Below are positions 1 to 64,000 of a stretch of DNA of 64,000 nt, in pieces. Origin of the DNA: Bdellovibrionales bacterium. Its GTDB lineage: Bacteria > Bdellovibrionota > Bdellovibrionia > Bdellovibrionales > UBA1609. The position numbers were made by a program, and so were the translations under genes. The notes beneath the pieces are model-generated. The model saw only the letters and a list, made by a program, of their open reading frames with translations, had not been told where the DNA came from and made no database searches. Where the stretch lies: assembly GCA_965116155.1 (NCBI GenBank), contig OZ220488.1, positions 977,103 through 1,041,102 on the forward strand, read 5' to 3'. Numbering within the stretch: the first letter of the stretch is position 1; each line of letters begins with the position of its first letter.

Positions 1-1
1 A

Positions 2-520
2 ATTATTGCCAACATGCGCAAAGGCGTTCTGGATGTCGTGGTGTTGCCGGACCTCAAAACAGAGTTCGGCCTGAGCTTAGATAAATACAGCTCGCGCTTT
101 ATGTTTGAAGACGAAATGTGGCTCGTGGGCTCCTCTAAGGACATTACCATGCCCGATCATATTGAAGGGCTCAAAAATTTGTTCTCTCGACCTGTCGCGT
201 CTCTCATACAGTCGTATCCGAGCTTTCACCGCTTGCTTGAGAGCGAGCTGCGCCGTCACCCTGCTAATGCGGATAAGAGACCGGTTTTTGAGACCGACAA
301 TGTGGGTACGTTAAAGCGTGTGATTGAGTCCGGCCTGGGGTGGGGCTTTGTGCCTGCCCACTCGGTGCGTAAACAGGTGCGCACGCGGCGCCTGACCCGT
401 GTGTCTGTGGACGATCTTAAATACAGTGTGAACATCAACCTGTACTGGCTTAAAAACGACGACGTCAGCCAAAAGGCCGACACTTTTTACCGCGCTGTGC
501 ACCAACAAACCCTAGGTTAG
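2..520 (+). CDS. LysR-family transcriptional regulator, C-terminal effector-binding part (5' end outside window)
   Basis: The frame stays open to the window edge. The sequence ...FETDNVGTLKRVIESGLGWGFVPAHSVRKQV... resembles a LysR substrate-binding domain. The TAG stop at 518-520 lies in TTAG/GTGCGTAAGCAT repeat sequence. Confidence 0.6.
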   Translation: MIANMRKGVLDVVVLPDLKTEFGLSLDKYSSRFMFEDEMWLVGSSKDITMPDHIEGLKNLFSRPVASLIQSYPSFHRLLESELRRHPANADKRPVFETDNVGTLKRVIESGLGWGFVPAHSVRKQVRTRRLTRVSVDDLKYSVNINLYWLKNDDVSQKADTFYRAVHQQTLG

Positions 521-614
521 GTGCGTAAGCATCAGAACGTTAGTTAGCAGCGGCCTCTCACACCTCTAGGCACGGGAGATGCGCTTTGTGCCTGTGCATG
601 GTAGGTTCTCCCTC

Positions 615-704
615 GGAGAGGTGGCTGAGCGGTTGAAAGCACCGGTCTTGAAAACCGGCGGGCCTTTGCGGGCCTCGAGGGTTCGAATCCCTCCCTCTCC
701 GCCA
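615..704 (+). tRNA. tRNA-Ser (anticodon UGA)
   Basis: Cloverleaf read by eye. Acceptor stem GGAGAGG/CCTCTCC, anticodon loop CTTGAAA, long variable arm CGGGCCTTTGCGGGCCTCG, T arm GAGGGTTCGAATCCCTC, discriminator G plus encoded CCA. Confidence 0.9.
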
Positions 705-706
705 AG

Positions 707-895
707 TTAGAGTGCTAGCTGCGTAAGCATCAGAGCGCTAGTAAAATTCTCTGAGGTAGAGTGGCGGCACACTGATAGCCCCAACGGGGCGGCCATCAGG
801 GTGCCAAGCTTGTATCAGAGAATTTTGCGGCCTATGAAGCTTCTACGAGCCTGTGGCCTTGGGTGCTCTCTAGGCCCAAGGCGACCAGATTGCCG
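707..895. repeat. Mosaic hairpin-repeat array starting 2 nt after the tRNA-Ser CCA
   Basis: TTAGAGTGCTAG + CTGCGTAAGCATCAGAGCGCTAG + AAAATTCTCTGAGG...CTGATAGCCCC-loop-GGGGCGGCCATCAG...TCAGAGAATTTT + GGCCTTGGG...CCCAAGGC. The same modules recur at 10991-11394 and elsewhere. Boundaries approximate. Confidence 0.85.
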
Positions 896-936
896 CAAAA
901 GGGATGGAGCACGTAAGTGTAAATTAAGGAGAGGTT

Positions 937-1626
937 ATGAAAAAACAACTCACCTGGGTCGCTTTGGGAACACTGACCTGCGTAGCGGTGTACTGGGGCT
1001 TTTGGCACACGACACGCTCTTGGCAGGAGGCGGAGTATTTTTTAGACCCTGCGCAAGAACGAGGGCTGGCAGCACAAAGCGCCACCCACATTAAAAAGCA
1101 TTCAAAAAGTGCGGCCAGCGTAGATAATTTATCTAAAGGGCTCAGTTGGGTGCGCACCAGGCCAGGCTACCTAGGGGTACGCTTAAAGCATCCGGTACTA
1201 GAAGTAGCCGGTGGGCAAAAAGCTTATGCCTGCGATGTATACACTTCTATAAGCTTAGAGTTTTTGTCTGAAGGGGTTTATGTATCGGGAGACCCCTCTA
1301 AAATGACGGCCAAAGGACCTTGCAAAAGCACTAAAGACAACCAACATATCGAAACCCTGTGGCTGCCGTTGGGAGAGGTGTTTAAAAAACCGCGCCGAGA
1401 CCTCGCCAATTATGTGTCTGCAGGAGAAAAAACCACCGTCTCCCTAAGCAACATAGGCCATACCTGGCCCAAGTCCTGGGTGCTAAGTGGGGTGGAGTTT
1501 TTACGCAACCCCACCCCGGGGCCACGCAAACCCACAGACACCATGAGTAACGCAAAACCCATCCGCATTGGCTTAAAAGGCCTGCGCAACCCTCAAGGCC
1601 TAGCCCCTGTGTTTCAATACGATTAG
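937..1626 (+). CDS. hypothetical membrane-anchored/secreted protein
   Basis: ATG preceded by AAGGAGAGG. N-terminal hydrophobic segment VALGTLTCVAVYWGFW. No family recognised. The TAG stop is the TAG of a TTAGAGCGCTAG repeat terminus. Confidence 0.6.
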   Translation: MKKQLTWVALGTLTCVAVYWGFWHTTRSWQEAEYFLDPAQERGLAAQSATHIKKHSKSAASVDNLSKGLSWVRTRPGYLGVRLKHPVLEVAGGQKAYACDVYTSISLEFLSEGVYVSGDPSKMTAKGPCKSTKDNQHIETLWLPLGEVFKKPRRDLANYVSAGEKTTVSLSNIGHTWPKSWVLSGVEFLRNPTPGPRKPTDTMSNAKPIRIGLKGLRNPQGLAPVFQYD

Positions 1627-1735
1627 AGCGCTAGGAAAATGCCCTGGGACTAAGCGCAGTCTCTAGCGCAGCCCCCTTTAGGGGGTGTCCGCGATAGAGA
1701 CAAGCGTCCCACAGAATTTTGGGCTAGCACTCTAA
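1623..1735. repeat. Compact complete repeat element (113 bp) with TTAGAGCGCTAG / CTAGCACTCTAA inverted termini
   Basis: It fills the whole gap between two convergent genes and supplies both stop codons (1624-1626 TAG; 1732-1734 CTA = TAG on minus). The interior is nested hairpins (GGGAC...GTCCC, GCAGCCCCC TTTA GGGGGTGTCCGC). Confidence 0.85.
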
Positions 1736-2190
1736 TTCAAATACAGTTCGCGGCTAATGCGATACAGCAAACTAAGCTCCTCCATGCCGTCGCTTCGCAG
1801 CTCTTCGGGTCGGTCTGTAAAGTCTTCGCGTTTAATAATATGCTTGGTAATATGCACTTCTACTGTGGCAGGAAGGCTCTCAGGAGGTAATTTTATAATT
1901 TGTATTCTAATATAATACGGCCATACGAGGTGCTGGCTTTCTAAACGGCTATAAAATTTAAAACTCTCAGGCGAATGGCGGTTGAGTTCGGTTACTATAT
2001 CGCCTGTATCTATGTCGCCGTTTTTTATAGTGTAACCCTGCGTGGCTTTGCGCATGGCAAACCACACGCTTTTGTAGTCTGACACAAATTGCTTTTTATA
2101 TGTCTTGGGCCGTATGGATTGTGGCAACGATACACAGCCCAAGGACAAAAAAACAATACACCCCAAAAAAATGCAGCCCTTTTTGTTCAT
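1732..2190 (-). CDS. hypothetical lipoprotein
   Basis: Signal peptide with lipobox FLSLGC. No family recognised. The stop lies inside a repeat terminus. Confidence 0.6.
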   Translation of the reverse strand: MNKKGCIFLGCIVFLSLGCVSLPQSIRPKTYKKQFVSDYKSVWFAMRKATQGYTIKNGDIDTGDIVTELNRHSPESFKFYSRLESQHLVWPYYIRIQIIKLPPESLPATVEVHITKHIIKREDFTDRPEELRSDGMEELSLLYRISRELYLN

Positions 2191-2195
2191 AGTAT

Positions 2196-2990
2196 TTACT
2201 CAAGCTCTAATTTTTTTTGTTGATCCCACCAGGCTAACCAAATGCGCTGTCGCTCCTTTAGGCCAATATGGTTGTGGGGTTTTCTTAAGTAACCCGGCGC
2301 CCGTACACTAGAAAACACCCCGCGGGGGGTGATGTTTTCTAAAGCCGTAACAGCAGGTTTGTGCAATCGTACATCTTTGTCTGTTAGCATTTTTATAAAG
2401 CGCGCGGTGTCTTGAGAGCTTGCCACGACACCTAGAGCTTGGGCGATGTTTTTACGCACCCAAAGGCTCTGACCGTTTTTAAAATTTTCACTCGCATAGA
2501 GTTTTTCCCATAAAATGGGTCGGGCTTTTTTAGATTTTAGCTGCATAAGACTTTTGGCTGCCGCAGCTCGTACTACTAGTGCAGCGTCGTCTAATAATTT
2601 TATACACAGGTCTTCACTCCAAGGCTTGGGCCCATAGGCCAGGGCTATAGCTGCTGAATTGCGCAAAAACCACTCGCTGCTTTGTGTGGCCTGTTGGATT
2701 AACCCCATGGATTTTTGCGGAAAGCTACGCCCCGCTATGGTTAAGGCGCGCCAGCGTTGATTGATATTCCACTCGGATGAAAAGACCATTTGTTCTAACA
2801 AGGGCAACACATCTGGGCCGCGTTTTTTGATAATACGCAAACGGTCTTCTAAAGGCAGGCTTAGACTTGCAGCAAGTGCGTTTAAGTCTTTAGAGTCTGA
2901 CTGTGTTAACGTGCTTTTAGGCACGGCATTTACAGGTGCCCCACTCCCTATAAAAATACTAAAAAATACAGCTATAAAACAAAAACGCAT
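2196..2990 (-). CDS. secreted HEAT/armadillo-like repeat protein
   Basis: N-terminal signal peptide (MRFCFIAVFFSIFIGSGAPVNA). Repeated helical motifs of HEAT type (RNSAAIALA, VRAAAAKSL, VRKNIAQALG). Confidence 0.5.
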   Translation of the reverse strand: MRFCFIAVFFSIFIGSGAPVNAVPKSTLTQSDSKDLNALAASLSLPLEDRLRIIKKRGPDVLPLLEQMVFSSEWNINQRWRALTIAGRSFPQKSMGLIQQATQSSEWFLRNSAAIALAYGPKPWSEDLCIKLLDDAALVVRAAAAKSLMQLKSKKARPILWEKLYASENFKNGQSLWVRKNIAQALGVVASSQDTARFIKMLTDKDVRLHKPAVTALENITPRGVFSSVRAPGYLRKPHNHIGLKERQRIWLAWWDQQKKLELE

Positions 2991-3131
2991 GGTCTTGACC
3001 CCCCATTATTGCAAGATTTGAAACTCTCTTTTTCATTCTGAGCCACGCACGAACTCAAGTCACCGCAGCGGCTAGTCTATGGACGTGCTTGCTTTAGTAG
3101 AAAAATTTGTAGTACAGCTGTTGTGTATAGT

Positions 3132-3208
3132 GGCGGGGTAGCTCAGCTGGTTAGAGCAGTGGAATCATAATCCACGTGTCGGGGGTTCAAGTCCCTCCCT
3201 CGCTACCA
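3132..3208 (+). tRNA. tRNA with CAU anticodon (elongator Met, or Ile2 if lysidine-modified)
   Basis: GGCGGGG TA GCTC AGCTGGTTA GAGC A GTGGA ATCATAA TCCAC GTGTC GGGGG TTCAAGT CCCTC CCTCGCT A CCA. There is no C1xA72 mismatch, so it is not an initiator. Met versus Ile2 cannot be decided by eye. Confidence 0.85.
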
Positions 3209-4462
3209 ATTCAGCCTGCAGGGCTGTTCGTAGGCTAAAAACTCAGCGTCCTCTAACAAAGGTCCGTACTTTTGTAGTGAGTTTAAATACTGCTGCATGA
3301 GCATGTTTTTTTTGCGCTCTATTTTTTTTTGGATATTTGGGTCTGCTGTGCGGCAGAGCTGTTTTTCTAATTGTGCCATCCCGCGCCATAGGTCTAGCTG
3401 CTGGGTGTGGATTTTTTGCTTAAGCTCTGGTTCACTTAATGGCTCTAAAGCCACAAGGGCGTTAGCACTAGGCTCTTGAGGCGGCTGTGAACTAAGCGCC
3501 TGCTGCAGCATGGGGTATAGCAAGGGCCAGTGGTTATAGAGCATGTGGCTTGTTTCGTACACGGCACCCACGCCTAGCAATAAGCCCGAACTCAAATACA
3601 AAACCCGCGCCGTGGTTTGTATTGGCAGGTAGATTTGCTCACGCTTAATATGGGCCTCTATGCTAGAGGCTAATTTTTGTTTAAATCTTTCTGCTCCATG
3701 GAAAGTTAAAAGCGCGGCCTTATTGTTTTGAAGCTGTATTTGGCTCGCTCGCCATGCCCAATGGGTAAAGCCCGCAAAACGTGCTGCCAAGCCTTTTTGC
3801 GGAGGCTCTGGCATATGAGCTGCAAAAGACTTGTCCGATAGGTGCATGGTTTCTAACCTGTAAGCCAAAACATGCAGATGCAAAATCAGCTCCGCCTGAT
3901 GTTGAGCTAGCTTTTTAATGGCATCTCTCATCCCCGCCTCTTGGCCGTGGTAGTGCCGCGCCACACTAGCGCGCAAACCCACAACAAAGGGAGCTTCTAA
4001 AAGCGCTTGCGCCAACTTCCATGTAAAGTGGTGCAAGGTGTTATCCAATGTGTCACAAGTTGGCACCCGCAAAAACAAGTCACTAGAGCCTTTGCCTCGC
4101 GTGATATCCCACTGATTATATGGGGCGTAGGGGTGCTGGCACTCTTCTGGCTCTACTAGCTCCAACGCAACTTGGGCATAGTACCGATCTAAAAGCGCTG
4201 TGCTGATTGCAAAGTACCGGCTATTAAAGCGCGCATCTAGCAGTTGTGCTAGCGTGTGCAAGTCATAAGCTCTTTCCCCATGGCGCGCTTTGGCTGGAGC
4301 CAACAGCAAAATCCCAGGGCCTGCATTTTTTGAGGATTTTAAAAGCGCACCACAAGGCTCGCTCGCATAGCTGCTAGCAGCAAAAACAACCACCAGCACC
4401 CAATATGCTACGAAGCTCAAACAAGAACCCCATGGATCCACTTTGTGCTGCTCCTTATTCAT
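3203..4462 (-). CDS. hypothetical secreted protein
   Basis: Start trimmed to the internal ATG at 4462, giving the signal peptide MNKEQHKVDPWGSCLSFVAYWVLVVVFAASSYA. The upstream 60 codons of the ORF look non-coding. The stop codon overlaps the tRNA 3' end by 6 nt. Confidence 0.5.
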   Translation of the reverse strand: MNKEQHKVDPWGSCLSFVAYWVLVVVFAASSYASEPCGALLKSSKNAGPGILLLAPAKARHGERAYDLHTLAQLLDARFNSRYFAISTALLDRYYAQVALELVEPEECQHPYAPYNQWDITRGKGSSDLFLRVPTCDTLDNTLHHFTWKLAQALLEAPFVVGLRASVARHYHGQEAGMRDAIKKLAQHQAELILHLHVLAYRLETMHLSDKSFAAHMPEPPQKGLAARFAGFTHWAWRASQIQLQNNKAALLTFHGAERFKQKLASSIEAHIKREQIYLPIQTTARVLYLSSGLLLGVGAVYETSHMLYNHWPLLYPMLQQALSSQPPQEPSANALVALEPLSEPELKQKIHTQQLDLWRGMAQLEKQLCRTADPNIQKKIERKKNMLMQQYLNSLQKYGPLLEDAEFLAYEQPCRLNW

Positions 4463-4616
4463 ATGAACAAAAAATAGACGCCCTCTTTGTTGCCAAAAGC
4501 CACTAAATACCCTACCAGGGGGCATTATACAGAACCTTAATTGGCATGGGGATTGCATGCAAATGTTGCACTGTGGCACGTTGTTGCGCCGTGTCATATT
4601 AGAAGGAAATTGGCTT

Positions 4617-5141
4617 ATGTCTGTCTTTAAAAAAAACCTCAAAAAGTCGCTTAAAAGGGTACCGTTTTTAAAAAAGCGGCCTTCTGCCAGAAAGCTTTGT
4701 TTGGAATTTTTACGCTATACGAGTTTTGCGGGGTTTATGTTTTGTTGTTTATCGGTTGCTTTGTATTTTCAAAAAAACGCTGTACAAAAAATAGAGCTAA
4801 GTGCTGCTTATGTATTGCATGCGCCGTATCCGCCTTTTAAGCAGATTATCGCCCGTATCAAGTGGCCTACGCCGCAGATTTTGTGCCAAAATTATCACTT
4901 GCCTCAAGAGTTTGATGGTTGTGTTAGGAACACCCATGTGCAGCAGTATGCTATGATTCTTATGAACGAGCGTGATTGCATTATGCAGCTGCGGCTTACG
5001 GGTTTGCAGCATAATGACGAGCTGGAGAAAAACCTTTGCATCTTGCAAAAACTACAAAACGTCAAATCACCTCGTATCGAAAAAACCATCACTGTCGCCC
5101 CACACTCTCCGCGCCCTCCCAAGCCCCAACACACCATTTAA
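4617..5141 (+). CDS. hypothetical membrane protein
   Basis: ATG at 4617 preceded by AGAAGGAAA. One TM segment (SFAGFMFCCLSVALYF). The TAA stop lies in TTAAGTGCGTAAGCAT repeat sequence. Confidence 0.45.
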   Translation: MSVFKKNLKKSLKRVPFLKKRPSARKLCLEFLRYTSFAGFMFCCLSVALYFQKNAVQKIELSAAYVLHAPYPPFKQIIARIKWPTPQILCQNYHLPQEFDGCVRNTHVQQYAMILMNERDCIMQLRLTGLQHNDELEKNLCILQKLQNVKSPRIEKTITVAPHSPRPPKPQHTI

Positions 5142-5653
5142 GTGCGTAAGCATTAGAGTGTTAGAAAAATGCCATGTGGGACGCTGTGTGGTATCCTTGT
5201 CTTTGACGATAATGTGGCAAATGAGGTCACGTTTCATTCACTTGCTTCGAGCAAACCCTGACACAGGCGACAATATTTGCCTCGATCTAGAATATCCTCA
5301 CTTCAGGTACGCACTTAGACCCCATTTGCAGGGCCATAAAGAGCTGTCTAGTGCACAAAAATGCCTCAGGCCGAACCACTTGTCCCGTAAGGATAAAAGC
5401 GCCAGCAAAAACACTTTGATCAGAGACGCAGACACATTGGCAGCCCCTGCAAGGGGCGCCAGCCAAGGTGGCAAGCGAGGCTCCCATTTAAAGTGTTTTT
5501 GCGCGCTAGACAGCCCTCAACGCGCCGATAGCTTTGGACGATCTGTAGGTCCAAAGCGTACACACTCTCGTAGATGACCCGCTTCTCGCGGCGCTATCAG
5601 GTAGACGGCGTAGGGCTGAGGACATTTTTGCTGGCACTTTTATGCTCGCGCTA
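5139..5653. repeat. Mosaic hairpin-repeat array between convergent genes (stop to stop)
   Basis: Contains GTGCGTAAGCATTAGAGTGTTAG, a long-hairpin module (5216-5351), CAGCCCCTGCAAGGGGCGCCAGCCAAGGTGG, GCTTTGGACGATCTGTAGGTCCAAAGC and TTTTTGCTGGCACTTTTATGCT. All have homologs elsewhere in the window. Confidence 0.85.
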
Positions 5654-8509
5654 CTCGCACTTAAAGAACAGGTGCTTGTCGGGTGTGCCAGAGACAGCAG
5701 TGTCGCCGGTGCCCGAAAGTGCGGTGAGCGTGTTGTTAGAGTCCACCGTAAGACGCACGCCGAAGCATCTGTCATCTAACTTAGTGCCAGACACAGGGCA
5801 AGTGCTCGGTGTGACTTTCTTAGAAACCGCAGCCTCGGCAAATGTCGTAGCACTTAACACTACCATTTTAAGCGTTTTACTACTGTCCTCACACTTGATC
5901 TTGCTTGTTTTGCCCGTAAGACTAAGCCGCTTTTCTAAACCACCCAGCCTGTCCCAAGAAAACCCGTCAATCAAGTACGTAAGCTCTGTGGCGGCATTGT
6001 TGCTGTCATACAAATAATCGTTCCCCTTACCACCATACAGCACCTGAACATTAGCATGGTACGAATGCAGCTCGTCTGCCTTATCCGTAAAACCCCACAA
6101 CCTTGTGTGCTCATTAGGGTCTACAATCCAAGGCGTAACCCAATAACCATCCTCCCCCTTGGTTTTGTCTTTAGCATGAATCCGCAAACGGGTATAATGA
6201 CGCACATTCTCCGCCACTTTATGCGGCACACTAGAAGACCACGTCACCTTCTCCTCACCGGTACCTGTGCACCAATCGTCCCCTTGCACATCCCCTGAAG
6301 GCGCATCACCCACATTACCCGTCTTTTGACAGTGCGTATACTCCCTCCTAATTTGATCGTCCGATGTATATGGCGGATTAAAAATATACAGCCTAGCATA
6401 TTTTGCAAAACCTATAGGGTTATCTCTAACGGAGGCATCAAGACTTGTAACAACAGGGACTTTAGTCGCACGCCTTGCCTCAAGCCCAGCTTTGTTTGTA
6501 CACAAATTATTTAAAACCAATCCATCTGTAAAATGTGTAGAGGTGGTTCTAAACTTACACTCACAGGCTGTTCCGTCATCAGCTGTCACCTTCTTTCTAC
6601 CACAACGCTCGGTAGCGTCCGGACACAAATTAATCGCTTTGTTGTCTTTATCCACAGTAAATAATTTAGGACTGTTATATGTTCTATGTGCTGTGTACTG
6701 GTTACATGCAAGAAGCTTGTAAGTTCCGCTTGGCGCTGTTGTAACCGGCATAACTACAGACAAATGATCCTTCCACGATAAATCATCCTCTGCCTTGGCC
6801 GGCGCTAGAGCATAAGTGTAAGAATATCCCGTATCCACACCGGTTAACGTATAGGTAAATGTATCGTCGGACTTAGTAACAGACGCCGCCGCAACATAAC
6901 CCGCCTTAGCCCACATAGCACCATGGGTCACGGGCTTTCTTAAAATATGCACACCCGCTAACTTACGCTCCAAATTAGGCGTGGCTTCTACACTCACTTC
7001 GTCACAACTGTCTAACTCACCCGCATTAGACGCCAAATGGTACATGCTATTTGCTGCCGCATCATCACACTCCCACGTAAACACCAAACTCCCTACGGCC
7101 GTGCCGGGCTTCACCTTTGCCTCAGCAAAGGGCGCCGCCAGTGCAGGACCCTGAGCAAGAGTCGACACCTGACACACATCATTAGAATCAACAAAACCCG
7201 CGGTGTCTTGCGTAGCAGTCACTGTGGCTTTACACGTACAGCTTGCACCAACTGTACCCGTTGCCGTTTTATGCCCACACACATCTGCTTTGTTGTGGCA
7301 TTCATTAGATGCAACTAAGCCCGGCACCTCTTGCGTAGCACCAGCCGTAGCTTTACACGTACAATCTGCGTTATCAGTTGCTACGTGGGTTTTTGTGCCG
7401 CAAACATTGTTTGCCACACACATGCCTGAATCAATAACACCCGCGGCATCAGTGGCATCTGCAACCGCGAGCTTACACGTGCAGCTCGTGCCATTGGTAC
7501 CCGTTTGGGGCTTTTGACCACATACCACTTCGCTCAATGTGCATTTGCCTGCAGCAACCACACCTTTTTTGGTTGCGCCGCTCTCAGTACAAGCACACGC
7601 ATCATCGTCATCTAAGCCAGCAGGAGCCGCCTTCTCACCACACACCTCACTAGGCGTATCGTCACCATCATCACCGTCGTCATTATCGTCATTGTTATCG
7701 CTGTTGTCGTCATCATCATTGTCATCGTTGTTATTACCGGATGCGGGCTTTGTGATGTTGTCCTCTTCATCCTCACCTAGACCAAAAGCCTCATCAGCGT
7801 CGTCATCCCCGCCCCAGTGCACAGCTACAAACAAATACCCATCGCCCGTTGCAGCACCACCATCATCTGTAGACTTCACCGTTACATCTTCACCACCAAA
7901 AGCTAGCACCGCACCTACGTCTTCAGATTCCGTATCCTCATCTTCACCCGTAAACCGAACCGCTTGCTTGCCGAGCTTTTTTGTTTTATCCAAATCATCA
8001 GAATCTATAAGAAAAAACAGCATATCCCCTGTGTTGATTTCCACCTCGTCATCGTCACCGTCATTATCATCCAACTCGTACATATAGATTTTTTCATCCG
8101 ACAACGCGAGCAAACCTTTAGCCACTTTTTCAGGCAAATCTTCTGCAGAATCCGCACACTCTATATCAAGCGTGTGATCCTTGGCGTTAACCTGATACTC
8201 TAACTCGTAGGTCTCTGTAGCATCGTTAGGGCAGTCTTCAGCATCAAACTCCACACCTGCCTCGCTTTGAGACATGCGGACCTTGGCTACCGCCACACCA
8301 TGCAGCGACGCTAAAAAGGGCTTTAGGTCATAGTCAGTACCACCGCTCGGCACGACCAAGGTGTCGTGGTCTTTAAGCACCGCTGCACTAAGGTCTTTCG
8401 ACGCCGCAACGGTTACTGTTGTCTCATCACCACAGGCCCCCACCATAAAAGCACAAGCCAAAACCGTACAAAAAATAGCAATTAGCTGCTTACTCACAAA
8501 ACCCTCCAT
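5651..8509 (-). CDS. large acidic lipoprotein with five Cys-rich repeats (unknown family)
   Basis: Lipobox FMVGAC. Asp/Asn tract NNNDDNDDDDNSDNNDDNDDGDDGDD. Repeat units of type VCG-K-x(9-11)-C-x-CK-x(n)-C occur four times in tandem plus one distal copy. Start could be GTG 8518 or ATG 8509. Confidence 0.7.
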   Translation of the reverse strand: MEGFVSKQLIAIFCTVLACAFMVGACGDETTVTVAASKDLSAAVLKDHDTLVVPSGGTDYDLKPFLASLHGVAVAKVRMSQSEAGVEFDAEDCPNDATETYELEYQVNAKDHTLDIECADSAEDLPEKVAKGLLALSDEKIYMYELDDNDGDDDEVEINTGDMLFFLIDSDDLDKTKKLGKQAVRFTGEDEDTESEDVGAVLAFGGEDVTVKSTDDGGAATGDGYLFVAVHWGGDDDADEAFGLGEDEEDNITKPASGNNNDDNDDDDNSDNNDDNDDGDDGDDTPSEVCGEKAAPAGLDDDDACACTESGATKKGVVAAGKCTLSEVVCGQKPQTGTNGTSCTCKLAVADATDAAGVIDSGMCVANNVCGTKTHVATDNADCTCKATAGATQEVPGLVASNECHNKADVCGHKTATGTVGASCTCKATVTATQDTAGFVDSNDVCQVSTLAQGPALAAPFAEAKVKPGTAVGSLVFTWECDDAAANSMYHLASNAGELDSCDEVSVEATPNLERKLAGVHILRKPVTHGAMWAKAGYVAAASVTKSDDTFTYTLTGVDTGYSYTYALAPAKAEDDLSWKDHLSVVMPVTTAPSGTYKLLACNQYTAHRTYNSPKLFTVDKDNKAINLCPDATERCGRKKVTADDGTACECKFRTTSTHFTDGLVLNNLCTNKAGLEARRATKVPVVTSLDASVRDNPIGFAKYARLYIFNPPYTSDDQIRREYTHCQKTGNVGDAPSGDVQGDDWCTGTGEEKVTWSSSVPHKVAENVRHYTRLRIHAKDKTKGEDGYWVTPWIVDPNEHTRLWGFTDKADELHSYHANVQVLYGGKGNDYLYDSNNAATELTYLIDGFSWDRLGGLEKRLSLTGKTSKIKCEDSSKTLKMVVLSATTFAEAAVSKKVTPSTCPVSGTKLDDRCFGVRLTVDSNNTLTALSGTGDTAVSGTPDKHLFFKCE

Positions 8510-8559
8510 GGATAGCACATGACCTTGTAAAAGGATCGGACAAAAGTGGCCAGTAGCTC

Positions 8560-9148
8560 AAGGTGTCCATGGCGTTAAGATAATCTGGCAGGTCAGGTCA
8601 CGTCTGGGTGTATCGCGATCCATACAGCCTTGCCCTAGGCGACAGCGCTACCCTCAATTTACATAAATTGCACTTGCGGGTACGGGCTTGGACCTAACCT
8701 GCAGGGCCATAGATAGCTGTCTAGCGCGCAAAAATGCTTAACCTAGTGCGCCACCGCTTTGCTTCAGAGAATTTTACTAGCACTCTGATTGTATTTACCC
8801 GAACGCACGGAGCTTTGACGGCAGTCTGGTCGCCTTGTGCCTAACGATCGCACAAGGCTACAGGCTCATAGTAGCTTCATAGGTCGCAAAATTCTCTGTA
8901 AGACGCTTGGCACCCTGATGGCCGCCCCTTCACAGGGGCTATCAGGATGCCGGCGTGAGCTATCCAGCACGTGAGGGTGCCCTGGAATAGCCGCTTGCCT
9001 TGCACACCTTTAGGTGTGTCAGCAGGCTGCGCTCTCTGGCCAGGGCACCCTCACTAACACTTTTATGCTTACGCACTTAGCTTCAGAGAATTTTACTAGC
9101 ACTCTGATGCTTACGCACTTTGTCCCAGGGCATTTTCCTAGCGCTCTA
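8560..9148. repeat. Mosaic hairpin-repeat array
   Basis: Long-hairpin module at 8585-8723, a short-hairpin module (GCCTTGTGC...GCACAAGGC), a reverse-oriented AAAATTCTCTG...CAGAGAATTTT module with extra DNA inside it (8956-9080), and a CTAGCGCTCTAA terminus supplying the stop of the next gene. Confidence 0.85.
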
Positions 9149-10972
9149 ATGATTGCATGTAGCTGTGCCGTTGGGAGAAACGTGCCAACCACCTGCGGGC
9201 GGATGAGAGCCAGGGAGCCGATTGGATTTCCCCAGATCATCCTCGCGGCTGTCACCACTACCATCATCACCACCAGCAAAGCCATTTAAATGCGCTTGCA
9301 AAAGCGAACGCTCTAAAACGCCCCCGCCCGACACAGCACCTAAAGCCACACCCGGCATGCCAGGCTTCGTAAATACACCCGTCAAACTAGAACCCGTGCC
9401 CGTATTATCATTACCACCATACACGCACCTAAAGGCCTCAATGTCACTGGAATGCAAGCCCTTTTTCTCACCCACACTAATACTAGGGTACATAATACTA
9501 TCCGGGTCATCACTATGCCCCATACCCAAAGCATGACCCAACTCGTGCAGCATCACAGTACGAAAATGATACCTAATAGCACTAACAGTTTCGCCAAAAT
9601 CAAACCAATTGGTCACGGCGCTCAAGGAGCTAGTAGCATACACGCGCCCTTGGTCGATAATACCAATGTCCACATCGCTAATCAAAAACTTCTCATAGCA
9701 AAGCGTTTTAGTCCTATCTCTACAAACGGAAGGAAAAGCCATATAAGCCGTAGCTAACGCTCCGCGGGTTGAGCGCACATTGTAGTATGCATCTGGAATG
9801 ACCTTAATTACATTGATCCCATCTGACTCAGTAAATCTCTCATACCTTGCAGAACTCAATTTAAACACGCGGTCCCAAGAAGATATGCCCTCTACAGCAT
9901 CGTTCCACACCTGCATTACATGCTCTAGGTCTGCCTTCATTTCATCAGTAATGTTTTCATGCAAACGAAACAACAATCTATTTCGTATACGAAGAGGCCC
10001 TAAAGAAAACCGCGTATTAAAACCACACGAAGCAATTGGATAAATATCCGGATCTTTGGGGCTGGTTTTTTTAAACCTCTTTACAAAAGCATCGTAATGC
10101 AAACGACGCTTAACCTCATGCAAACCCCTTAGTGAGCTGGATGGGTCCCAAAGCAAATTTACATTGTTTGCTGACTTAAAGCTCCACTCTGACCAATCGG
10201 GAAACAAAAAATCATTCGCCCCATAAAACATCCCATCCATAAGACGCACATTTTCTACATAACTTGGTTTGGGCACACTCACAAAACCCAGCTTAGGAGT
10301 GTTGTAAAAAGCTGCAGTTAAGTCCACCCACTGCATATCGCCTAAGCTCTTAACTGCTACCAGTTTGTTGTTGTCTTTGCTATTTTTCCAGTGTGGTGAA
10401 TTTGCTAATAAACCACCCCAAGCCTGCAACCTGCCCCTAATACGCACCTCGTAAAACCCTGGGCTTTTATACGTATGCCGAGCTGAAGAAAGCGCTCTGC
10501 GACTTGTAATATGCTGAATTTTAGTCCCATCACCCCAATCTACATAAAAATCGTAAGCATCTGGCAATTCTAATTGACTCAAGTGAGCCGCTTCACGAAG
10601 CGGCAGTCTGAGGGTTAAAGAATCCGCAGGAATGTCCCACAAGGTAACAAAAGAGCTCTTATACTCGGCGCGCCCTTCTAAACGCTGCACCTTGTTTAGT
10701 TTATCGCCTTCGCCGCTTGAAGCTGCTAAAGCCGCCATGTCTAATTTGCGCATCTGTTGCAAGCAGAGCAAATGCTCCCCAGCACTGCCACAAGCCTTTA
10801 AGCTCGCAGTGTCCGAGTCATCGTCATCGTCATTATCGTCGTCGTTGTCATCGTCGTCGTCGTCTGGATTGTTTACAGATGTGCCCGGCCCAGCATTAAA
10901 AGACTCGCAGGCGGCAAAAAACAATAAAAGGCCCATAAGAGCCAACAGGATCAAAAACCGGCTGCTTTTCAC
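9146..10972 (-). CDS. lipoprotein with DUF285/BspA-like N-terminal region and matrixin-type (M10 metzincin) zinc protease domain
   Basis: GTG start. Lipobox LLFFAAC. Poly-Asp/Asn linker. YDFYVDWGDGT...HTYKSPGFYEVRIRG motif. HELGHALGMGHS zinc motif with SIMYP Met-turn. Paralog of 11693-13339. Confidence 0.8.
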   Translation of the reverse strand: MKSSRFLILLALMGLLLFFAACESFNAGPGTSVNNPDDDDDDNDDDNDDDDDSDTASLKACGSAGEHLLCLQQMRKLDMAALAASSGEGDKLNKVQRLEGRAEYKSSFVTLWDIPADSLTLRLPLREAAHLSQLELPDAYDFYVDWGDGTKIQHITSRRALSSARHTYKSPGFYEVRIRGRLQAWGGLLANSPHWKNSKDNNKLVAVKSLGDMQWVDLTAAFYNTPKLGFVSVPKPSYVENVRLMDGMFYGANDFLFPDWSEWSFKSANNVNLLWDPSSSLRGLHEVKRRLHYDAFVKRFKKTSPKDPDIYPIASCGFNTRFSLGPLRIRNRLLFRLHENITDEMKADLEHVMQVWNDAVEGISSWDRVFKLSSARYERFTESDGINVIKVIPDAYYNVRSTRGALATAYMAFPSVCRDRTKTLCYEKFLISDVDIGIIDQGRVYATSSLSAVTNWFDFGETVSAIRYHFRTVMLHELGHALGMGHSDDPDSIMYPSISVGEKKGLHSSDIEAFRCVYGGNDNTGTGSSLTGVFTKPGMPGVALGAVSGGGVLERSLLQAHLNGFAGGDDGSGDSREDDLGKSNRLPGSHPPAGGWHVSPNGTATCNH

Positions 10973-10990
10973 AAAAGGCTTGTCGGCAAA

Positions 10991-11394
10991 TTAGAGCGCT
11001 AGTAAAATTCTCTGAGGCACAGAGCGGCGGCACACTGATAGCCCCTCAAAGAGGGGCAGCCATCAGGGTGCCAAGCTTGTATCAGAGAATTTTGCGGCCT
11101 ATAAGAGATCTATGGCCCTGTAGCCTTGGACGATCTTTAGGTCCAAGGCGACCACACTTTCGTCACAGCCCCGTGCATTGAGCAAAAACAAATTAGAGCG
11201 CTAGTAAAATTCTCTGAGGCACAGAGCGGCAGCACACTGATAGCCCCTCAAAGAGGGGCGGCCATCAGGGTGCCAAGCTTGTATCAGAGAATTTTGCGGC
11301 CTATAAGAGATCTATGGCCCTGTAGCCTTGGACGATCTTTAGGTCCAAGGCGACCACACTTTCGTCACAGCCCCGTGCATTGAGCAAAAACCAA
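10991..11394. repeat. Tandem duplication, 2 x 202 bp, of a composite repeat unit
   Basis: Units 10991-11192 and 11193-11394 differ at about 3 positions. Each unit is TTAGAGCGCTAG-AAAATTCTCTGAGG hairpin-GGCCTATAAG-short hairpin GCCTTGGAC...GTCCAAGGC-tail. Confidence 0.95.
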
Positions 11395-11697
11395 TTAGAG
11401 CGCTAGGAAAATGCCATGTGGGACGCTTGTCTGGTATCCTTGGCTTTGACGGGAGTGTAGCAAATGAGGTCACGTTTCATTCGTTTCCTCTGAGCAAGAC
11501 CGGGTGCAGGCGGCATTATTTACCTCGATTTAGAGTATCCTCATTTCAGGTACGCACTTAGCCCTCATTTGCAGGGCCATAGATAGCTGCATAGACCGCC
11601 AAAGCACCTCTTGGTTTTCCACTTGCCTGACGCACCCAAAGGTGCATTGCCAGGCTGCGCTGCATGCAAGAGGTGCTTGGGCTAGTCTGTAATTAAT
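11395..11697. repeat. Mosaic hairpin-repeat array
   Basis: TTAGAGCGCTAGGAAAATGCC terminus, long-hairpin module at 11460-11593, and a CCAAAGCACCTCTTG...CAAGAGGTGCTTGGGCTAGTCTGTAA hairpin ending at the stop of the next gene. Confidence 0.85.
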
Positions 11698-13339
11698 GAC
11701 CACACGTAGCGACGCCGTCGGGAGAGACGTGCCAGCCGCCTTTGGACTTATGATCAGGAAGTCGTGCATCTTCACTACTAACACTATCCACCAGACCACC
11801 CAAATGTGTCCGCAGCATAGAAAGCTCTAAATTTTCACCACTGTACATGCAATGAAAAGCCTGCGCATCACTAGCATGCACCTCCTTAACCACGCCCCTA
11901 GGCACTGAAGGATACATGATGCTGCTGCGCGAATCACTATGAACCAAACCCAACGCGTGGCCCAGCTCATGCAGCATCACAGTACGAAAATGAAACTTAT
12001 CTCTACTCGGCACAGCCCCGAACTGAAAGTTCGCCCTGCCCTTTTCGCCATAAAGCTTAAAACCTATGTCCATATCCGTCACATTAAACACTGCATCGCA
12101 CAATGGCCCGCCCCCCAAACACCGTCCTCCAGAACCCACATAGGTAGAAGCCAAAACTCCCGGCGCAAAACGCGCACCCTCGTCTGAATCAGAGAGCACT
12201 TTAATAAAATTTTTCCCATCAATGGCAATGGCATCCAAACCATTGGGGTTGGTTTTTAATACCCTTATCACCTCCATACCCAAAGCCGCATTCCAAGCCT
12301 CGGCCAGATACGCTAAATCCAAGCGAGCAAAATTACCCATATCGCGGTCTAAAATAAAATCGAGCGGAAACGCGCTCTTGGGCCATGCCAAAGGGCGCCA
12401 GGCGCGCTTTACCTTAAATCCACAAGACTGCGCCGGGTACCTAGCACCTGGCTGTGTCTTATGAAACCTTTTGACATAAGCATCGTAATGCAAACGCCGC
12501 TTAACCTCGAGCAAGGCCCCAGCAGGCTGCTCAGTGTTCCAAAAATACGTTGCGCTCTTTACGCTTTTAAAACTCCACTCCGACCAGTCTGGCAATAAAG
12601 ACTCAAAAGTTCCATAAAAAGCATAATCTATAAAGCGCACATTTTTTGTATACTGGGCCTCGGGCACTTGAACTTGACGCAAATTTTGCGCATTAAAAAA
12701 AGCAAAACTCAAATCACGCCACTGCATATCGCCCAGGCTTTTAACTTTTACTAGCTTATCGTTACTCGTGCTATTCTCCCACACGAGCCCACGCCTGCCT
12801 CCCCAAGCCTTAAGCACACCCCTTAAACGCACCTCATACGTACCAGCGCGAGAGTAAGTGTGCCCCGCGCCCGCGCCATTTTCCGTTACATGCTCAATAG
12901 CGCTCCCATCGCCCCAGTCTACATAAAAATCATACGCATCCTGTATGTTAACCTTGCGCAAATACGCCGCGCTCCTTAAAGGCAAAGCCACAGCCCACGA
13001 GCGCCGGCTCACACGCCACTCGGTCACCATGGAGCTCTTGTATGTATCCAAAGCCTGCAGCACTGTGGTATCGATTTGCCGCATGGCTTCAAGACACTTT
13101 TTGTGCTGTGCAGATGAGTCTGAACAAAGTGGGAGCAGCGATTTTTTAGCAACCTCAATGGCGCTGTCTTTTTCGGTATCTTTTGCCGTATTGCCTGCGG
13201 CGTCTTGACTGCCTGCTACGAGGTGCTTTTGTGCTGCGCCAGCACCAGGAGGTGCCAGAGGCTCAAAAGCGCCACAGGCAGCAACCCAAAACACTCCACA
13301 AATAACGCCAAAACGAACCCCACGCCCCCTAATAGACAA
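11693..13339 (-). CDS. lipoprotein with DUF285/BspA-like region and matrixin-type zinc protease domain (paralog)
   Basis: TTG start preceded by GGGGGGA. Lipobox FWVAAC. YDFYVDWGDGS...HTYSRAGTYEVRLRG. HELGHALGLVHS with SIMYP. Its C-terminus GGWHVSPDGVATCGH matches that of its neighbour. Confidence 0.8.
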   Translation of the reverse strand: MSIRGRGVRFGVICGVFWVAACGAFEPLAPPGAGAAQKHLVAGSQDAAGNTAKDTEKDSAIEVAKKSLLPLCSDSSAQHKKCLEAMRQIDTTVLQALDTYKSSMVTEWRVSRRSWAVALPLRSAAYLRKVNIQDAYDFYVDWGDGSAIEHVTENGAGAGHTYSRAGTYEVRLRGVLKAWGGRRGLVWENSTSNDKLVKVKSLGDMQWRDLSFAFFNAQNLRQVQVPEAQYTKNVRFIDYAFYGTFESLLPDWSEWSFKSVKSATYFWNTEQPAGALLEVKRRLHYDAYVKRFHKTQPGARYPAQSCGFKVKRAWRPLAWPKSAFPLDFILDRDMGNFARLDLAYLAEAWNAALGMEVIRVLKTNPNGLDAIAIDGKNFIKVLSDSDEGARFAPGVLASTYVGSGGRCLGGGPLCDAVFNVTDMDIGFKLYGEKGRANFQFGAVPSRDKFHFRTVMLHELGHALGLVHSDSRSSIMYPSVPRGVVKEVHASDAQAFHCMYSGENLELSMLRTHLGGLVDSVSSEDARLPDHKSKGGWHVSPDGVATCGH

Positions 13340-13452
13340 TTAATATCCCCCCAATAAGAGCCAGCAGCAAGAACCAAGCGGCAAAAACTAACAGAACCCC
13401 AATGATACCCCAAAGCGCCTTGGGGTTAAAAGCCTACACATAGCGGCATGCA

Positions 13453-14145
13453 TCAAAAGTGAGCATGGTATTTTTGTGCAATAAACTGTTTTGCCTTTGA
13501 GAAGGGCTTATGACCAAAAAATCCCCTATGGGCACTTAGGGGCGACGGATGCGGAGCCTCTAACACCAAATGCTGCGCCCCCACCAAAGTACGAAAAGCA
13601 CGCGCATGCCGGCCCCACAAAAAAAACACCATTCGTCGCTTGCGCGCCCCCAAAACCTTAAGGGCACAGCGCGTAAACTCCTCCCACCCTATGCCCTGGT
13701 GCGATGCCGTTTGACCAGCCCGCACACTTAAGACCGTGTTAAGCAGCAAAACACCCTTTTGAGTCCAAGGGTATAGATCACCGCTAGCAGGAGGAGGCTG
13801 GTTTAAATCCGCTGCGTATTCTTTAAAAATGTTACTTAGTGATTGAGGCAAAGGCTTAACCCCCAAGGGCACGCTAAAACTTAAACCACAAGCATGCTGC
13901 GGGTTAGGGTACGGGTCTTGACCCACAATAACCACACGCACCTTACTAAAAGGCGTGCAATCAAATGCCCTAAACAGCTGATCGTAACGCGGCAAAATCC
14001 GGCGCCCCTGCTTTAGATCACGCTTTAGTGTGTGTTCAATTTTTTTAAACCACCGCTCCACCTCATAAGGCTGCAGGGCTGCGCACCATTCAGGCTCGCG
14101 CCACAACTTAGCTAAATGCACCTCATCAGGACTCGGCCAAGACAT
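13453..14145 (-). CDS. ung: uracil-DNA glycosylase (family 1)
   Basis: GQDPYP, LLLNTVLSV and HPSPLSA motifs, at a typical length. Confidence 0.9.
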   Translation of the reverse strand: MSWPSPDEVHLAKLWREPEWCAALQPYEVERWFKKIEHTLKRDLKQGRRILPRYDQLFRAFDCTPFSKVRVVIVGQDPYPNPQHACGLSFSVPLGVKPLPQSLSNIFKEYAADLNQPPPASGDLYPWTQKGVLLLNTVLSVRAGQTASHQGIGWEEFTRCALKVLGARKRRMVFFLWGRHARAFRTLVGAQHLVLEAPHPSPLSAHRGFFGHKPFSKAKQFIAQKYHAHF

Positions 14146-14175
14146 AACGGCTCCTCAAAAAACTACTAAAGCGGT

Positions 14176-15888
14176 TTATTGTGACTGAGCAGGTGCCTCT
14201 TTGGGAGCTGCCTGTTTAGCTGCTTGTTTAAGTCGGCTTAAAAACTCAGCAGCATCCACAAAGCCTGTTAAACGCAAATCGGGGCGCAAACGGCCTGCGG
14301 CATCGTAAAACATCACCCACGGCAAGCCTACCACATTGTAGCGTTTTTTAAACTTAGTTAATTTTGCAGAGCTCTTGGTAGCATTTACCTTTAACCACAG
14401 CACGTTATACTCTGCGCCAAACTGCACCACATCCGGATGGGTGAAGGTTTTTTGCTCTAGCTCTACACAGGCCACGCACCAAGAGGCAAAGACATCTATC
14501 ACCACCAGGCGTTTATTTTGCAAGGCCTGGTACAGTTTTTGATCTGTATAATCCTGCCAAGGCACGCCTTTTTGAGCTACTGGCGTATGATCTTTAGACG
14601 AAAAGGCAAAGTCCACCCCCGGCCCCGTAGGCCAAAGCTTACTCACCCAAGGCCAAGCAAAAAACACCCCCACTCCCAACAAACTAACTCCTAGGACTTT
14701 TTTTAAACCCCCCATCCAAGCCCCAGGGCGTAACAAAAACTTCGACCCCCCCAAGCTGCCATACACAACAAACAGCAAACCCAAGCCTAAAGAAAAAACA
14801 AACATCAACGCAAAACCCAATAGCAAATTCTGCGTTGTACCTATATAAATGAGCACGCTCACTAAAACCGGCCCCACGCAAGGGCTTGCAACCAAACCCA
14901 CACCCATCCCCATAACAAAAAACCTTAACCCCTGAGGAAGTTTGGCTAGTGCCCGATCTAGAGTGGGCGCGTTATTAGAAAACACCGACCAATCCAATAC
15001 CCCTAATAAATTAAGCCCCATCGCAAAAAAACAAGCACAAATAAACACCAGCACCAAAGGATGCGACAGCAAAGAGCCAAAAAGCACACCCATACTGGCC
15101 GCCAAAACTCCCAAAACAGAGTACGTAAGCCCCATGCCCAAAACATAAAACACACTGTTTAAAAAAGCCCTCGCCCTTGTAGAGTCAGATTTTAAAATCA
15201 AAAGCGTCACCGGCAGCATTGGTAACACACAAGGTGTCAGGCTGGTTAAAAAACCCGCCAAAAAAACCAGTACAAATAGCCACCACCAACCGCCAGAGCG
15301 CAAAGCCTGGTCAAAGGCGGCGCTTAGTTTTTGTGGCCTAAATAAATCCCTCCAACCTAAGCTACCTTCTTGCATCTGTACCACTAGGGGAGCCTCAAAC
15401 ACTTCAGTCGAAGGAAACAAGCAGTGTTTTTTAGTGCAAGCCTGATAACTTAGCTCCAAACTTAACGAGTAAAGACCCGGCCTTATAGGCAAGGCTCCCG
15501 CAGGTTTAAGCCAAACACTTGCTCGCCCTTGGCCCGATGTGCCCTCTCGGCTTTGGCCAGTGATGGTGTCAAAAAAAGTATGCACCGGTGCAATGCGCCA
15601 CTCTCCCAGTGTGAACTCGGTTTTTTGATTTAATAAGCGAAAGTTGAATTTTTCTAAATACGCAGTATACGGCGGCTCAATATGCCAAAAAACCTCTAAA
15701 AGAAAATCCTCCCCGTCACCTGTAGGGGCTTGAGCAAATTGCACTTTGGTAATTTCTAAGGGCCGGGGGTTAATGACTCCCTCAGCTAAAGCAACAGGCA
15801 TGGCGCTTAGGCCAAAAAACCAAGCCACAACGCACAAACCAGCCCAACTCCAAGGCTTTAAGCTCCAACACCTGCGCCGTATCACCAC
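14176..15888 (-). CDS. dsbD: thiol:disulfide interchange protein DsbD-like
   Basis: N-terminal periplasmic domain, polytopic core with TPCVLPMLP and SPCVGP motifs, and a C-terminal thioredoxin fold with WCVAC. GTG start. Confidence 0.8.
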   Translation of the reverse strand: MVIRRRCWSLKPWSWAGLCVVAWFFGLSAMPVALAEGVINPRPLEITKVQFAQAPTGDGEDFLLEVFWHIEPPYTAYLEKFNFRLLNQKTEFTLGEWRIAPVHTFFDTITGQSREGTSGQGRASVWLKPAGALPIRPGLYSLSLELSYQACTKKHCLFPSTEVFEAPLVVQMQEGSLGWRDLFRPQKLSAAFDQALRSGGWWWLFVLVFLAGFLTSLTPCVLPMLPVTLLILKSDSTRARAFLNSVFYVLGMGLTYSVLGVLAASMGVLFGSLLSHPLVLVFICACFFAMGLNLLGVLDWSVFSNNAPTLDRALAKLPQGLRFFVMGMGVGLVASPCVGPVLVSVLIYIGTTQNLLLGFALMFVFSLGLGLLFVVYGSLGGSKFLLRPGAWMGGLKKVLGVSLLGVGVFFAWPWVSKLWPTGPGVDFAFSSKDHTPVAQKGVPWQDYTDQKLYQALQNKRLVVIDVFASWCVACVELEQKTFTHPDVVQFGAEYNVLWLKVNATKSSAKLTKFKKRYNVVGLPWVMFYDAAGRLRPDLRLTGFVDAAEFLSRLKQAAKQAAPKEAPAQSQ

Positions 15889-15947
15889 CCCTCCCTTATA
15901 TATCAGGTACCTTGTAGGCGCTTATAGTTTTGCATGGGTTGCTGTAA

Positions 15948-18900
15948 GTGTATAGCCCGACTATATTATTAAGTGCAGTGAGGAGTATTATACGGTTTTT
16001 TGTTAGGGAGCATCTGCTAAGCAATGTTTTAACTTTGCTGTGTGTTTTTGCAGGTGTGGTTTCTATAAGCGGCATGCGGCGTGCTATTTGGCCCGATGTA
16101 GAGTTTAACATAACAGTACTGAGCACTATTTTGCCTGGCGCGTCTTCTGAAAAAGTAGAGCAACTGGTAACCGTGCCTTTAGAAGAAAGCCTGCGCCCTT
16201 TAAAAGGCATTAAAAGCGTCAGCTCTACTTCCACCCAAAACCAAAGCTTTATTGCCATAGAGCTAGACATCGACGCACAAGATCCCAGGCGCACTAATGC
16301 TGATATTCGCCGCGCCATTGACCAGGTCACTGACTTGCCGGAGGACAGCCTTAAAACACAGATTGATGAACTAGATGCAGACGATAATGGCGTGCTAGAG
16401 GTAGCACTATCCGTGCGGGACGATGCTAAAATATCCGACTTAGACCTGGCCATACAAGCCAAACGCGTAAGAGACGAGCTCAGCCTCTTGCGAGAGAGCT
16501 CTCTTGTTGTGCCCAATGGCTTAAGAGACAGAGAATATATTGTAGAGGCCAGCTTGGAGCAATTAAAACGCAAGCGGGTATCTTTGCAGGAGCTTTTAGC
16601 GGCTCTCAAGCTAACGAATGTGTCTTTGCCCTCTGGAACGCTCACACAAGCCAATGGCGAAGAGGTGCTGTTACGGTCTTCAGGAGAGTTTTACGGGGTT
16701 TCGGATATTGAAAATGCCGTATTGCGGTCGAATGCCTCAGGCTACCATGTGCGGGTAAAAGATGTAGCCCGTGTGCGTAAGGGCTTGGCCCCGGCTACGC
16801 GCTTATACCGTGCGGGGGGGAGCCCCTCTATTAACCTTATGGTGAGCAAAAAAAAATCCGTAGATGTCTACGATTTGGTTGCGGGCATTAAAAACCGCAT
16901 GGCAGAGCTTAGACCCAGTATCCCCGAAGGCATTAAAATCGACTATATTAATGACCTTTCGATTTATCTAACCAACCGTATTAGCACCCTTAGGGGCAAC
17001 CTAATTTTGGGGCTGGTGCTGGTGGTGCTTTTGCTTATGATATTTGTACCCTGGCCTGTGGCTTTAGTAGTAGCTGTGGGCATTCCGATTGCCTTTTTTG
17101 CCGCTTTAAGTGCCGCGTATGCTATTGGTTTTTCTATTAATGTTGTCAGCCTTTTGGGACTGATATTGGTTTTAGGCATGCTGGTGGACGACGCCATTGT
17201 TGTAAGCGAAAACATCTGGCGCCACGTGCAGCAAGGAGGCGAAAGCCTGGTAGATAGCATAGTAGAGGGCACATATGAGGTATTTGGCGCAGTAGTGGCC
17301 TCTGTTATGACAACGGTTTCGGTGTTTTCGCCCATGCTGGTCATGAGCGGCGTGATGGGGTCGTTTATTTTTGAAATCCCCTCTATGGTGATACTGGCGC
17401 TGGTGTTTTCATTGTTAGAGGTGTTTATAATTATGCCGGCGCATTTTATTTCGTGGGTGGGGCCATTTGCAAGGCGCGTTAAAGCGCGCGAAAAAGCCGG
17501 CCACGGTGCTTACGAAAAAGCCCAGTGGTTTAAAAAGCTCACCAAAATATATGTACGCTTTGTGGGTTGGAGCCTAAAGTGGCGCTGGGCAATGGGCTTT
17601 GGGCTTGTAGCCTTTACGGCTGCAACTGCGGTACTGGTTTACAAAACCAACAAGTTTAAGTTGTTTCCAACGGATGGGGCGGATGTTTTTTTTATAGCCC
17701 TGCACGCTCCCAAGGGCTCCTCACTAGAGCATACCGCAGCGCTTGCAGTGCCTTTAGAAAAACTTGTGTCGCAATTGCCAAGACATGAGTTGGTGGATTT
17801 TAGTACCAGCATAGGCATTGTGCAGCAAAGCCCTAGCGACCCTTTTACGCAGCGGGGGTCTCACTTTGCCAACCTTAGAATCCGGCTATCGCCTATTAAT
17901 AAACGCACACGCACGGCAGATGAGATTATGGCAGAAATCAAAGCCCAAACCCCTTCGCTTAAAGAGCTGGGTTTAGAAAAAATAGTATATTTTAAAGCAC
18001 AAAACGGCCCACCCCAAGGGCGGGATATTCAGTTTAGCCTATTGGGTGATGAGCTAAATGTGCTAAAAAAAATCGCCCTTAAGCTAGAGCGCACCATGCA
18101 AGGTGTTGCTGGTGTGCAAGAGGTGCAAAACTCTTACGCTGAAGGCAAAGTGGAATACAGTGTTGAGGTGTTGCCCTTGCGTGCAGCCCAAATGGGTTTA
18201 AGCGCTTTTGATATTGCCCAAGGCGTACGCTTAGCGGTTGAGGGGAATACAGTAAGCGAAATCGTGCATGCAAATGAGTCATGGGACATTCGGGTAAAAT
18301 CTGTGCCTCGCTATGGAGAGGATTTTTTAGGTAGCAGCACTCATACAGACTTAGAAAAACAACTTCGTGGCCTTGTCATAGGCAACGCCCGTGGAGCCTT
18401 AATACCCTTAAGGGAGGTAAGCCGCATTAAGCAGGCGCGCTCCTTAAGCAGCATTAGGCGCAAAGACTACAAACGCGCGGTCAGCTTAGCAGCTGAGGTG
18501 GATTTAACTAAAAGCACTCCCATTAAAGCAACAGCAGAGCTTAAAAAGCTCTTTAAGCCTATAATAGCAAAGCACCCGAATTACAGTGTGGTGTGGGGAG
18601 GGCAAGACCAAGACACCAAAGAGAGCATGGCATCACTCATGCGGGCTTTTGGGTTTTCTATCTTTTTTGTATTTATGCTGCTTTTGATTACTTTTAAAAA
18701 TATTGTACAGCCCCTTATTATATTAAGCTCTATACCTTTGGGTTTTGCGGGGGTATCTTATGCTATGCTGCTGCACAACCGGCCATTTAGTTTTATGGCC
18801 ATGTTAGGCATGATTGCCCTAGGGGGAGTGATTGTAAATAACTCTATTGTGTTTATTGATTTTACCAATAAAATGCTAAAAAAAGGCGCAGCCTTAAGAG

Positions 18901-19181
18901 AGGCTATTTTATCTACTTCTGAGGTGCGCTTGAGGCCAATTTTTCTCACCACTATGACCACAGTGTTTGGCCTTATGCCTACTGTGTATGGGCAGCAATT
19001 GAGTCAGCTCACCGGATGGGGCGGCAGTGACCCTTTTATTGTGCCTATTGCCATGTCGCTAGCCTGGGGATTGGCAATAGGGACTTTTTTGGTAACGCTT
19101 TTTATGCCCGCGTTGGTTCACATAACGCATGACATTTACGCAGCACTGGACAAAGTACAAAAAAGAGCATTCAGGGGCTAA
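15948..19181 (+). CDS. RND-family efflux transporter permease (AcrB/HAE-type)
   Basis: 1077 aa with 12-TM RND architecture and two large periplasmic loops. GTG start. No adaptor or outer-membrane factor gene is adjacent. Confidence 0.85.
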   Translation: MYSPTILLSAVRSIIRFFVREHLLSNVLTLLCVFAGVVSISGMRRAIWPDVEFNITVLSTILPGASSEKVEQLVTVPLEESLRPLKGIKSVSSTSTQNQSFIAIELDIDAQDPRRTNADIRRAIDQVTDLPEDSLKTQIDELDADDNGVLEVALSVRDDAKISDLDLAIQAKRVRDELSLLRESSLVVPNGLRDREYIVEASLEQLKRKRVSLQELLAALKLTNVSLPSGTLTQANGEEVLLRSSGEFYGVSDIENAVLRSNASGYHVRVKDVARVRKGLAPATRLYRAGGSPSINLMVSKKKSVDVYDLVAGIKNRMAELRPSIPEGIKIDYINDLSIYLTNRISTLRGNLILGLVLVVLLLMIFVPWPVALVVAVGIPIAFFAALSAAYAIGFSINVVSLLGLILVLGMLVDDAIVVSENIWRHVQQGGESLVDSIVEGTYEVFGAVVASVMTTVSVFSPMLVMSGVMGSFIFEIPSMVILALVFSLLEVFIIMPAHFISWVGPFARRVKAREKAGHGAYEKAQWFKKLTKIYVRFVGWSLKWRWAMGFGLVAFTAATAVLVYKTNKFKLFPTDGADVFFIALHAPKGSSLEHTAALAVPLEKLVSQLPRHELVDFSTSIGIVQQSPSDPFTQRGSHFANLRIRLSPINKRTRTADEIMAEIKAQTPSLKELGLEKIVYFKAQNGPPQGRDIQFSLLGDELNVLKKIALKLERTMQGVAGVQEVQNSYAEGKVEYSVEVLPLRAAQMGLSAFDIAQGVRLAVEGNTVSEIVHANESWDIRVKSVPRYGEDFLGSSTHTDLEKQLRGLVIGNARGALIPLREVSRIKQARSLSSIRRKDYKRAVSLAAEVDLTKSTPIKATAELKKLFKPIIAKHPNYSVVWGGQDQDTKESMASLMRAFGFSIFFVFMLLLITFKNIVQPLIILSSIPLGFAGVSYAMLLHNRPFSFMAMLGMIALGGVIVNNSIVFIDFTNKMLKKGAALREAILSTSEVRLRPIFLTTMTTVFGLMPTVYGQQLSQLTGWGGSDPFIVPIAMSLAWGLAIGTFLVTLFMPALVHITHDIYAALDKVQKRAFRG

Positions 19182-19541
19182 TGTGCGTAAGCATAAAAGT
19201 GGCCTCTTGAAATCTTGGGCGGGTAGCGTAGCCACCTGCTCCCCTATATGGGGTGCTGCGGGTGGCAAGCGAAAAGCCCCAGGATTTCAAGGGAGAACTG
19301 GATAGCTCGTCGACTATCGGGAAGATGCGCTTAATCCCATGGCACGAGGCTTTGACGGGAGTGTCGCGGCCTTGGGCTTAAAGATCGCCCAAAGCCGCAG
19401 GGCCGTAGTAGCTTCATAGGTCGCCACATGCTCTGTGGGACACTTGTCTCCAGCGTGGTCGCCCCTTTAAAAAGGGGCTACACTGGAGACTGCGCTTAGC
19501 CCAGAGCATGTGACTAGCGCTCTGATGCTTACGCATATCTA
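19180..19541. repeat. Mosaic hairpin-repeat array filling the convergent gap stop-to-stop
   Basis: TAATGTGCGTAAGCATAAAAGTGG + CTTGAAATCTTGGG...CCCCAGGATTTCAAG hairpin (homolog at 60944-61080) + short hairpin GGCCTTGGGC...GCCCAAAGCC + ACATGCTCTGTGGGAC...CCCAGAGCATGT hairpin + CTAGCGCTCTGATGCTTACGCA. Confidence 0.85.
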
Positions 19542-20600
19542 ACTTGCTACATTAAAGGAGGTGCGTACGCAGTTGCGGCCGGCATGTTTGGCGTCGTAAA
19601 GGGCCTTGTCGGCACGCTTGAAAAGCTGCTCCCATTTTGTATCGCCCGGCACTAGCGTCGCCACACCCACCGATACACTCACCGACAAAGGCCGCACGCC
19701 GCTTTCTGTAATGCCAGATAAAAACTTATGCGACGACACTGTTTTGCAAATATGCCTCGCCATCACAGCCCCATCTATACCGGACCGACCCGAAAGCAAA
19801 ATTACAAACTCCTCACCCCCAAAGCGCGCAAAAAAATCATCCTCACGCTTGAGCTCTTTTTGCACCACCTGCACCATCTCTTTAAGCACGTAGTCTCCCA
19901 ACTGGTGACCATAGGTGTCGTTAATTTTTTTAAAGTGGTCTACATCTAAAACTAGCAGACTAAAATCCTCGCCATATTTTTGTGCATGCATAAACTGCCT
20001 TTTGGCGTGCGACATCAAGCTTGCACGATTAAACACCCCTGTTAAAGCATCCAATCGCATAAGATTAAACAAATGCGGGTCAAAAGTGTTTTGAGGAAAA
20101 AACTGCAACACCAATCGGCCCATCTGAATACGGCTCACTCCATAAGAGTTCAACTCATACGGCACATAGGGCACGAGCTCGTGAATACGTTTTTTGCCCT
20201 TCAAGCCCAAATCACCCGTCACAATAACCCGTGTTCCATTAACAGACTCTTGATCCGATATAAATACACGCTGACTGGACTCGTCCCCCCTGACATCAAT
20301 AAGAGCATGCGACTTGCTCACGCCGCTCCCCACTCCATAAGCCACTATGTCGGCATCAGACGAACTGCCTACCATGTACTCTTTGGGCTCTAAGTTCCAA
20401 ATGCTTAAGTCATCAAAGTTCACCAGCACCGGAGGGTGAGACAGCTTGGTTTCAGGCGCGAGGCTATCTACTGTTAGCATCATGGTTTTATCTACAACAC
20501 TCGTATCGCCGCTCCTTTTTTGCTGAGGCTCTGCTGCCGGCTGATCAGAAAACAAACCCTGTTTGTTGTCAATTTTGTTGGTGTTGATTTTTTTGCCCAT
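19539..20600 (-). CDS. diguanylate cyclase with N-terminal FHA-like domain
   Basis: GGDEF domain (RFGGEEF, DHFKKINDTYGH). The preceding segment resembles FHA (GSSSDADIV...VSKSHALID...FISDQESVNGTRV). Confidence 0.8.
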   Translation of the reverse strand: MGKKINTNKIDNKQGLFSDQPAAEPQQKRSGDTSVVDKTMMLTVDSLAPETKLSHPPVLVNFDDLSIWNLEPKEYMVGSSSDADIVAYGVGSGVSKSHALIDVRGDESSQRVFISDQESVNGTRVIVTGDLGLKGKKRIHELVPYVPYELNSYGVSRIQMGRLVLQFFPQNTFDPHLFNLMRLDALTGVFNRASLMSHAKRQFMHAQKYGEDFSLLVLDVDHFKKINDTYGHQLGDYVLKEMVQVVQKELKREDDFFARFGGEEFVILLSGRSGIDGAVMARHICKTVSSHKFLSGITESGVRPLSVSVSVGVATLVPGDTKWEQLFKRADKALYDAKHAGRNCVRTSFNVAS

Positions 20601-20635
20601 CTACTGTATTCGCTTTTTTGGCTAGTTTTTGGTTA

Positions 20636-21292
20636 TCAGTCTCGCTTAAGTAACGTTAGCCCCACCCGCATGGTTTGCTCGATGCGTTCTAAAAGCTTTT
20701 GCTGATCCTCGCGCTCTTGATCCAAATGCTCCGATCTAGCAGCAGCTTCTTTTATGCTGTTTTCGTACTTGCTGATTTGAGATTTTAAGTCCCAAATACG
20801 GCGCTCTTTATCTTCTATTAAAACCTTGGTGTCTGCTTTTAGTGTTTCTAGCTGATGCTCTATCTGCGACACCCGTCCCGAACCCCCTCCAGGCAAGGCG
20901 CTATAATCCCCATTTAAAACATTATTCCACTGAACCTGGTGGGCTTTCAAGCTCGTCTCTAGCTCTTTAATTTGCATGCTTTTTTTTTGCATTCTTTTAC
21001 TAAAAACGAGCTGCTCTTTTTGGAGAAGTTTTTCTAAATGCTCTAGCCGCTGCTCTTGCTTGCGGCAATGCCGCTCCCAGTGCTCTGCGCGGGAACGAGC
21101 GCTCTCATACTCGGCCTTTAAATATAAACCTCGCATATAAAGGGCATCTTCTGCTTGCTCAGTGTCTTTTTCTAATGCAGCTAAAATCGCAGCCCGCTCT
21201 TCAGGGAGCAATATGTCTTGCTCTAAGATAGATGCGTCCATAAGCTCACTTAAAAAAATGTCCCACAATGGGGCATGTGCATTTGCTGGCAT
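20636..21292 (-). CDS. coiled-coil protein, unknown function
   Basis: Start trimmed to ATG 21292 to avoid overlap with the upstream gene. The sequence has long heptad-like E/K/Q/L-rich stretches. Confidence 0.45.
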   Translation of the reverse strand: MPANAHAPLWDIFLSELMDASILEQDILLPEERAAILAALEKDTEQAEDALYMRGLYLKAEYESARSRAEHWERHCRKQEQRLEHLEKLLQKEQLVFSKRMQKKSMQIKELETSLKAHQVQWNNVLNGDYSALPGGGSGRVSQIEHQLETLKADTKVLIEDKERRIWDLKSQISKYENSIKEAAARSEHLDQEREDQQKLLERIEQTMRVGLTLLKRD

Positions 21293-21326
21293 ACCCACAT
21301 AACATCGGCAAAATGCGCACTTAGGT

Positions 21327-22256
21327 TCAACTGAACCAGTTAGAGATACGGGCCCACAAAGAACGCAACCACGACTTAAACTCCATCCAAAAGGCGCTAC
21401 CTTCGCTTTCAGCGACAGAGGCCAAACCACGAGCAGCTATTCGGCCATCTACTGGCAAAATAGCACGGGCTTTTTTACAAAAGGCTTTAGCCTTTTCGTA
21501 ATAACAGCTCTCATGCTGCGGCAGGCTTTGCGAAAATGGATGCAGCTGCCACAACGTGGGCCATGGGTGGGTACTGCGATATACAGCAGGGCTAACTTCA
21601 AAAGGAGGCAATAACAAGGTGTCTGTAGCTACCATCACCAAGCCAGAGTCTCCCGGCTTAAAATAAACCACATCCATTGCTTGGTAATTTTGGCTGACCC
21701 CCCTTAACAAAATAAAATACTCCCTAAAAAAGTGCTCCACATTAGATAGCACTCCACCGGACTGCAAAACAAAATCACTTAGAACCTGAAAACTTAATTG
21801 TGACGAACCCAGGCTATGCGCCACATTTGTATTACGACCAGACACTACTGCAATATTCGACCAAGGCGCCCGCGGGGTACGCTCGCCGCGTGTGTCTATG
21901 CCCCAAGGGTAAAAAGCCACAACCATTTGCGGATCCTGCTGCAAAAACGCTCCTGAATTAAAAGACAACCACACATCATTGGGATGTGAAAGCCCATAAC
22001 CCACAGATCCAGAAAAAAACCCTGCACTCGAACGCAGCAGGTTGCACTGTGTCACCAAAGGCCCTGTAGTATTTGTTGTGTCTGGAGCGGGGCAAGTCTC
22101 TTGCGCCTGCTGCAAAGTGCCCTGTGGGGCACAGCCCTGTAGCATTAACAAACACACAGCGCCCAGCAAACTATAAAAATAAAAACAAGGCCTCGCAGTA
22201 TTGCAGGCCTTGTTTTTTTTAACTCTGTCAGAGTTTTTAGATTTCATAGTCCGCAA
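21327..22256 (-). CDS. hypothetical lipoprotein
   Basis: Lipobox LMLQGC. Overlaps the upstream protease gene by 20 nt, suggesting an operon. No family recognised. Confidence 0.5.
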   Translation of the reverse strand: MRTMKSKNSDRVKKNKACNTARPCFYFYSLLGAVCLLMLQGCAPQGTLQQAQETCPAPDTTNTTGPLVTQCNLLRSSAGFFSGSVGYGLSHPNDVWLSFNSGAFLQQDPQMVVAFYPWGIDTRGERTPRAPWSNIAVVSGRNTNVAHSLGSSQLSFQVLSDFVLQSGGVLSNVEHFFREYFILLRGVSQNYQAMDVVYFKPGDSGLVMVATDTLLLPPFEVSPAVYRSTHPWPTLWQLHPFSQSLPQHESCYYEKAKAFCKKARAILPVDGRIAARGLASVAESEGSAFWMEFKSWLRSLWARISNWFS

Positions 22257-23187
22257 GTGATAAGAGTTCGTCTAAAAAAGAAGACCCATCTAAATGCGGA
22301 TACAGAACTGAAATTTGTGTGGACAAAGTTTTGGGACAAAAGAAATTATTCTCACCACACTGCAAAGACACCTGGCACCCTAAGTCAGGGTCGCGATAAA
22401 AAGATATTGGTCCCGCATGCACGATGCCCATAATTTCTAAGGTGTCGGCATTAAACACGGGGCTGCCGGAGTTTCCGGGGTAGATATCTAAGGTAGACGA
22501 AAAAGTATAACGGTTTAGCTTGCCTAAAACGCGGTTGCGTTTAATACGTGCTCCATCTGCCACTTTTAAAGGTAAACCTTTGGGGTGGCCAGCCACCAAA
22601 ACCGGAGTGCCGTTTTCGATGGACAGATTGTGATCAATACGCAAAGGCGTGCGATCTGTCACAGGGCGATCCAAGCGCACTAATGCGTAATCCGGTCGGC
22701 GCAGCATAAGGCCAGCTCGGCCAGGAGCCTTCATGCTGATCACCTCTTGGCAAGAGTACACGTTGTTAGGCGATGTATCAGAAGGGTACACGCCTTCTGC
22801 GTCTACTCTCCAATCGAACACAAAGCGTGTGGATTCACAGGGAATAAACTTTACACAATGCCCAGCTGTAGCCACAAGATCCGGCCCAACCAAAAAGCCT
22901 GTACAGTGCCCTGACATGGGTTCGTTATAAAAACGCTCTGTTTTGCATAGTTCTAAAGCCTCACCGTGGTGACGCGTGCTAACGGACACTAAGCCAGATT
23001 TGTTTTGCGACAGGCGATCTGCTCTTATAAGCATATTGACCGAACGCATAATTTCCAAAACTCCCTCGTCTGTAACTTCGTAGGCGTTTTGGATATCATC
23101 GTTACCATAAATAGCCTTAGGCGCATGCGCATGCGACACACCCACGCTCAAGGAAAAAACCAATAAACACAGTAATCCTTTTAGCAT
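22237..23187 (-). CDS. secreted trypsin-like (S1 family) serine endopeptidase
   Basis: Signal peptide. Catalytic motifs TAGHC (His) and PGNSGSPVF (Ser). Resembles V8/Glu-specific endopeptidase-type proteases. Confidence 0.75.
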   Translation of the reverse strand: MLKGLLCLLVFSLSVGVSHAHAPKAIYGNDDIQNAYEVTDEGVLEIMRSVNMLIRADRLSQNKSGLVSVSTRHHGEALELCKTERFYNEPMSGHCTGFLVGPDLVATAGHCVKFIPCESTRFVFDWRVDAEGVYPSDTSPNNVYSCQEVISMKAPGRAGLMLRRPDYALVRLDRPVTDRTPLRIDHNLSIENGTPVLVAGHPKGLPLKVADGARIKRNRVLGKLNRYTFSSTLDIYPGNSGSPVFNADTLEIMGIVHAGPISFYRDPDLGCQVSLQCGENNFFCPKTLSTQISVLYPHLDGSSFLDELLSLADYEI

Positions 23188-23271
23188 TTCTACCCCCTTG
23201 TTAGCTTTTTTGTAAGCCCCTTACCTCAGGAGAGCATACCTTGCAGACTAAAGTCAGGGGCGCCATGGACC

Positions 23272-23715
23272 TTGGTCTGTATGGAATCAAATGTATACAT
23301 GCGCTTTAGGGGCGCTTTAGAGTTTTCTGACTTTGGTCCGAAACCAGTTACGTATATGGATTTTTACAAATTTTCATTAGCTGTGTGTTTGTGGGCTTTT
23401 TTTATGTATGCCTTGGGCGGGTGGTTTTTAATTAAAAACTCTACCCCGGGCGCCACATTGGCAAATGACAAAAACATAGGAAAAGTTGCGCCCACCCATG
23501 GTTATGCGGTGGGGTTTCCGTTTGAAGTATATGTATCTAAACACAATCCCCAAGCCCACGCAGGCAAGGCTGTGTCCCGTAGACGCGTGCCAGCAAGCGA
23601 AAGCCTCACGGCACAAGAGCTCTTGGACCCCAATGCCGTGCAAGACGAATCAGAGCTCCAGCCCTCTGACGATTACCCTATGATGTACGATTTAGAGGAA
23701 CAATTAGAGCGCTAG
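23272..23715 (+). CDS. hypothetical single-TM protein
   Basis: TM segment FSLAVCLWAFFMYALGGWFLI. The true start may be ATG 23356. The last codons LER-stop are read from TTAGAGCGCTAG. Confidence 0.4.
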   Translation: MVCMESNVYMRFRGALEFSDFGPKPVTYMDFYKFSLAVCLWAFFMYALGGWFLIKNSTPGATLANDKNIGKVAPTHGYAVGFPFEVYVSKHNPQAHAGKAVSRRRVPASESLTAQELLDPNAVQDESELQPSDDYPMMYDLEEQLER

Positions 23716-23878
23716 TAAAGTTAAAGACTAGCCCTTTGGCAGCCTCCGTAGGAGGCGCATGCCAAGAGGGCAAACGACAGTCCCAAAGTGACAAAGGGGA
23801 ACTGGATAGCTCTCTCAAGCGGCGGCCATCAGGATGCCGCCGCTTAGCTTCAGAGAATTTTACTAGCGCTCTGATTTA
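23704..23878. repeat. Mosaic hairpin-repeat array between convergent genes
   Basis: TTAGAGCGCTAG ... GCAGCCTCC GTA GGAGGCGC hairpin ... GGCGGCCATCAGGATGCCGCCGCTTAGCTTCAGAGAATTTTACTAGCGCTCTGATTTAA. It carries both flanking stop codons. Confidence 0.85.
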
Positions 23879-25585
23879 AGCTAAAATGGCGCTGAGCAGT
23901 TGCTTGGTGTAGGGGTGCTGAGGCCGCTCGTAAACAGAAAGCGCATCCGATAGCTCCACTATCTTGCCTTGGTTCATAACAGCCAGCTCGTGCGAAATAA
24001 ACTTTACCACTGCTAGATCGTGCGAAATAAAAATATACGTCAAATTGTACCGCTCTTGAAGATCGCGCAATAGATTTAAAATCTGCGCCTGCACCGAAAC
24101 ATCCAAAGCCGAAACCGATTCGTCACAAATAATAAACTCCGGCTCCGTGCTTAAAGCTCTAGCAATACACACCCGCTGCCTTTGTCCTCCAGAGAACTCA
24201 TGCGGATAACGGCTTAACATACCGGCACTAAGCTCCACGCGCTCCAACAAAGCCGCCGCACGGTCACGCCTATCGGCCGCAGTGCCAATACCATGCACGC
24301 GCATAGGCTCCGCAATAGCCTCACCCACTGTCATGCGCGGGTTCAAAGAGGCATAAGGATCTTGAAAGATGATCTGCATTTTTTTACGCCACTGCCTTAG
24401 TGCCTGCGGTTTGAGCGTACGCAAATTAACACCATTATAAATAACATCACCCGCATGCGGCTCCACCAACCTTAACACAGATCTACCCAAAGTGGTTTTG
24501 CCACAACCCGACTCCCCTACAAGCCCAAAGGTTGTACCTTTATGCACCTTAAACGAAACCCCATCTACAGCCTTAAGCCAGCCTATGGCTTTGCCAAAAA
24601 AATTGCGCTTCGTACAAAAGTGCGTGCTTAAAGATTTAACCTCTAAAAGCACAGGGTGCTCCTTGCCTCCCATTTTAGGTATGGTTTTGGGGGTTTTGAT
24701 TTTTTCTAAATCAAACTCCTTAGCCTGTCCGTCAAGTGTCATAAAGTCGTTCACCGTAGCCAGACGAAGGGGATTTTTTTGCAAAGAGGGCCGGCACATA
24801 ATCAAACCCTTGGTATAGGGGTGCTTATGCCGCGTAAAAATCTGCGCGGTCGGCCCCTGCTCTACCACTGAACCCCTAAACATAACCACCACACGGTCTG
24901 CAATATGCGACACCACACCAAGGTCGTGAGTGATAAATAGCACGCTCATATTAAACTGCTGCTGCAAGCTCGCAATAAGATCTAAAATTTGCTTCTGTAT
25001 AGTAACATCTAGAGCAGTTGTGGGTTCATCTGCAATCAACAGCTCCGGCTTGCAAGCAATGGCCATGGCAATCATCACCCTTTGCCTTTGACCACCCGAC
25101 ATCTCATGCGGATAAGATTGCACACGGCTTTGAGGCTTAGGTATACCCACCTGGTGCAACAGATCCACACTGGCTTGCAAGGCCTCCTTGCGGCCCATAC
25201 CCTCATGCAGCATGAGGCTTTCTGCAATTTGATCCCCCACTGTAAAAACCGGGTTAAGCGATGTCATAGGCTCTTGAAAAATCATACCAATACGCTTGCC
25301 ACGCACACGCCGCATACTGCGCGCATCCAGCGACAGCAGATCTACAGGCTTGTCTTTGGCAGAAGAACAAAAACGCACCTCACCCGAATCAATACTCGCC
25401 ACAGGTGCCGCCAAAAGACGCATAATAGATAAAGCCGAAACCGATTTGCCCGAACCAGACTCCCCTACCAGGCCCAGGGTGCTTTTGGGTGCAATATCAA
25501 AGCTCACCCCTTTAAGGGCACGCACAACACCCTCGTCTGTGTTAAAGCTCACTTTTAAATCTTTAACCGACAGCAAGGCGTTCAT
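23876..25585 (-). CDS. ABC transporter ATP-binding protein with two fused ATPase domains (oligopeptide/GsiA/YejF-like)
   Basis: Walker A motifs GESGSGKS and GESGCGKT. Signature motifs SGGQRQR twice. No permease or binding-protein gene is adjacent. Confidence 0.9.
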   Translation of the reverse strand: MNALLSVKDLKVSFNTDEGVVRALKGVSFDIAPKSTLGLVGESGSGKSVSALSIMRLLAAPVASIDSGEVRFCSSAKDKPVDLLSLDARSMRRVRGKRIGMIFQEPMTSLNPVFTVGDQIAESLMLHEGMGRKEALQASVDLLHQVGIPKPQSRVQSYPHEMSGGQRQRVMIAMAIACKPELLIADEPTTALDVTIQKQILDLIASLQQQFNMSVLFITHDLGVVSHIADRVVVMFRGSVVEQGPTAQIFTRHKHPYTKGLIMCRPSLQKNPLRLATVNDFMTLDGQAKEFDLEKIKTPKTIPKMGGKEHPVLLEVKSLSTHFCTKRNFFGKAIGWLKAVDGVSFKVHKGTTFGLVGESGCGKTTLGRSVLRLVEPHAGDVIYNGVNLRTLKPQALRQWRKKMQIIFQDPYASLNPRMTVGEAIAEPMRVHGIGTAADRRDRAAALLERVELSAGMLSRYPHEFSGGQRQRVCIARALSTEPEFIICDESVSALDVSVQAQILNLLRDLQERYNLTYIFISHDLAVVKFISHELAVMNQGKIVELSDALSVYERPQHPYTKQLLSAILA

Positions 25586-25601
25586 CTGTCCACACTATAT
25601 C

Positions 25602-26204
25602 CTATTTCACCCACACCACTCTATCTTGTATTTTCCGCGGAGCCTTAGGAGGCTCATGGTCTGGGTAGCCCATAACCAAAGCGCATAGCAGCTTTAGGCT
25701 CTCGTCAGCTTTAATCGGCTGCTGGGGTATATTTAAAAACGCATTTACCTCGTTTTCTATTTCTAAAGGCGCCCCCATGGCGCAGGTGCCCAAGCCTTCG
25801 CAAGTTGCAGCCAAAATAATATTTTGCACACACATATAAACACTACCCACACTGGTTAAATAACGCTCCTCACGGCTGCAAAGGGCGTAAAAAAAAACCA
25901 TCACCGGAGCATATCCCAGGGTATAAAAAAACCTCTCGGTAAACTTGTACAAAGAGGGCTTGAGGCGTTTTTCTAGCACCGGCCTTAAAGGCTCCCAGCT
26001 TTTTTGAGAAAGCTTTAAATAACTTTGCAACTTGGAGTCCTGCAAAACAAACAGCCTCCAGTTTTGCAAATTCTTGCCAGAGGGCGCATGCATACCTGCC
26101 ATAAGAATTTTTTCTAAAAGTTCTCTGGGCACAGGCTTTTGCTGATAACGCCTTATAGATTTGCGAGACTCTACCAACTTATAAAAAGCCTCTGTGTCTA
26201 GCAT
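25602..26204 (-). CDS. nitroreductase-family protein
   Basis: RKSIRRY...PSGKNLQNWRF-like N-terminal nitroreductase signature, at about 200 aa. Confidence 0.7.
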   Translation of the reverse strand: MLDTEAFYKLVESRKSIRRYQQKPVPRELLEKILMAGMHAPSGKNLQNWRLFVLQDSKLQSYLKLSQKSWEPLRPVLEKRLKPSLYKFTERFFYTLGYAPVMVFFYALCSREERYLTSVGSVYMCVQNIILAATCEGLGTCAMGAPLEIENEVNAFLNIPQQPIKADESLKLLCALVMGYPDHEPPKAPRKIQDRVVWVK

Positions 26205-27592
26205 GGGGGCTCGCTGGGGCGGATCTGACCTGCCTTGAGCCGGGCAAAATAGCCATTAGCCTCAGCACGCAGCTTGGGGAACAGCAAAAACAAAGCCAGC
26301 GCATTAGGCAATGTCATCAGGCCTATGCAAATGTCCGAAAAACTCAGCACAGGCCCCAGCTTCCAAATAGCACCCACAAAAACCAAAGCACTAAACAATA
26401 CACGATAACCCAGCAAAGCACGGGTCGAGTTTTTAAATATAAAATCCACGCAGCGGTCCCCATAGTACGACCAACTGATCAAAGTGCTATAAGCAAACAA
26501 GCACACGGCAATAGGTATAAAATACGCCCCAAAACCCGGCAACACTGTATCAAAAGCCGCTGCTGTCAGCTTGACCCCATTTAAACTGCCCTCGCCAGCA
26601 AAAGGCACACCTGAAAATAAAATCACTAACGCCGTCATACTACAAATGCACACGGTGTCTATGAAGGGCTCCATCAATGCCACAACACCTTCGCGCACGG
26701 GCTCCTTTGTGGCCGCAGCACTATGCGCAATCGCAGCCGACCCCATGCCCGCCTCGTTCGAAAAACATCCCCGTCTTATCCCTTGCAACAAAGCCGTTTT
26801 AATAGCAAAGCCTGTGCCGCCCCCAGCAACAGCCCAGCCCGAAAAAGCACCTTGCAGCACCATGCCCACAGTCTCTGGCAAGCGCTCTATATTAACTAAA
26901 ATCACATACAAGGCTCCTAAAACATAAGTCCCCGCCATAAAAGGCACTAACACAGACGTAACACTCGCAATGCGCTTAATGCCCCCCAAAATAACAATAG
27001 CCGTAAGCACCATCAGCACAGCACCCATCACGGCGGGCGGCACCCCAAAAGACTCCTGCCATATGCTAGCCACTTGGTTGGCTTGAAACATATTAGCCGC
27101 GCCAAAAGAAGCAAAAATACACATCACGGCAAAAGCCAAAGCCAAAGGCCTCCATGGCTTCCCCAGGCCACGCTCTATATAATGCATAGGCCCACCATGT
27201 ACGGTGCCTTGGGAATCGATTTTGCGGTACATGACCCCAAGGGTGCACTCTGTAAACTTAGTCGCCATACCCAAAAGACCAGCCACGATCATCCAAAACA
27301 CAGCCCCAGGCCCACCCATGCTCAGAGCCACTGCAACCCCTGCAATATTACCCAGACCCACCGTTGCAGAAAGCGCTGTAGTAAGGGCTTTAAAGTGCGA
27401 TATTTCCCCAGGGTCATTGGGGTTGTCGAATTTACCTAATAGCACCAACACCGCATGCCAGGCCCCCTTAATCTGCGGCACTCCTAAAGCTATTGTAAAA
27501 AAACACCCCATACCTACGAACAAAATCACCAGCGGCAGGCTCCACACATAACCCACCACAATCCCTAACCAGGCATTTATGCTCTCTATCAT
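26198..27592 (-). CDS. alanine/glycine:cation symporter (AGCS family)
   Basis: Polytopic, with conserved AGCS stretches (ALSATVGLGNIAGVAVA, GIRRGCFSNEAGMGSAAIAH). Start trimmed to ATG 27592. Confidence 0.85.
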   Translation of the reverse strand: MIESINAWLGIVVGYVWSLPLVILFVGMGCFFTIALGVPQIKGAWHAVLVLLGKFDNPNDPGEISHFKALTTALSATVGLGNIAGVAVALSMGGPGAVFWMIVAGLLGMATKFTECTLGVMYRKIDSQGTVHGGPMHYIERGLGKPWRPLALAFAVMCIFASFGAANMFQANQVASIWQESFGVPPAVMGAVLMVLTAIVILGGIKRIASVTSVLVPFMAGTYVLGALYVILVNIERLPETVGMVLQGAFSGWAVAGGGTGFAIKTALLQGIRRGCFSNEAGMGSAAIAHSAAATKEPVREGVVALMEPFIDTVCICSMTALVILFSGVPFAGEGSLNGVKLTAAAFDTVLPGFGAYFIPIAVCLFAYSTLISWSYYGDRCVDFIFKNSTRALLGYRVLFSALVFVGAIWKLGPVLSFSDICIGLMTLPNALALFLLFPKLRAEANGYFARLKAGQIRPSEPPC

Positions 27593-27715
27593 AAGGTGTT
27601 TACCCCCCTTGTATTTTTGGGCTTTGCCCTCATACGCCACGCCTTGGAGCCATGCGCAGACTGCTTAAACGCATGCCACATCAGTAGTGCAGGAATTGAA
27701 GTGTATGTCATGTCG

Positions 27716-28398
27716 CTTTGCGTAAGCATAAAAGTGCCAGCAAAAATGTGTGAGCATAAAAGTGTTAGTGAGGGCGCTCGCACGTGCTGGATAGCTTCTG
27801 ACTTCAGCCCTACGCAGTCCAGCTGATAACGAAGGGCCCCGCAGGGGAACGAAGCGTCCAAACTCACTTCAAAGGCAGGGAGGCTGCGCTTCATACTCAA
27901 GTTTTCCATAGCGTTAAGACAATCTGGCAGGTCAGGTCACGCCTGGTTTTTTCGCGATCAATAAAGCCCGGCCGCAGGCGACATTACTTGTCTCAATTTA
28001 CCTACAATTGCACTTGCGAGTACGGGCTTAGACCTAACCTGCAGGGCCATAGATAGCTGCATAGACCGCCAAAACACCTTGTTATTCCACTTGCCTGAAG
28101 CGCCTGAAGGCACTTTACCAGGCTGCGCTTCATACTCAAGTTTTCCATAGCGTTAAGACAATCTGGCAGGTCAGGTCACGCCTGGTTTTTTCGCGATCAA
28201 TAAAGCCCGGCCGCAGGCGACATTACTTGTCTCAATTTACCTACAATTGCACTTGCGAGTACGGGCTTAGACCTAACCTGCAGGGCCATAGATAGCTGCA
28301 TAGACCGCCAAAACACCTTGTTATTCCACTTGCCTGAAGCGCCTGAAGGCACTTTACCAGGCTGCGCTTCATACTCAAGGTGTTTTGGCTAGTCTGTA
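27716..28398. repeat. Mosaic hairpin-repeat array containing a perfect 2 x 239 bp tandem duplication
   Basis: Units 27882-28120 and 28121-28359 look identical by eye. Each holds a long-hairpin module (27924-28063, 28163-28302). The array ends in CAAGGTGTTTTGGCTAGTCTGTAA, which encodes the last residues of the S41 protease. Confidence 0.95.
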
Positions 28399-30534
28399 AA
28401 GATCTCTCGCGATGTTGATGGCTTCTTGGATGCGGGCCTGCTCCATGTACTCTTTGTCTCGATCGGCTTGCTCACGTTTGTACTTTTGAGCACTCGTCAA
28501 AGAGGCACGCTGTTGCTTGGTTTTTTTCTTTTTGCTCTTTGCCTTTTGGTCGTCCTCTTTTAGCTCTTTTAAGATTTCGGACAAATAAATAAATTTAGCC
28601 CTTTTTTTGTTTTTGTCTTTTTTTACCTGGGTTAAGATTTTTTTAAATTTTTTGTCCTGCTTTAACCTTTTGCGCGAAGCCGCTTTTAGTTTAGACACCA
28701 CGGCTCGGCTTAGCTTTTGCCAGGTGGGCTTTCTATGCTCGGCCTTATCCACAAAACTTGCGATTCTGGCAGACCCTAACACATAATCCAAACTCTGCTC
28801 GCCCCATTTGCTCATAGCATCATAACGGCTAGGCAAAACCACATCACCCATAACTCCCACATTTTGTGTAGACTGCCCACCTGCTGTAAAAAATAAGCCC
28901 GAAGTCACTTTTAAGGCCCCCAGCTTACCCTTAGGGCAACCCACGGCATTTACCTCCTGCACACTGCCCTTGCCAAAAGTGCGCGCACTGCCCACCACCA
29001 AGGCGCGGCCGTAATCACGCAAAGTGCCCGCCACAATCTCACTCGCACTAGCGCTGCCACGAGAGGTCAGCACCACCAATGGGCCCGACCACACCACATC
29101 GGCGTCTTTATCCAAGTAGTCTATATATTTGTAACGCACCTCCTTAGAGCGCCGACGCGTTTTTTGCCTCTGCGACTGCTTTACGACATTGGGTTTGCGC
29201 AAAAACAAACCCGCCACCTTAACGGCTTCGTCTAACAACCCACCACCATTAAAAGACACATCCAGCACCACCGCCTTAGCGCCCCGCAACTTTGCCGCTT
29301 GAAGCAATTTGCGCACATCTTTCGACGCTGCTACATCACGCGAACCCTGATAAAAAGACGGCAAATCAATCACCGCCACACTGACCTCTTGGCCACCCAG
29401 CTTGCGCGTACGGTAATGCACCTTGGCCCGCTGCTCCTCGAGGCTGATTTTTTTGCGGGTTAACGCAATAACAAACTGCTCAGGACCTTTGTCTGTTGTG
29501 CGCAAAATACCCAGCCGCACCACCGTGCCAGCAGGGCCACGGATTTTTTTAACCACATCATTCAAGTCTACGTCCCGCACTAGCTCCATAGGGCCACTCA
29601 CCCCCTGACCCACTTGCACGATTTTATCCTCTGCCTCCATTTGGCCCGACTCCATAGCCGCGCCCCCCGGCAACAAACGGTTTACAACCGTAAAGCCATC
29701 CTGAAAACTCAACTCCGCCCCAATTCCAGAAAGCGACAGCTGTGTGTTAATTTGCAAAGACTCCAGATCAGACTGTGTCATATACAAAGAGTGCGGATCC
29801 AAGGCCTTTGTAAAAGCCTGCAAATACGACTCGAGCAGCACTTGGCCAGAGGCGTCCTTTTGAGCCTTTTGCAGCATGCGCTCGTAGCGCCTTAAAATTC
29901 TGCCTTTAACTTTTTTCAGCTCATCGCCCGACGCCACCAGCTGAGCCACCAATAACTGCAAGTTGCGCCTAGTCTCTAGCCTCTGCACCGATACCGTTTT
30001 AGGCCACTGGCGATCCTTAGTATCTAGCAAAACACGGGTCCTAGGCTCCAAACGAAAAGTCTCCGGCGCCAGCTCCCGACGCACAAAGTTCACCACCTCT
30101 TGTAGGCGCTTTACATAAAGAGCATGCACCTTTTGCAAAACGGAGCAGTTTTTTCTGTCAACCTGCGCAAACACCCCTCGCATCCATTTGCGCACCTGCC
30201 TAGTATCGCTTTTTAAAAAAAACCTTTTCGAAGGGTCTAGGTGATCAATATAACGCTCAATGGTGCGGTTCTCTAGCTCTGTATTAAGGCCCACAAAACT
30301 CACATGCCGCGACAGGGCTTCGGATTTAATATATTTGACCGAAGCGCAAGAGAGCTCCCTTTGTTCCACCGGGCACATAAAGCTAAGGCTCTTGGCAATA
30401 GCCGACAAGGCCTGAGCCTCAGCGCGCGCACCAAAAGCCCCAAGGCTTAAAAAGAGCATGCAAGTGGCAAAAAACACCCACCAGTTGCGTGCCTTACGTC
30501 CAAACCCCATAGCCCTTACAGCACCATCCAACAC
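28375..30534 (-). CDS. prc: carboxy-terminal processing (tail-specific) protease, S41 family
   Basis: PDZ-like region followed by the S41 catalytic region (LTSRGSASASEIVAG, Ser; FGKGSVQ, Lys) and a lysine-rich C-terminal extension. Confidence 0.8.
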   Translation of the reverse strand: MLDGAVRAMGFGRKARNWWVFFATCMLFLSLGAFGARAEAQALSAIAKSLSFMCPVEQRELSCASVKYIKSEALSRHVSFVGLNTELENRTIERYIDHLDPSKRFFLKSDTRQVRKWMRGVFAQVDRKNCSVLQKVHALYVKRLQEVVNFVRRELAPETFRLEPRTRVLLDTKDRQWPKTVSVQRLETRRNLQLLVAQLVASGDELKKVKGRILRRYERMLQKAQKDASGQVLLESYLQAFTKALDPHSLYMTQSDLESLQINTQLSLSGIGAELSFQDGFTVVNRLLPGGAAMESGQMEAEDKIVQVGQGVSGPMELVRDVDLNDVVKKIRGPAGTVVRLGILRTTDKGPEQFVIALTRKKISLEEQRAKVHYRTRKLGGQEVSVAVIDLPSFYQGSRDVAASKDVRKLLQAAKLRGAKAVVLDVSFNGGGLLDEAVKVAGLFLRKPNVVKQSQRQKTRRRSKEVRYKYIDYLDKDADVVWSGPLVVLTSRGSASASEIVAGTLRDYGRALVVGSARTFGKGSVQEVNAVGCPKGKLGALKVTSGLFFTAGGQSTQNVGVMGDVVLPSRYDAMSKWGEQSLDYVLGSARIASFVDKAEHRKPTWQKLSRAVVSKLKAASRKRLKQDKKFKKILTQVKKDKNKKRAKFIYLSEILKELKEDDQKAKSKKKKTKQQRASLTSAQKYKREQADRDKEYMEQARIQEAINIARDLYRLAKTP

Positions 30535-30644
30535 AGCATACTCCTTGAAAACACCACCTGTACCACATCAGTATACCCGCACAAACACAAAAGCGCACGA
30601 GGCTGTGACGGCAATCTAGCAGATCATACGAGCCTCAGACACAA

Positions 30645-30947
30645 TGTTTCCATAGCGTTAAGACAGTCTGGTCGCGATAGGCCTAAAGATCACCTATCGC
30701 TACAGGCTCATAGATAGCTGTCTAGCGCGCAATATTACCTTGAAGCCTACGTTTGCCATCTTGGCTAATGCCCTATGGGCAGCCAAGATGGCTGCACTCT
30801 CAGGTTCAAGGGTAACATTGCTGGCGCTTTTATGCTTACGCCAGCTGCATAGACCGCCAAAACACCTTTTTATTCCGCTGGCCTGGCGCACCTAAAGGCG
30901 CTTGACCAGGCTGCACTTCATGCTAAGGTGTTTTGGCTAGTCTTTAA
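30645..30947. repeat. Mosaic hairpin-repeat array
   Basis: CCATAGCGTTAAGACAGTCTGG + short hairpin + CAGGCTCATAGATAGCTGTCTAGCGCGC + GCCATCTTGGCT...AGCCAAGATGGC hairpin + TTTTATGCTTACGCC + CCAAAACACC...GGTGTTTTGGCTAGTCTTTAA. The final TTA is the ybgF stop. Confidence 0.85.
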
Positions 30948-31675
30948 TTATTTAAGCTAAGCTGGTACTCAGCTTTTTTTTCCCACCGAGACCGCGGGTA
31001 TTTTAGTATTACCTCTTCGTAGCTCTTTTTGGCTTGATCGATAAAGCCGATTTTTTCAAAACTCACACCCAATCTGTAAGTAACTTTATCCAACATGCGC
31101 CCTTGAGGGTGTTGCAATTTATACTGCTCATAAGCCTCAATAGCTTCAGCCCACTTTTGCTGCTTAAATGCACGCTCGCCCCGAGCGTAAGGCCCTAAAC
31201 GCAAGCCACCCTTTTTTTGGGGTACAGCCTTCGCCACCCGCTTGGTGCCAGATTTTTTTTTAAGCCGCGCGCTTGTGCCGCTGGCTTTGTTGCCGGATTT
31301 TAAACCCTCCAGTTTGGTGTCTAAATCTAACAAGGCTTTTTCAAAAAGCTCTAATTTATCTTTAATGCCCTGCAAGTCTGTTGCTTGCTGCGACTCTTGC
31401 AACTGCCTCAGCTTTTGCTCCAACACCTGCACCCGGCCCACTAGCTCACGCCAACGCTGATTAGAACTTTGTAGCTCAGACTTTAAACGCGCCTGGGTTT
31501 TGCCGGCAGCAGGCTCATCACCCCTTGCTAGCACAGTGCCCCGCGCAGCCCCCTCAGGCAGCTGCACCTCTAAAGCAGACCGCTCTCCCTTTTGCAACCT
31601 TTGCTTCAAACTCGACAAGCAACCTGTTGCTCCAAAAACCACCGCCACCACCAGAAGCATCTTGCGCCCAAGCAC
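30944..31675 (-). CDS. ybgF: Tol-Pal system protein YbgF/CpoB-like
   Basis: Lipoprotein-type signal (GATGC), N-terminal coiled coil, and C-terminal TPR-like region (YEQYKLQHPQG...YRLGVSFEKIG...ILKYPRS). Sits downstream of pal. Confidence 0.65.
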   Translation of the reverse strand: MLGRKMLLVVAVVFGATGCLSSLKQRLQKGERSALEVQLPEGAARGTVLARGDEPAAGKTQARLKSELQSSNQRWRELVGRVQVLEQKLRQLQESQQATDLQGIKDKLELFEKALLDLDTKLEGLKSGNKASGTSARLKKKSGTKRVAKAVPQKKGGLRLGPYARGERAFKQQKWAEAIEAYEQYKLQHPQGRMLDKVTYRLGVSFEKIGFIDQAKKSYEEVILKYPRSRWEKKAEYQLSLNN

Positions 31676-31971
31676 TATATGCCCCCCTCTTTAACCTTTT
31701 TTAGCCTGCTGTGATTCTCTGCCGCCTCAAATCTGAACCTAGCTTGCTTAAAAAAAGCCCGCGCCACCTTGTATTGCCTGTGGTTAAAAGCCACCTCCGC
31801 CTTAGTGTAAAGTTTTTCGCCCTCTAGCCATAATCGTGGTGCCGCCACCCGAGCGCCCGACACCACCGCCGCCTGACGCGCTGTGCGTGCCAAAACATAA
31901 TCCGAGCGCGAAGGCGCGCCCGCACAGCTCACAACACCCAGCAACAATACAGCTAATACACCCCGCAGCAT
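31675..31971 (-). CDS. small lipoprotein (DUF4398-like)
   Basis: Start trimmed to ATG 31971, giving the lipobox LLGVVSC. The helical remainder (YTKAEVAFNHRQYKVARAFFKQARFRFEAAE) resembles DUF4398. Confidence 0.5.
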   Translation of the reverse strand: MLRGVLAVLLLGVVSCAGAPSRSDYVLARTARQAAVVSGARVAAPRLWLEGEKLYTKAEVAFNHRQYKVARAFFKQARFRFEAAENHSRLKKVKEGGI

Positions 31972-31987
31972 AACACCGCCAAGGGCA

Positions 31988-32503
31988 TTACCGGGGCAAG
32001 GGTACGAAATTGACTCTGCGGTTCTGAGCATGGTCAGCCTCAGTACTGCCATTAGACAGCAGCCTTTCTTTACCATAGCTAATGGTCTGCAAACGCTCCC
32101 CTGCAACACCTAGCTCGATCATGTAGTTTCTTACCATTTCGGCACGGCGTTGCCCCAAAGACAAATTGTACTGCGAGGATCCCCGCTCGTCACAATGCCC
32201 CTCGAGCTGCAAGTTTTGGCCTGTATTATTCTCTAACCACAAGACGTTCTCTTTTAAAATACCCCGCGCAACAATGCTAATATCCGACCTATCGTACGCA
32301 AAATTCACCGTACGCAAACCCTCTATCGCACCCGAGTCACTGCCTTGCAGGCCCATGGCATCATCCTGAGCCGCAGAAAAAGCCCCCCCTCCGGTATCTT
32401 TAGGAGCACTCGAACACCCCAGCACAAAAAATCCTGCACACAGCAGCAGCATGCCAGATTTTAAAACTTTCCCTAAACCCCACGGGCAACAGGCTTGCAG
32501 CAT
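31988..32503 (-). CDS. pal: peptidoglycan-associated lipoprotein (OmpA-family C-terminal domain)
   Basis: ATG 32503 preceded by AAGGAG. Lipobox FVLGCSS. OmpA-like motifs (FAYDRSDI, LEGHCDERGSSQYNLSLGQRRA). Confidence 0.8.
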   Translation of the reverse strand: MLQACCPWGLGKVLKSGMLLLCAGFFVLGCSSAPKDTGGGAFSAAQDDAMGLQGSDSGAIEGLRTVNFAYDRSDISIVARGILKENVLWLENNTGQNLQLEGHCDERGSSQYNLSLGQRRAEMVRNYMIELGVAGERLQTISYGKERLLSNGSTEADHAQNRRVNFVPLPR

Positions 32504-32610
32504 AAAAAAGCTCCTTTCTTCCACACGTCTCAAAAAAACTCCACCCAAATTTTAAAAGGCTTAGCCACTAATAGCAAGTTCGCTTTACATGCGTTAGCCG
32601 AAAACTGTAC

Positions 32611-33642
32611 ATGGCTTTTATGCTTGTTTTGGGGATCGAAACCAGTTGCGACGACACCAGCGTAGCAATCGTCAACCAAAACCACCAGGTGCTGGCCCAA
32701 GTCTCTCAGCACCAAAACCTCACCCATGCTCCTTTTAAGGGAGTTCTCCCCGAACTCGCAAGCCGCCAGCATGCCATGCGCCTAGTGCCACAAGTGCACG
32801 AGTGCCTCAAGCTCGCAGGACTCCAAATCTCCCAACTAGACGCCATTGTGGCCACATCCCGACCCGGCCTGCTAGGCTCCCTAATTGTAGGAGTGCTAAC
32901 AGCCAAAACCCTCGCTTTTGCTACGGGCAAAGCCTTTTTGGGCGTCAATCACATGGAGGCCCATGTGCTGAGCATGTTCTTGCGCGACTCCCAATACGCA
33001 CCCCCCGCAGGTTGGCGTTTTCCCTACTGCGTACTAGCCGCCAGCGGAGGGCATACGCACCTCGTCTACGCCCGGGGCATTGGGCAGTACCAGCTCCTAG
33101 GACGCACGCTAGATGATGCGGCAGGAGAGGCTTTTGACAAATTTGGTAAACTGCTTGGGCTCGGCTTTCCTGCCGGGCCCTTGGTAGATCAGCTCGCACA
33201 AAGCGGCGACCCAAAGGCCTATGAACTCCCCCGCCCCCTTATGCAAAAATCCAACTACGATTTTAGTTTTTCAGGCCTTAAAGCCTCGGCGGCTAGGCTC
33301 ATAGAAACACTCACCCCAAAAGAAATCGAGCAACACAAGCACCACCTGTGCGCCAGCTTTCAGCAAGCGGTTGTGGATGTCTTACTACACAAACTCTACA
33401 AGGCTGCCGAGGAGCTCAAGGCCCAGCGCGTCGCTATAGTGGGAGGGGTCAGCGCCAATCAAGGGCTCAGGGCACAAGCTGCAGAAAAAGCGGCGTGTCA
33501 TAACAGGCTGCTAGCCGTGCCACCCTTGCGCTACTGCACGGACAACGCCGCCATGGTGGCACTAACAGGCTTGGAGCATTTAGCCTTGGGCGAAACCTCT
33601 CCCTTAGACCTTAAGCCTCTTGCGCGATCACAATTAGATTAG
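32611..33642 (+). CDS. tsaD: tRNA N6-adenosine threonylcarbamoyltransferase
   Basis: LGIETSCDDTSVAIV N-terminus, GVNHMEAH metal motif and GGVSAN motif. Confidence 0.9.
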   Translation: MAFMLVLGIETSCDDTSVAIVNQNHQVLAQVSQHQNLTHAPFKGVLPELASRQHAMRLVPQVHECLKLAGLQISQLDAIVATSRPGLLGSLIVGVLTAKTLAFATGKAFLGVNHMEAHVLSMFLRDSQYAPPAGWRFPYCVLAASGGHTHLVYARGIGQYQLLGRTLDDAAGEAFDKFGKLLGLGFPAGPLVDQLAQSGDPKAYELPRPLMQKSNYDFSFSGLKASAARLIETLTPKEIEQHKHHLCASFQQAVVDVLLHKLYKAAEELKAQRVAIVGGVSANQGLRAQAAEKAACHNRLLAVPPLRYCTDNAAMVALTGLEHLALGETSPLDLKPLARSQLD

Positions 33643-33654
33643 TAAACCTGGCTT

Positions 33655-34530
33655 GTGTTTGAAGGCATCATTACAGCCCTAGCCACTCCCTTTAAAGAAG
33701 ACGGCAGCTTCGATCCGGAGTCCTTTAAGCGCCTACTCCAATTACAGGTTAACGGGGGGGTGAAGAACTTTGTCGTTAATGGCACAACAGGCGAAAGCCC
33801 CTGTCTGAGCTGGCAAGAGGTGCGCTCCATGTGCGAACTAGTACGCAGCGAGGTGCCACAGAGCCGTATCATTTTAGGTGCCGGTAGCAACTGCACACAA
33901 AAAACCATACACAATGCTAAACAAGCCTTGGGCATGCATGTAGACGGCTTGCTGCTCGTAACCCCCTACTACAACAAACCTACCCAAGCGGGTTTGGTGG
34001 AACATTTTTTAGCTGTAGCCCGCAGCACTCCTTTGCCTATTGTGCTGTACAATGTGCCGGGCCGCACCCTTTGCCACATAGAGGCAGAAACTCTTATTAC
34101 ACTTGCACACGAGCCTAACATCGTGGGTGTTAAAGAGGCCAGTGGCACAACAGAGCTGCTGCGGCATGCCCGGCTTAAGTGCCCTAATACGTTTAAATTT
34201 TTAAGCGGCGACGATCCTAGCTGCGTGGAGTTTTGTTTGGCAGGAGGGTGCGGCGCGATTTCGGTTTTGTCTAATATTTTACCCTCAAAACTAAAGGACT
34301 TTTATGAGGCCGCCATTATGCGCGACCTCGTGCGCACAAATGCTTATACCCAATATGGCAATATCAATGCTTTGCTGTTTTGCGAAACCAATCCCATACC
34401 TGTAAAAATGGCCCTTCACAAAATGAGAGTGTTTAGCACTCCCAATATGCGCCTGCCTTTGGTGCGCATGTCAGAGCCCGCTACTACAAAGCTGGTGCAA
34501 GAACTTAAAACACTGGGCCTTGTACCATGA
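33655..34530 (+). CDS. dapA: 4-hydroxy-tetrahydrodipicolinate synthase
   Basis: ALATPF...VNGTTGES...YYNKP...YNVPGRT motifs. GTG start. Followed by dapB. Confidence 0.9.
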   Translation: MFEGIITALATPFKEDGSFDPESFKRLLQLQVNGGVKNFVVNGTTGESPCLSWQEVRSMCELVRSEVPQSRIILGAGSNCTQKTIHNAKQALGMHVDGLLLVTPYYNKPTQAGLVEHFLAVARSTPLPIVLYNVPGRTLCHIEAETLITLAHEPNIVGVKEASGTTELLRHARLKCPNTFKFLSGDDPSCVEFCLAGGCGAISVLSNILPSKLKDFYEAAIMRDLVRTNAYTQYGNINALLFCETNPIPVKMALHKMRVFSTPNMRLPLVRMSEPATTKLVQELKTLGLVP

Positions 34531-35246
34531 GCCAAGAGGGTGCTGTTTTACCTATTGTTTTACCTATTGTTTTGTCGGGCGCAACGGGGCGCATGGGCAA
34601 AAGCATAAAGCACTGTGCCCCTAAAATGCACGCGCGCATTGTTTTAGAGCTCAGCCGCTCTAAGCCGCCTAGTGCTTGTGCAGGTTTTAAGCCCACGCCT
34701 GGCATGGTGGTGGTGGATTTTTCTTTGCCACAAGCTTTTGCAGGGGTGTTGGAGTTTTGCCTAAAACACTCTTTGGCTTTAGTGAGCGGTACAACGGGTT
34801 TAAACGCCGAGCAGATGAGCCACATGCGACAAGCCGCTAAAACCCTGCCCTTGTTATGGGCGCCCAATATGAGCCTCGGCATACACTGGCTTAAGCAAGT
34901 GGCCCAAAAATACTCTTTGTTAAAGGGCTCGGGGTTTAGATTTTTAATAGAAGAAACCCATCACGTGCATAAAAAAGACTCCCCCAGCGGGACGGCGCTT
35001 TTTTTAAAGCAAAGCCTTAAAGAGCACATAGGTGATATGCCTATTGAGGCCCACCGCCAAGGCGAGTGCTTGGGCGAACACAGTATCAAGGCAATAAGTT
35101 CGGATGAAGAAATCACCATCACACACAGGGCCCTAAGCCGCGGGCTTTTTGCATGTGGCGCTTTAAAAGCCGCGCACTGGATTAGCGAAAAAAAACCCGG
35201 CACCTACACCATAGACCAAATGCTTGAGCAAGCTCACAAAAGGTAA
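34527..35246 (+). CDS. dapB: 4-hydroxy-tetrahydrodipicolinate reductase
   Basis: GATGRMG dinucleotide-binding motif and E-HH-KKDSPSGTA catalytic motif. ATGA overlap with dapA. Carries a 12-bp tandem duplication near the N-terminus. Confidence 0.8.
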   Translation: MSQEGAVLPIVLPIVLSGATGRMGKSIKHCAPKMHARIVLELSRSKPPSACAGFKPTPGMVVVDFSLPQAFAGVLEFCLKHSLALVSGTTGLNAEQMSHMRQAAKTLPLLWAPNMSLGIHWLKQVAQKYSLLKGSGFRFLIEETHHVHKKDSPSGTALFLKQSLKEHIGDMPIEAHRQGECLGEHSIKAISSDEEITITHRALSRGLFACGALKAAHWISEKKPGTYTIDQMLEQAHKR

Positions 35247-35251
35247 CACGT

Positions 35252-35902
35252 ATGCTGTTTTATATTGATAGCGCTAACTTAGCAGACATCAAGCAAGCCA
35301 AAAAAAACCACCTGCTCGATGGAGTAACCACTAACCCCAGCCTAATAGCTAAAGCCGGCACAGATCCACAAAAGCTTTTAAAAAGCATTTGTGACACCTG
35401 TGCGCCCTTACCAGTTTCGGTAGAGGTGCTTAGCACCGACACACAGGGCATGTTGCGCGAGGCGGAGCGTTTTTGCCAAATGGCTTCTAATGTGGTGATT
35501 AAAATCCCTATGACCTTGCCTGGCATGGAGGCGGTGCGGGTACTAGCTCATAAGGGTATTAAAACCAATGTCACCCTTGTGTTTAATGTGCTGCAGGCTC
35601 TTTTGGCGGCGCGTGCAGGAGCTACAATGGTGTCGCCATTTGTGGGGCGCCTGGACGACACAGGCACAGATGGCATGCAGCTTGTGGAGGAGATTTTGCT
35701 TTGTTACCAAAACTACGCCCTTAAGACCCAAGTGTTGGTGGCTAGTGTGCGCCATGTGGGGCACCTTAAGCAGGCGGCTCTTTTGGGGGCTCATATTGCA
35801 ACAGTGCCGTTTAAACTTATGCAAAGTTTGGCTAAGCACCCCCTTAGTGACTCTGGTTTGGAGCGCTTTTTAAAAGATGCTAAGCGTTTTTCAAAAAACT
35901 AA
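35252..35902 (+). CDS. transaldolase-family enzyme (type 3B / fructose-6-phosphate aldolase-like)
   Basis: 216 aa. FYIDSANL...GVTTNPSL...IKIPMT...SPFVGR motifs. Confidence 0.85.
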   Translation: MLFYIDSANLADIKQAKKNHLLDGVTTNPSLIAKAGTDPQKLLKSICDTCAPLPVSVEVLSTDTQGMLREAERFCQMASNVVIKIPMTLPGMEAVRVLAHKGIKTNVTLVFNVLQALLAARAGATMVSPFVGRLDDTGTDGMQLVEEILLCYQNYALKTQVLVASVRHVGHLKQAALLGAHIATVPFKLMQSLAKHPLSDSGLERFLKDAKRFSKN

Positions 35903-35933
35903 CGCCAAAGCCGCGCATTTTTTGAGCCCTCAC

Positions 35934-36605
35934 ATGCTACAGATCAGTGCATGGGCGCGAAGGTGCCTTAAGTGCGGCACCCTTTGGGGAGAGTCGGATC
36001 CTTTTTGTAAAGTATGTTGGCAGGTTGTTCTTATGCATCAATTGCATAAAAAAAACCAAGCTCGCCTGCCGCAAATGCATAGAAAGGATTTTTTATTTGT
36101 GTACGATGACGCTGCAGCAGATGTTAAAGGCTTGCTGCTATACCTTAAAAACTTTTCCCATAGTACGGCTTATATCAGACTGGCGTCACACTTTGTGCCG
36201 GGGGAGGATTTTTTTTATCAGCTTGAGCAAAGGCCACGCGCGAAATTGTGGTTCATAGCTCCGCCTGCACAGACGGAGGGCGGAGGCAGCCATGCTCAAG
36301 AGTGGGCTAAGGCTTTAGCCCATAATTACGGTGGAGAGTTTTGCCATGACCTGTTGCAATACACCGAGCGGCGCGTATCGCAAAAACTACTTACCAAAAA
36401 GGCGCGCCAGGGTCTTAGGTTTAAACGCACTGGCCGTTTCCCCGGTTCGCTAGAAGAGGATGTGGTTATTTTTTGTGACGACCTACTTACAACGGGATCC
36501 AGCGCCCATGCCGCCTGGCTCGCCCTCAACAAACCTCCGCACTTTTTTGCTTGGACCATCGCATTTAGGCAATTACAGACTAGCCAAAACACCTTGAGCA
36601 TGTAG
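35934..36605 (+). CDS. ComF-family phosphoribosyltransferase-like protein
   Basis: N-terminal Cys pairs (CLKCG...CKVCW) and a C-terminal PRTase-type loop (VVIFCDDLLTTGSS). The last ~10 residues (QTSQNTLSM) are read from a repeat terminus. Confidence 0.6.
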   Translation: MLQISAWARRCLKCGTLWGESDPFCKVCWQVVLMHQLHKKNQARLPQMHRKDFLFVYDDAAADVKGLLLYLKNFSHSTAYIRLASHFVPGEDFFYQLEQRPRAKLWFIAPPAQTEGGGSHAQEWAKALAHNYGGEFCHDLLQYTERRVSQKLLTKKARQGLRFKRTGRFPGSLEEDVVIFCDDLLTTGSSAHAAWLALNKPPHFFAWTIAFRQLQTSQNTLSM

Positions 36606-36690
36606 TGCAGCCGCCTTGGCAGTCCCTGCAAGGGGCGCCAGCCAAGGTGGTGCGCGGAATATTATCAAGGTGTTTTGGCTAGTCTTTAAA
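36573..36690. repeat. Compact complete repeat element (118 bp) with TTACAGACTAGCCAAAACACCTTG / CAAGGTGTTTTGGCTAGTCTTTAA inverted termini
   Basis: It spans the gap between convergent genes. The inner hairpin is GCCGCCTTGGC AGTCCCTGCAAGGGGCGCC AGCCAAGGTGG. The right-hand TTA is the stop of 36686-38458. Confidence 0.85.
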
Positions 36691-38458
36691 TTGCTGCACA
36701 TTGGTACTTAAATTTGTACTGGCCACTGTCTAGAGGGCCAGAGCATGTGGTGGCACCATTAGACTCTACACATTTTTTGCAGTCCACTTTTAGATTATCG
36801 ATAAGCGTACATTGGGGCTGGGGCGACAAAGGCTGGTCCGATGCATCCAAAACCTCAACCAACCTATGCCCAGCATTTCGCGCATCATAAGGATCAGCGT
36901 TTTTGTAGTTTAAAGGCTGACACTCTAGCTCCACCTGCATCACCATGCGACGCGCTTTGCCTGCCACCTCTTGCAAAACAGAGGCATAAGTATCCATAAT
37001 TTCCACATCACCAAACAAGCCGCCTGTTAATTGGGTCATAACCTGGTAGCGCCCGTCTCTTCTGTTGTCTTCGCGCTTATTTAAAATGCTATGCCACACG
37101 AAAGACGCCTGAGGAAAAATTGACACCGCAGCGTCTCGTACCTCTGCAGAAGTTAAGTGTGTGAGCGGTTGTTTTAGTTTTTGCTGCTCTTTTTTTGTCT
37201 CCCAAATATATTCATCACCCTCATCTGTAAGCAACACCACAACCAAGTGGCGCAGATTTTGAAAAAACCAAAGCCCACTGCTATCGAGTATTGCCTGCTT
37301 AGTTTTGTTATTATCGTACGCGCGGATAAGTTTTAAAAAACTCGCTAGCGCACTTTCAATAGGCGACCCCTGCTCCATACACAAGAGCGTTTGCTTGAGA
37401 GAGTTTTTGGCACTTAAAAAATTCGCAGCATCGTTTCTATTAGCTTGTTCTCCATCCAGCAAGGGCGCACGATCTAAAACAAAACGGCCCTTGTTACTTG
37501 GAGGCTCTCTAAAGTTTTGGCAAGCTGGCCCGCCCCTTTGTGTAAACGCATTGCCCAGAGGATCCACCAAGGCTCTAAAAGGTTGCCCCACACCCTCTTG
37601 TGAAACCCTATAATAATCCGTAGTAGTAACCGCGACCCTATACTTTAAACCCTGCATAGCCTTTAATAACCTTGGCACACCCCGCTTAGCCAGCGCATCC
37701 TGTTTGTCCTCCATAGATTCTGAGTTATCTACCATCAAAAGCAGGCCCACGCGCTCAAGCTCGGTGCTACTATTAGCCGTAATTTGCTTATCTGTACGCC
37801 CGCAGTCCACACCGTAACACCAGCTGTGGTCTTGCACGGGGCTTGTGTTGCCCGCGACATCTGTAGCCTTAACCTCAAACTTATACGCTCCGCCAGTGGT
37901 ATGCGAAAAACTATACGGACTGGTGCATGCAACAAAATCCTCGCCATCTAAAGCCTCTACTGTAGCCGCGCGGCATAGTACTGTTGCAATACCCGAGCCA
38001 TCTGCATCATCCACTACAAAATGCACCTCTGCTGTGGGTGCTTGTGTAACACTCGCAACACTTTGTTCGACTGTAATAGTCACAACAGGCGCTGTAGAAT
38101 CCACTGTGGCAGGTGGCGTTTGAGCAGGCGGGATTTTCTTAGGGGGTGTTTTGCCAGAGAGCGGATTTGCTGGTGGTGTTTTAGAGGGAGATTTTTTTGA
38201 GGCCGGCCTTTTTTGTGGAGGATTTGCAACAAACTTTACATCTTCACAAGAGTTATAAAAAAATGGCAAAGCTAAAAACGCAGCAGCCAGTAATGCTAAA
38301 AAAAGCCTTGAGCCCCAAAAGGCTGCTTCTTTGGGGGTTTTGTTTTTTGCACGTTTGTTTGTCTTTTTGTGATTAAAGGGTGCCGCTTTTGAGGCTTTAT
38401 GCTTTTTTGCCTTGCTGCGCCGTACAGCTTTTTTTGACCTATAATTTTTTTGACTCAT
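36686..38458 (-). CDS. membrane-anchored surface protein with Ig-like and VWA-like domains
   Basis: Poly-basic N-terminal tail, a TM segment, and a conserved LALPFFYNSCED segment. Ig-like segment (DSTAPVVTI...KFEVKATDVAGN). VWA-like segment with a DxSxS-type VDNSES motif. Paralog of 47247-49421. Confidence 0.6.
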   Translation of the reverse strand: MSQKNYRSKKAVRRSKAKKHKASKAAPFNHKKTNKRAKNKTPKEAAFWGSRLFLALLAAAFLALPFFYNSCEDVKFVANPPQKRPASKKSPSKTPPANPLSGKTPPKKIPPAQTPPATVDSTAPVVTITVEQSVASVTQAPTAEVHFVVDDADGSGIATVLCRAATVEALDGEDFVACTSPYSFSHTTGGAYKFEVKATDVAGNTSPVQDHSWCYGVDCGRTDKQITANSSTELERVGLLLMVDNSESMEDKQDALAKRGVPRLLKAMQGLKYRVAVTTTDYYRVSQEGVGQPFRALVDPLGNAFTQRGGPACQNFREPPSNKGRFVLDRAPLLDGEQANRNDAANFLSAKNSLKQTLLCMEQGSPIESALASFLKLIRAYDNNKTKQAILDSSGLWFFQNLRHLVVVLLTDEGDEYIWETKKEQQKLKQPLTHLTSAEVRDAAVSIFPQASFVWHSILNKREDNRRDGRYQVMTQLTGGLFGDVEIMDTYASVLQEVAGKARRMVMQVELECQPLNYKNADPYDARNAGHRLVEVLDASDQPLSPQPQCTLIDNLKVDCKKCVESNGATTCSGPLDSGQYKFKYQCAAI

Positions 38459-38490
38459 TTAGAAACATATCGGCAAAATTACACTATAAC

Positions 38491-38582
38491 TAAAGACTAG
38501 CCACAACACCTTGAGTATGAAGCGCAGCCTGGTAAAGCGCCTTCAGGTGCTTCATGCAAGAGACGTTTTGGCTAGTCTTTAA
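38491..38582. repeat. Compact complete repeat element (92 bp), TAAAGACTAGCC...GGCTAGTCTTTA
   Basis: Near-perfect long palindrome, TAAAGACTAGCCACAACACCTTGAGTATGAAGCGCAGCC...GGTGCTTCATGCAAGAGACGTTTTGGCTAGTCTTTA. Followed by a solo CTAGCGCTCTAA at 38588-38599. Confidence 0.85.
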
Positions 38583-38600
38583 CTTAACTAGCGCTCTAAA

Positions 38601-38643
38601 TTGCGACAATCTTACGACAAACTTGCGACAAAAAATGTCGTAA
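38601..38643. promoter_or_regulatory. Phased 9-mer array TTGCGACAA / TTACGACAA / TTGCGACAA plus inverted TGTCGTAA, about 90 bp upstream of fic
   Basis: Direct copies start at 38601, 38612 and 38623, an exact 11-bp spacing. The inverted partner is at 38636-38643. Candidate operator or iteron-like site. The function is inferred only. Confidence 0.4.
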
Positions 38644-38730
38644 CAGGCAGTATAAGATACTAAAAATACGAGATTTGGTGCTAGCATTACATGCGTGTAA
38701 GGTAGCGGTTTTCACCCCGCATATAAAGTT

Positions 38731-39831
38731 ATGAAAAAACCATTCGACCCCCAATTTAACATAAGTCCCCAGCTGCTAAAGTATTTAATGCAAATCGAAA
38801 AAGCCAGGGGCTTTTTAGAAGCAGCTAACCTATCGCCAAAATGGCTCAAGCAAATGAGCCAAAACGCTCTGCTGCTAGAAACACACCATACAACGCACAT
38901 AGAAGGCACTGAGCTGACTTTGGAACAATCTAAAAAGATACTATCCGGCAAAAAAATACCTGGCGTCAGTGAGCACGATATAAAAGAAGTTAAAAACTAT
39001 AGAGACGCTTTTGGAGTTTTGTCTGATTATTTAAAAACAAACACTAATATTAGCGAAGCCTTGATTAAATCAGTGCACAAAGAACTAGTTAAGGGCGTGC
39101 GCGGAGGCCAGGCCAAACCGGGTAAATATAGAGACATACAAAACTATGTAGGCAACTCGGTTACAAAAAAAATTATCTACATGCCCCCCAAGCCAGCTGC
39201 AGTACCTGCTCTTATGAAAAACTTTGTAGCTTGGGCCAACCAAGAGTCAGACCTACACCCTGTTATAAAAAGTGGCATCATTCAGTTTCAATTTGTACAT
39301 ATTCATCCTTTTGTTGATGGCAATGCACGGACATCTAGGCTGCTGTGTGCGTTTTACCTGTATAAGTCAGATTATGATTTTAAAAGGCTTTTTTCTATTA
39401 GTGAGTATTATGACAAGGACAGGGTTAATTTTTATAATGCTATTCAGTCCGTAAGAGAAAACAACATGGATATGACACCATGGCTAGAGTATTTTGCCAA
39501 AGGACTTTTGTTTCAAATGACTAGCGTTATAGATATAGGAAAAAAAGTAATTCTGAAAGATGCTCTAAAACAAAACCGCAACCTTTCAAATAGGCAAACT
39601 CTAATTTTAGAGCACATTCTTGAAAACGGAACACTAAAACCACAAGATTTTAAAACCTTATGCAATAAAATAGAAAAAACAAAAAACACCCCTAATAAGC
39701 CCATTAACATAAGAACATTGCAAAGAGACATAAAGGACTTAATAGATAAAAAAATCATAATATCTTACGGCGCCACCAGCAAAAGGTCTTATAGCTTAAA
39801 ACCGAGTTGGCTTAAGGGGCCTTCTAAGTGA
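38731..39831 (+). CDS. fic: Fic-family protein (class II, N-terminal inhibitory motif) with C-terminal winged-helix-like region
   Basis: Fic motif HPFVDGNARTSR (Ala where the canonical motif has the second Gly). N-terminal TTHIEG fits the (S/T)xxxE(G/N) auto-inhibition motif. AT-rich relative to neighbours by eye. Confidence 0.85.
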   Translation: MKKPFDPQFNISPQLLKYLMQIEKARGFLEAANLSPKWLKQMSQNALLLETHHTTHIEGTELTLEQSKKILSGKKIPGVSEHDIKEVKNYRDAFGVLSDYLKTNTNISEALIKSVHKELVKGVRGGQAKPGKYRDIQNYVGNSVTKKIIYMPPKPAAVPALMKNFVAWANQESDLHPVIKSGIIQFQFVHIHPFVDGNARTSRLLCAFYLYKSDYDFKRLFSISEYYDKDRVNFYNAIQSVRENNMDMTPWLEYFAKGLLFQMTSVIDIGKKVILKDALKQNRNLSNRQTLILEHILENGTLKPQDFKTLCNKIEKTKNTPNKPINIRTLQRDIKDLIDKKIIISYGATSKRSYSLKPSWLKGPSK

Positions 39832-39843
39832 GACCCGATTTTA

Positions 39844-40000
39844 TTTTGCAACCTATACAGCTTACGCCCAATTAAAGCGCTAGCAAAAACTCTTTAAGCA
39901 GTAAGTGCAGTCCCCTTGGCCCCCATAAGAGGGCAGTTAAGGGGACGAAACGAAGGCCTTAAAGAGTTTTTGCGACCTATACAGCTATCAACGCGCCGGT
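39844..40000. repeat. Mosaic hairpin-repeat array, left part (interrupted by the IS3 element)
   Basis: TTAAAGCGCTAGCAAAAACTCTTTAAG...CTTAAAGAGTTTTTGC hairpin, then GACCTATACAGCTATCAACGCGCCGGT. The uninterrupted continuation ...CGCGCCGGTAGCTTTGGG is seen at 63528-63547. Confidence 0.8.
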
Positions 40001-40068
40001 TGGACTTCCCCAAATTTCATGGACACTTTTTATCGCTTGAGCGAAGGTGTATGACCCTTCCTTAAAGT

Positions 40069-40953
40069 TTAGACAGATTTCAGAGTTAGTTTTGGCCTTA
40101 CTCTGGCTCTGTTTTTCCCTAGAAAGCTGTTAATAAAGGCTTCTGGGGTAGAGTTACCGAGCGATGAGTGCGGCCTACATTTGTTATAGTCTTTTCTCCA
40201 CGTTTCCACAATAGATCTAGCATCATCCAAGCTTGAAAAGCAATTTCCCCTAAGGCACTCGTCTCGCATTTTTCCATTAAAACTCTCTATAAATCCATTT
40301 TGACTCGGCTTTCCTGGCTCAATATAACTGAGCTCAACCTTATTCTCAAAGGCCCATTGATCAAAGTTTTTACTTGTAAACTCTGTCCCATTATCCACCC
40401 GTATAAACTCAGGCACAGGATAATAGCGCCTCTTGGAATTTAAAAAACCCACCAGCTTCCTTGAATCAATTGCGTAGTCAACAAAAGAACCTATGCATTT
40501 TCTCGAAAAAATATCCAATACATTCAGTATACGAATTTTCTTTCCATCGCGAAGCCTGTCTTGCATAAAGTCCATTGCCCAAACCTGATGAGGACGCTCC
40601 GCAAGTGGCAGAGTATGCCGTATATGCTTCGCCCTTTTCTTTTTGTTCTTTCTACGAAGCTGAAGCCCTGCCGAAACATAGTAACGATAAAGAGTATTCC
40701 TAGCCACCTTCACTCCCTCTCGCATTAAAAGCACGTGCAAACGCTCATAGCCAAATCTCGGCCGATCCCCAGAAAGCTCTATAAGACGCTTCATAATCAC
40801 TTCCCTTTTAGACCTCTGCCTATGCCTCTTCTTATAATAAAAAGACGCCCTGTTGAGCCCTAAGACCTTGCAAACCCTTTTGACTGAAACTTTATACCTA
40901 GATATTAAAACTTTAGCCGCATTGGTACGAATGCAAGGTCTTAGAACTTTTTT
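40069..40953 (-). CDS. IS3 transposase OrfB (DDE catalytic part, expressed as OrfAB by -1 frameshift)
   Basis: The -1 frame is open from the heptamer A_AAA_AAG at 40947-40953. DDE region: WAMDFMQD ... [10 protein letters not shown] ... [17 protein letters not shown]. Confidence 0.85.
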
Positions 40954-41210
40954 TCAAGAACATCCTGCAGCATCTGCTTGTCTAAAGTCAGATTAGCAAC
41001 AATTTTCTTCAACCTTGAATTCTCATCCCTCAAACTCCTTAGCTCTTTTATTTCACTCACATCCATACCAGAATAAAGCTTTTTCCAGCGATACAATGTA
41101 GTCTCTGTAACCTCAAGCCTCCTGCATAGATCTTTGCCCGAAATCCCGTTCTCCAATTGCTTCAAGGCACATATAATCTGACCATCACTAAACTTTCTGC
41201 CTCTTGCCAT
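40941..41210 (-). CDS. IS3 transposase OrfA (HTH)
   Basis: 89 aa with a helix-turn-helix region and a leucine-zipper-like C-terminus. The frame ends just after the slippery site at 40947-40953. Confidence 0.85.
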
Positions 41211-41272
41211 ACATCCCTCCTAAAATACGAACCCACTAACATTATCAAGTCCAGATTTTTAAGAGAAGGTCA

Positions 41273-41380
41273 GGTAGCTTTGGGCGGTCAGTAGGCCCAA
41301 AGCGTTCAGACTCTCTTTAAAAGCACTGAGGCTGTTCCAGGAGCGCCGCTTAGTCCCAGAAAATTCTGCTAGCGCTCTAA
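41273..41380. repeat. Mosaic hairpin-repeat array, right part
   Basis: GGTAGCTTTGGGCGGTCAGTAGGCCCAAAGCG...CCCAGAAAATTCTGCTAGCGCTCTAA, homologous to 61212-61320 and 63534-63643. The terminal CTA is the htrA stop. Confidence 0.85.
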
Positions 41381-42987
41381 CTTTCTAGAAAAACGGGGTA
41401 GCGGCGGTGTTGGCGCTGAATTAATAGCACGTTTACTTGCCCCTTTTTTAACCCACGAGCCACGTTTTTAGGAGACAGGGTTTTCTTTTTGTTTACCTGT
41501 AAAATAACATCCCCCGACTGCAGGCCCGCACGCGCTGCGGGCGAATTGGCATAAACCTGCACCACCACTACACCCACATTAGGCACGGTGTCCGGCAAGT
41601 TAAACTTGCTCTTTAAACGCGAATTTAAAGCCGACATCAAAAACCCAAAGTTATGCGGCGCTGGCTGCCCCTTTTCGCCCGTGCCTTTACGATAAAGCCG
41701 ATCCACCTTTTCGTCCCTTGGGTCTTTAACCAAAACCACACTCAACTCTAACTCCTTAGGAGCCGCTCCCTGCGAGTGTGGACGCAAAACCTTGAGTGAC
41801 AATTTTTTATCCACCGGACTGTCTTGCACCACATTGCGTAAGTCCATAAAGCTTTTAACAGCTTTGCCACCTAGCTCCACAATCAAATCGTATGTGCTCA
41901 CCCCAGCTCGAGCCGCTGGGCTGTCCGCCTGCACTTGCGTAATAAAAGCCCCCCTAACCACCGACCCACGGCCATCTTTAAAACCAAAATACTGCGCAGC
42001 CTGCAAATTTAGGTCCTGACCCCCCACGCCTAACCAAGCGCGTATGATCTTGCCATACCTTTTTAAGGCCGGCAAAATCTCTCTTACCTCATCAATAGGT
42101 ATGGCATAACCTATGCCCTGAGCGGCCGCGTTAATGGCAGTGTTAACACCCACAGCCTCGCCGTTTAAATTTAAAAGCGGCCCCCCAGAGTTACCAGGAT
42201 TAATGCTCGCGTCTGTCTGTATAAAAGGTATAGAGTTCAGCTGCTCGATCTTCCTGCCAATATAAGACACCACACCCACAGTGACCGTATTGCTTTGTCC
42301 CAAAGGGTTCCCTATAGCCGCTACCCATTCTCCCACCTCTAGGTTAGAGCTTTTGCCCAAAACCACCGTGGGCAATTTGCGATCCACATTAACCTTAATC
42401 AAAGCAATGTCCGTGCGGGCATCTTGACCCACTACATCGGCTTTGTAAGTTTTTGTATCCCCCATAAATTGCACCAAAATACTACTGCCACGACCCATAA
42501 TCACATGGTTGTTGGTAATAATGTGCCCGTCAGACCCTATGACAAAGCCCGAGCCATTGCCCAAAACCCTGCCAGGCGGCGCCGACTGTGCAGGGCGCAC
42601 GTCACCCGCGGCAGGAGGCGCACTCATAGGGCGCAAGTGCTTAAAAAGTTCCTGAAAAGGATCTAAATGAAAAAACGGATGCGTCTGCGGCCCAGGGTGC
42701 GGGCTAAAAAACGGATTCCCCGGTCTAACGCCAGGTGCACCACTACTATCGGTTAAAGTAATACTCACAACCGCAGGGTTTGCCTTGCGTGCCAGGCGTA
42801 TAAATTGATCCGACGCAATGGGATCGCCTTTTTTAACCCGCTTAAAATCCGGGCGCGCTCCCACCAAGGGCACCCAAGAGCCCCCAAAAGCAAGCGCCAA
42901 AACAAAGCCCAGCCCCACAAGCCCAAAAGAGAGGGCCGCTTTTTTTAGCTTATAAAGCGCTAGCCACAATTTAACCTGTGCCTTCAA
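41377..42987 (-). CDS. htrA: periplasmic serine endoprotease DegP/HtrA family with two PDZ domains
   Basis: Catalytic motifs (ITNNHV, TDIALIK, GNSGGPL) followed by two PDZ-like segments. Confidence 0.85.
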   Translation of the reverse strand: MKAQVKLWLALYKLKKAALSFGLVGLGFVLALAFGGSWVPLVGARPDFKRVKKGDPIASDQFIRLARKANPAVVSITLTDSSGAPGVRPGNPFFSPHPGPQTHPFFHLDPFQELFKHLRPMSAPPAAGDVRPAQSAPPGRVLGNGSGFVIGSDGHIITNNHVIMGRGSSILVQFMGDTKTYKADVVGQDARTDIALIKVNVDRKLPTVVLGKSSNLEVGEWVAAIGNPLGQSNTVTVGVVSYIGRKIEQLNSIPFIQTDASINPGNSGGPLLNLNGEAVGVNTAINAAAQGIGYAIPIDEVREILPALKRYGKIIRAWLGVGGQDLNLQAAQYFGFKDGRGSVVRGAFITQVQADSPAARAGVSTYDLIVELGGKAVKSFMDLRNVVQDSPVDKKLSLKVLRPHSQGAAPKELELSVVLVKDPRDEKVDRLYRKGTGEKGQPAPHNFGFLMSALNSRLKSKFNLPDTVPNVGVVVVQVYANSPAARAGLQSGDVILQVNKKKTLSPKNVARGLKKGQVNVLLIQRQHRRYPVFLES

Positions 42988-42999
42988 ATGCCCCTCCTC

Positions 43000-43437
43000 C
43001 TACGCCTTGTCTGCCGCCCCATTAAGCGACTCCTTGGCCGCCTTTGCGTCTGCTGCTTTTTGTTTTTCTGCCACAAATTTAATCTGTAAATCTTGCACAA
43101 CCTTAGACAAAAACTCATTCTCCCCCGCGTCTAGGTTGCCTTTGGTTTTGTCTTGCAACATTAGCAGCAGATCAATATTAAACCTAGCCGTGTTGAGATC
43201 TACTTTTTTCTCATTAGTACCAGGGTGCGGCACCAGGCCCATAAAAACAGTGGCCGAGCTCGCAATCGACACCACCAAGGCATTAAAATTAGCCTTGCCC
43301 AAAACGGCAGCCCTATCAGGCGCACGCGGCGCCTCGTTTTTAGCCGCTGCGGGCTTTTCTTCTGGCGACACTTCCAAAACCTCCTCCCAAAACAAACAGG
43401 CCATTTGTATCTTAGTTTCTAAGTTTGCGCAAGGCAC
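43000..43437 (-). CDS. DUF1844-like protein
   Basis: FNALVVSIASSATVFMGLVPHP...DLNTARFNIDLLLMLQDKTKGNL...FLSKVVQDLQIKF resembles DUF1844. The start is uncertain (GTG 43437 or ATG 43404). Confidence 0.55.
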   Translation of the reverse strand: MPCANLETKIQMACLFWEEVLEVSPEEKPAAAKNEAPRAPDRAAVLGKANFNALVVSIASSATVFMGLVPHPGTNEKKVDLNTARFNIDLLLMLQDKTKGNLDAGENEFLSKVVQDLQIKFVAEKQKAADAKAAKESLNGAADKA

Positions 43438-43488
43438 TTTGGTAATTCAGTTTCGACAAATAATGCAGCCATTTCAAGTGGTTATCCT

Positions 43489-43608
43489 GTCTCTGCCTTT
43501 TGACATCTGCCTTTTAATCAGATTAGACCGCACAAACTCTTGCGGGCAGGGGGCCACCACCTGAGCCCCTTTCAGGGGCGCTCGGAGGCATGTAACGCGG
43601 CGCATTAA
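43489..43608 (+). repeat. Direct repeat copy 1 flanking the AbiE cassette (120 bp, with a 14-bp internal duplication)
   Basis: GTCTCTGCCTTTT(GACATCTGCCTTTT)AATCAGATTAGACCGCACAAACTCTTGCGGGCAGGGGGCCACCACCTGAGCCCCTTTCAGGGGCGCTCGGAGGCATGTAACGCGGCGCATTAA. The terminal TTA is the abiEii stop. Confidence 0.9.
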
Positions 43609-44462
43609 TAGTGCTCTAGCATTTTGTTGATAGTCAAAATTGTATCTTGAAATGTCTTTGGCAGCTTGAGGTTTGTAGCCATTGGCCCCAAACCATTAAT
43701 ATGCCTTGACCACTGCCTCTCCAAATTTTTAAGTGCAACTTCAGAGTATTGTATTGGAAAATCCTTTTGAGTTTTGCGCCTTCTAAAGGTTTCCTCTATA
43801 GCTGTGAGTAGGGTTTTTTTATCTAAAAGCTCGCCCTTTTTTGTCAAAAGATAAAGATCATGGAAGTCCTTCATTCTACTATTTATGCCGCCTCTTATTA
43901 CAAGGGTTTGCAGTTTTTCTGCAAAAATATTTTCAACAGGATAACAATTGAGTTTGATTTTTTCTTCAAAAATAGGCTCATCTTTATATGCCAACAAGGG
44001 CATGGTAATAATTTTTGGATTTATTTTGTCTCCAACACCAAGATCCATTTGCAAATGATCTTTTATTGGCCACACACTGTGCCAAATGACTAAATTAACT
44101 CTGAAGCCATTACAAATCATATGATTATGCGCCAATATATCAACCTTATGAAGATCAAAACTAAACCCATCACCAACATCTATCGAACATATCTTTTTAA
44201 AAACAGACTCCAGTTTTTTAATTTCTAAATTGATATAGGTTAGTTCAAAATCTAAGTCCTTTGTTTCTCGACCAATGAAAATATAGTAATTTAATAGGTG
44301 ACCACCCTTGAGCAAAAACTGGCCTTTAAATTGAGACTTGGACAGTCTGACCAAAAACCTCTCAAGAAAACATTTTTTTAAAACCTCGTTAAATCTTTGG
44401 TTGTTTGAAGCTGCAATGTTTCTTATTTTATCTTTAAAGACTTGCTGAGAAATGTTCCTCAT
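43605..44462 (-). CDS. abiEii: AbiEii/AbiGii-family nucleotidyltransferase toxin (type IV TA)
   Basis: 285 aa. The N-terminal FLLKGG...D.DF-type nucleotidyltransferase pattern (FLLKGGHLLN...TKDLDFE) is typical of AbiEii. 4-nt overlap with the upstream antitoxin gene. AT-rich by eye. Confidence 0.75.
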   Translation of the reverse strand: MRNISQQVFKDKIRNIAASNNQRFNEVLKKCFLERFLVRLSKSQFKGQFLLKGGHLLNYYIFIGRETKDLDFELTYINLEIKKLESVFKKICSIDVGDGFSFDLHKVDILAHNHMICNGFRVNLVIWHSVWPIKDHLQMDLGVGDKINPKIITMPLLAYKDEPIFEEKIKLNCYPVENIFAEKLQTLVIRGGINSRMKDFHDLYLLTKKGELLDKKTLLTAIEETFRRRKTQKDFPIQYSEVALKNLERQWSRHINGLGPMATNLKLPKTFQDTILTINKMLEHY

Positions 44463-45070
44463 ATGGTTGTTGCCATTTCAATATACGGTGTTATGTTAAT
44501 ACGAAGCTTTCTTGAAAGTGTTTCTAGTTTGTTCATATCAATGTCTACCTTGGTTGAAGAAAAAGCAGACCTCAGTGCTTTAATAGCAGTTTCTAGACTG
44601 AGAAATTTAAAAGACTCTAGTATCACTCGCTCAACACAGTATATTGAAATAGAGACATCCCCAATATCTATGCTGCTTATACCAACACTATGATTGCGAG
44701 ACCGTATTATTTTAACACTCGCCCTTTTTTTAAGAGAGGTTGCATGAGGAACCGATATCCAGTGAAAACGAGGAATCTCTTCTGTCAGATTGTATAGCGC
44801 CAGTGCAGAAGTTCCTGTAACAACCGCGCTTGGTATTTCAAGCGCACAAAAGACTAGGTCTTCCCACTCAATACTAATCTGAGGCGGATGGCCCTTGGGG
44901 ATGTACAGACCTCGCCCGATCTTTTCAAGTGCGCCAAGTTTTTTATAATGGTATAGCAGGCTTGCGGAAAACCCGTTTTCTACAAAGTCAGCGGTGGTGA
45001 TAATCTTTTTTTGAAGAATACCTTTAACTGCATCTAGTTTAACGGTGTGAGATGCGCTGTTTTTGCCCAT
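44459..45070 (-). CDS. abiEi: AbiEi-family antitoxin / transcriptional regulator
   Basis: 203 aa with an N-terminal wHTH-like segment (ITTADFVENGFSASLLYHYKKLGALEKIGRGLY). The position and ATGA overlap with abiEii match the AbiE operon layout. Confidence 0.65.
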   Translation of the reverse strand: MGKNSASHTVKLDAVKGILQKKIITTADFVENGFSASLLYHYKKLGALEKIGRGLYIPKGHPPQISIEWEDLVFCALEIPSAVVTGTSALALYNLTEEIPRFHWISVPHATSLKKRASVKIIRSRNHSVGISSIDIGDVSISIYCVERVILESFKFLSLETAIKALRSAFSSTKVDIDMNKLETLSRKLRINITPYIEMATTI

Positions 45071-45077
45071 ATCCTAT

Positions 45078-45122
45078 CTTAATAAATAAACCCATTGCTG
45101 TCAAATGGGTTTATTTATTAAG
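45078..45122. promoter_or_regulatory. Perfect 19-bp inverted repeat (7-nt spacer) 8 nt upstream of the abiEi start
   Basis: CTTAATAAATAAACCCATT gctgtca AATGGGTTTATTTATTAAG. No adjacent U-tract on either strand, so an operator or 5'-UTR structure is more likely than a terminator. Confidence 0.45.
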
Positions 45123-45160
45123 CCCTGGGCCTGTGGCGCAGGGCCAAAGGGAGCATCACG

Positions 45161-45264
45161 GTCTCTGCCTTTTAATCAGATTAGACCGCACAAACTCTTG
45201 CGGGCAGGGGGCCACCACCTGAGCCCCTTTCAGGGCGCTCGGAGGCATTAACGCGGCGCATTAA
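45161..45264 (+). repeat. Direct repeat copy 2 flanking the AbiE cassette (104 bp)
   Basis: Same sequence as 43489-43608, minus the 14-bp internal duplication and two 1-nt indels. Confidence 0.9.
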
Positions 45265-45283
45265 AGTTTTGAAAAAATGCCCC

Positions 45284-45323
45284 CTTTTCTTTTCTTTTCT
45301 TTTCTTTTCTTTTCTTTTCTTTT
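45284..45323. repeat. Pentanucleotide microsatellite (CTTTT)8
   Basis: Eight perfect units, ending 72 nt upstream of the ATG of ankyrin gene 45395. Confidence 0.95.
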
Positions 45324-45394
45324 AAGAAAAGCGGAATTGGATCGGTTTTTTTAACAATTTTATTGATTCGCGCACCGCGCGAAGGGAGCTAAAA

Positions 45395-47272
45395 ATGTTT
45401 CACACTTCTCAAAAAATGGTTTTGGGCAAAATGGCTTTGGGGCTTGTGTTTTTTGTAGGCCTTGCTTTTAGTAATTTAGGCATCGCCGACACAAAGACCA
45501 CCACTACCGACTACACAAGCCAAATCAACCAAGCCGTGGACAAAGATGGCCGTACCGCTTTACTGACGGCGCTAGACGTATATCAAAGGTGGGATCTAGA
45601 GCTAGATAAAGTAGAATCTCTTCTGGCCGCAGGTGCGGACCCTAATATCGCGAATAACGATGGCTACACTCCGCTGATGGCAGCGAGCTACCATTGGCTC
45701 AAAAAGGAAATGAAGCTCTTGCTTGAGCATGGCGCGGACCCTAATGCAAAGGATAAGCGCGGTCACACTGCCTTGTACTATTTTATGCATCACGTTGGGG
45801 ATCAATTTGCCAACGAGTCCTATATGGAAATTAAGCACGATGCAATTTGGATGCAAGAACTCATCAGCGCCGCAAGCCTCTTGATTGAGGCAGGTGCTGA
45901 TATCAATATGGCGGACAAATATGACCGCACGCCCTTAATTTTTGCAGCACGAAGGGGCTACACGCGGTTGGTAAAATACTTGCTCCAACAGGGCGCTAAC
46001 CCCAATCCACAATCTAAAGTACATCATAGGCCCGTACTTTCAGGTCCACCTCAGAGACAAGATGGCGCTTCGGCCCTTATACATGCCATAAACGACGGCA
46101 GATCCGCTAAATCGGCAACTGCCTTAATTAAAGCAGGGGCCGATGTCAATGCAGTGGACGCCGACAACTACACAGCCCTTATGCATGCTGTTCAGTACGG
46201 TGTTTTGCACGGTGAGCTCCGCAACCTAATAGAGCCTTTAATTGACGCTGGAGCTGATGTAAACGCAGTAAATAACGAAGGCTACACTGCACTAGAAATG
46301 GCAGTATCCCTGAATGATCCGTATGCAGTAACACGATTGCTGGGGCGTGGACTTAGTTTGGGCGTTAAAACTGATGGCGTTAACACGACTAAGGCTATCA
46401 TTATGGCGGCTCGCGACAACTATGCAGAGGTGTTAAGAACTATTATTGACGACAGCACCGCCGATGTGAATGCAGTCCTTCACGACGACAGCATAGTTGA
46501 CACGCCATCGGGATCACCGGCTCTTGTGGTAGCGGCTGCAAACGATTCAAAAGATGCCGTATGGGATTTGTTATACGCAAAAGCTGACCCCAATAAAACG
46601 GATGCATCTGGAAGAACAGCCCTTATGCTATCAACCAGTACAGATGTGATGGGCCTTTTAATTAAGCACGGGGCGGATGTCGATGCTACTGATAACAGGG
46701 GCCAAACGGCCTTAATAAGGAGCATTATTGACCGTCAAGATACGAAACTTGCGCAGTTCTTACTAATCCATCGCGCGAACCCTAACGTAGCCGATACAGT
46801 GAACGGCAAGACTGCTCTCATGTATGCAGCAGAACTAGGTAAAGAAAAAACAGTTAAATACTTGCTTGCAGCAGGTGCGGATGTAAATTCCCTTGGCGGG
46901 ATAAGAACCTCCAGCAAAACCCCAGCCTTAATATACGCCGCACGTGCTCACAAAAAACAAAAAAGCGTAGGCATTGCAAGGGCCTTACTTGCAATGGGAG
47001 CTGATCCTAATGCAAGAGACCTCAGTGGAGACACCGCCCTTATGTATGCAGCCCTCCAAGGTAATAAAGAACTAATCTCTCTTCTAATAGCTAATGGCGC
47101 CAGGCTGAGCGCCACAAACAACGGGCGTACAGCTATGATGGTAAACCGGACAAACCTAACCAGATCCGAAAGACTAAAAATATCAAAACATCTATTTAAG
47201 CAAAGTCTAAAGAGCATAGATGCAAAAATCACCACCGCACCCTGTGCTAACTTGCTCCGCACTGGTACTTAA
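45395..47272 (+). CDS. secreted ankyrin-repeat protein (about 14 or more ANK repeats)
   Basis: AAGGGAG RBS. Signal peptide MALGLVFFVGLAFSNLGIA. Many G-TALM-A...G....V..LL..GAD.N units. The last 26 nt overlap the convergent gene. Confidence 0.85.
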   Translation: MFHTSQKMVLGKMALGLVFFVGLAFSNLGIADTKTTTTDYTSQINQAVDKDGRTALLTALDVYQRWDLELDKVESLLAAGADPNIANNDGYTPLMAASYHWLKKEMKLLLEHGADPNAKDKRGHTALYYFMHHVGDQFANESYMEIKHDAIWMQELISAASLLIEAGADINMADKYDRTPLIFAARRGYTRLVKYLLQQGANPNPQSKVHHRPVLSGPPQRQDGASALIHAINDGRSAKSATALIKAGADVNAVDADNYTALMHAVQYGVLHGELRNLIEPLIDAGADVNAVNNEGYTALEMAVSLNDPYAVTRLLGRGLSLGVKTDGVNTTKAIIMAARDNYAEVLRTIIDDSTADVNAVLHDDSIVDTPSGSPALVVAAANDSKDAVWDLLYAKADPNKTDASGRTALMLSTSTDVMGLLIKHGADVDATDNRGQTALIRSIIDRQDTKLAQFLLIHRANPNVADTVNGKTALMYAAELGKEKTVKYLLAAGADVNSLGGIRTSSKTPALIYAARAHKKQKSVGIARALLAMGADPNARDLSGDTALMYAALQGNKELISLLIANGARLSATNNGRTAMMVNRTNLTRSERLKISKHLFKQSLKSIDAKITTAPCANLLRTGT

Positions 47273-49421
47273 ATTTGTACTGAGTGCGGTCTAGGGGAGT
47301 GGTGCAAGTAATATCACCCGATTGACCTGCTTCGCATGCGTTGCAGGTCACTCGTCTGTTATCCACAGTGCATTCTGGTTGGGGATCCAAGCGCTGGCTG
47401 GGAGTGGATTTATCCCACACCTCCACCAGGCGGTGCTGGGAGTTTTGTGGGTCATAGGTGTCGTCGCTACCGTAATTTAAAGGATCGCATATTAGCTCCA
47501 CCTGAACTTGCTTCACTTGGTTTCGCGCGTGGATGGCGACACGCCTTAACATACTTGCAAAAGTATCTGGGCTGGCCACATCGGCCTTGAGACCGCCTGT
47601 CAATGCAGTAAGCTGGCGGTTAAAATGACCGTTTTCTGCATCAAAAATAGAGTGCCAAGTAAAGGACGTCTGTGATGGTGGAAGATACAACTCGACCTTA
47701 CTTTTGAACCTTTTAGCATGCTCCTTTGATATTACACCCAGTACAGACTGTTTTACACTTGGAGCAGGATTGCCATTTAACCTGTCCATGTTGTCATTGT
47801 CTTGATATACAGGATCGTACCGGTTTGTCAGTGCTATTACAGAAAGGTGGCGAAGGTTGTCAAAAAACCACAACCCTGTATGCAGCCGCTCGAAGTCTCC
47901 ATGAAGCTTCGGCAGTGAGCGGTGAACATTTTTTGAGCTCTGGTAAGCTTCTAGGCGGCTTAAAAAGCTTTTTCCTAAACTTGTGCCCCATACTGTATTT
48001 ATGCATGCAAGAGTGTGCTTGATGGAGTTTTGAATGTTTAACAAGCTGGAATCATTATGCCCAGAGCTACGGTTTAAAACATAAATATTACCTAGATTGT
48101 TTTCCCACCGTTCCTGCGCAAGCCCTCCCCCAGCACCAAAAAAAGCCGCAGGGTAGCCCATCCATTCGATGGGATCAGCCTTAAATGCATTTTTAAGCTT
48201 TGTTGCTTTATTTTCCGAGCGCCAAGGAGTGCTACACGAGGAGCTTGGTGGCGCGTTAGGGTCTACAAAAGATTTAAATTTAGTTTTTATTCTGTCATAT
48301 TTTTGTTCATAAACGGCTGCAGGAACAACGGCGACTTTGTAGTTCAGGCCTTCCATTGCATTTAGTAAGCGCGGCACACCATCAGATGATTCTTGAGACA
48401 GCCTGGTTCGCACCTCCCTCAAGCGACTAGAAGGGTCCACGATGAACAAAAAGCCTACAGGACCGGTTTGGGGAGCGGCGCTCGCTGTAGCGATAAGGTC
48501 TCGACGGCTGCAACCCAATCCATAGCACCAGCTGTGTTCTGCAACGGCGCCCTCATTACCCGCAGCATCTACGGCCTTAACTTCAAACTTATAATTTCCT
48601 GCACCGCCAGTGTGCGCCACACTATGCGGGCTTGTGCAATCCGCAAAACTTGCACTAGCTATTGCATCGGCTTTAGCTGCGCGACAAAGTGTGGATATCC
48701 GCGCAGGGTCAGGGCTAGATCCGCCCGTGTCACTGGGCGTAAAGTGCACCTGAGCTGTGGATTCCTGCGTAACGCTCGCAACGCTTTGGGCGGTAATGGT
48801 TACAGTGGGGGCTGCGGTGTCTTGTATGATAGAGTCTGTAATGCAGTCTGATACATTTTCTACCTTGATGCCAGGCCGTGTATTGGGTACGAGGTGTTTG
48901 TATTTTACAAAAACATTTAACGTCGTGTTCCCTTGGTCGTTTTCGAGAGATACCAAGTTGCTCATAGTTTTACTCGGAGCAAAGTTTTCGCAGGCTTCGT
49001 CTTGCAAGCACGCAGCATCCGTGTAAAAACACATGCGCGAGGCATCTGCTGCTACAAAGCTTACCTCTAAGGTACTGGTGCGCGTAAAGGACTTGCCGCT
49101 TTCAATGGTTACTCGGCCTGCAATTTCTTGGGGCTCAGGGGGAGGTGGCGGTGGGGGGTCGACGGGTCTTTTGCGTGGCTCAGCTGCGGGCGTTTTAATA
49201 AAGCTTATGTCTTCGCAAGAGTTATAAAAAAACGGCAGCGCCAAAAATCCACATGCGCCTACCAGCAGCGCTAAGCGCCCTAACTGAAAGGCCATGCCCC
49301 TGTGAGAGTGACTCTGTTTGGCGCGTTTTGTAGCCCTCTTGCGCCTAGGAGCCTTACGTGAGGATGTAGCTTTTTTTACCCCACTGCTGCGCCTGGAGGG
49401 TGGTTTTTGAGATTTTCCCAT
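47247..49421 (-). CDS. membrane-anchored surface protein with Ig-like and degenerate VWA-like domains (paralog of 36686-38458)
   Basis: Shares the poly-basic tail, LALPFFYNSCED, the Ig-like block (DTAAPTVTI...KFEVKAVDAAGN), and a C-terminus QYKFKYQCGAS that matches QYKFKYQCAAI. The MIDAS position reads VDPSSR. Confidence 0.6.
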   Translation of the reverse strand: MGKSQKPPSRRSSGVKKATSSRKAPRRKRATKRAKQSHSHRGMAFQLGRLALLVGACGFLALPFFYNSCEDISFIKTPAAEPRKRPVDPPPPPPPEPQEIAGRVTIESGKSFTRTSTLEVSFVAADASRMCFYTDAACLQDEACENFAPSKTMSNLVSLENDQGNTTLNVFVKYKHLVPNTRPGIKVENVSDCITDSIIQDTAAPTVTITAQSVASVTQESTAQVHFTPSDTGGSSPDPARISTLCRAAKADAIASASFADCTSPHSVAHTGGAGNYKFEVKAVDAAGNEGAVAEHSWCYGLGCSRRDLIATASAAPQTGPVGFLFIVDPSSRLREVRTRLSQESSDGVPRLLNAMEGLNYKVAVVPAAVYEQKYDRIKTKFKSFVDPNAPPSSSCSTPWRSENKATKLKNAFKADPIEWMGYPAAFFGAGGGLAQERWENNLGNIYVLNRSSGHNDSSLLNIQNSIKHTLACINTVWGTSLGKSFLSRLEAYQSSKNVHRSLPKLHGDFERLHTGLWFFDNLRHLSVIALTNRYDPVYQDNDNMDRLNGNPAPSVKQSVLGVISKEHAKRFKSKVELYLPPSQTSFTWHSIFDAENGHFNRQLTALTGGLKADVASPDTFASMLRRVAIHARNQVKQVQVELICDPLNYGSDDTYDPQNSQHRLVEVWDKSTPSQRLDPQPECTVDNRRVTCNACEAGQSGDITCTTPLDRTQYKFKYQCGAS

Positions 49422-49450
49422 AAGAGCGTGTCGGCAAAATTAAACCAAAA

Positions 49451-50159
49451 TTAGAGTGCTAGGAAAATGCCATGGGATTAAGCGCATCTTCCTGGTAACC
49501 CCTGAAAGGGGTGTCCACCAGGAAGATAAGCGTCCCACATGGCATTTTCCGGCCTATAAGGAGTCTATGGCCCTGTAAATCGAGTGAAAGCGGCGCACCT
49601 GAAATGAAGCTCGTGTAGAACAAGGCAAATAACCACGCCTGCGGCCGGATGCGCTTGGTTAAGGTGAGCTGAGCGGACTCGATTTACCACACTTCCGTCA
49701 AAGATATGAACACCTCTTGCATGAAGCGCAGCCTCCTTGGCTAACGCGTCTTAAGGCGCTGCCAATGGGACACATAGTCGCTTCATAGGTCGCCACATGC
49801 TCTGATGCTTACGCAGCTAGCGCTCTGATTTGGGTTTACTCAATGCACGGGGCCTTGACGGGAGTGTGGTAGCCTTGGGTCTATCGAGCACCCAAGGCTA
49901 CAGGCTCATAGATCCCTTATTAGCTGTCTAGCGCGCAAAAATGCTTCAGGCAGGACCACTTGTCCATCTGATGGCCCGCGCCTAGAGGCGCTATCAGCTG
50001 GACTGCGTAGGGCTGAAGTCATTTTTGCTGGCGCTTTTATGCTTACGCTTATAGGTCGCAGAATTTTCTGCGGGACGCTTGCTACCATCGCGGCCGCACC
50101 CTACAGGGTGCTGCGATGATAGCGCCGCTTTGTCCCAGAAAATTCTGCTAGCACTCTAA
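49451..50159. repeat. Mosaic hairpin-repeat array (about 0.7 kb)
   Basis: TTAGAGTGCTAGGAAAATGCC...GGCATTTTCC hairpin, reverse-oriented long-hairpin module (~49565-49715), GCTCTGATGCTTACGCAGCTAGCGCTCTGA, short hairpin GCCTTGGGT...ACCCAAGGC, TTTTGCTGGCGCTTTTATGCTTACGC, and terminal CTAGCACTCTAA inside the 3' end of the next ORF. Confidence 0.85.
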
Positions 50160-50904
50160 TACTGGTGTATTTCTCTATAGAGGATCTGAGCAAAAAAGTC
50201 GCATGCTTAAGTGATACGGCTTGGGTGGTTAAAAGCAACTCTATTGCACCCGTGCCATAGGCATCGTTATGCGCATACACACCGCGCACAAAATGCATCC
50301 CAAAACACCTCATAAGACCACGCCAAAAACAAGCCCACAAATGAGTCGCTATATGTGTAGAAGGCAAGCGCGGATGGTATTGCTCGAATAACAAAAACCT
50401 CACCACAGCATCTATTTTGCGGGTTATAAAAAACCCCGCCCCCATAGCCTGCATAATAAACAAACCATAAAAGCTCGCCCTATGGGTTAAAAAACACATC
50501 TGATACGCCAGCAGCGCCTTTATATCCATCGGCAGTAAATTATTCAGCAAATGCTCTGACAGCACAATATGCCCTTGCCGAGTAAAAGACGAAAACGCAT
50601 AACAAAGCACCTTTGTACCCGGCACAATATGCAAATGCGGCCTAGATAACTTAAAGCCTTTTTGTTGCAAAATTTTGTGCCATTTTTCTATCTCAACCTG
50701 CACCCCCCAAGGATCGCGCCCCAGTGTTACGGGCGGCAGCGCCGACACAGATATCCTATACGCAAAATAAACCCCATACGCCCACGCACCGAGCACCAGT
50801 ATAAAAAACAGCGCCCCCATCGAGTACAAACTTTGCCCCAACACCCCTGCACCCACAGCCATGCCAAAGCAAATCGCTCCCAATACCAGCGCACGCCAAC
50901 TCAT
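50101..50904 (-). CDS. membrane protein with M48/HtpX-like fold but degenerate zinc motif
   Basis: Start trimmed to ATG 50904. ALLAYQMCFLTHRA sits where M48 peptidases have xxxAHELGHxxxxx. The C-terminal ~20 residues are read from repeat DNA. Confidence 0.4.
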   Translation of the reverse strand: MSWRALVLGAICFGMAVGAGVLGQSLYSMGALFFILVLGAWAYGVYFAYRISVSALPPVTLGRDPWGVQVEIEKWHKILQQKGFKLSRPHLHIVPGTKVLCYAFSSFTRQGHIVLSEHLLNNLLPMDIKALLAYQMCFLTHRASFYGLFIMQAMGAGFFITRKIDAVVRFLLFEQYHPRLPSTHIATHLWACFWRGLMRCFGMHFVRGVYAHNDAYGTGAIELLLTTQAVSLKHATFLLRSSIEKYTSIRVLAEFSGTKRRYHRSTL

Positions 50905-50939
50905 AAAAGACTGGTCCTTTTTAGTGCACAATACACCCG

Positions 50940-51110
50940 TGAAGCCTACGTTGGCCACCTTGGCGCTCCTGCGTTGCAAATGGCTGCACTCTAATGCTTA
51001 CGCACTTATAGGTCACCAAAACACCTCTTGCTTTTTCGCTTGCCTGGTGCTCCAAAGGCGCTTTACCAGGTTGCGCTACACGGCACGAGGTGTTTTGACT
51101 AGTCTTTAAA
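50940..51110. repeat. Mosaic hairpin-repeat array
   Basis: GCACTCTAATGCTTACGCACTTATAGGTCACCAAAACACC...GGTGTTTTGACTAGTCTTTAA. Ends 1 nt before the stop codon (51111-51113) of the next gene. Confidence 0.8.
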
Positions 51111-51686
51111 CTATTCGAAAATCAAGTTGTGACTGACGGAAATTTTGGGCCCCTTAAACTCAGGGAACTTCGCACGCGAAAACACACTGAGCACACACTC
51201 TTTAAGTTGCGTGCTTCTTAAACTAGAACTCAGCGCATGCACCGAGTCTACCTTGCCCGAAGACTCCACACCCAAACGCACCAAAAGCTCACCACGAGGA
51301 AAAGCCTTTTTATTAAGCAGCTCGCGACTTTGACAGTTTTTAAACTCCACCGTCTGCGCGACTATGACTTTTTCAACATCCTGACGGCTCAAAGACTCCC
51401 GAGCGCCCACAGGCTCTTGCGCGCCCGCCTCCTTGGACTGATCTGCTACTCGCTCAGCCGGAGCCGCATCAGAAGCCGCGCCACTCCCCCCTTGCACATC
51501 CTTAGCACCAAGCTCCGCTTCGGGCTCGGCTACAGGTTGAGCCTTGTTAGTGGTCTCAAGCTGGCTTAAGTGCAAAGCCCACTGGTTTGCCAGTACCAAA
51601 AAGGTCAGCGAAACCACACACAAGGCACTAATAACAACCATAACGACCTTAGTTTTGCGCTCACGCGCCGCGCGCAAACCTGACAT
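51111..51686 (-). CDS. membrane-anchored protein with AgmX/PglI-type C-terminal domain
   Basis: Start trimmed to ATG 51686. TM anchor, a low-complexity linker, and a C-terminal ~90 aa (IVAQTVEFKNCQ...GKVDSVHA...LKECVLSVFSRAKFPEFKG) of AgmX/PglI type. Confidence 0.5.
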   Translation of the reverse strand: MSGLRAARERKTKVVMVVISALCVVSLTFLVLANQWALHLSQLETTNKAQPVAEPEAELGAKDVQGGSGAASDAAPAERVADQSKEAGAQEPVGARESLSRQDVEKVIVAQTVEFKNCQSRELLNKKAFPRGELLVRLGVESSGKVDSVHALSSSLRSTQLKECVLSVFSRAKFPEFKGPKISVSHNLIFE

Positions 51687-51871
51687 GTCACCCCACTCAC
51701 ATAAACACCCGCACCATAAAGGCCGGAACAGGCGCATTAATTACACCCTACATTATATGCTTCGAGAGAATTGACGCGCCACGCCGCAAGGCCCGTGCGC
51801 CTACAAAAGCCCAGGGGTCAAAGGACTAGCTGGGGGAGATTTTTGTACCTTGGTCGATAAGAGCCTGGCGC

Positions 51872-52297
51872 CTAGGGAGAGCCCTGTGCTGGTTCCTCTT
51901 TTGCTCTTGGTTCTGCCTCTTCTTGCAAACCCACGCCGGTTTGTTGTGGTGCGGCTGCTTCGCCCGCCTCTGCTGCGCCTGCTGTGCCGGTATCGGCACC
52001 AGGCATGGGGGAGGAAGAGGTGGTAGGCACGGTGTCAAATACGCTTGTGGTGCCTTTATTGGCAATGTACCAATTTAGGCTCAAGCAAGTAACAGCAAAA
52101 AAAATCGCGAGCCACTTGGTGACCTGCGCCAAAAAGCCCCCTGCACCGGCCCCACCAAAAACAGACTGCGAACCTCCCGTGCCTAAAGCTCCTAAGGCCC
52201 CGCCTTTGGAGTCCTGCAGTAGCACAAAAATAATCAAAAACACAGCCAAGGCCACGTGGGCCCAAGTGACCAAAAACATCAACAAACTGCCTTGCAT
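51872..52297 (-). CDS. secG: preprotein translocase subunit SecG with extended acidic tail
   Basis: FLIIFVLLQDSKGGALG...FGGAGAGGFL...KWLAIFFAVTCLSL is the SecG pattern. The ~60-aa C-terminal tail is low complexity. Confidence 0.8.
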   Translation of the reverse strand: MQGSLLMFLVTWAHVALAVFLIIFVLLQDSKGGALGALGTGGSQSVFGGAGAGGFLAQVTKWLAIFFAVTCLSLNWYIANKGTTSVFDTVPTTSSSPMPGADTGTAGAAEAGEAAAPQQTGVGLQEEAEPRAKEEPAQGSP

Positions 52298-52367
52298 GTT
52301 AACTCTCTCCCTCTAGTAGACTTTTATGGATGACTTTGGGGCCTGTCAAAACATAAACCTTATTATA

Positions 52368-53057
52368 ATGGCCTTTTTGGTTTTTGAAGGTATTGACGGC
52401 GCGGGTAAAAGCACTTTGATCCAAAAGACAAAGCAGTACCTACACGCAGAGCAGGGTTTAGATGTGGTGGTGTCGCGAGAGCCTGGAGGCACCCCTTTGG
52501 GCGAGGCGATCCGCCCCTTGCTGCTGCAAAAAGGGCCCACAGCCCCTTGCCCCAAGGCCGAGCTGCTGCTCTACCAAGCCTCACGCGCCCAGCACAGCGC
52601 ACAGCATATAGAGCCTGCACTAAAGCAAGGCAAGTGGGTGATAAGCGATCGCTTTGCCGCAAGTTCGCTGGCTTTTCAAGCTGGGGGGCGCGGCCTAAAA
52701 GAGCCCGACATAAAGTGGCTCAATAACTTTGCCACAGGAGGCCTGCAGCCGCATTTGTATGTTTTACTCGATCTGCCCGTTGAACAAAGCCTTGAGCGCT
52801 TAAAAAACCGCGAACAAAACACAAACATGGACCGCTTTGAAAGCCAAAAAGCAGCCTTCCACCAAAGGGTAAGAGAGCATTATTTGTCCCAAGCACGCGC
52901 AGCATCCACACGCTGGCTGGTGATAAATGCTTCTAAAAGCCCCCAGCACAAGCTGCATACGCTCGTTGCGCGCCTACAAAAAATGGGGCTACTAAATGAC
53001 CAAGCGCCCGCCCGTACCCCAACAAACACCAGAGCCGACAGCATGAGGGATGTGTGA
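52368..53057 (+). CDS. tmk: thymidylate kinase
   Basis: FLVFEGIDGAGKST P-loop, REPGGT, and the DRF lid region. Start trimmed to ATG 52368. Confidence 0.9.
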   Translation: MAFLVFEGIDGAGKSTLIQKTKQYLHAEQGLDVVVSREPGGTPLGEAIRPLLLQKGPTAPCPKAELLLYQASRAQHSAQHIEPALKQGKWVISDRFAASSLAFQAGGRGLKEPDIKWLNNFATGGLQPHLYVLLDLPVEQSLERLKNREQNTNMDRFESQKAAFHQRVREHYLSQARAASTRWLVINASKSPQHKLHTLVARLQKMGLLNDQAPARTPTNTRADSMRDV

Positions 53058-54004
53058 GCGCCATTTTGCCCGCTGCTTTAGGGCATGGGGCCCTTAAAAA
53101 CCAGCTGCAGCGCGCCTTAGAGCAGGGGCGCTTGCCCCATTGCATGGTATTTGCTGGCCCAAAGGGAGTGGGCAAAAGCACCATGGCCCTGGCTCTAGCC
53201 CAGGGGCTTTTGTGTACCAAGAACCATGGCACAACACTTAGTGCCTGTGGAAAATGCTACGCATGCGTAAGCACAAAAAACAAACAAAACCCCGCCCTGT
53301 TGTGGCGGGTACAAACAGACTCCACAAAAATCCATCTAGCAGTGGCTAAAGAGCTTATGGGCTTTTTTGGATTAAAAGCCATGGGCCAGGCACAGGTTTG
53401 CGTATTGGGCCCGGCGGAGGATATTTTGCCCCAAGCGACCAATGCTTTGCTTAAGCTGTTAGAGCAACTGCCTGCTAAAAGTTATGTGGTACTCATTAGC
53501 CACAATCTCAGCCGGGTGCTTAGCACCTTAAGGTCGCGCGCCATAACGCTGCGGTTTGGGCCTGTGGCGACAGCCCCAGGAAATATAGCAGAAAGCGCAG
53601 CAGGCAGAGCAACAACAGCACCAAGCCCTTTGCAACAAAAATCAGCTACGCTATTAGCGCAATTAGTGAGCACTCCCCAACACCAATGGCCCAGTTTGCT
53701 TTGGTCGGATGAAGTGCAAAAAATCGCACCCGACAAACCCGCACACCTGCAACTGGTGGCGTGGTGGCAAAGCTGGCTCTCGGGTGCTGTTAAAAATAAA
53801 CTCGATGGCAAAAGCACAAACCCTATGCCCGCCCACCCCGTGCCCGCCTATTTATCTAGCCCCCACCTATCTAATAGCTTAAACAGCAAAACCTTGGAGG
53901 AGCTTTTAACACTCTGCACAGCCTGCTTGCGTCTAGAGCAGCAGATACAAAAAAACTTGCGCCCTGATATTTGTTACCCATCCCTGAGGGTACAGAAGCT
54001 TTAA
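53054..54004 (+). CDS. holB: DNA polymerase III delta-prime subunit
   Basis: GTGA overlap with tmk. HCMVFAGPKGVGKSTMA P-loop-like region, the CGKCYAC zinc module and an SRA motif (TLRSRA). Confidence 0.75.
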   Translation: MSAILPAALGHGALKNQLQRALEQGRLPHCMVFAGPKGVGKSTMALALAQGLLCTKNHGTTLSACGKCYACVSTKNKQNPALLWRVQTDSTKIHLAVAKELMGFFGLKAMGQAQVCVLGPAEDILPQATNALLKLLEQLPAKSYVVLISHNLSRVLSTLRSRAITLRFGPVATAPGNIAESAAGRATTAPSPLQQKSATLLAQLVSTPQHQWPSLLWSDEVQKIAPDKPAHLQLVAWWQSWLSGAVKNKLDGKSTNPMPAHPVPAYLSSPHLSNSLNSKTLEELLTLCTACLRLEQQIQKNLRPDICYPSLRVQKL

Positions 54005-54061
54005 CGGCAGTCTGGACATTTTTGTTGGCACCTTGATGCTTACGCGTTACTCTGTACAGTT

Positions 54062-55861
54062 GTGACGGATTCCATAATACAGCACCACTCTACTTTTGTA
54101 CTCATGTGTGCCGGCATAGCAGCGTTTTTGTATGGCATGGGGCTTGTAAGCTCGAACCTTAAAAAACTCACAGCCAACCGCACAAAAGACCTTTTGCAAA
54201 ATCTGAGCAAACGTCCCCTTTGGGGTTGTGCAGTAGGGGCATTGCTTTCGGCCCTTATGCAGAGTGCAGGAGCGGTGAACACCATGCTAGTAGGCCTTGC
54301 CCAGGCTAGGGTGGTGAGCCTAAAGCAGGTCATCGGCGTGGTGCTAGGTGCCTCGGTGGGCAGCACTCTGACGGTGCAGCTGATCTCTTTGCAAGTTTAT
54401 CACTATGGGCTGGGGATTTTTGCCATAAGTTTTGCAGGGATGTTTTTTGCTAAGAAAATGCTCCTTAAAAGTAGCTGTCACGCGGCCATGGGAGTGGGGC
54501 TTTTGTTTATGGGCCTTGAGTGGATCAGCTTTAGCAGCATGGCGCTTAAACAGTCGCCGTTGTTTTTAAGCGCACTGGAGCAGCTATCGCATATGCCCTG
54601 GGCTGCCATGTTGGCTATGGCGGCTTTTTCGGCTTTGGCGCAATCGGCAACAGCGGGCTTAGGGCTTACGATCTCTTTTGCTACGGCGGGTGTTATTAAT
54701 TTTGAGCAAGCTCTTTACTGGGTGTATGGAGCCAATATTGGATCTACTGCTACGGCCCTTATGGCAGCTATTGGAGGCACAGCCGCTGCACGCCAAGTGG
54801 CTTGGTCGAACTGTGCTTTTAAAATCTGCTGCGTTGGGGTGTTTTACTTTTTAACTCCTTATGTTGCTGGATTTGTGCCTGGCTCTACTCCGCAGCGTTT
54901 AGTAGCTAATGCCCATACTTTGTTTAATCTTTTGGGTGTGTGCATGGCGCTACCCATAAGCCACTGGGTGGTGGGTTGGCTAGAGCGTAGTATTGGGCCT
55001 TCGGCAGCAGAGCGTAAATTTGATGTGCAATTTTTAAACAAGCCGCACTTTAACTCACTGCCTGTTAGGTTAACCCATGCGCGCCGCGAGGCCCTGCGCA
55101 CAGCGGATGTGTTTTTGTCGGTGCTAGATGATGCTATTTTGTTAATTCAAAACGAAAACACCGAGCTATGGTCTAGTGTAAAAAAACGCGTCAGGCATAT
55201 TGATTTTTTAAGTCTCGAGGTGAGTCGGTTTTTGGCTCGTGTTGCCCATAAGGCGCCCCCTCCCTTGGATACAGAGGTGATAAACGTTGTAGCCTTTGTG
55301 ACGGATGTTAAAAATGCCGCCAGTGTTATAGACAAACAACTGCGGGGCCAGGCGAAAAAAAAGCACAAACTCAAGCTTAATTTTCATGCGCAAAGTTTTA
55401 GCGAAATCCGCCGGCTCCACAAAGAAAGCCTCAACCTGTGCACTTTGTCTTTTAGTGCTTTTCAAAACTCCTTGCAAAGCCATGCTACGCACGAGCAGGC
55501 CATGCAGATTATGCGTCTTAAACGGCATATTAAAAAGTTCGAAGCCACTTTTAGGGTGCAGCATCTTAAGCGCGTGGCGGAGGGCAAAGAGCACTCTTCT
55601 GTAAGCCCGATGTATTTTGATATCATCACCAGCTTTCGCAAAATTTCCGGCCTGCTCAGCAACCACCTTAAGCCCTTACAGACTAGCCCAATATTCTGGG
55701 ATAAAGCGGCGGCGCGAGAGCAGCACCCTCAAAAGGGTGCGCCCGCGATGGCGCCAAGCGTCCCGCAGAATATTGGGCGGTCTATGCAGCAATCTATGGC
55801 CCTGCAGGTTAGACCTAAGCCCGTACCCGCAAGTGCAATTGATATTAACCAAGGCCAATAA
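54062..55861 (+). CDS. Na/Pi cotransporter family protein with PhoU-like C-terminal region
   Basis: Polytopic N-terminal half (QSAGAVNTMLVGLA, QSATAGLGLTISFA repeats) and a helical PhoU-like half. Roughly the last 60 codons (from ~55677) are read from repeat DNA, so the native C-terminus is uncertain. Confidence 0.8.
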   Translation: MTDSIIQHHSTFVLMCAGIAAFLYGMGLVSSNLKKLTANRTKDLLQNLSKRPLWGCAVGALLSALMQSAGAVNTMLVGLAQARVVSLKQVIGVVLGASVGSTLTVQLISLQVYHYGLGIFAISFAGMFFAKKMLLKSSCHAAMGVGLLFMGLEWISFSSMALKQSPLFLSALEQLSHMPWAAMLAMAAFSALAQSATAGLGLTISFATAGVINFEQALYWVYGANIGSTATALMAAIGGTAAARQVAWSNCAFKICCVGVFYFLTPYVAGFVPGSTPQRLVANAHTLFNLLGVCMALPISHWVVGWLERSIGPSAAERKFDVQFLNKPHFNSLPVRLTHARREALRTADVFLSVLDDAILLIQNENTELWSSVKKRVRHIDFLSLEVSRFLARVAHKAPPPLDTEVINVVAFVTDVKNAASVIDKQLRGQAKKKHKLKLNFHAQSFSEIRRLHKESLNLCTLSFSAFQNSLQSHATHEQAMQIMRLKRHIKKFEATFRVQHLKRVAEGKEHSSVSPMYFDIITSFRKISGLLSNHLKPLQTSPIFWDKAAAREQHPQKGAPAMAPSVPQNIGRSMQQSMALQVRPKPVPASAIDINQGQ

Positions 55862-56035
55862 TCACGCCTGCAACTGAACCTTATTAATCATATAAAACCA
55901 AGGCGTGGTCTGACCTGCCAGATTGCCTTAACGCCATGAACACCTGGAGTATGCAGCGCAGCCACCCTGACAGCCTCCTTTAGGAGGCGAGCACTCAGGA
56001 GTGGCAAACGGAATGTTATCAAGGTGTTTGGGGGA
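55677..56035. repeat. Mosaic hairpin-repeat array overlapping the 3' end of the Na/Pi cotransporter ORF
   Basis: TTACAGACTAGCCCAATATTCTGGGA...TCCCGCAGAATATTGGGCGG hairpin, reverse-oriented long-hairpin module (55794-55921), GCAGCCTCC TTTA GGAGGCGAGC hairpin, and CAAGGTGTTTGG. Confidence 0.85.
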
Positions 56036-56048
56036 ATTCCATTAAGCA

Positions 56049-56258
56049 CTAGACGGCTCGGGCGGATTTTTTTGCGTGGACCCAGCTGTGCTTTTTGCGC
56101 TTATCCCATACTGTCACTATGAACAAAGCCCTACCATTCGAACCAAAAGCTATAACCACAACGTAGTAATTTGTGTGCAGCCTGTATCGATAGCTGCCCC
56201 TTGTCAGCTCACCGGGCTCATTTAAAATATATTGATCCTTTTTCGCGCATGATGTTCG
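56049..56258 (-). pseudogene. possible remnant of a small RelE/ParE-like toxin gene (no start codon)
   Basis: A 69-codon open frame lacking ATG/GTG/TTG: ...ELTRGSYRYRLHTNYYVVVIAFGSNGRALFIVTVWDKRKKHS... The R-G-x-Y-R-x-x pattern followed by a beta-strand-like block is only loosely RelE-like. Confidence 0.2.
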
Positions 56259-56401
56259 CTACAAGCTTTCTTGCGCTCTAAATTAACAATACACTGCCGC
56301 AAGAATAAAGCATGCTTTATCCTGCAATCTCACGTCTCACCATGTCCCGCTGGCAGGGGCCAAAGGGCCCGGATCCCAGTGGGACCAATAACGGCCAACA
56401 A

Positions 56402-56450
56402 CACTGCCGCAAGAATAAAGGATATTTTATCCTTTATTCTTGCGGCAGTG
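56402..56450 (-). terminator. Perfect 23-bp stem / 3-nt loop hairpin overlapping the stop codon of 56434-57750
   Basis: CACTGCCGCAAGAATAAAGGATA ttt TATCCTTTATTCTTGCGGCAGTG. On the minus strand it is followed by TTGTTGG, a weak U-tract. A direct copy of the 19-mer lies at 56292-56310. Confidence 0.4.
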
Positions 56451-57750
56451 GTATGACGGGAGGCAAGCCCAAGCCTTTGGCGGGAGGGTATTCGGGACGG
56501 CGACGGTTTCGGGGGTTGCATTTGGGGTCTTTGTTGGGGTCACAAGGCACACGCCCATCGGTGCGCCTTTTTACAGGCGGTGCAGGCGACACGCTGTCCA
56601 CCATGCCGCGTGTCATTTTATCGACGATGCGTTTCATGCTTGTGGTTTCAGCTTTTTCTACCATCCCCGGCAGTTGGTCTGTGCCTAAAATAATCCCTCC
56701 ACTCGCATGCACCTCTAAACCTGTTGCGGCATCGCGCAAAGCAAAGCCCCCCAGCTCCACCGCCGTGCTGGCGTAGAAAAAATCCACCCCCGTCACTCCT
56801 CCAGGCAAATCCTTATTCACCAAGACTCCTGCTTTATAGCTAGCCGTGCGGCCTTTTAAAGCATGGGTCGCCGCGGCTCCCAGCATTAAGCCTTTAAATT
56901 GATCAGGCGAGTTGAAGTTCTTGCCCCCCCAAATGAGTCCACCACCCAAGCGCAGGCGGTTTTTGGATTTCGCATTATCTACACGCGCACCATAACTCAC
57001 TCCAGGTGAAGTCCACAGCACTAAACTGGTGCGCATATTCCAGCCCGAGCTCATCTCGTGAGGCGGGAACTTGTTGATCCTTTGCACCCACACCGGCATA
57101 AATACCACGCCCAGACTTACACTTACACCAGCGCCCAAGCGGGGCCTGAACACTTTGGTTAAAGCGTTTAGCGCCATGGTGTAGCTTTTTTTCGACTGCG
57201 CCTCATTAGACTTCCACCCCAAAAAAAGCATAAACGCATCGGGAGCCAAAAGCTTGGCGCGGGTTTTGTTTTCTGCCAGCTGCATGCTAAGAGCATCGGC
57301 CTCAAAGAGCTCATTCAGCTCGCGGCAACGCTCGGCAATAATTTGCACCCCCTTTAGCACTTCGCGAAAAGCAAGCCGATTTTTAGGAAAACCCTTCACC
57401 AAGGGAGTGCGAACGTTGGTGGGCTCCCCATCCGCTTCGCCATCTTGCTCATCGCCATCTGAGGACTGGGAGTTTGGGGAGGCAAGCGCATCTTGGTTAG
57501 GCACCCAGTACATAGGCGGCGTACCATCGTCGTATTCAGCAAAGATAATATCCTGCAAACTCAGCGCAGCGGACTCCATCATCTTTTTAAATCTGGCATC
57601 ATCGCGCAGAATATACTGCCCCCAGGGCACAACCTGATACACATACTGGCTGTCTTGCAAAAGCTCCACTCCCCACGCACCCCAACCCCAAGGAGCAAAG
57701 TAAGCAAACAAAGCCAAAACCACAATCCGCAAACGCAAAACAAACAACAT
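56434..57750 (-). CDS. hypothetical secreted/membrane protein
   Basis: 438 aa with an N-terminal hydrophobic segment, an acidic stretch, Gly-rich beta-like C-terminal two-thirds and a basic Pro-rich tail. No family recognised. Confidence 0.55.
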   Translation of the reverse strand: MLFVLRLRIVVLALFAYFAPWGWGAWGVELLQDSQYVYQVVPWGQYILRDDARFKKMMESAALSLQDIIFAEYDDGTPPMYWVPNQDALASPNSQSSDGDEQDGEADGEPTNVRTPLVKGFPKNRLAFREVLKGVQIIAERCRELNELFEADALSMQLAENKTRAKLLAPDAFMLFLGWKSNEAQSKKSYTMALNALTKVFRPRLGAGVSVSLGVVFMPVWVQRINKFPPHEMSSGWNMRTSLVLWTSPGVSYGARVDNAKSKNRLRLGGGLIWGGKNFNSPDQFKGLMLGAAATHALKGRTASYKAGVLVNKDLPGGVTGVDFFYASTAVELGGFALRDAATGLEVHASGGIILGTDQLPGMVEKAETTSMKRIVDKMTRGMVDSVSPAPPVKRRTDGRVPCDPNKDPKCNPRNRRRPEYPPAKGLGLPPVIPLPQE

Positions 57751-57889
57751 AGAGCTTGGTTAGAGCACAAAAAACCCTCAGACGTCATGTGTTGTGAGCC
57801 TACAGGGCTTTGATGCCATGCGGCTATCGCTCTCCTCGAGCGCCATCCTAAGGGACAAAAAGGCATAGTACGTGGTAAGTTGCAGGACC

Positions 57890-59491
57890 ATGAGGCCCAT
57901 AATAGCCTGCGCACTTTTATTGGTTTGCTCTTTTGCTGCCGAAAGCCCTGCCGAGAGCCCTGCCACTTTATTGCGGCCCTTAAAACTTGAAAGCCCTAGA
58001 GACACCTTTAAAAGCTACATTACGGCCATGCAGGCCTATAGGGCCGCGCACGCAGCCGGCAAAAACACCCTGGCCTTGTCGGAGCTCGACAAAGCGGCGC
58101 GCAGTTTTAATTTGGAGCATTTGCCGGTTTTAACGCGGCGCGAGAGCGGCCGCACGGGTGCACGCCTACTGCAAGAGGTGCTCGACCGGGTAATACGCGT
58201 GGATTTGAGCCGCGTGCCAGACGACCCAAGCTTGAGCCGGTGGCGCCTTAAGGACACCGATATTGTGATTCAAAAAGAGCTTTCCGGCGATGATGCGGGG
58301 AGGTTTTTGTTTTCTCAAAACACCGTTCAGCAGCTAAGGGATTTTTACGAGCGGGTTAAGCATTTGCCTTATTTGGAAGACACGGGTGGTGGGGCGCACT
58401 ATCGTGAGCCTTGGCAGCGGGAGTATATTCCTGCTTGGGCCCAGAGCACTATGTGGGGCGTGCCTTTGTGGAAGTATTTGGGGCTGCTTTTGGGAGTTTT
58501 TTTGGGGCTCGTGCTTAAAAGGCTTCTTGTATCTTTGCTGCGTGCTATTCGGGGTGGGGTTTTGCCTCGCATCCCGGGGCCAAAGCAGTACGCGTATCAG
58601 ATGTGGGAGGCCTTGGAGCGGCCTATGGGCTTGGTGGGGGCGAGTGCTTTTTGGTTTGCTTGTGTGCAGGCTATGCATTTTGAGGGCAAGTTGCTGAGCT
58701 TTTTAGTAAGTGCTGTGCAAATATCTTTAAGCGTGGCGGTTATTGGGGGTGCTTATAGGTTGGTGGGAGTGTTGCAGGTGTATTTGCAAAAATTGGCTCA
58801 GCTTACGCAATCGGATCTCGATGACCACATGGTGCCTTTGGTGACGCGCAGTTTGCGGATTTTTTTGGTTTTAGTGGGTAGTTTGTTTGCTTTGCAAAAT
58901 TTGGGGTTTAATATTTTGTCTCTTTTGGCGGGTTTGGGTTTGGGGGGGTTGGCTTTTGCTTTGGCGGCCAAAGACACGGTAGCAAATGTGTTTGGTTCTT
59001 TGATGATCATAATAGACCAGCCTTTTCGAATGGGTGATTGGATCCGTACGCCTTCTGTTGAGGGTACGGTGGAGCATATTGGTTTTCGCTCTACACGGGT
59101 GCGTACGTTTTATCAGTCTGTGGTGTCTATACCCAACTCTAGCTTGGCTAATGAAAACATCGACAACATGGGACTGCGGCCCATGCGGCGGGTAAAGGGA
59201 ACTATTGGTTTGGTGTACTCTACTCCTACTAGTAAGATTCAGGAGTTTGTAGAGGGGGTGCGGGAGATTATTAGCTCGCACCCTCAAACAGATCATAGTA
59301 ATTACCATGTGTATTTTAATAATTATGGCGCTTCTAGTTTGGATGTTATGTTGTATTTTTTCTTGCAGGTGCCAGACTGGAGCGAGGAGCTAAAGCAAAA
59401 GGGCGTTATATACTCGCAGATTCTCGACCTTGCCAAAAAACTAAACGTACAGTTCGCCTTCCCTTCCAGAAGTATATATATGCAAAATTAG
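57890..59491 (+). CDS. mechanosensitive ion channel (MscS family)
   Basis: Signal-like N-terminus, several TM helices, then the MscS core (LAAKDTVANVFGSLMIIIDQPFRMGDWI...GTVEHIGFRSTRVRT). The TAG stop lies in TTAGAGCGCTAG. Confidence 0.8.
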   Translation: MRPIIACALLLVCSFAAESPAESPATLLRPLKLESPRDTFKSYITAMQAYRAAHAAGKNTLALSELDKAARSFNLEHLPVLTRRESGRTGARLLQEVLDRVIRVDLSRVPDDPSLSRWRLKDTDIVIQKELSGDDAGRFLFSQNTVQQLRDFYERVKHLPYLEDTGGGAHYREPWQREYIPAWAQSTMWGVPLWKYLGLLLGVFLGLVLKRLLVSLLRAIRGGVLPRIPGPKQYAYQMWEALERPMGLVGASAFWFACVQAMHFEGKLLSFLVSAVQISLSVAVIGGAYRLVGVLQVYLQKLAQLTQSDLDDHMVPLVTRSLRIFLVLVGSLFALQNLGFNILSLLAGLGLGGLAFALAAKDTVANVFGSLMIIIDQPFRMGDWIRTPSVEGTVEHIGFRSTRVRTFYQSVVSIPNSSLANENIDNMGLRPMRRVKGTIGLVYSTPTSKIQEFVEGVREIISSHPQTDHSNYHVYFNNYGASSLDVMLYFFLQVPDWSEELKQKGVIYSQILDLAKKLNVQFAFPSRSIYMQN

Positions 59492-59650
59492 AGCGCTAGC
59501 TGCGTAAGCATAAAGGCAATAGCAAAAATGTAGCCCACACGAATTACCCACCTTGGTAGCGTAATGTTTTTTCTTTCCCCCATAACAGCCCCTTTTAAAG
59601 CCTTTTTGTTTTAGTTTTTTAATTAAAAAATGCCCCAAAGGCGCGCGGGC

Positions 59651-60583
59651 TTAGGCTTTTAGTTTTGAAACCTCGTCTTGAGAGAGACCTGTTACCTCTG
59701 AAATCACAGAAAGCTTTAGCCCCTTTTTAAGCATATTTGCAGCCACCGCCACGCGTTCCTCTGCACGGCCTTCTTTTCGACCCGCCTCTTTCCATGGGTT
59801 GCCCATATTTTGCTCCCAAGCTTCAAAATATTCCTTTCTTGCCGCACCACTTGACTTTAACACACTCATCACCTCCTCATGGTCTATCCCACAAACGCTC
59901 GAAACATAAGTTACCACATGCTGCATCAGGTTTGTACTGTCATTGTCATCCAAATGGCCGAAAATTTGCCTAAAAAATTCACGCCTTTCTCTTCCTGCCA
60001 TATCACCAAACTGTTGCACCTTCAAAAGCGCGTACAAAATAGAATAAAGTGCATCCTTAGGCGGCCATAAAGGTTGGTCTAGGCGCTCAAGATCAAGTAC
60101 ATGGAACTGCAATAAAATGGAGTCTATGCTTTCTGCCTCAATATCGTGCATTACAATACCAAGCCCTGGTTTATGCCCCCTCTGCCACGAATCTCTGCCA
60201 TGGTAAAAAATGCAATTCAATACAATAGGGCGCTCCTTTTGAGGCTTAGATAACTCAAAATGCTTTATGGCTACTCCATAATCAGCCATTTGCCGGTACG
60301 TTTTTTTAGGATCGCGTTGATGCTTGTGTTCTAATAAGATATAAATTGGCCTAGTGTTTTTAAGCTTTCCTAGTAATAGCAAGTCTGCTTCTTTGCCTAT
60401 AGTAGGCAAAGAAGCATCCTGCTTAACCAGGCCTTTAATGTCCAACACCTCCTGCACGCTTTGAGGCAGCCAAAATTTTAGCAGCGCCCTCGTATAACCC
60501 TTATCCTTAAAACAACTCCGGAAGAAACGATCATGCGTGTTGGTGTAGTGTGTGTTTAAACTTGCTTTTCTTTCTGGTGCCAT
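59651..60583 (-). CDS. Rpn/YhgA-like PD-(D/E)XK recombination-promoting nuclease (putative transposase family)
   Basis: N-terminal HDRFFRSCF...LLKFWLP...EADLLLLGKL...IYILLEHKHQ pattern, typical of the Rpn/transposase_31 family. Confidence 0.7.
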   Translation of the reverse strand: MAPERKASLNTHYTNTHDRFFRSCFKDKGYTRALLKFWLPQSVQEVLDIKGLVKQDASLPTIGKEADLLLLGKLKNTRPIYILLEHKHQRDPKKTYRQMADYGVAIKHFELSKPQKERPIVLNCIFYHGRDSWQRGHKPGLGIVMHDIEAESIDSILLQFHVLDLERLDQPLWPPKDALYSILYALLKVQQFGDMAGRERREFFRQIFGHLDDNDSTNLMQHVVTYVSSVCGIDHEEVMSVLKSSGAARKEYFEAWEQNMGNPWKEAGRKEGRAEERVAVAANMLKKGLKLSVISEVTGLSQDEVSKLKA

Positions 60584-60845
60584 AATTTATTTTTCTTATC
60601 CTTTGCCGTGCCGTAAAAAAACCCCAATACCCAAGGGTGATATTGGACCGTAGTTTTTTACCAAATCAAACCCGCAAAACACTTTGCGCCATGCGTGCAT
60701 ATATGTAAAGCCACGACACGCCGTGCAAAGATCAAAAATGACGAAAAACGGGGGAGCCGCCATGCGCTTAAAGCAACTGCCGGCCCAGCACCTCCTAGGA
60801 ACATTGGGCTAGTCCTTTGCATGGGGGGAGCTGCCAAATTGATAC

Positions 60846-61080
60846 AGTGTGTGCCGGCTTAATTTTGGGGCGGCAAAGGGCCGATAGGGCATGCATGGAA
60901 GCGGTACGGTGTAGCGGAAGACACAAAAAGAACTTTCTTTCTTGCGTAAGCATAAAAGTGGACCCTTTACACCTTGGGTGGGTAGTGCAGTCACCTGCAT
61001 CCCTTTGGGGTGCTAAGCAGGTGACAAACGAAAAACCCCAAGGTGTAAAGGGGGAACTAGACAGCTATCAACGCGCCGGT
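60846..61080. repeat. Mosaic hairpin-repeat array
   Basis: GTGTGTGCCGGCTTAATTTTGGGGCGGCAAAGGGCCGATAG (homolog at 63296-63340). GCGTAAGCATAAAAGTGG + CTTTACACCTTGGG...CCCCAAGGTGTAAAG hairpin (homolog at 19186-19320), ending AACGCGCCGGT. Confidence 0.8.
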
Positions 61081-61088
61081 AGAAAAAA

Positions 61089-61128
<40 letters not shown>

Positions 61129-61211
61129 AAAGGGCTAGCGCGGTCACCTTAAGCAGCGCAAGCAAAGTTCGCCTGGTAAATAAAAAAAACCCACGACTTA
61201 TAAGATACTCT

Positions 61212-61320
61212 GGTAGCTTTGGGTGGTCAGTAGGCCCAAAGCGTTCAGACTCTCTTTAAAAGCACTGGGAGGCTGCTCTAGGAGCGCCGCTTATCCCAGA
61301 ATTTTGGACTAACACTCTAA
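61212..61320. repeat. Hairpin-repeat module ending 20 nt before an ankyrin start codon
   Basis: GGTAGCTTTGGGTGGTCAGTAGGCCCAAAGCG...CCCAGAATTTTGGACTAACACTCTAA. Same module as 41273-41380 and 63534-63643. Confidence 0.85.
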
Positions 61321-61340
61321 CTTGTTAAAGGAAACCCACC

Positions 61341-62420
61341 ATGAGCAACCTAACGCTTAATATGTGTACAATAATATTAAGCTTAACTTTTGCAACAAAT
61401 GCCTTTGCCAACGAGGAAGAGGAGGCTAATTTCTGGGCTGATCGCCTTGTCAAGGCCGTCAAGGAGAACAGCCTTAGACGAGTGAAATACTATGTTGAAA
61501 AAAAAGGAGTCCACCCAGATACGCCTGGTACCCTCTATATACATAATAGTGAGATTCCAGCAACGGCCCTAACATTAGCAGCAAGGCAAGGCAACACAGA
61601 CATAGTTGCATATCTTTTAGCTAATGGCGCCAATGTTGACATCAGAAAAAAATCCTCTGGCGAGACACCCCTTATGCGGGCATCATACGCCGCCACTCAG
61701 GAAAAGCAAATAGATAATGCCGCCGCCACTATAAAGCTCTTACTAGCAAAAGGCGCTGATATAAACGCCACTGACAAGCATGGCTACACTGCACTTATGA
61801 GAGCCGCAGAGAACCCCCTATGTGCCTACAACAAAGAGGATGGAACAAAGCCTTGTCATGAATCAAAAATGCTCAAGTTTCTGCTTGAAAATGGCGCTGA
61901 CGTTAATAAAAAAAATAACAAAGGCATCACCGCAATCGACATGGTAGAAAACAGCTACCATTGGAACCAATGGGAAACTCCCAATGAAGACCTACGACTT
62001 CTACTTAAGTACAAGAAGAAGTACAAGGAGTGTGCAGATTGTCGCAAACAACAAGCAAAAGGACTCCGCATGTTGTGTCCAAAGGGGTGCCGGTCATCTA
62101 GTTCCACAAGTACTGCACAAGGTCAGGCGGCCCACTGTGGCGCTCGCTACGATGATCAAGGATGTAGGGTGGTACGAAAGCAGTGTGTAGATGATGTTTG
62201 GTCATGTGAATCATGGAAGAAAGAAATACAACAGAAATGCCAAAAGGCTGAAGACTTGCCACAAAGATGTAAGACTGAAGATACAGTTCGTGTCCAACAA
62301 CAAGGTCAGACGCACAGCCACCACAGATGTCCAAAATGTAACCACATATGCTACCCTGGCGACAGTGCGCACAGTGCTCCAAGCTCGCGATCAGCACAAG
62401 GCGCAAGACGCGCGCAGTAA
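61341..62420 (+). CDS. secreted ankyrin-repeat protein with Cys-rich C-terminal region
   Basis: Signal peptide MCTIILSLTFATNAFA. Several ANK units (TALTLAARQGNTDIVAYLLANGANV, GYTALMRAAE...). The C-terminal ~130 aa has many Cys pairs (CADC, CPKGC, CPKC). The C-terminal reading frame was not independently verified. Confidence 0.7.
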   Translation: MSNLTLNMCTIILSLTFATNAFANEEEEANFWADRLVKAVKENSLRRVKYYVEKKGVHPDTPGTLYIHNSEIPATALTLAARQGNTDIVAYLLANGANVDIRKKSSGETPLMRASYAATQEKQIDNAAATIKLLLAKGADINATDKHGYTALMRAAENPLCAYNKEDGTKPCHESKMLKFLLENGADVNKKNNKGITAIDMVENSYHWNQWETPNEDLRLLLKYKKKYKECADCRKQQAKGLRMLCPKGCRSSSSTSTAQGQAAHCGARYDDQGCRVVRKQCVDDVWSCESWKKEIQQKCQKAEDLPQRCKTEDTVRVQQQGQTHSHHRCPKCNHICYPGDSAHSAPSSRSAQGARRAQ

Positions 62421-62620
62421 CTCTGAAGATTCTTTCACTTTCAGCCTGGCGCCCCTGGCGCCAGGTATGTGGTGGTTTGGCAGCGGACACAAAACGCCTG
62501 CTAATCACGCAACCAATAGTTTGGCTTGCATTTTTTAGCAAGCGGCGGCATAATAGTAGGTGATCGTTTCGAAATTATGGCCCCCTTGACTTGGCCCTTG
62601 GCCCTCATGGGGGTTTTTTT

Positions 62621-63223
62621 ATGTCTCAAACTAGAACAACCATTTTTTATTTTGACGCTCAAAACCTTTATAGAATGGCCCAGACCGTCTTTGCAGACGT
62701 TAAATACCCTAACTTTGATCCCATTGCCTTATCACAGTTGATCGCCAAAAAATACTTCTTGAAAATACAAACGATAAAATTTTATACAGGCATTCCATAC
62801 AAAAGAAGAAGCCCTCACTGGCACAATTTTTGGAGCAAAAAATTGGCTGCCCTGGGAAAAAACCAGCTCGTGGAGATCTTTACACGAAAAATACAACCAA
62901 GAACAAAAAACATATTACTTAATGGCGTGACACATCAAATAAAATTTGATGTTGAAAAAGGCATCGACACAAGAATAACAATTGATATTGTCAGAGACGC
63001 ATTAGATCAAAAATCCGAAGCCATTGTTATTTTTAGCGCAGACCAAGACCTTGCAGAGGCGGTAGCAGAAGTAAAAAAAATTGCGCACTCACAAAAAAGA
63101 TATATTACTATATTCTCTGCTTCACCTCGTTTTAAAAATATAACAGGCATTGCTGGATCTAAATGGATTCAAATAAAAGAAGCAGACTACAACCAATGCC
63201 TTGACTACAGGGACTACCGATAG
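62621..63223 (+). CDS. NYN/LabA-like domain protein (predicted RNase fold)
   Basis: Start trimmed to ATG 62621. FYFDAQNLY ... GIDTRITIDIV ... IVIFSADQDLAEAV fits the NYN (DUF88) acidic-residue pattern. AT-rich by eye. Confidence 0.65.
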   Translation: MSQTRTTIFYFDAQNLYRMAQTVFADVKYPNFDPIALSQLIAKKYFLKIQTIKFYTGIPYKRRSPHWHNFWSKKLAALGKNQLVEIFTRKIQPRTKNILLNGVTHQIKFDVEKGIDTRITIDIVRDALDQKSEAIVIFSADQDLAEAVAEVKKIAHSQKRYITIFSASPRFKNITGIAGSKWIQIKEADYNQCLDYRDYR

Positions 63224-63294
63224 ACGAAATCAAGAGGCTCAAGAAAACCTAGCATGGGACATGCTTCCTTCAAGTCCGCCTTGAAGATAAGGCA

Positions 63295-63643
63295 GTGTGT
63301 GCGGGCTTAAAGTTGAGGCAGCAAAGGGCCGAAAGATCACACAAGGCTACAGGCTCATAGATGCCGTATAGACTGCAAAATTCTCTGCGGGACGCTTGGT
63401 CCGTAAGGATTAGAGTGTTAGCCACATGCTCTGGGCCAAGCGCAGTCTGCCTGATAGTCCCTGCAAGGGACGACCATCAGGTAGACAAGTGCCCCACAGA
63501 GCATGTGGCGGCCTATAAGGCTAACAACGCGCCGGTAGCTTTGGGTGGTCAGTAGGCCCAAAGCGTTCAGACTCTCTTTACAAGCACTGGGAGGCTGCTC
63601 TACCGCCGCCGCTCTACCTCAGAGAATTTTACTAGCGCCCTAA
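63295..63643. repeat. Mosaic hairpin-repeat array ending 20 nt before an ankyrin start codon
   Basis: Short hairpin, AAAATTCTCTGCGGGAC, TTAGAGTGTTAGCCACATGCTCTGGG...CCCACAGAGCATGTGG hairpin, GGCCTATAAGG, AACGCGCCGGTAGCTTTGGGTGGTCAGTAGGCCCAAAGCG, and ...CAGAGAATTTTACTAGCGCCCTAA. Confidence 0.85.
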
Positions 63644-63663
63644 TTGCTTTAAAGGAGAACAAC

Positions 63664-64000
63664 ATGAAAAACCTAACACTCACTTTATTCTTAACATTAT
63701 TGAGCTTTGCTTTTGCAACAAATGCACTTGCCAATACATTTTCTCTTATAATGGCTGCACACGCAGGCGACCTAGCAAAGGTAAAAAAGCTTATTGCACA
63801 GGGGATGAGCCCAAACGCTCAGGACTCAAGTGGTACCTTTCGCGGCACAGCCCTGCACAGTGCAGCAGAAAAAGGCCACATAGACATAGTACAATACCTT
63901 TTAGAACAGGGTGCCAAGATCGATGCAAGAGACAAAGATGGCAGGACGCCCCTTATGTGGACAGTAAGTAAAGACAAAGATGCAGAGGAAATGATCAAAC
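63664..64000 (+). CDS. secreted ankyrin-repeat protein (3' end outside window)
   Basis: AAAGGAGAA RBS. The signal peptide MKNLTLTLFLTLLSFAFATNALA is paralogous to that of 61341. ANK units GTALHSAAEKGHIDIVQYLLEQGAKIDARDKDGRTPLM. The frame is open to the window end. Confidence 0.75.
   Translation, partial: MKNLTLTLFLTLLSFAFATNALANTFSLIMAAHAGDLAKVKKLIAQGMSPNAQDSSGTFRGTALHSAAEKGHIDIVQYLLEQGAKIDARDKDGRTPLMWTVSKDKDAEEMIK

Follow-up and report, generated by a model that had tools for sequence, protein, structure and literature searches.

Repeat arrays in the intergenic DNA

The stretch analysed, hereafter the window, comprises 64,000 nt of the chromosome of a Bdellovibrionales bacterium (contig OZ220488.1, assembly GCA_965116155.1). 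Most of its longer spacers are occupied by hairpin repeats of about 110 bases, in some 19 arrays (Table 1), close to the 20 counted in the first-pass annotation. The repeats cover 5,728 of 9,163 intergenic nt (63%, the intergenic total resting on gene calls made for the present analysis), or 8.9% of the window, in agreement with the earlier tally of about 6 kb or 10%, and the self-alignment proposed at the time, run as a self-BLAST of the window, returned 7.7 kb of internally repeated DNA. To ascribe almost all intergenic DNA to the repeats went too far: six of nine divergent spacers and every short spacer are free of them, and besides the four repeat-free spacers that had been named (3021-3131, 13340-13452, 23188-23271 and 62421-62620), 51738-51871, 57751-57871, 15889-15947 and 32549-32610 also lack repeats. 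Coverage is 23-54% in spacers 38459-38730, 45071-45394, 55862-56433, 59492-59650 and 60584-61340, and spacer 521-614 holds one T3 and a degenerate T1 but nothing else of the family.

The recurring motifs are real, each being found in the window far more often than expected from dinucleotide shuffles: T1 (14 matches vs 0.02 expected), T2 (6 vs 0), T3 (12 vs 0.9), CAGGGCCATAGATAGCTG (7 vs 0.01), CTTTGACGGGAGTGT (16 vs 1.2, about 9 of the 16 inside arrays) and CGGCCTATAAG (6 vs 1.1).

Table 1. Repeat arrays of the window and their parts (H2, small second hairpin; V1 and V2, large 3'-domain hairpin and large domain; mixed, no single strand assigned to the array)
Position	Strand	Composition	Adjoining genes
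521-545	+	Solo T3 mini-hairpin (GTGCGTAAGCAT), degenerate T1	Begins at base directly after stop of ORF 14-520
705-905	+	T1 706-717, T3 719-730, unit 730-839, linker, H2 856-882, tail to 905	Downstream of tRNA-Ser
1623-1735	+	Minimal symmetric element: T1, hairpin, inverted T1	Entire convergent spacer; both termini give TAG stops (ORFs 937-1626, 1732-2190)
5142-5650	mixed	Composite: outward T3 5142-5153 (left limit), T1 5154-5165, V1 5217-5329, linker 5329-5346, minus-strand unit split into 5347-5393 and 5586-5650 with unit 5394-5513 (+) and H2 5531-5557 between the halves; right limit T3-like terminus	
8557-9149	-	T1 9132-9149, serial 5' half-units each followed by T3 (9107-9118, 9065-9076), unit 8960-9065, partial unit 8899-8956, H2 8832-8858, tail 8813-8827, short unit 8717-8788, linker 8702-8719, V2 8557-8700	Downstream of ORF 9146-10972, stop held by T1
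10987-11695	mixed	Tandem array: 202-bp full-length element x2.1 (units 10991-11106, 11193-11308; H2 11123-11149, 11325-11351), half unit 11395-11443, tail 11444-11458, V1 11460-11572, linker 11572-11589, minus-strand unit 11587-11693	Last unit abuts stop of ORF 11693-13339
19183-19536	mixed	Head-out pair: T3 19183-19194, unit 19193-19305 (+), tail 19350-19364, imperfect H2 ~19369-19395 (read by eye, missed by perfect-stem scan), unit 19412-19525 (-), T3 19525-19536	Convergent spacer; T3 1-2 nt from stop codon at both ends
23704-23874	mixed	T1, weak T2-type unit 23704-23809, inverted C-type half unit, end T1 23857-23874	First T1 holds stop of ORF 23272-23715; end T1 1 nt from stop of ORF 23876-25585
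27718-28400	mixed	T3 27718-27729, degenerate units, 239-bp block x2.1 in tandem (27881-28379, copies 100% identical) with V2, linkers 28042-28059, 28281-28298 and units 28057-28158, 28296-28400 (-)	ORF 28375-30534 runs 24 nt into last unit
30600-30948	-	Tail, H2 30674-30700, linker 30703-30720, units 30718-30832, 30845-30948	T2 terminus encloses TAA stop of ORF 30944-31675
36572-36690	+	Symmetric T2-bounded unit	Occupies convergent spacer; source of TAA for ORF 36686-38458; ORF 35877-36605 runs 33 nt into unit
38489-38599	+	Short T2-bounded unit 38489-38582, solo inverted T1 38588-38599	
39845-41383	mixed	Single T1-bounded composite of ~245 nt: unit 39872-39984, linker, H2 41277-41303, tail, inverted half unit; split at 40001-41272 by unrelated IS3-family insertion sequence	T1 of inverted half unit contains htrA stop
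49451-50160	mixed	Outward T1 at both limits; unit 49451-49561 (+), hairpin 49575-49687, tail 49689-49703, degenerate unit, T3 49805-49816, tail, imperfect H2 (~49868-49896, read by eye), units 49924-50039, 50048-50159 (-)	ORF 50101-50979 runs 59 nt into last unit
50922-51110	-	Degenerate T3-headed unit 50922-51005, T2 unit 51005-51110	T2 unit 1 nt from stop of ORF 51111-51737
55675-56046	+	T2 unit 55675-55789, linker 55787-55804, V2, unit 55928-56046	Na/Pi-cotransporter ORF 54062-55861 runs 186 nt into array
59488-59527	+	Remnant: T1, T3, start of Y-type 5' arm	T1 has TAG stop of ORF 57872-59491; adjoins 3' end of YhgA/Rpn-like gene
60942-61320	mixed	T3-headed composite: unit 60952-61064, linker, ~133-nt insertion including (CTTT)10, H2 61216-61242, tail, inverted half unit ending in T1	Divergent spacer
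63293-63643	mixed	Minus-strand 3' domain and 3' arm, then T1-bounded composite of ~234 nt (63410-63643): unit 63410-63520, H2 63538-63564, tail, inverted half unit with T1 63626-63643	

Anatomy and polarity of the repeat unit

The modules described earlier as a small vocabulary in varied orders are not independent words; they are better taken as parts of one oriented element, a polar unit with a 3' domain. The basic unit is a hairpin of about 113 nt, some 90 nt of which form a three-helix hairpin. It opens with a 5' terminus (consensus T[T/C/A]A[G/A/C]AG..YYAG), preceded in some units by the mini-hairpin TGC-GTAA-GCA; T1, T2 and the T3-preceded form, previously taken for separate termini, are variants of this single motif. 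After it come the outer helix (13-16 bp), a conserved bulge of 5 nt, (T/A)AAG, a CGC:GCG helix, a 2-nt AA bulge, and an inner part made of a second helix, a CCCC-loop-GGGG tip and a conserved 3' bulge, up to the 3' terminus C..CTA(T/G)A(A/C)AG. In most cases the unit is continued by a linker, either CTATCTATGGCCCTG or TCAACGCGCCGG, by H2, a second and smaller hairpin with the loop yGrTCnnTAGG, and by a tail some 45 nt long, which brings the canonical full element to about 200 nt. The stems listed in the first-pass annotation are outer helices of different subfamilies, and what it listed as linkers corresponds to the 3' terminus, the linker proper and the tail. Eight distinct copies of H2 with a perfect stem were found, always 3' of a unit and in the same orientation, with conserved loops and covarying stems.

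The predicted hairpins were borne out by folding: for ten single units, folded as single strands, z-scores ranged from -4.5 to -8.9 and none of 200 shuffles was as stable, and a 202-nt element folded with z = -6.2. One architecture accommodates all 21 hand-picked units of the seed alignment, and the covariance model built from it returned 27 oriented units at E<1e-3, 15 on the plus and 12 on the minus strand and hence without strand bias. The modular, BIME-like organisation in both orientations that had been proposed is supported. The units are clearly polar: on the correct strand those of the seed alignment score 54-100 bits and the six further matches 24-43 bits, vs 12-36 bits on the opposite one.

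Across at least 12 subfamilies the helices covary while the unpaired nucleotides stay conserved. In the alignment 92.8% of cells are paired vs 67% in shuffles and 39-52% in slid-register controls, double changes occur in 22 of 23 base pairs, and the covariation score is 0.70 vs 0.23 in shuffles, none of 500 reaching 0.70. Among the unpaired positions of the 21 units, conservation falls on the AG that precedes the outer helix, on the AAGCG bulge, and on the 3' CAAGCG as well as the 3' terminus. In DNA palindromes, template switching between the arms can also yield compensatory change without selection (Ripley's quasi-palindrome correction). An unbiased arm-against-arm alignment gave 28 G:T vs 34 A:C mismatches, so the hairpin is equally good on both strands and there is no specific pointer to a single-stranded intermediate of one polarity.

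Gene 3' ends and stop codons

Repeats occur in all eight convergent spacers vs three of nine divergent, promoter-only ones. The arrays lie at gene 3' ends with their 5' termini pointing outward; every array has at least one such outward terminus, and 11 have inverted 5' termini on both sides. The termini coincide with native stop codons: in 16 of 50 CDS a terminus overlaps the stop or lies within 3 nt of it, four more CDS read into a unit, and in seven the stop is the TAG or TAA of TTAG/TTAA at offset -4 (five from the pattern scan; those at 30944 and 36686 from T2 matches, since the pattern missed T2 termini). For HtrA, the alignment with a 45%-identical orthologue runs to two residues from the end, so the stop inside T1 lies at the native C-terminus. 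The orthologous gene ends CCT TAA A, a T-TA-A site. At the 3' position of htrA in this relative an unrelated 126-nt hairpin is found, and canonical terminator-like hairpins in the window occur mainly in unit-free spacers (e.g. 45078-45122 and 22178-22220).

Such a distribution might be expected of functional RNA or DNA structures kept by selection at gene 3' ends. They could act as terminators, as processing sites, as stabilisers of mRNA 3' ends or, as has been suggested for REP/BIME, as nucleoid-protein sites, and would owe their spread mainly to recombination and duplication and less to transposition. The bias to gene 3' ends and convergent spacers, the paucity of repeats in promoter-only spacers, 93% pairing retained at only about 80% copy identity, the conserved loops and bulges, the terminator-like hairpins where units are absent and the hairpin behind the relative's htrA all speak for this reading. 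We nevertheless regard it as distinctly unlikely: neither strand shows a G:U excess, the aligned 3' flanks have no T-run after the hairpins, which are thus not canonical intrinsic terminators, about a quarter of the units in unidirectional spacers are antisense to transcription (e.g. 10991, 11193 and 49451), divergent spacers also carry arrays (e.g. 60942-61320), and nesting, half-units and ORFs running into units resemble selfish DNA.

Origin of the arrays and relation to known systems

Between dispersed copies, identity is 68-88% with a median of about 80%; identities of 98-100% are limited to local tandem copies, and recent transposition is thus not indicated. The arrays grew by tandem duplication (TRF repeats of 202 bp at 98% and 239 bp at 100% identity) and by units coming to lie inside units. 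The IS3-family insertion sequence within one composite has the target-site duplication GGT, and its removal in silico restores a junction known from another composite copy, which shows the composite to be one entity. An assembly or chimera artefact could at most account for the tandem duplications, as assembly stutter; its probability is practically negligible given diverged copies, each in a different spacer between intact and well-formed genes, termini overlapping stop codons in frame, and an insertion sequence with its own target-site duplication inside one element.

We hold it about evenly balanced whether the arrays form one lineage-specific superfamily of non-autonomous palindromic repeats mobilised in trans as folded single strands, which is the reading we favour. 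Mobilisation, past or present, would involve an enzyme, encoded outside the window, that recognises structure and bulged bases rather than helix sequence, as in RAYT/REPIN or IS200/IS605. Landing sites would be T-TA-A/G, and insertion into a TAA stop would regenerate TAG or TAA, so that gene 3' ends would tolerate insertions and gather them over time. The copies present in the window are probably old, and any effect on mRNA as 3'-UTR hairpins would be secondary. Against this reading weigh the lack of a suitable transposase gene among the ORFs scanned, the low identity of dispersed copies, the even distribution of units over the two strands and the equal quality of the hairpin on both.

A classical cut-and-paste MITE would account just as well for the symmetric T1...T1' limits with a TA at either end, and with filled sites alone a target-site duplication is inseparable from the terminal motif. 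In this alternative reading the elements would be MITEs that owe their mobility to a DDE transposase (IS630/Tc1-mariner type), with T1, T2 and T3 as terminal inverted repeats bound as double-stranded DNA, a target TA in TTAA-like AT-rich sites duplicated on insertion, and the hairpin a by-product of the inverted repeats. Inverted T-TA-...-TA-A termini limit 11 arrays and the minimal elements 1623-1735, 36572-36690 and 38489-38582, the flanks as read directly from the sequence are AT-rich (AAT|TA ... TA|ATT), and in the relative the htrA stop stands in a T-TAA-A context. The elements also agree with MITEs as defined in PMC3184786 in being 113-245 nt long, in having no coding capacity and in folding stably; TA motifs are described there as flanking ERIC-type elements. 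However, the subterminal outer helix, where a DDE enzyme would bind, is wholly different among at least 12 subfamilies while internal bulges are conserved instead, and many transposase specificities would be needed. Moreover, T3-preceded termini read TCAGAG or TAAAAG and never show the TTA form, most units end in the non-mirror 3' terminus CGGCCTATAAG, and the window yielded no IS630-like gene. We therefore consider a DDE-moved MITE unlikely, if a serious candidate. Among 47 ORFs scanned (four others of the gene list lay outside the scan, with 11693-13339 as the only long one and the partial ORF 63659-64000 among them) there was no suitable transposase (Y1/RAYT, IS200/IS605 or IS630), the only genes of mobile-element type being the IS3-family element and the YhgA/Rpn-like gene (PF04754).

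The first-pass annotation had recognised no known family in these repeats, and database searches assigned them to none. No match to the repeats was obtained in Rfam, E. coli genomes (which carry REP, BIME and ERIC), plasmids or phages, with a T1 18-mer pattern in 185,579 GTDB representative species genomes, with a 20-mer pattern in JGI metagenomes, or in a full-text literature search for repeat sequence strings. With the Correia and RPE consensus outside the comparison, they are best read as a previously undescribed, structure-defined family of a known class, the bacterial intergenic palindromic repeats (REP/BIME/MITE-like).

Integron attC sites are about 60-140 nt long, conserve structure rather than sequence, derive polarity from extrahelical bases and start at the stop of the upstream ORF. 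The present units share all these features and could be clustered attC-like sites without an integrase. This is highly improbable, and attC identity is largely refuted by the missing core sites (RYYYAAC ... GTTRRRY) at the unit ends in the alignment; the neighbours are large housekeeping genes on both strands where promoterless cassettes of uniform orientation would be expected, the units themselves point either way and form multi-unit arrays, and the window has no integrase gene. In size and termini the repeats are like MITEs, and in organisational logic like REP, REPIN and BIME elements. Their placement has a precedent in REP-type repeats, which likewise occupy spacers between convergent or unidirectional ORFs and DNA downstream of coding regions, frequently in inverted pairs (PMC3733652).

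Anatomy and extent of the repeat element

The repeats in the intergenic regions of the window are real: each of the motifs named in the first-pass annotation, made from the sequence without database searches, far exceeded the number of matches expected from dinucleotide shuffles of the window. This holds for the short terminal motifs T1 (14 matches against 0.02 expected), T2 (6 against 0) and T3 (12 against 0.9) and for the strings CAGGGCCATAGATAGCTG (7 against 0.01), CTTTGACGGGAGTGT (16 against 1.2) and CGGCCTATAAG (6 against 1.1). Self-BLAST identified 7.7 kb of internally repeated DNA, and on our own gene calls the repeats cover 5,728 of the 9,163 intergenic bases (63%), which corresponds to 8.9% of the window. 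The initial estimate of about 6 kb or 10% of the window was thus correct; the statement that almost all intergenic DNA consists of repeats was too strong.

Reading of the arrays (spacer-filling runs of repeats) and alignment of 21 units (the hairpin repeats within them) made clear that what had been described as a vocabulary of modules consists of the parts of one oriented element. The 5' terminus occurs as three variants of a single motif, namely T1 (TTAGAGCGCTAG), T2 (TTA[A/C]AGACTAG) and the terminus that follows T3 ((A)TAAAAG[C/T]G[C/T]CAG), T3 being an optional mini-hairpin before the 5' terminus (TGC-GTAA-GCA, with the compensated form TCC-GTAA-GGA in two copies). The unit has an outer helix of 13-16 bp, for which at least 12 different sequences were found in the 64 kb, and the stems earlier listed as separate modules are this outer helix in differing subfamilies. 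Inside it lies a conserved 5-nt bulge ((T/A)AAG), then a short helix (CGC:GCG, 3 bp), with two unpaired A residues (AA bulge) on the 3' arm. A second helix leads to the apex, a CCCC-loop-GGGG tip, and 3' of this tip there is another conserved bulge, YGNCC. The 3' terminus is CGGCCTATAAG, CGGTCTATGCAG, GCGCGCTAGACAG or the mirror form CTAGCGCTCTAA. The hairpin measures 81-98 nt from one end of the outer helix to the other, or 102-120 nt if its termini are included, and the tetranucleotide adjoining the outer helix is mostly CTAG, otherwise TTAG or CCAG (GTAG and CGTC were absent from the 21-unit alignment); CTAG is only ~2-fold enriched in spacers. Most units are followed by a linker (CTATCTATGGCCCTG(T/C)AG or TCAACGCGCCGGTAG), and in most elements the linker is followed by a small second hairpin (H2), whose 8-bp stem covaries and whose 11-nt loop (yGrTCnnTAGG) is conserved. 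H2 was found in eight distinct perfect-stem copies, always in the orientation of the unit, and in some copies its position is taken by a domain of 113 or ~135 nt. Most elements are closed by a tail of ~45 nt that contains ACACTCCCGTCAAAG. The full element of ~200 nt equals the exact period of the tandem repeat at 10987-11412, and elements range from 113 to 245 nt, without an ORF.

A covariance model built from the alignment of the 21 units matched 27 units at E<1e-3 (15 on the plus and 12 on the minus strand), 22 of them with E<1e-8. On the modelled strand the 21 seed units scored 54-100 bits and the additional matches 24-43 bits, as compared to 12-36 bits on the opposite strand, and the polarity of the unit is therefore real. 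Single-strand folds of ten units had z-scores between -4.5 and -8.9. In the model alignment, 92.8% of the cells were paired (67% in shuffles), changes occurred on both sides in 22 of the 23 pairs, and the covariation score was 0.70 versus 0.23, a value reached by none of the 500 shuffles; slid-register controls were 39-52% paired. The free covariation of the helices, together with the conservation of bulge and loop nucleotides, argues for recognition of the folded structure and not of a duplex terminus.

A strand-specific RNA structure was considered and dropped: the excess of G:U over A:C seen in the model-fitted alignment (37 versus 17) was gone in an unbiased alignment of the 5' arm with the reverse complement of the 3' arm (28 G:T versus 34 A:C). 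The hairpin is thus equally good on both strands, which gives no support for an RNA of one polarity. The hairpins were also considered as intrinsic terminators, and this reading was rejected.

Placement at stop codons and history of the arrays

We found repeats in all eight convergent spacers, in 10 of the roughly 14 unidirectional spacers of more than 60 nt (our own count from the spacer table) and in 3 of the 9 divergent spacers. Every array has at least one outward-facing 5' terminus. Inverted 5' termini (T1, T2 or T3) were found on both sides of 11 arrays and also bound the minimal units at 1623-1735, 36572-36690 and 38489-38582, and none of the window arrays has a 3' terminus that faces a stop codon. 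For 16 of the 50 CDS a terminus overlaps the stop codon or lies at most 3 nt away (pattern matches plus manually assigned T2 cases). The stop of seven genes is the TAG or TAA within T-TAG-AG or T-TAA-AG, and the unit at 1623-1735 alone provides the stops of both convergent neighbours. The alignment of HtrA with its orthologue stops no more than two residues short of the end of HtrA, and the T1-internal stop therefore lies at the native C-terminus; the htrA orthologue ends in ...CCT TAA A, a T-TA-A site. A simple model is consistent with these observations: an element that carries a TA at either end and enters a T-TAA-A stop at its TA would yield T-TAG-AGC... and keep the stop. Four ORFs (54062-55861, 50101-50979, 35877-36605 and 28375-30534) run 186, 59, 33 and 24 nt into units, respectively, and their annotated C-termini are thus encoded by repeat DNA and may be artefactual or remodelled.

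From this placement the repeats could also be read as primarily a functional 3'-end structure, which for a hairpin equally good on both strands we consider unlikely. The TA at both outer ends brings in another reading, that of a classical MITE mobilised by a TA-duplicating DDE transposase. We regard such a MITE as a possible though not a probable explanation. The TA may be a target-site duplication or simply part of the conserved TTA...TAA motif in which it lies; the only clean duplication (GGT) is that of the IS3-family element.

Dispersed copies are 68-88% identical (median ~80%), and identities of 98-100% were found only among local tandem duplications, in which 202 bp or 239 bp are repeated 2.1 times. 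Units are nested, for instance the T3-headed unit at 8960-9076 within the TAAG bulge of a C-type unit, and the unit at 5394-5513 within a split unit (5347/5650). Half-units are common in the arrays, and the same 3' domain occurs attached to units of different subfamilies, which indicates that parts were shuffled by recombination or by repeated insertion at fixed junctions. One composite, an assembly of such parts bounded by a terminal motif, is interrupted by the IS3-family element. In silico removal of this element joined CAACGCGCCGG directly to TAGCTTTGGG, exactly as in the copy at 63525, and the T1-bounded composite of ~240 nt is therefore a real entity that is older than the insertion. The gap between orfA and orfB of the IS3-family element suggests the usual frameshift arrangement or decay. 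We also considered that the repeats could be an assembly artefact and rejected this reading, the chance of which is practically negligible.

Coordinates of features in the window and in the nearest available relative
Feature	Coordinates	Strand	Details
IS3-family insertion sequence	40001-41272		TG...CA ends, 3-bp TSD GGT; interrupts one repeat composite
IS3-family orfA	40941-41210		PF01527
IS3-family orfB	40069-40800		rve
YhgA/Rpn-like PD-(D/E)XK 'Transposase_31' gene	59651-60583	-	PF04754, E=2e-17
Direct repeats	43506-43608 / 45164-45264		103 bp, 98% identical; flank AbiEii/AbiEi
AbiEii/AbiEi toxin-antitoxin pair	43605-45070
(CTTTT)8 microsatellite	45284-45323		perfect
(CTTT)10 microsatellite	61089-61128		perfect
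Ankyrin-repeat and Fic genes	45395-47272, 61341-62420, 63659-64000, 38731-39831		three ankyrin-repeat, one Fic
Paralogue pair, secreted or lipoprotein	9146-10972 / 11693-13339		diverged; 9146-10972 with matrixin domain and Asp/Asn-rich low-complexity stretch
Paralogue pair, secreted or lipoprotein	36686-38458 / 47247-49421		diverged
Hairpin, perfect 23-bp stem	56402-56450		3' end of ORF 56434-57750; third related arm at 56292-56330
Nearest relative (2.5-Mb ENA contig), 126-nt hairpin	L031 11584-11709		unrelated; at orthologous htrA 3' end
Nearest relative, 98-nt near-perfect palindrome	L031 5721-5816		unrelated
Nearest relative, 70-nt element	L027 7096-7165, L031 2781-2849, L031 19707-19776		three gene-upstream sites

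Gene content, relatives and interpretation

The window is ordinary bacterial chromosomal DNA, with a GC content of 47-53% in most parts, and contains housekeeping genes (ung, an RND permease gene, dsbD, tsaD, dapA, dapB, tal, htrA, tsp, tmk, holB, secG, an oligopeptide-type ABC ATPase gene and agcS) and accessory genes (encoding three ankyrin-repeat proteins, Fic, the AbiEi/AbiEii pair, the IS3-family element and the PF04754 protein). Taken as a whole, the ankyrin-repeat and Fic genes within 64 kb of a 1.6-Mb contig, the insertion sequence and the repeat load suggest a host-associated lifestyle of this Bdellovibrionota-related organism. The AbiEii/AbiEi pair with its direct repeats looks like a small mobile or recombined cassette; a CCCC-TTTCA-GGG hairpin is present in the 103-bp repeat, but it does not match the unit model. 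The two microsatellites lie 70-210 nt upstream of the ankyrin-repeat genes that start at 45395 and 61341, and may mediate phase variation of these putative host-interaction proteins by strand slippage; (CTTT)10 is located within a GGTAG-flanked insertion of ~133 nt in a repeat composite. The members of the paralogue pairs share ~67-68% nucleotide identity over 190-336 nt, and one pair (36686-38458 and 47247-49421) has the string TAATTTTGCCGAYA upstream in common. As an upstream motif this string was rejected (2-3 copies only, upstream of paralogues, not significant). The perfect hairpin at 56402-56450 does not belong to the repeat family; it could represent a terminator or some other small repeat.

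Outside the window, the Rfam search yielded only two tRNAs at the gathering threshold and nothing relevant at E<=1; a sub-threshold match of 603-769 to the sRNA sX4 (50 bits, gathering score 70) was attributed to its overlap with tRNA-Ser. A pattern scan with a T1 18-mer of 185,579 GTDB species genomes gave 26 single matches in unrelated taxa, which is consistent with chance (a back-of-envelope expectation of ~139), and a 20-mer scan of JGI metagenomes gave three matches, also consistent with chance, in which the similarity never extended beyond 20-26 nt (the one inspected in detail lies inside a glyA coding sequence). No match was found by blastn in plasmids and phages, nor for a 731-nt array in 5,426 E. 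coli genomes, and a full-text literature search for the motif strings returned only chance matches to unrelated primers. The earlier observation that the modules match no familiar repeat family was thus borne out in Rfam and in the E. coli genomes. The best protein relatives of the window are Bdellovibrionota/Oligoflexia MAG proteins of only 45-52% identity, the level also found for the nearest available relative. HtrA itself has a 100%-identical database entry on a contig of 1,611,223 bp, evidently that of the source genome, whereas exact look-ups of two other window proteins returned no entry, probably owing to different start calls. The covariance model found nothing in the 45 kb of the nearest available relative (pieces L027 and L031) that form, with the 64-kb window, the basis of this analysis; there the spacers are tight and contain unrelated repeats and long hairpins of their own. 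Intergenic palindromic repeats (REP, BIME, REPIN and MITE) have mostly been described from Proteobacteria, Neisseria, cyanobacteria and Firmicutes, and we know of none described for the deep Bdellovibrionota-related lineage studied here.

Among the 47 window ORFs scanned (the long ORF 11693-13339 was left out) we found no Y1/RAYT gene (PF01797), no IS200/IS605 gene (TnpA or TnpB) and no IS630 gene. The only candidates for recombination in trans within the window are the IS3-family element and the YhgA/Rpn-like gene, which has a T1-T3 remnant on its 3' side and a repeat array on its 5' side; nothing ties either of them to the units. The reading we favour, at about even odds, is that the repeats are non-autonomous and are moved in trans by an enzyme that is specific for their structure and encoded outside the window. 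Harmless insertion at stop codons would explain why the elements accumulated there; by now they are old and much rearranged. An unlikely further reading is that either an undescribed structure-specific enzyme (neither RAYT/TnpA-Y1 nor DDE) or a host-domesticated, genome-wide 3'-end signal is involved. For such an enzyme, the recognition features would be the GTAA mini-hairpin and the conserved bulges (TAAG and AA), and it would place elements exactly at stop-codon sites of the form TTAA/TTAG, thereby regenerating the stop; after domestication, the hairpins would be the main termination or processing signal of the host at 3' ends.

The family is unusual for its density in intergenic DNA, for being defined by structure (three covarying helices, conserved bulges and at least 12 subfamilies) and not by sequence, for its exact junctions with stop codons, and for its combination into TIR-bounded composites. 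If mobile, the elements offer a clean natural data set on how a trans-acting enzyme recognises folded DNA and on how insertions at stop codons are tolerated. A novel enzyme or domestication, if true, would imply a structure-defined, stop-codon-homing repeat system that accounts for about 10% of a small genome (at least 1.6 Mb), in a deep-branching and probably host-associated Bdellovibrionota lineage. In practice, the family will break short-read assemblies, mislead gene callers (as with the four ORFs extending into units) and can serve as a strain-typing marker for the organism.

Comparison with known repeat families

Like REP, BIME and REPIN sequences, the repeats are extragenic palindromes located downstream of genes, in unidirectional and convergent spacers (PMC3733652, PMC2817692, PMC3116915). 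Units alternate or are inverted and are joined by conserved linkers into mosaics, the hairpins are imperfect and have conserved unpaired bases, a short tag beside the stem is likewise conserved, several subfamilies coexist, and an insertion sequence is found inside a repeat. A BIME organisation is indeed present (head-out inverted units joined by linker, H2 and tail), and the earlier comparison with BIMEs holds for this organisation, with modules in both orientations. A REP, however, is a small palindrome of 20-40 bp with an unpaired GTAG or CGTC tag at one end (PMC3733652), whereas the window units are 81-98 nt between the outer-helix ends (113 nt with termini) and carry a YTAG/CCAG tag, mostly CTAG. 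Other differences from REP and BIME are the three helices with two conserved bulge motifs, the second hairpin and tail, the overlap of the termini with stop codons and the lack of sequence similarity between the arrays and E. coli genomes.

With MITEs (e.g. Correia/CREE of Neisseria, ERIC, RUP and Nezha; 100-250 nt, non-coding) the elements share a length under ~400 bp, the lack of a transposase, a stable long hairpin fold and terminal inverted repeats with TA at both outer ends, as well as an intergenic position, sometimes fused to ORF ends (PMC3184786). Copies within a MITE family are near-identical, and conservation resides in the termini and subtermini; in the window family it resides in the internal bulges, while the subterminal helix is free to covary and copies are ~80% identical. 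The 5' and 3' termini are unlike in most units, and we know of no parent insertion sequence.

A likeness to PATEs and IS200/IS605 HUH Y1 elements is found in the polarity, in the bulged hairpin, by analogy a plausible recognition element, in the variable tetranucleotide directly 5' of the element (TTAG, TTAC, TTAA, TCAG or TAAA) and in the YAG at its 3' end. The tetranucleotide and the YAG resemble flank and end cleavage sites such as those of IS608, and may correspond to them. Elements of the PATE type are marked by subterminal hairpins, by insertion in one orientation 3' of a fixed tetra- or pentanucleotide and by strand bias, and have neither inverted termini nor a duplication. In the window, many elements have true inverted termini, and there is no strand bias (15 versus 12).

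The unit ends are TTAGAGCGCTAG and CGGCCTATAAG or CTAGCGCTCTAA, and the integron attC core sites R'' RYYYAAC and R' GTTRRRY are absent. Nor is the layout that of co-oriented promoterless attC cassettes with one site after each ORF, as housekeeping genes lie on both strands and units are multiple and in both orientations. A reading as attC-like sites, very improbable in our view, was rejected since the core sites are absent.

The BOX elements of Streptococcus pneumoniae are modular (boxA-boxB(n)-boxC), intergenic and stably folded (PMC3184786). The window family resembles them in its modular composition, its jointly folding modules and its intergenic location. BOX modules are short (45-59 bp) and lack a single three-helix hairpin with covarying stems, and we know of no sequence relation between the two. 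On account of length, tag, lack of similarity to E. coli and lack of attC cores, the window repeats are not members of the defined REP, BIME and attC families. They are a genuine, well-structured and undescribed family, and this family belongs to an already known class, the bacterial intergenic palindromic repeats, and not to a new one.

What the first reader, a model, noticed from the sequence alone, without database searches (positions are those of the whole stretch)
1623..1735. Repeat termini coincide with stop codons, and TA-flanked compact copies suggest insertions that regenerate the stop
At least 15 genes terminate inside or adjacent to a repeat terminus. Stops in T1/T3 termini are at 518, 1624, 1732(-), 5139, 9146(-), 19179, 19539(-), 23713, 23876(-), 41377(-) and 59489. 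Stops in T2 termini are at 11693(-), 28375(-), 30944(-) and 36686(-), and the stop at 51111(-) is adjacent to one. Convergent gene pairs are bridged exactly stop-to-stop (1623-1735, 19180-19541, 23704-23878, 36573-36690). The three compact complete copies are flanked by TA on both sides (1624-25/1733-34, 36574-75/36687-88, 38491-92/38581-82). The first base inside the TA is G in T1 and A in T2. An insertion into the TA of a stop codon with TA duplication would therefore recreate TAG or TAA for genes on both sides. Each terminus also carries stops in two of three frames in either orientation. This fits a TA-targeting MITE (IS630/mariner style) filtered by selection, but that mechanism is my inference.
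Basis: partly seen in the sequence, partly recalled or inferred. Interest (0 to 1): 0.75.

Follow-up and report, generated by a model that had tools for sequence, protein, structure and literature searches.

The report
Hairpin repeats that supply stop codons
A lineage-specific family of small palindromic repeats fills the gaps between genes of this small Bdellovibrio-like genome, and the repeats' conserved tips (TTAG.../TTAA...) sit so tightly against genes that they often provide the stop codon. This is striking in extent, but it is a known behaviour of bacterial miniature mobile elements.

Summary
In this 64-kb window, repeats cover about 4.6 kb of about 9.5 kb of non-coding DNA. Of 24 gene or tRNA 3' ends that face a repeat array, 20 lie within 3 nt of it or inside it. 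Seven genes use the TAG/TAA at positions 2-4 of a conserved 12-13-nt "cap" (T1 TTAGAGCGCTAG, T2 TTA[A/C]AGACTAGCC), against 0.07 expected by chance.

The repeats are full-length hairpins with conserved caps and variable, internally complementary stems. They are joined into mosaic arrays, and some arrays carry tandem duplications.

- For: orthologue C-termini are flush with the cap; one paralogue pair shares sequence up to ...CAT-TA; frames are biased to cap positions 2-4; and the TA-duplication model gives a sensible empty site (GATTAATTC) at 1623-1735.
- Against: the TA lies inside a palindromic tip (A-TTA...TAA-T), so TA on both sides is not diagnostic. Filled/empty sites inside arrays show no uniform TA duplication. 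The window holds no matching transposase. No relative carries the family, so no empty site could be read.

Verdict: a new member of a known kind (MITE or REP/BIME-like repeats), moderately interesting.

The parts
1623..1735 (.). Compact T1 element (113 nt): cap TTAGAGCGCTAG, full-length hairpin, inverted cap. It bridges the convergent genes 937..1626(+) and 1732..2190(-), and both TAG stops are cap positions 2-4.
   Evidence: Fold z-scores -4.8 and -7.3. Empty-site reconstruction.
36573..36689 (.). Compact T2 element (117 nt), TTACAGACTAGCC...GGCTAGTCTTTAA. The TAA stop of 36686..38458(-) is cap positions 2-4. ORF 35877..36605(+) reads 10 codons into the element.
   Evidence: Fold z-score -10.
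38490..38599 (.). Compact T2 element (38490-38582, 93 nt) in a divergent promoter region, followed by a solo T1 cap (38588-38599, minus orientation).
   Evidence: Fold z-score -8.2.
707..905 (+). Array starting with a T1 cap 2 nt after the CCA end of tRNA-Ser. The order is cap, C, TGCGTAAGCA, cap, hairpin H1, junction motif, hairpin H2. There is no cap on the side facing the start of gene 937.
5142..5650 (.). Array with extended (M1-type) termini at both ends. Stop 5139 (TAA) and stop 5651(-) (TAG) abut it with 0 nt between.
8557..9149 (-). Array whose outer T1 cap supplies the TAG of matrixin gene 9146..10972. It has three stacked 42-nt half-units at 9053-9151 and carries a 120-nt M1-type unit (9075 to 8956) that four paralogous copies lack.
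10991..11692 (.). Array with a T1 cap on the left, 18 nt upstream of the start of 9146..10972, and a T2 cap on the right, directly after the TAA of matrixin gene 11693..13339. It contains a 2 x 202-nt tandem module, each copy starting with a cap.
19183..19538 (.). Array with M1-type termini at both ends. It bridges the stops of AcrB-like 15948..19181(+) and GGDEF 19539..20600(-), with spacers of 1 and 3 nt.
23704..23875 (.). Array between 23272..23715(+), whose TAG stop is cap positions 10-12, and 23876..25585(-), whose TAA lies 1 nt outside a TCAGAG-variant cap.
27719..28399 (-). Array with a 2 x 239-nt, 100% identical tandem module. The outer T2 cap (TTAC variant) lies in the 3' end of Prc-like 28375..30534 and gives it 7 repeat-encoded codons.
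   Evidence: Prc homology ends at residue 712 of 719.
30632..30947 (-). Array whose T2 cap supplies the TAA of CpoB-like 30944..31675.
   Evidence: Profile match is flush with the C-terminus.
39872..41380 (.). T1-capped composite element of about 236 nt, interrupted by an IS3-family IS (40001-41272, GGT duplication). Its right cap supplies the TAG of HtrA 41377..42987.
   Evidence: HtrA C-terminus is flush with 16 orthologues.
49451..50159 (.). 709-nt mosaic array with T1 caps at both ends. The left cap is 29 nt upstream of the start of 47247..49421. The right cap lies inside ORF 50101..50979.
50987..51109 (-). Unit with a T2 cap 1 nt after the TAG of 51111..51737 and an M1-type terminus at the other end.
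54013..54046 (-). Solo 34-nt half-unit (M1 + cap-like sequence + AAAAATG arm) in the 57-nt spacer between two co-directional genes.
   Evidence: (family D1).
55676..56030 (+). Array whose T2-like cap (TTACAGACTAGCCC) lies in-frame inside the Na/Pi-PhoU gene 54062..55861. Codon 539 onwards (61 codons) is repeat-encoded.
   Evidence: Homologues are 530-555 aa and their alignments stop at query residues 529-543.
59488..59511 (+). Solo T1 cap + C + TGCGTAAGCA. It supplies the TAG of MscS-like 57872..59491 and has stops in all three frames.
60943..61320 (.). Array with an M1-type left end and a T1 cap on the right, 20 nt upstream of the start of 61341. It is interrupted at 61083-61211 by a 129-nt insert containing (CTTT)10.
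63312..63643 (.). Array that includes the intact 234-nt T1-capped composite (63410-63643). The right cap is 16 nt upstream of the ankyrin gene start at 63660.

Best explanation
The window holds a lineage-specific superfamily of non-autonomous, hairpin-forming intergenic repeat units, of the MITE or foldback type.

Anatomy (shown): each unit is a long imperfect palindrome bounded by a short conserved cap. The cap variants are homologous: T1 TTAGAGCGCTAG, T2 TTA[A/C]AGACTAGCC, an extended form TGCGTAAGCA-TNARAG..., and degenerate internal forms such as GGCCTATAAG. The cap tip reads TTA-R, so it carries TAG/TAA in two of three frames.

Proposed mechanism (inferred): units insert at TA-containing, TTAA-like sites. 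In a compact genome the tolerated sites are largely the stop codons themselves (NNT-TAA) or the few bases after them. Insertion there recreates a stop (TA+G or TA+A) for the gene, and for both genes where convergent stops overlap.

Selection then removes disruptive insertions. This leaves elements packed from the stop codon on one side to the ribosome-binding region on the other.

Arrays then grow by further insertion next to or inside existing units, by tandem duplication of cap-delimited modules, and by recombination between units.

Shown here: the anatomy, the abutment to stops, the flush C-termini, the stem covariation, the mosaicism and the tandem duplications. Inferred: transposition itself, the TTAA/TA target with duplication, and the enzyme.
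For: - Repeats are real and cover about half of the non-coding DNA.
- Stop coincidence in exact register: 7-8 observed against 0.067 expected. 3' spacers are 3 nt or less in 20/24 cases, against 0/12 at 5' ends.
- Compact copies fold as full-length hairpins, z -4.8 to -10.
- Eighteen hairpin units have different arms that each match their own partner: 12.5 against 7.6 matches, 0/20000 permutations.
- Caps mark the natural protein C-terminus: HtrA is flush with 16 orthologues, and the Prc, CpoB-like and ABC profile matches end at the cap.
- When the cap lacks a stop in the gene's frame, the ORF simply runs on into the repeat. Prc gains 7 codons (TAC variant, same frame), the Na/Pi-PhoU gene 61 codons, and 35877..36605 gains 10 codons.
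- Matrixin paralogues are homologous up to TCAT-TA. They continue G+T1 cap in one and A+T2 cap in the other.
- Frame bias is 8/12 to cap positions 2-4. T precedes the stop in 7/7 cap-stops against 7/30 in other genes.
- Removing 1626-1734, which leaves one TA, gives GATTAATTC and keeps both convergent genes at 229 and 152 aa. The other models give 235/231 or 280/159 aa.
- Outer caps keep TTA in 16/17 cases, whereas internal caps often read TCA.
- Precedent: bacterial MITEs typically have TA termini and target duplications (PMC2229807). Coxiella QMITEs overlap gene 3' ends by 1-50 bp without changing protein size (PMC5896051).
Against: - No empty site could be read. All window proteins are singletons at 90% identity. 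The closest relative has 45% HtrA identity and lacks the family. Metagenome scans gave nothing, or only chance hits.
- TA lies inside a conserved palindromic tip (A-T-TA...), so TA at both ends follows from the symmetry alone.
- Paralogous filled/empty sites inside arrays do not show a TA duplication. A 120-nt M1-type unit has none, a 50-nt unit has CA, and a 129-nt unit has CTTAT, which is also a recurrent junction motif.
- Caps occur in direct as well as inverted orientation, and some array ends have no cap. Blocks occur in any order and orientation.
- Copies sharing caps have unrelated interiors, unlike a MITE burst from one master copy.
- The window has no DDE_3/IS630 or other cognate transposase.
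- Four of 12 cap-entering ORFs use other frames.
- One outer cap (23874) reads TCAGAG, with no TA.
Confidence: 0.5

Rival explanations
1. REP/BIME- or REPIN-like elements mobilised by a single-strand HUH (Y1) transposase, either a RAYT or an IS200/IS605 type. The enzyme would recognise hairpins next to a short conserved motif. Units would insert 3' of a tetranucleotide (TTAN or TAAG) without target duplication, and cap-delimited modules would be amplified in tandem.
For: - Hairpin structure is conserved while stem sequence varies.
- Conserved CTAG/TTAG motifs sit directly next to the stems.
- Caps occur in alternating and in direct orientation, with variable segments between them.
- Cap-delimited modules are amplified head-to-tail: 2 x 202 nt and 2 x 239 nt. 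Tandem amplification of basic modules is described for BIMEs (PMC2817692).
- The M1-type unit has asymmetric ends and sits right after CTAAG with no duplication.
- The family is species-specific and abundant, as REPs are (PMC2817692).
Against: - The cap is not a 20-40-nt palindrome with a GTAG/GTGG head. It is TTAG plus a 6-nt palindrome.
- Compact copies have symmetric inverted termini, unlike IS200/IS605 ends.
- M1 units show no strand bias in a window of uniform GC skew.
- The window holds no Y1_Tnp/RAYT gene.
- This model does not by itself explain why the TA-duplication reconstruction restores both stops.
Confidence: 0.2
2. Insertion is not aimed at stop codons. Elements landed anywhere in once-longer spacers. 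Reductive, deletion-biased evolution of this 1.6-Mb genome then trimmed all dispensable DNA. Because caps carry stops in two frames, deletions that removed the original stop were tolerated, and the cap stop took over.
For: - Arrays are packed wall to wall on both sides. They end 16-41 nt from start codons at several 5' ends, leaving just room for a ribosome-binding site.
- The contig is small, 1.61 Mb.
- Some genes keep their own stop 0-3 nt outside the terminus.
- Several ORFs run into repeats in other frames.
Against: - Caps next to genes are intact, not ragged. Random deletions should often leave truncated caps.
- The excess of the position 2-4 register and the invariant T before the stop are not predicted.
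- Paralogue homology ends exactly at TCATTA.
- Protein ends are flush rather than variably shortened.
Confidence: 0.15
3. The repeats are kept mainly for a function at the RNA level. Candidates are 3'-end hairpins that stabilise or terminate transcripts, insulate convergent genes, or couple translation termination to a structure. Their position at stop codons would reflect selection for that function, not insertion preference.
For: - Stable hairpins sit at the very base of which both convergent stops lie.
- Compensated stems suggest selection on pairing.
- Closeness of REP hairpins to stop codons is functionally relevant in E. coli (my own recollection; not checked here).
Against: - No U-tract terminators occur in the repeats, while canonical terminators exist elsewhere in the window.
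- The same units occur in 5' leaders and in divergent promoter regions (38490-38599, 10991, 49451, 61320, 63643). They also occur inside one another.
- Copy number, mosaicism and tandem duplication look selfish.
- Rfam gives no match.
- The closest relative lacks the family.
Confidence: 0.1

Closest known systems
Correia repeat-enclosed elements (CREE/NEMIS) of Neisseria
   Same: Both are about 100-155-bp non-coding elements with terminal inverted repeats and TA at the tips. Both are abundant next to genes, are transcribed as stem-loops, and sometimes fuse to ORFs (PMC2229807).
   Different: Correia elements form one fairly uniform family with a fixed interior and an IHF site. Here only 12-13-nt caps are shared, the interiors are unrelated full-length hairpins, and units form mosaic arrays. 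The TA duplication documented for Correia is not demonstrable here.
RUP of Streptococcus pneumoniae with IS630-Spn1 (an IS630/Tc1-mariner-type MITE)
   Same: A small TIR element inserting at TA, with stop codons in all frames.
   Different: RUP has TIRs matching a resident IS630-family transposase gene. No such partner was seen here. Conservation extends beyond the TA (A-T-TA), and internal filled/empty sites lack a TA duplication.
Coxiella burnetii QMITE1/QMITE2
   Same: These MITEs overlap the 3' ends of functional genes by 1-50 bp and supply C-terminal residues or stops without changing protein size. They are hot spots for IS insertion (PMC5896051). Here an IS3 and another insert hit the same spot of one element.
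   Different: QMITEs have variable 2-11-nt direct repeats and are much less dense. They are not reported as cap-delimited mosaics bridging convergent genes stop to stop.
REP / BIME / REPIN elements with RAYT transposases
   Same: Both are extragenic, species-specific, highly abundant hairpin repeats. Both cluster in alternating orientation with variable inter-repeat segments, show compensatory changes that keep the palindrome, and show tandem amplification of basic modules (PMC2817692).
   Different: REPs are 20-40-nt palindromes with a GTAG/GTGG head. Here the conserved part is a 12-nt TTAG... cap and the palindrome is the whole 90-120-nt unit. No RAYT was seen in the window.
Neisserial intergenic mosaic elements (NIME: RS units flanked by dRS3 repeats). 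Comparison from my own knowledge, not checked in a paper here.
   Same: Arrays of variable 50-150-bp units delimited by a short conserved repeat, lying between genes.
   Different: dRS3 is a 20-bp inverted-repeat site used by a phage integrase. NIME units are not long hairpins and are not known to supply stop codons.

Membership tests
   The compact copies 1623-1735, 36573-36689 and 38490-38582 have 12-25-nt inverted termini. Many other units have a cap at only one end, or caps in direct orientation.
   TA is present at both ends but lies inside a conserved palindromic tip (A-T-TA). One paralogue comparison and one reconstruction fit TA/TTAA. Three internal filled/empty sites do not show a TA duplication. 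No orthologous empty site is available.
   Pfam scans of 50 of the window's ORFs found only an IS3-family transposase, which has its own TG..CA ends and a GGT duplication and was inserted secondarily, and a YhgA-like Transposase_31 gene. The other 96% of the genome could not be read.
   No second strain or close relative is in any collection.
REP / BIME (REPIN-RAYT) | A 20-40-nt imperfect palindrome with a conserved 5' GTAG/GTGG head | tested here: not met
   The conserved element is TTAGAGCGCTAG or TTAAAGACTAGCC. The pairing partner is the distal arm of a 90-120-nt unit.
REP / BIME (REPIN-RAYT) | Clusters of repeats in alternating orientation with variable spacers, and tandem amplification of modules | tested here: met
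   Mosaic arrays. Tandem 2 x 202 nt and 2 x 239 nt modules delimited by caps.
REP / BIME (REPIN-RAYT) | A RAYT (Y1 HUH) gene flanked by inverted copies of the repeat | tested here: not met
   No Y1_Tnp hit among the window's ORFs.
Integron attC sites / gene cassettes | An integron integrase, co-oriented promoterless cassettes, and R''/R' core sites (RYYYAAC ... GTTRRRY) | tested here: not met
   The flanking genes are housekeeping genes in both orientations. No integrase is present. The cap TTAGAG(C) does not fit GTTRRRY and is mostly preceded by A.
Intrinsic (Rho-independent) terminators | A G+C-rich hairpin followed by a T-run | tested here: not met
   The terminator-like sites found in 1-20000 do not correspond to the repeat units' hairpins; the few that overlap a repeat array are short weak stems, and the unit apex hairpins lack T-runs.

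The most novel reading that the evidence does not exclude
The caps are the recognition sites of an as yet unidentified structure-specific enzyme. It would mobilise any hairpin bounded by TTA-R caps and home to TTAA/TAR, that is, to stop codons and to the caps of resident units. On this reading the elements are portable stop codons, evolved to colonise a compact genome at, and even between, overlapping convergent stop codons. The conserved-cap/free-stem grammar would define a new class of bacterial foldback element rather than an IS630-derived MITE.
Probability: 0.15. Interest if true: 0.65.

Novelty: new member of a known kind. Interest (0 to 1): 0.4.

Why it matters
If the TTAA/stop-codon targeting is real, it shows how a selfish element can saturate a gene-dense, reduced genome. 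Carrying its own stop codon in the terminus makes the one position shared by every gene a safe landing site.

There are practical consequences for annotation of this lineage:
- About 15% of the genes in the window end in repeat-derived stops.
- Several ORFs carry repeat-encoded tails of 7-61 residues.
- Some "ORFs" are probably pure repeat.

The family is also a ready-made strain-typing and population marker for an uncultivated, probably host-associated, deep branch of Bdellovibrionota.

Tried and rejected
The pattern was too short for 596 Gb, and the only scan of that collection was lost.
2. Exact look-ups of the window's proteins to fetch more of the genome failed, although the proteins are in the cluster table as singletons on a 1,611,223-bp contig.
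3. Metagenome scans: a 25-mer T1 pattern gave 0 hits. A 19-mer T2 pattern gave 4 hits, none of them a copy of the repeat.
4. The closest relative locus, L064, keeps the DUF1844-HtrA synteny. It has none of the caps, only unrelated repeats.
5. Rfam at the gathering threshold and at E up to 1 found only the two tRNAs and spurious hits.
6. The idea that the arrays are deletion derivatives of one long master element was rejected. Shared blocks occur in different orders and both orientations.
7. The idea that the IS3 between T1 caps is the autonomous partner was rejected. It has its own TG..CA ends and a GGT duplication, and an intact paralogue of the host element exists at 63410-63643.
8. The idea that the repeats are intrinsic terminators or promoters was rejected. 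Promoter-like hits are at shuffle level. Terminator-like hits exceed shuffles (44 against 25), but the repeat units do not account for them.
9. Integron attC was considered and rejected (see the membership test).
10. The YhgA-like gene (59651..60583) was examined as a possible mobiliser. It is flanked by M1 motifs in direct, not inverted, orientation, and nothing links it to the caps.
Full report
**Context**

The window is about 49% G+C. It belongs to a single 1,611,223-bp contig, and every protein tested is a singleton at 90% identity in a 15-billion-protein collection.

Gene content is that of a Gram-negative bacterium: AcrB, Pal/OmpA, CpoB-like, DsbD, Prc, HtrA and DUF1844. There are also ankyrin, HEAT, Fic and AbiE genes.

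The best HtrA relatives are Bdellovibrionales/Bdellovibrio proteins at only 38-45% identity. NCBIfam names the CpoB-like protein after Bdellovibrio Bd0635. The source is therefore a deep, probably host-associated branch of Bdellovibrionota with no sequenced close relative.

Yes.
- The T1 12-mer TTAGAGCGCTAG occurs 38 times with up to 2 mismatches, against 6.25 expected.
- The T2 21-mer occurs 8 times against 0 expected.
- Self-BLAST puts about 4.6 kb of the window in repeats, out of about 9.5 kb of non-coding DNA.

- Five genes use the TAG at cap positions 2-4 of T1: 1624, 1732-, 9146-, 41377-, 59489.
- One uses the TAG at positions 10-12: 23713.
- Two use the TAA at positions 2-4 of T2: 30944-, 36686-.
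- Eight more stops lie 0-3 nt outside a terminus.

Three details need correcting.
- The 28375(-) stop is a TGA 22 nt inside the element. That cap is the TTAC variant, read in the same frame as TAC.
- The + gene at 36573 reads 10 codons into the element.
- The first base after TA in T2 is A or C.

I also found caps inside ORFs at 55676 and at 50148-50159, and a cap 2 nt after the CCA end of tRNA-Ser.

**Statistics**

- With 25 outer caps placed at random in non-coding DNA, 0.067 exact-register coincidences with a stop are expected. Seven to eight are seen (P about 1e-12).
- Spacers are 3 nt or less at 20 of 24 3' ends, against 0 of 12 5' ends (Fisher 1.5e-6).
- Eight of 12 ORFs that enter a cap do so in the position 2-4 frame (p=0.019).
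- The base before the stop is T in 7/7 cap-stops, against 7/30 for other genes.
- Each cap carries stops in two of three frames in either orientation. Cap+C+M1 carries them in all three.

**What the repeats are**

The compact copies fold as single full-length hairpins, with z-scores from -4.8 to -10. The stop codons of both neighbours sit at the base of the stem.

The family is not a uniform MITE.
- Copies that share caps and outer stems have unrelated interiors, for example 36573-36689 against 38490-38582.
- Eighteen hairpin units have different arm sequences, yet each arm matches its own partner: 12.5 against 7.6 matches, 0 of 20000 re-pairings.
- T1, T2, the cap that follows M1 (TCAGAGCGCTAG, TAAAAGTGTTAG, TAAAAGCGCCAGC) and the internal junction motifs (GCGGCCTATAAG, GGCGGTCTATGCAG, TCTATGGCCCTG) are variants of one cap.
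- Units are strung into arrays of up to 700 nt. Shared blocks occur in different orders and both orientations.
- Cap-delimited modules are tandemly duplicated: 2 x 202 nt, and 2 x 239 nt at 100% identity.
- Most arrays keep an intact outward-facing cap at both ends.
- On the 5' side of genes, arrays end 16-41 nt from the start codon at several sites. The spacers are essentially filled wall to wall.
- No T-run terminators and no excess of promoter-like sites are associated with the repeats.
- Rfam has nothing.

**Do the caps mark the ancestral gene end?**

Largely, yes.
- HtrA ends within 2 residues of 16 orthologues.
- Full-length NCBIfam profiles end at the cap for Prc (homology to residue 712 of 719; the last 7 residues, YRLAKTP, are cap-encoded), for the CpoB-like protein, for HtrA and for the ABC ATPase.
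- The Na/Pi-PhoU protein is an exception. Homologues are 530-555 aa and alignments stop at query residues 529-543. The cap starts at codon 539 and 61 repeat-encoded codons follow. There the element sits slightly inside the gene and has replaced its tail.

**Is there a TA duplication?**

In favour:
- The tandem paralogous matrixin genes are alignable up to ...TCAT-TA. One then continues G-AGCGCTAG (T1) and the other A-TTACAGACTAG (T2). In the first gene, therefore, the T-TA of the "cap" is also what the gene would have had anyway (CAT TAA).
- Deleting 1626-1734 so that one TA remains gives GAT-TAA-TTC. Both convergent genes then keep exactly their present lengths, sharing a TTAA. Treating TTAGAG...CTCTAA or TAGAG...CTCTA as the whole element gives 235/231 or 280/159 aa.
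- Outer caps keep TTA in 16/17 cases, while internal caps often read TCA.
- In the distant relative L064, HtrA ends ...CCT-TAA-A, again a TTAA.

Against:
- TA is self-complementary, and conservation extends outside it. T at position 1 is 25/25 and A at -1 is 20/25. TA on both sides is therefore what any inverted repeat starting (A)TTA would show. If TA is target-derived, the target must be about ATTAAT.
- Paralogous filled/empty sites exist inside arrays, and they do not show a TA duplication.
  - A 120-nt M1-type unit (9075 to 8956) is absent from four sister copies. It sits after CTAAG with no duplication.
  - A 50-nt unit in the 27.7-kb array is flanked by CA/CA.
  - A 129-nt hairpin unit at 49921-50049 is flanked by CTTAT/CTTAT, which is also the recurrent junction motif.
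- Genuine insertions of other elements into the repeats do show clean duplications: the IS3 (40001-41272, GGT) and a 129-nt (CTTT)n-bearing insert (GGTAG) at the same spot. The method can therefore see duplications when they exist.

**Autonomous partner**

None was found in the window. The Pfam scans found only an IS3-family pair and a YhgA-like (Transposase_31) gene. The IS3 lies between two T1 caps only because it inserted into a 236-nt capped composite, whose intact paralogue is at 63410-63643.

The rest of the genome, and any other strain, could not be reached. The nearest relative locus has the same DUF1844-HtrA synteny but none of these repeats.

**Most likely mechanism**

I consider it most likely (about 0.5) that these are non-autonomous, hairpin-forming mobile units. 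On this view they insert at TTAA-like sites, including stop codons. They are tolerated there because the cap re-supplies TAG/TAA, and they later expand into arrays by adjacent or nested insertion, tandem duplication and recombination.

The rivals are:
- a REP/BIME-like system driven by an HUH enzyme without duplication (0.2);
- non-targeted insertion followed by deletional trimming in a shrinking genome (0.15);
- retention for an RNA-level function (0.1).

These are not mutually exclusive.

**Comparison with what is known**

- Bacterial MITEs typically have TA termini and target duplications, and they can fuse to ORFs (PMC2229807).
- Coxiella QMITEs overlap gene 3' ends by 1-50 bp without changing protein size, and they are IS hot spots (PMC5896051).
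- BIMEs are mosaic, alternately oriented, compensated palindromes with tandem module amplification (PMC2817692).

The present family combines features of both groups and fits neither definition cleanly (see the membership test). Its density and the stop-to-stop bridging of convergent genes are unusual in degree, not in kind.

**Verdict**

This is a new member of a known kind, with interest of about 0.4.

Noticed in passing
window 40001-41272 (duplications at 39998-40000 and 41273-41275); compare 61083-61211: An IS3-family IS (OrfA HTH_Tnp_1 + OrfB rve, TG..CA ends, GGT duplication) has inserted into a T1-capped repeat, in the sequence AACGCGCCGG^TAGCTTTGGG. In a paralogous copy, a 129-nt insert carrying (CTTT)10 sits at the same spot with a 5-nt duplication (GGTAG). 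This spot is an insertion hot spot inside the repeat.
   Followed up: yes
window 10987-11390 and 27881-28358: Tandem duplications of whole repeat modules: 2 x 202 nt at 98-99% identity and 2 x 239 nt at 100% identity. The second junction shows TTTT microhomology. These are recent local amplification, or possibly an assembly artefact.
   Followed up: partly
window 54062-55861, 28375-30534, 35877-36605, 50101-50979: ORFs whose C-terminal 61, 7, 10 and about 19 codons are encoded by repeat sequence. The Na/Pi-PhoU protein is about 50-60 residues longer than its homologues for this reason. ORFs such as 4972..5577, 27589..27909 and 60817..61152 lie mostly in repeats and are probably not genes.
   Followed up: partly
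window 10983, 38470, 49431, 21305 (minus-strand reading TTTTGCCGAYA): A conserved motif, (A)TTTTGCCGA(C/T)(A/G), lies roughly 2-20 nt upstream of the putative start codons of four minus-strand genes that lack an obvious Shine-Dalgarno sequence. In three of them a repeat cap lies immediately upstream. It may be a leader or regulatory motif.
   Followed up: no
window 56292-56330 and 56402-56450: A perfect 23-nt palindrome with a 3-nt loop (CACTGCCGCAAGAATAAAGGATA...) overlaps the 3' end of gene 56434..57750. A related half-copy lies 110 nt upstream. It is unrelated to the cap family.
   Followed up: no
window 45284-45323 and 61089-61128: Perfect microsatellites: (CTTTT)8 upstream of the 625-aa ankyrin gene, and (CTTT)10 inside a repeat array upstream of another ankyrin gene. 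Both are candidates for phase-variable expression.
   Followed up: no
whole window (50 ORFs): Stop-codon usage is TAG 21, TAA 21, TGA 8. The high share of TAG is partly due to stops supplied by T1 caps.
   Followed up: partly
window 9146-10972 and 11693-13339: Two tandem paralogous secreted matrixin-like (Peptidase_M10) genes with Asp-rich 9-nt repeat tracts (7659-7749 in a neighbouring gene, and 10809-10872). Their 3' ends served as a natural paralogue control for the insertion site.
   Followed up: partly
window 36000-48000 and 59600-64000: Lower-G+C stretches (about 44-46%) carry Fic, AbiEi/AbiEii, IS3, YhgA-like (Transposase_31) and ankyrin genes. They have canonical T-run terminators (for example 45078-45122). 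They look horizontally acquired, yet the repeats have colonised them too.
   Followed up: no
L064 11558-11710: In the nearest relative (45% HtrA identity), the equivalent convergent spacer downstream of HtrA holds an unrelated 34-nt-arm palindrome. That HtrA ends ...CCT-TAA-A, a TTAA context.
   Followed up: partly
window 9053-9151: Three stacked 42-nt half-units, each made of TGCGTAAGCA + cap + 5' arm + TAAG, have their 3' partners further inside the array. This looks like successive nested insertions after a TAAG.
   Followed up: partly

Follow-up and report, generated by a model that had tools for sequence, protein, structure and literature searches.

The 64-kb window, the whole stretch of DNA that was analysed, is a piece of ordinary bacterial chromosome with ~48-50% G+C. 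It carries about 50 ORFs, including those for TsaD, DapA/B, SecG, Tmk, HolB, Prc, AcrB, DsbD and other housekeeping proteins. The only insertion sequence in it belongs to the IS3 family and lies at ~39998-41254. Non-coding DNA amounts to ~9.7 kb, and interspersed repeats make up ~6-7 kb of it. One of these repeats is a module of ~115 nt from stem to stem, of which the initial annotation had claimed at least seven copies. A profile of the copies gives exactly seven full-length matches in the window. They represent six independent sequences, since the copies at 27924 and 28163 are an exact 239-nt tandem duplication (27881-28119 / 28120-28358). The aligned copies are homologous over ~190 nt and make up three subfamilies, A (three distinct copies), B (two) and C (one). 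All of them are intergenic or overlap the 3' end of an ORF. The number of matches to CAGGGCCATAGAKAGCTG and to GTACG..CAGGGCCATA expected from shuffled sequences is 0, and the profile finds no isolated module interior elsewhere in the window. The long copies are as follows.

27911-28055, plus strand: subfamily A, the flagged copy; closing stem 27927-28042 (arms 27927-27938 / 28031-28042), 92-nt interior; 5' flank GCGTTAAGACAATCTG, 3' flank AGGGCCATAGATA; better-folding strand, minus
28150-28294, plus strand: subfamily A, exact duplicate of the preceding copy inside the tandem duplication 27881-28358; closing stem 28166-28281
8572-8715, plus strand: subfamily A; closing stem 8588-8702 (arms 8588-8599 / 8691-8702)
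55791-55934, minus strand: subfamily A; closing stem 55804-55918 (arms 55804-55815 / 55907-55918); two of its pairs have changed with compensation, from GGTC/GACC to GACC/GGTC; ORF 54062-55861 overlaps it with its 3' end
11444-11585, plus strand: subfamily B; closing stem 11460-11572 (arms 11460-11471 / 11561-11572); 5' flank CTTTGACGGGAGTGTA
5201-5342, plus strand: subfamily B; closing stem 5217-5329 (arms 5217-5228 / 5318-5329)
49562-49703, minus strand: subfamily C; closing stem 49575-49687 (arms GTAAATCGAGT/ACTCGATTTAC, 49575-49585 / 49677-49687); alone among the copies, it folds better on the strand antisense to its flanking genes

The closing stem is 12 bp long in every copy. The different versions of its arms that were quoted in the initial annotation, namely GCAGGTCAGGTC/GACCTAACCTGC, GCAGGTCAGACC/GGTCTAACCTGC, GCAAATGAGG../..CCTCATTTGC and GTAAATCGAGT/ACTCGATTTAC, are all present, and the covariation claimed for them holds. 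Across the three subfamilies, 9 of 14 pairs are changed on both sides, and 96.4% of the cells of the long copies remain paired, a level reached by none of 500 shuffles. If the register of the stem is shifted, paired cells fall to 20-40%. The same analysis of the pooled feet of 16 long and short elements gave 92% of cells paired (0/500 shuffles), with compensatory change in 11 of 12 pairs and 24 extra pair types. Counted as independent events, the compensatory changes are modest in number, ~6-8 across the three subfamilies. Some mismatches are themselves maintained: every type-A long copy keeps a U·G at stem position 7. The closing stem has thus been kept paired through sequence change, by selection or a strand-specific process acting on a single-stranded form. 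The motifs reported around the stem proved a little less uniform. In the shared 3' flank CAGGGCCATA is invariant, and the AGCTG said to go with it is missing in the 49565 copy; of the inner CAGGCG(A/G)C, the AGGCG is invariant and the copy at 8585 has TAGGCG.

The region enclosed by the stem behaves differently. It is 89-92 nt long (~90 nt), and its identity between subfamilies is 45-62%, as against 77-100% for the 13-nt flank beside the stem. A six-frame check shows it to be non-coding: most copies have stop codons in all frames, and an indel separates subfamilies. RNAalifold, run on both strands, detected no conserved interior helices, only weak and inconsistent pairs. A 5-bp interior helix proposed by hand, CGYYT/AGGCG, was rejected, its changes being one-sided only. 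The one helix with support across copies is the 12-bp stem, perhaps with 2 bp more past a small internal loop, and the MFE z-scores of the whole module against shuffles are weak, from -2.1 to +0.2. Loop length and sequence are largely free. The initial annotation described a long hairpin of ~135 nt; the module is instead a 12-bp foot with a conserved flank, closing a large and loosely constrained loop, and does not form a long rod.

Shorter relatives share the flanks and the stem foot of the long module. They are hairpins of 33 nt with a 9-nt loop, and at least 11 of them accompany the 7 long copies in the 64 kb. The five that had been listed are all real and have the same flanks; the one at 11112-11160 runs in the reverse direction and has a tandem duplicate at 11312-11370. 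Six further ones were found, one of them a tandem duplicate. The features are as follows.

8813-8874, plus strand: short hairpin with the same flanks, 12-bp stem and 9-nt loop; its reverse strand begins GTAG
19350-19411, plus strand: short hairpin
30655-30716, plus strand: short hairpin carrying the type-A 5' flank GCGTTAAGACAGTCTG
49853-49914, plus strand: short hairpin with a perfect 12-bp stem, head-to-head with long copy C
11107-11168, minus strand: short hairpin; second copy at 11309-11370, in a 202-nt tandem duplication
840-901, minus strand: short hairpin downstream of tRNA-Ser (the relative at 843)
5528, 41274, 61213 and 63535: additional short relatives

Eight of the 10 scored short hairpins keep an A·G mismatch at stem position 3. 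The idea that the long form arose by a simple insertion in the loop of a short hairpin was discarded: the two stems are different along their whole length, and there are no remains of a loop beside the interior. Long and short copies are arranged both head-to-head and in tandem. The 202-nt tandem duplication is near-exact (99%) and, like the 239-nt one, shows that copies have been amplified locally by unequal recombination.

The mismatches in the stems reveal which strand folds. The initial annotation read the module in one orientation, and it is the complement of this that folds best. Read in the original orientation, the transition-type stem mismatches of long and short elements are all C·A or A·C and never G·T. 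On the complementary strand, the same positions give 12 wobble cells (~6-7 independent events) of G·U or G·T, against 0 on the forward strand. The loop-closing pair of the short hairpins on the complementary strand is C-G, U·G or U-A. The reverse strand also gives the more stable fold in 5 of 6 short, 10 of 13 X (see below) and 3 of 6 long elements. Read on this strand, the element runs CTATGGCCCT–G(T/C)AG–stem, with the fuller consensus CTATG(G/A)(C/G)CCT, G(T/C)AG-stem ... stem, CA(G/C)A(C/T)T...CGTCAAAG. The tag at the foot is GTAG in 8 of 10 short hairpins, GCAG in 5 of the 6 distinct long copies and GTAA in the remaining one. In the long copies it is paired rather than free, and GCAG falls inside the published GYAG degeneracy (PMC3733652). 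This tag, together with the flank immediately 5' of the foot on the complementary strand, is the most conserved feature of the whole element. The candidate 5-bp interior helix would put its wobbles on the forward strand, which is a weak conflict with the strand assignment. The constraint on the foot is strand-specific. Because the wobble mismatches are strand-asymmetric, the original argument that pairing kept through sequence change points to selection on a folded strand, upheld here for the closing stem, is strengthened.

The long module never occurs alone. Its dominant partner is X, a rod hairpin of ~95 nt built in three tiers, of which the window holds at least 17 copies. These rods fold with z-scores of -5.5 to -8, and their outer stems show complementary differences between copies. 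The components follow a fixed order, ...hairpin-CAGGGCCATAGAT-AGCTGCATAGACC-X-TAGTCTGTAA, in which X comes after long and short elements alike and in constant relative orientation. A unit may stand by itself, face another one head-to-head, or be repeated in tandem, in arrays of 239 nt and 202 nt. An X copy at ~8960-9075 contains a probable nested element, so that elements probably nest within one another. Three X copies adjoin long modules at gene ends.

28305-28399, plus strand: X element following the long module in the fixed orientation; outer (alpha) end TAGTCTGTAA; the final 8 codons and the stop of a Prc-like gene lie in the alpha end and right arm
11598-11692, plus strand: X element after long copy B; alpha end abutting the stop of ORF 11693-13339, gap 0
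55676-55780, minus strand: X element adjoining the long copy at 55794, within the 3' end of ORF 54062-55861

Stop codons adjoin the outer end of X (TAGTCTKTAA or TAGCGCTCTAAT) or overlap with it. The offsets between X and the stop recur: -5 in five cases, -4 in two, 0 in two and +1 in two, where one of the last two concerns tRNA-Ser, at its 3' end. Read in the sense of the gene, many ORFs end as ...T TAG|AGCGCTAG... or ...T TAA|AGACTAGCC..., and the ORF of a Na/Pi-cotransporter continues for 179 nt through X into a long module. Of the stop-adjacent X copies, all 11 that are classifiable face the gene with one and the same end, and this holds behind two plus-strand genes as well. Because the X rods are oriented toward gene ends and the order of the components is fixed, the strand on which the long module folds better is, at 5 of 6 loci, also the one that carries the sense of the upstream gene. 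The antisense elements (one long, ~4-5 short and ~3-4 X) are the inner-facing halves of head-to-head arrangements.

At the gathering score, Rfam recognised only two tRNAs in the window, and over two module regions it gave nothing credible at E<=10; the Rfam scan proposed in the initial annotation thus assigns the module to no family, HEARO/omega-type RNAs, ribozymes and riboswitches included. In a collection of species-representative genomes the exact pattern TRCAGGGCCATARANNGCTG gave 48 single chance matches in unrelated taxa and none in a related genome. In a metagenome collection a 25-base module-specific pattern had 0 matches, and a looser pattern had 42 single chance matches, none of which extends past the motif according to an nhmmer profile. 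A BLAST search of plasmids found no match to the module. The Prc protein has one 100% match, beyond which its homologues are <=43% identical, some of them labelled Bdellovibrionales. Judging by these sequence comparisons, the long-module family looks confined to an isolated lineage. Within the window, none of the ~50 ORFs matches Y1_Tnp, and no Y1/RAYT, TnpA-IS200, TnpB, IscB or IS110-like gene was found. The IS3 element was considered as a parent and rejected: its ends (TGGACTT...) are unrelated to the module arms. The module copies have no conserved promoter signals in common. Terminator-like matches occur only in the 27924 and 28163 copies and are not kept in the others, and no U-tract hairpin of the intrinsic-terminator kind is conserved among the copies.

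Several known systems resemble the module in part. The hallmarks of REPs are GTAG/GYAG tags, stems of 6-13 bp, complementary stem subfamilies, frequent G·T pairing, and an organisation in dimers, clusters and mosaics (PMC3733652). The elements described here share with GTAG REPs and BIMEs, which RAYT/TnpA-REP mobilises or processes, an extragenic location, a high density and a position mostly downstream of ORFs (PMC3733652). Most of them also have a G(T/Y)AG at one foot of the hairpin, following a conserved motif (PMC3733652; PMC8266576), and they show complementary stem changes between subfamilies, and G·T pairs. As in REPs and BIMEs, the units are single, inverted-dimer or tandemly reiterated and are interleaved with other repeats. 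REP stems of 12-13 bp with conserved mismatches are exemplified by GTAG-24 (PMC3733652). The 33-nt relatives match the size typical of REPs, a palindromic unit of 20-40 bp with a short loop. The long module does not, its loop being ~90 nt, whereas described REP loops measure 2-27 nt (PMC3733652). Furthermore, it carries GCAG or GTAA where REPs have GTAG, its sequence is unrelated to any described REP, and the window has no cognate RAYT (Y1 HUH) gene flanked by the repeats in the manner of a REPtron.

REPIN hairpins commonly show compensatory changes (PMC3116915). The long module is likewise a unit of ~100 nt with pairing ends, a less conserved spacer and compensatory changes (PMC3116915). However, each end of a REPIN is a palindromic REP and the whole unit is a rod; here the arms are simple non-palindromic 12-mers and the interior is unpaired. 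The X rods come nearer to the REPIN shape (z -5.5 to -8) than the long module does. The resemblance to MITEs, such as the Correia elements of Neisseria, lies in short, non-coding units with inverted termini that are nested or adjacent to other repeats, overlap gene ends and fill intergenic space. In contrast to MITEs, the long module shows no duplicated target site; its two flanks are asymmetric and conserved and do not form direct repeats. The TA-flanked X rods are better candidates for this class. With PATEs, which derive from IS200/IS605, and with integron attC sites the module shares features of folded-single-strand recognition: conserved mismatches, one active strand, and a conserved foot beneath a terminal loop of variable length. 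It differs from them in lacking an LE/RE hairpin pair and R''/R' complementary GTTRRRY boxes. Moreover, unlike attC sites, its flanks are not complementary, there is no cassette array, and the window contains neither an integrase nor TnpA; ordinary chromosomal genes surround the copies, which occur in both orientations and not in RYYYAAC...GTTRRRY arrays next to intI.

The explanation that we favour, with a probability of roughly 0.55, is that the long module is a REP/BIME-type repeat with a long loop, recognised as a single strand, mobilised by an HUH enzyme and mostly co-transcribed in 3' UTRs. We infer the REP-like nature and the recognition as a single strand from the match between the properties of the module and those of published REPs and REPINs. 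TnpA-REP, for example, needs a folded single-stranded hairpin with a bulge and a conserved motif before it (PMC8266576). Selection would act on the foot in its single-stranded form, on the strand complementary to the orientation in which the module was first read. Copies would spread as folded ssDNA substrates of an HUH/Y1 enzyme, either a RAYT or an IS200/IS605-like protein, encoded elsewhere. This enzyme is hypothetical, because the 64-kb window holds no such gene. The transposition intermediate suggested by the initial annotation, a ssDNA hairpin substrate, is still viable as an idea. Since the modules follow X rods that begin at stop codons, they would mostly be co-transcribed into 3' UTRs. 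There the hairpins may affect the stability of mRNA 3' ends, a role that would be a secondary consequence or a co-opted one.

The main rival makes the transcript itself the object of selection. The module would then be an RNA element, that is, a 3'-UTR protector, a processing site or a terminator lacking a U-tract, and the copies would be duplicates of a useful cassette. We regard this as possible, albeit tentative. A constraint at the level of RNA would account equally well for the wobbles and the orientations, the wobbles being G·U on the sense strand of the upstream gene at 5 of 6 long loci. The mosaics begin 0-5 nt from stop codons and also stand behind a tRNA, and the uniform orientation of the stop-adjacent X rods (11/11) includes two plus-strand genes in a mostly minus-strand region. 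Di Nocera et al. interpreted the many G·T pairs of REPs as pointing to a function at the RNA level (PMC3733652). Of the mRNA 3' roles originally put forward, one in the 3' UTR therefore stays viable and that of an intrinsic terminator does not, given that no U-tract hairpin is conserved. The antisense elements speak against the RNA reading, as they are antisense to both neighbours and head-to-head with sense units. So does the interior, which has no conserved structure. In addition, the stem subfamilies and the asymmetric conserved flanks resemble recognition sites rather than generic stabilisers. A further reading, which we consider unlikely, takes the mosaic as a lineage-specific system that spans the genome, with structure-specific mobile hairpins, the X rods, placed precisely at stop codons and followed by GTAG-footed hairpins, the long-loop form of which would bring ~90 nt of payload into 3' UTRs. 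The system would then be either a new kind of HUH-mobilised element with cargo or a family of cis-acting RNA modules that shape the 3' ends of most transcripts of a deep-branching bacterium.

Three other explanations rank lower. A conventional MITE, whose 12-nt arms are double-stranded terminal inverted repeats for a DDE transposase, would have matching arms because both ends bind one protein, with no pairing involved. It could draw on the 12-bp inverted termini, the ~90-nt non-coding core, the multiple subfamilies, the neighbouring X rods that resemble TA-flanked MITEs and the presence of an IS3-family element in the window. We nevertheless find it improbable. The asymmetric and non-complementary conserved flanks, without target-site duplication, are common to the 33-nt hairpins, and the 9-nt loops of these could not serve as the body of a transposon; recognition of double-stranded DNA does not predict 12 wobble cells on one strand and 0 on the other; and the IS3 ends are unrelated to the arms. 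Imperfect palindromes are known to mutate through quasi-palindrome correction. Such correction by template switching, or gene conversion between copies, might keep the arms complementary with no selection on structure, and the low number of compensatory events (~6-8) suits it. This is very unlikely, however: mismatches persist, both the U·G at position 7 of type A and the A·G at position 3 of 8 of 10 short hairpins; the interior between the arms has not been palindromised; and the geometry of the foot is the same in long and short forms. The initial annotation had also raised a relic of a guide or omega RNA. As a relic or a stand-alone guide (omega/reRNA, bridge or seek RNA) of an RNA-guided transposon nuclease or recombinase, the module has in its favour only its size (~115-190 nt), its multi-copy spread and its stem-closed architecture. 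Rfam found no match either at the gathering score or at E<=10, and TnpB, IscB, Y1 and IS110-like genes are missing from the window. The interior is poorly conserved and unstructured, and the flanks are common to simple 33-nt hairpins. We consider this reading extremely improbable.

In general, the module is best read as a lineage-specific variant of hairpin repeats of the REP/BIME/MITE kind, long known as junk or regulatory DNA of bacteria, and not as a new class of element. The step is incremental, in that compensatory stem evolution has already been documented for REPs and REPINs. What is unusual is the ~90-nt loop, together with the strict grammar of the mosaic and its anchoring at stop codons. 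If the reading of the module as a long-loop REP/BIME-type repeat is true, this genome would be an unusually rich case of structured selfish or regulatory repeats, in which about two thirds of the non-coding DNA (~6-7 of 9.7 kb in the window) is built from a few covarying hairpins. The REP concept would be extended to a REP-type foot that tolerates a 90-nt loop, and this tolerance suggests that the recognised determinant is the tag plus ~12 bp only. Two by-products stand out as the most useful: a strand prediction and the X rods that abut stop codons. The strand-asymmetric wobbles lead to a testable prediction of the active strand, and the stop-abutting rods offer a natural system in which targeting to stop codons can be set against selection as 3'-end structures.

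The window holds a second repeat family, X, which is commoner than the long module (the intergenic repeat of about 115 nt with a 12-bp closing stem). X is a three-tier rod hairpin of about 95 nt, and its copies have folding z-scores of -5.5 to -8. The outer stems measure 11-21 bp, and differences from copy to copy are complementary on both arms. Symmetric copies have TA on either side and, so bounded, resemble MITEs.

Copies of X in the window
743-826, 5405-5502, 11004-11093, 11206-11295
11602-11678, 19425-19512, 28307-28389, 30856-30937
36577-36685, 38491-38581, 39883-39973, 49462-49550
50058-50148, 51017-51097, 55686-55778, 63421-63509

The outer end of X, or of a mosaic of X, long-module and short-hairpin repeats, abuts or even supplies the stop codon of the neighboring gene. 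The ORF termini at repeats read ...T TAG|AGCGCTAG or ...T TAA|AGACTAGCC.

Gene ends at the outer end of X or of a mosaic
Gene 3' ends: 1626, 1732, 9146, 11693, 23876, 30944, 36686, 41377, 51111, 59491
tRNA-Ser end: 704

The same end of X points toward the gene in 11/11 classifiable stop-adjacent copies, and the offsets from repeat end to gene end recur (-5 five times, -4, 0 and +1 twice each). This uniform orientation and these recurring offsets suggest one of two things: the repeats insert at stop-codon sites reading TTA(A/G), or a structure directly after the ORF is favored by selection. Two ORFs run into the repeats. The Prc-like ORF (28375-30534, minus strand) takes its last 8 codons and stop from X (28375-28399); the database protein P0001, of 719 aa, equals its product in length, and the nearest homologues, some of them labelled Bdellovibrionales, are only 43% identical. 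The Na/Pi-cotransporter ORF (54062-55861, plus strand) lies within repeats over 55683-55861, its ~59 C-terminal codons being derived from an X rod and part of a long module.

Between duplicated X outer-end motifs, directly past gene ends, a small family of linker motifs (…TAGCTGCGTAAGCAT…) recurs (701-746, 5124-5169, 59482-59527 and 9069-9151).

At 10987-11390, a unit of X plus short hairpin (the 33-nt REP-like relative of the long module) forms a near-exact (99%) 202-nt tandem duplication. It stands head-to-head with a long-module and X unit at 11444-11692, so that repeat mosaic takes up all 720 nt separating two paralogous matrixin-like genes. In the X element at 8880-9109, the arms AAAATTCTCTG (8888-8898) and CAGAGAATTTT (about 9085-9095) are separated by some 186 nt, against the usual 53-72 nt. 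The surplus appears to be a second rod hairpin (arms 8971-8985 and 9040-9054) inserted inside, and the whole looks like a nested insertion. Another short REP-like element is split by an IS3-family element, with its flank (CAACGCGCCGGT) on one side and its hairpin (41274-41306) on the other, an arrangement that recalls REP-targeting IS elements.

IS3-family element
~39998-41254, whole element, ends TGGACTT...AAGTCCA
40941-41210, orfA
40069-40800, orfB

Repeat mosaics separate tandem paralogous secreted-protease-like genes with a matrixin domain (9146-10972 and 11693-13339, also 5651-8518); these paralogues carry Asp-rich repeats of 9-nt period at 7659-7749 and 10809-10872. A region of lower G+C (40-45%) holds accessory genes (38731-39831, 43605-45070, 45395-47272, 61341-62420 and 59651-60583), encoding a Fic protein, an AbiEi/AbiEii toxin-antitoxin pair, two ankyrin-repeat proteins and a YhgA/Transposase_31-like protein. 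The presence of the ankyrin and Fic genes hints at a host-associated or predatory lifestyle.
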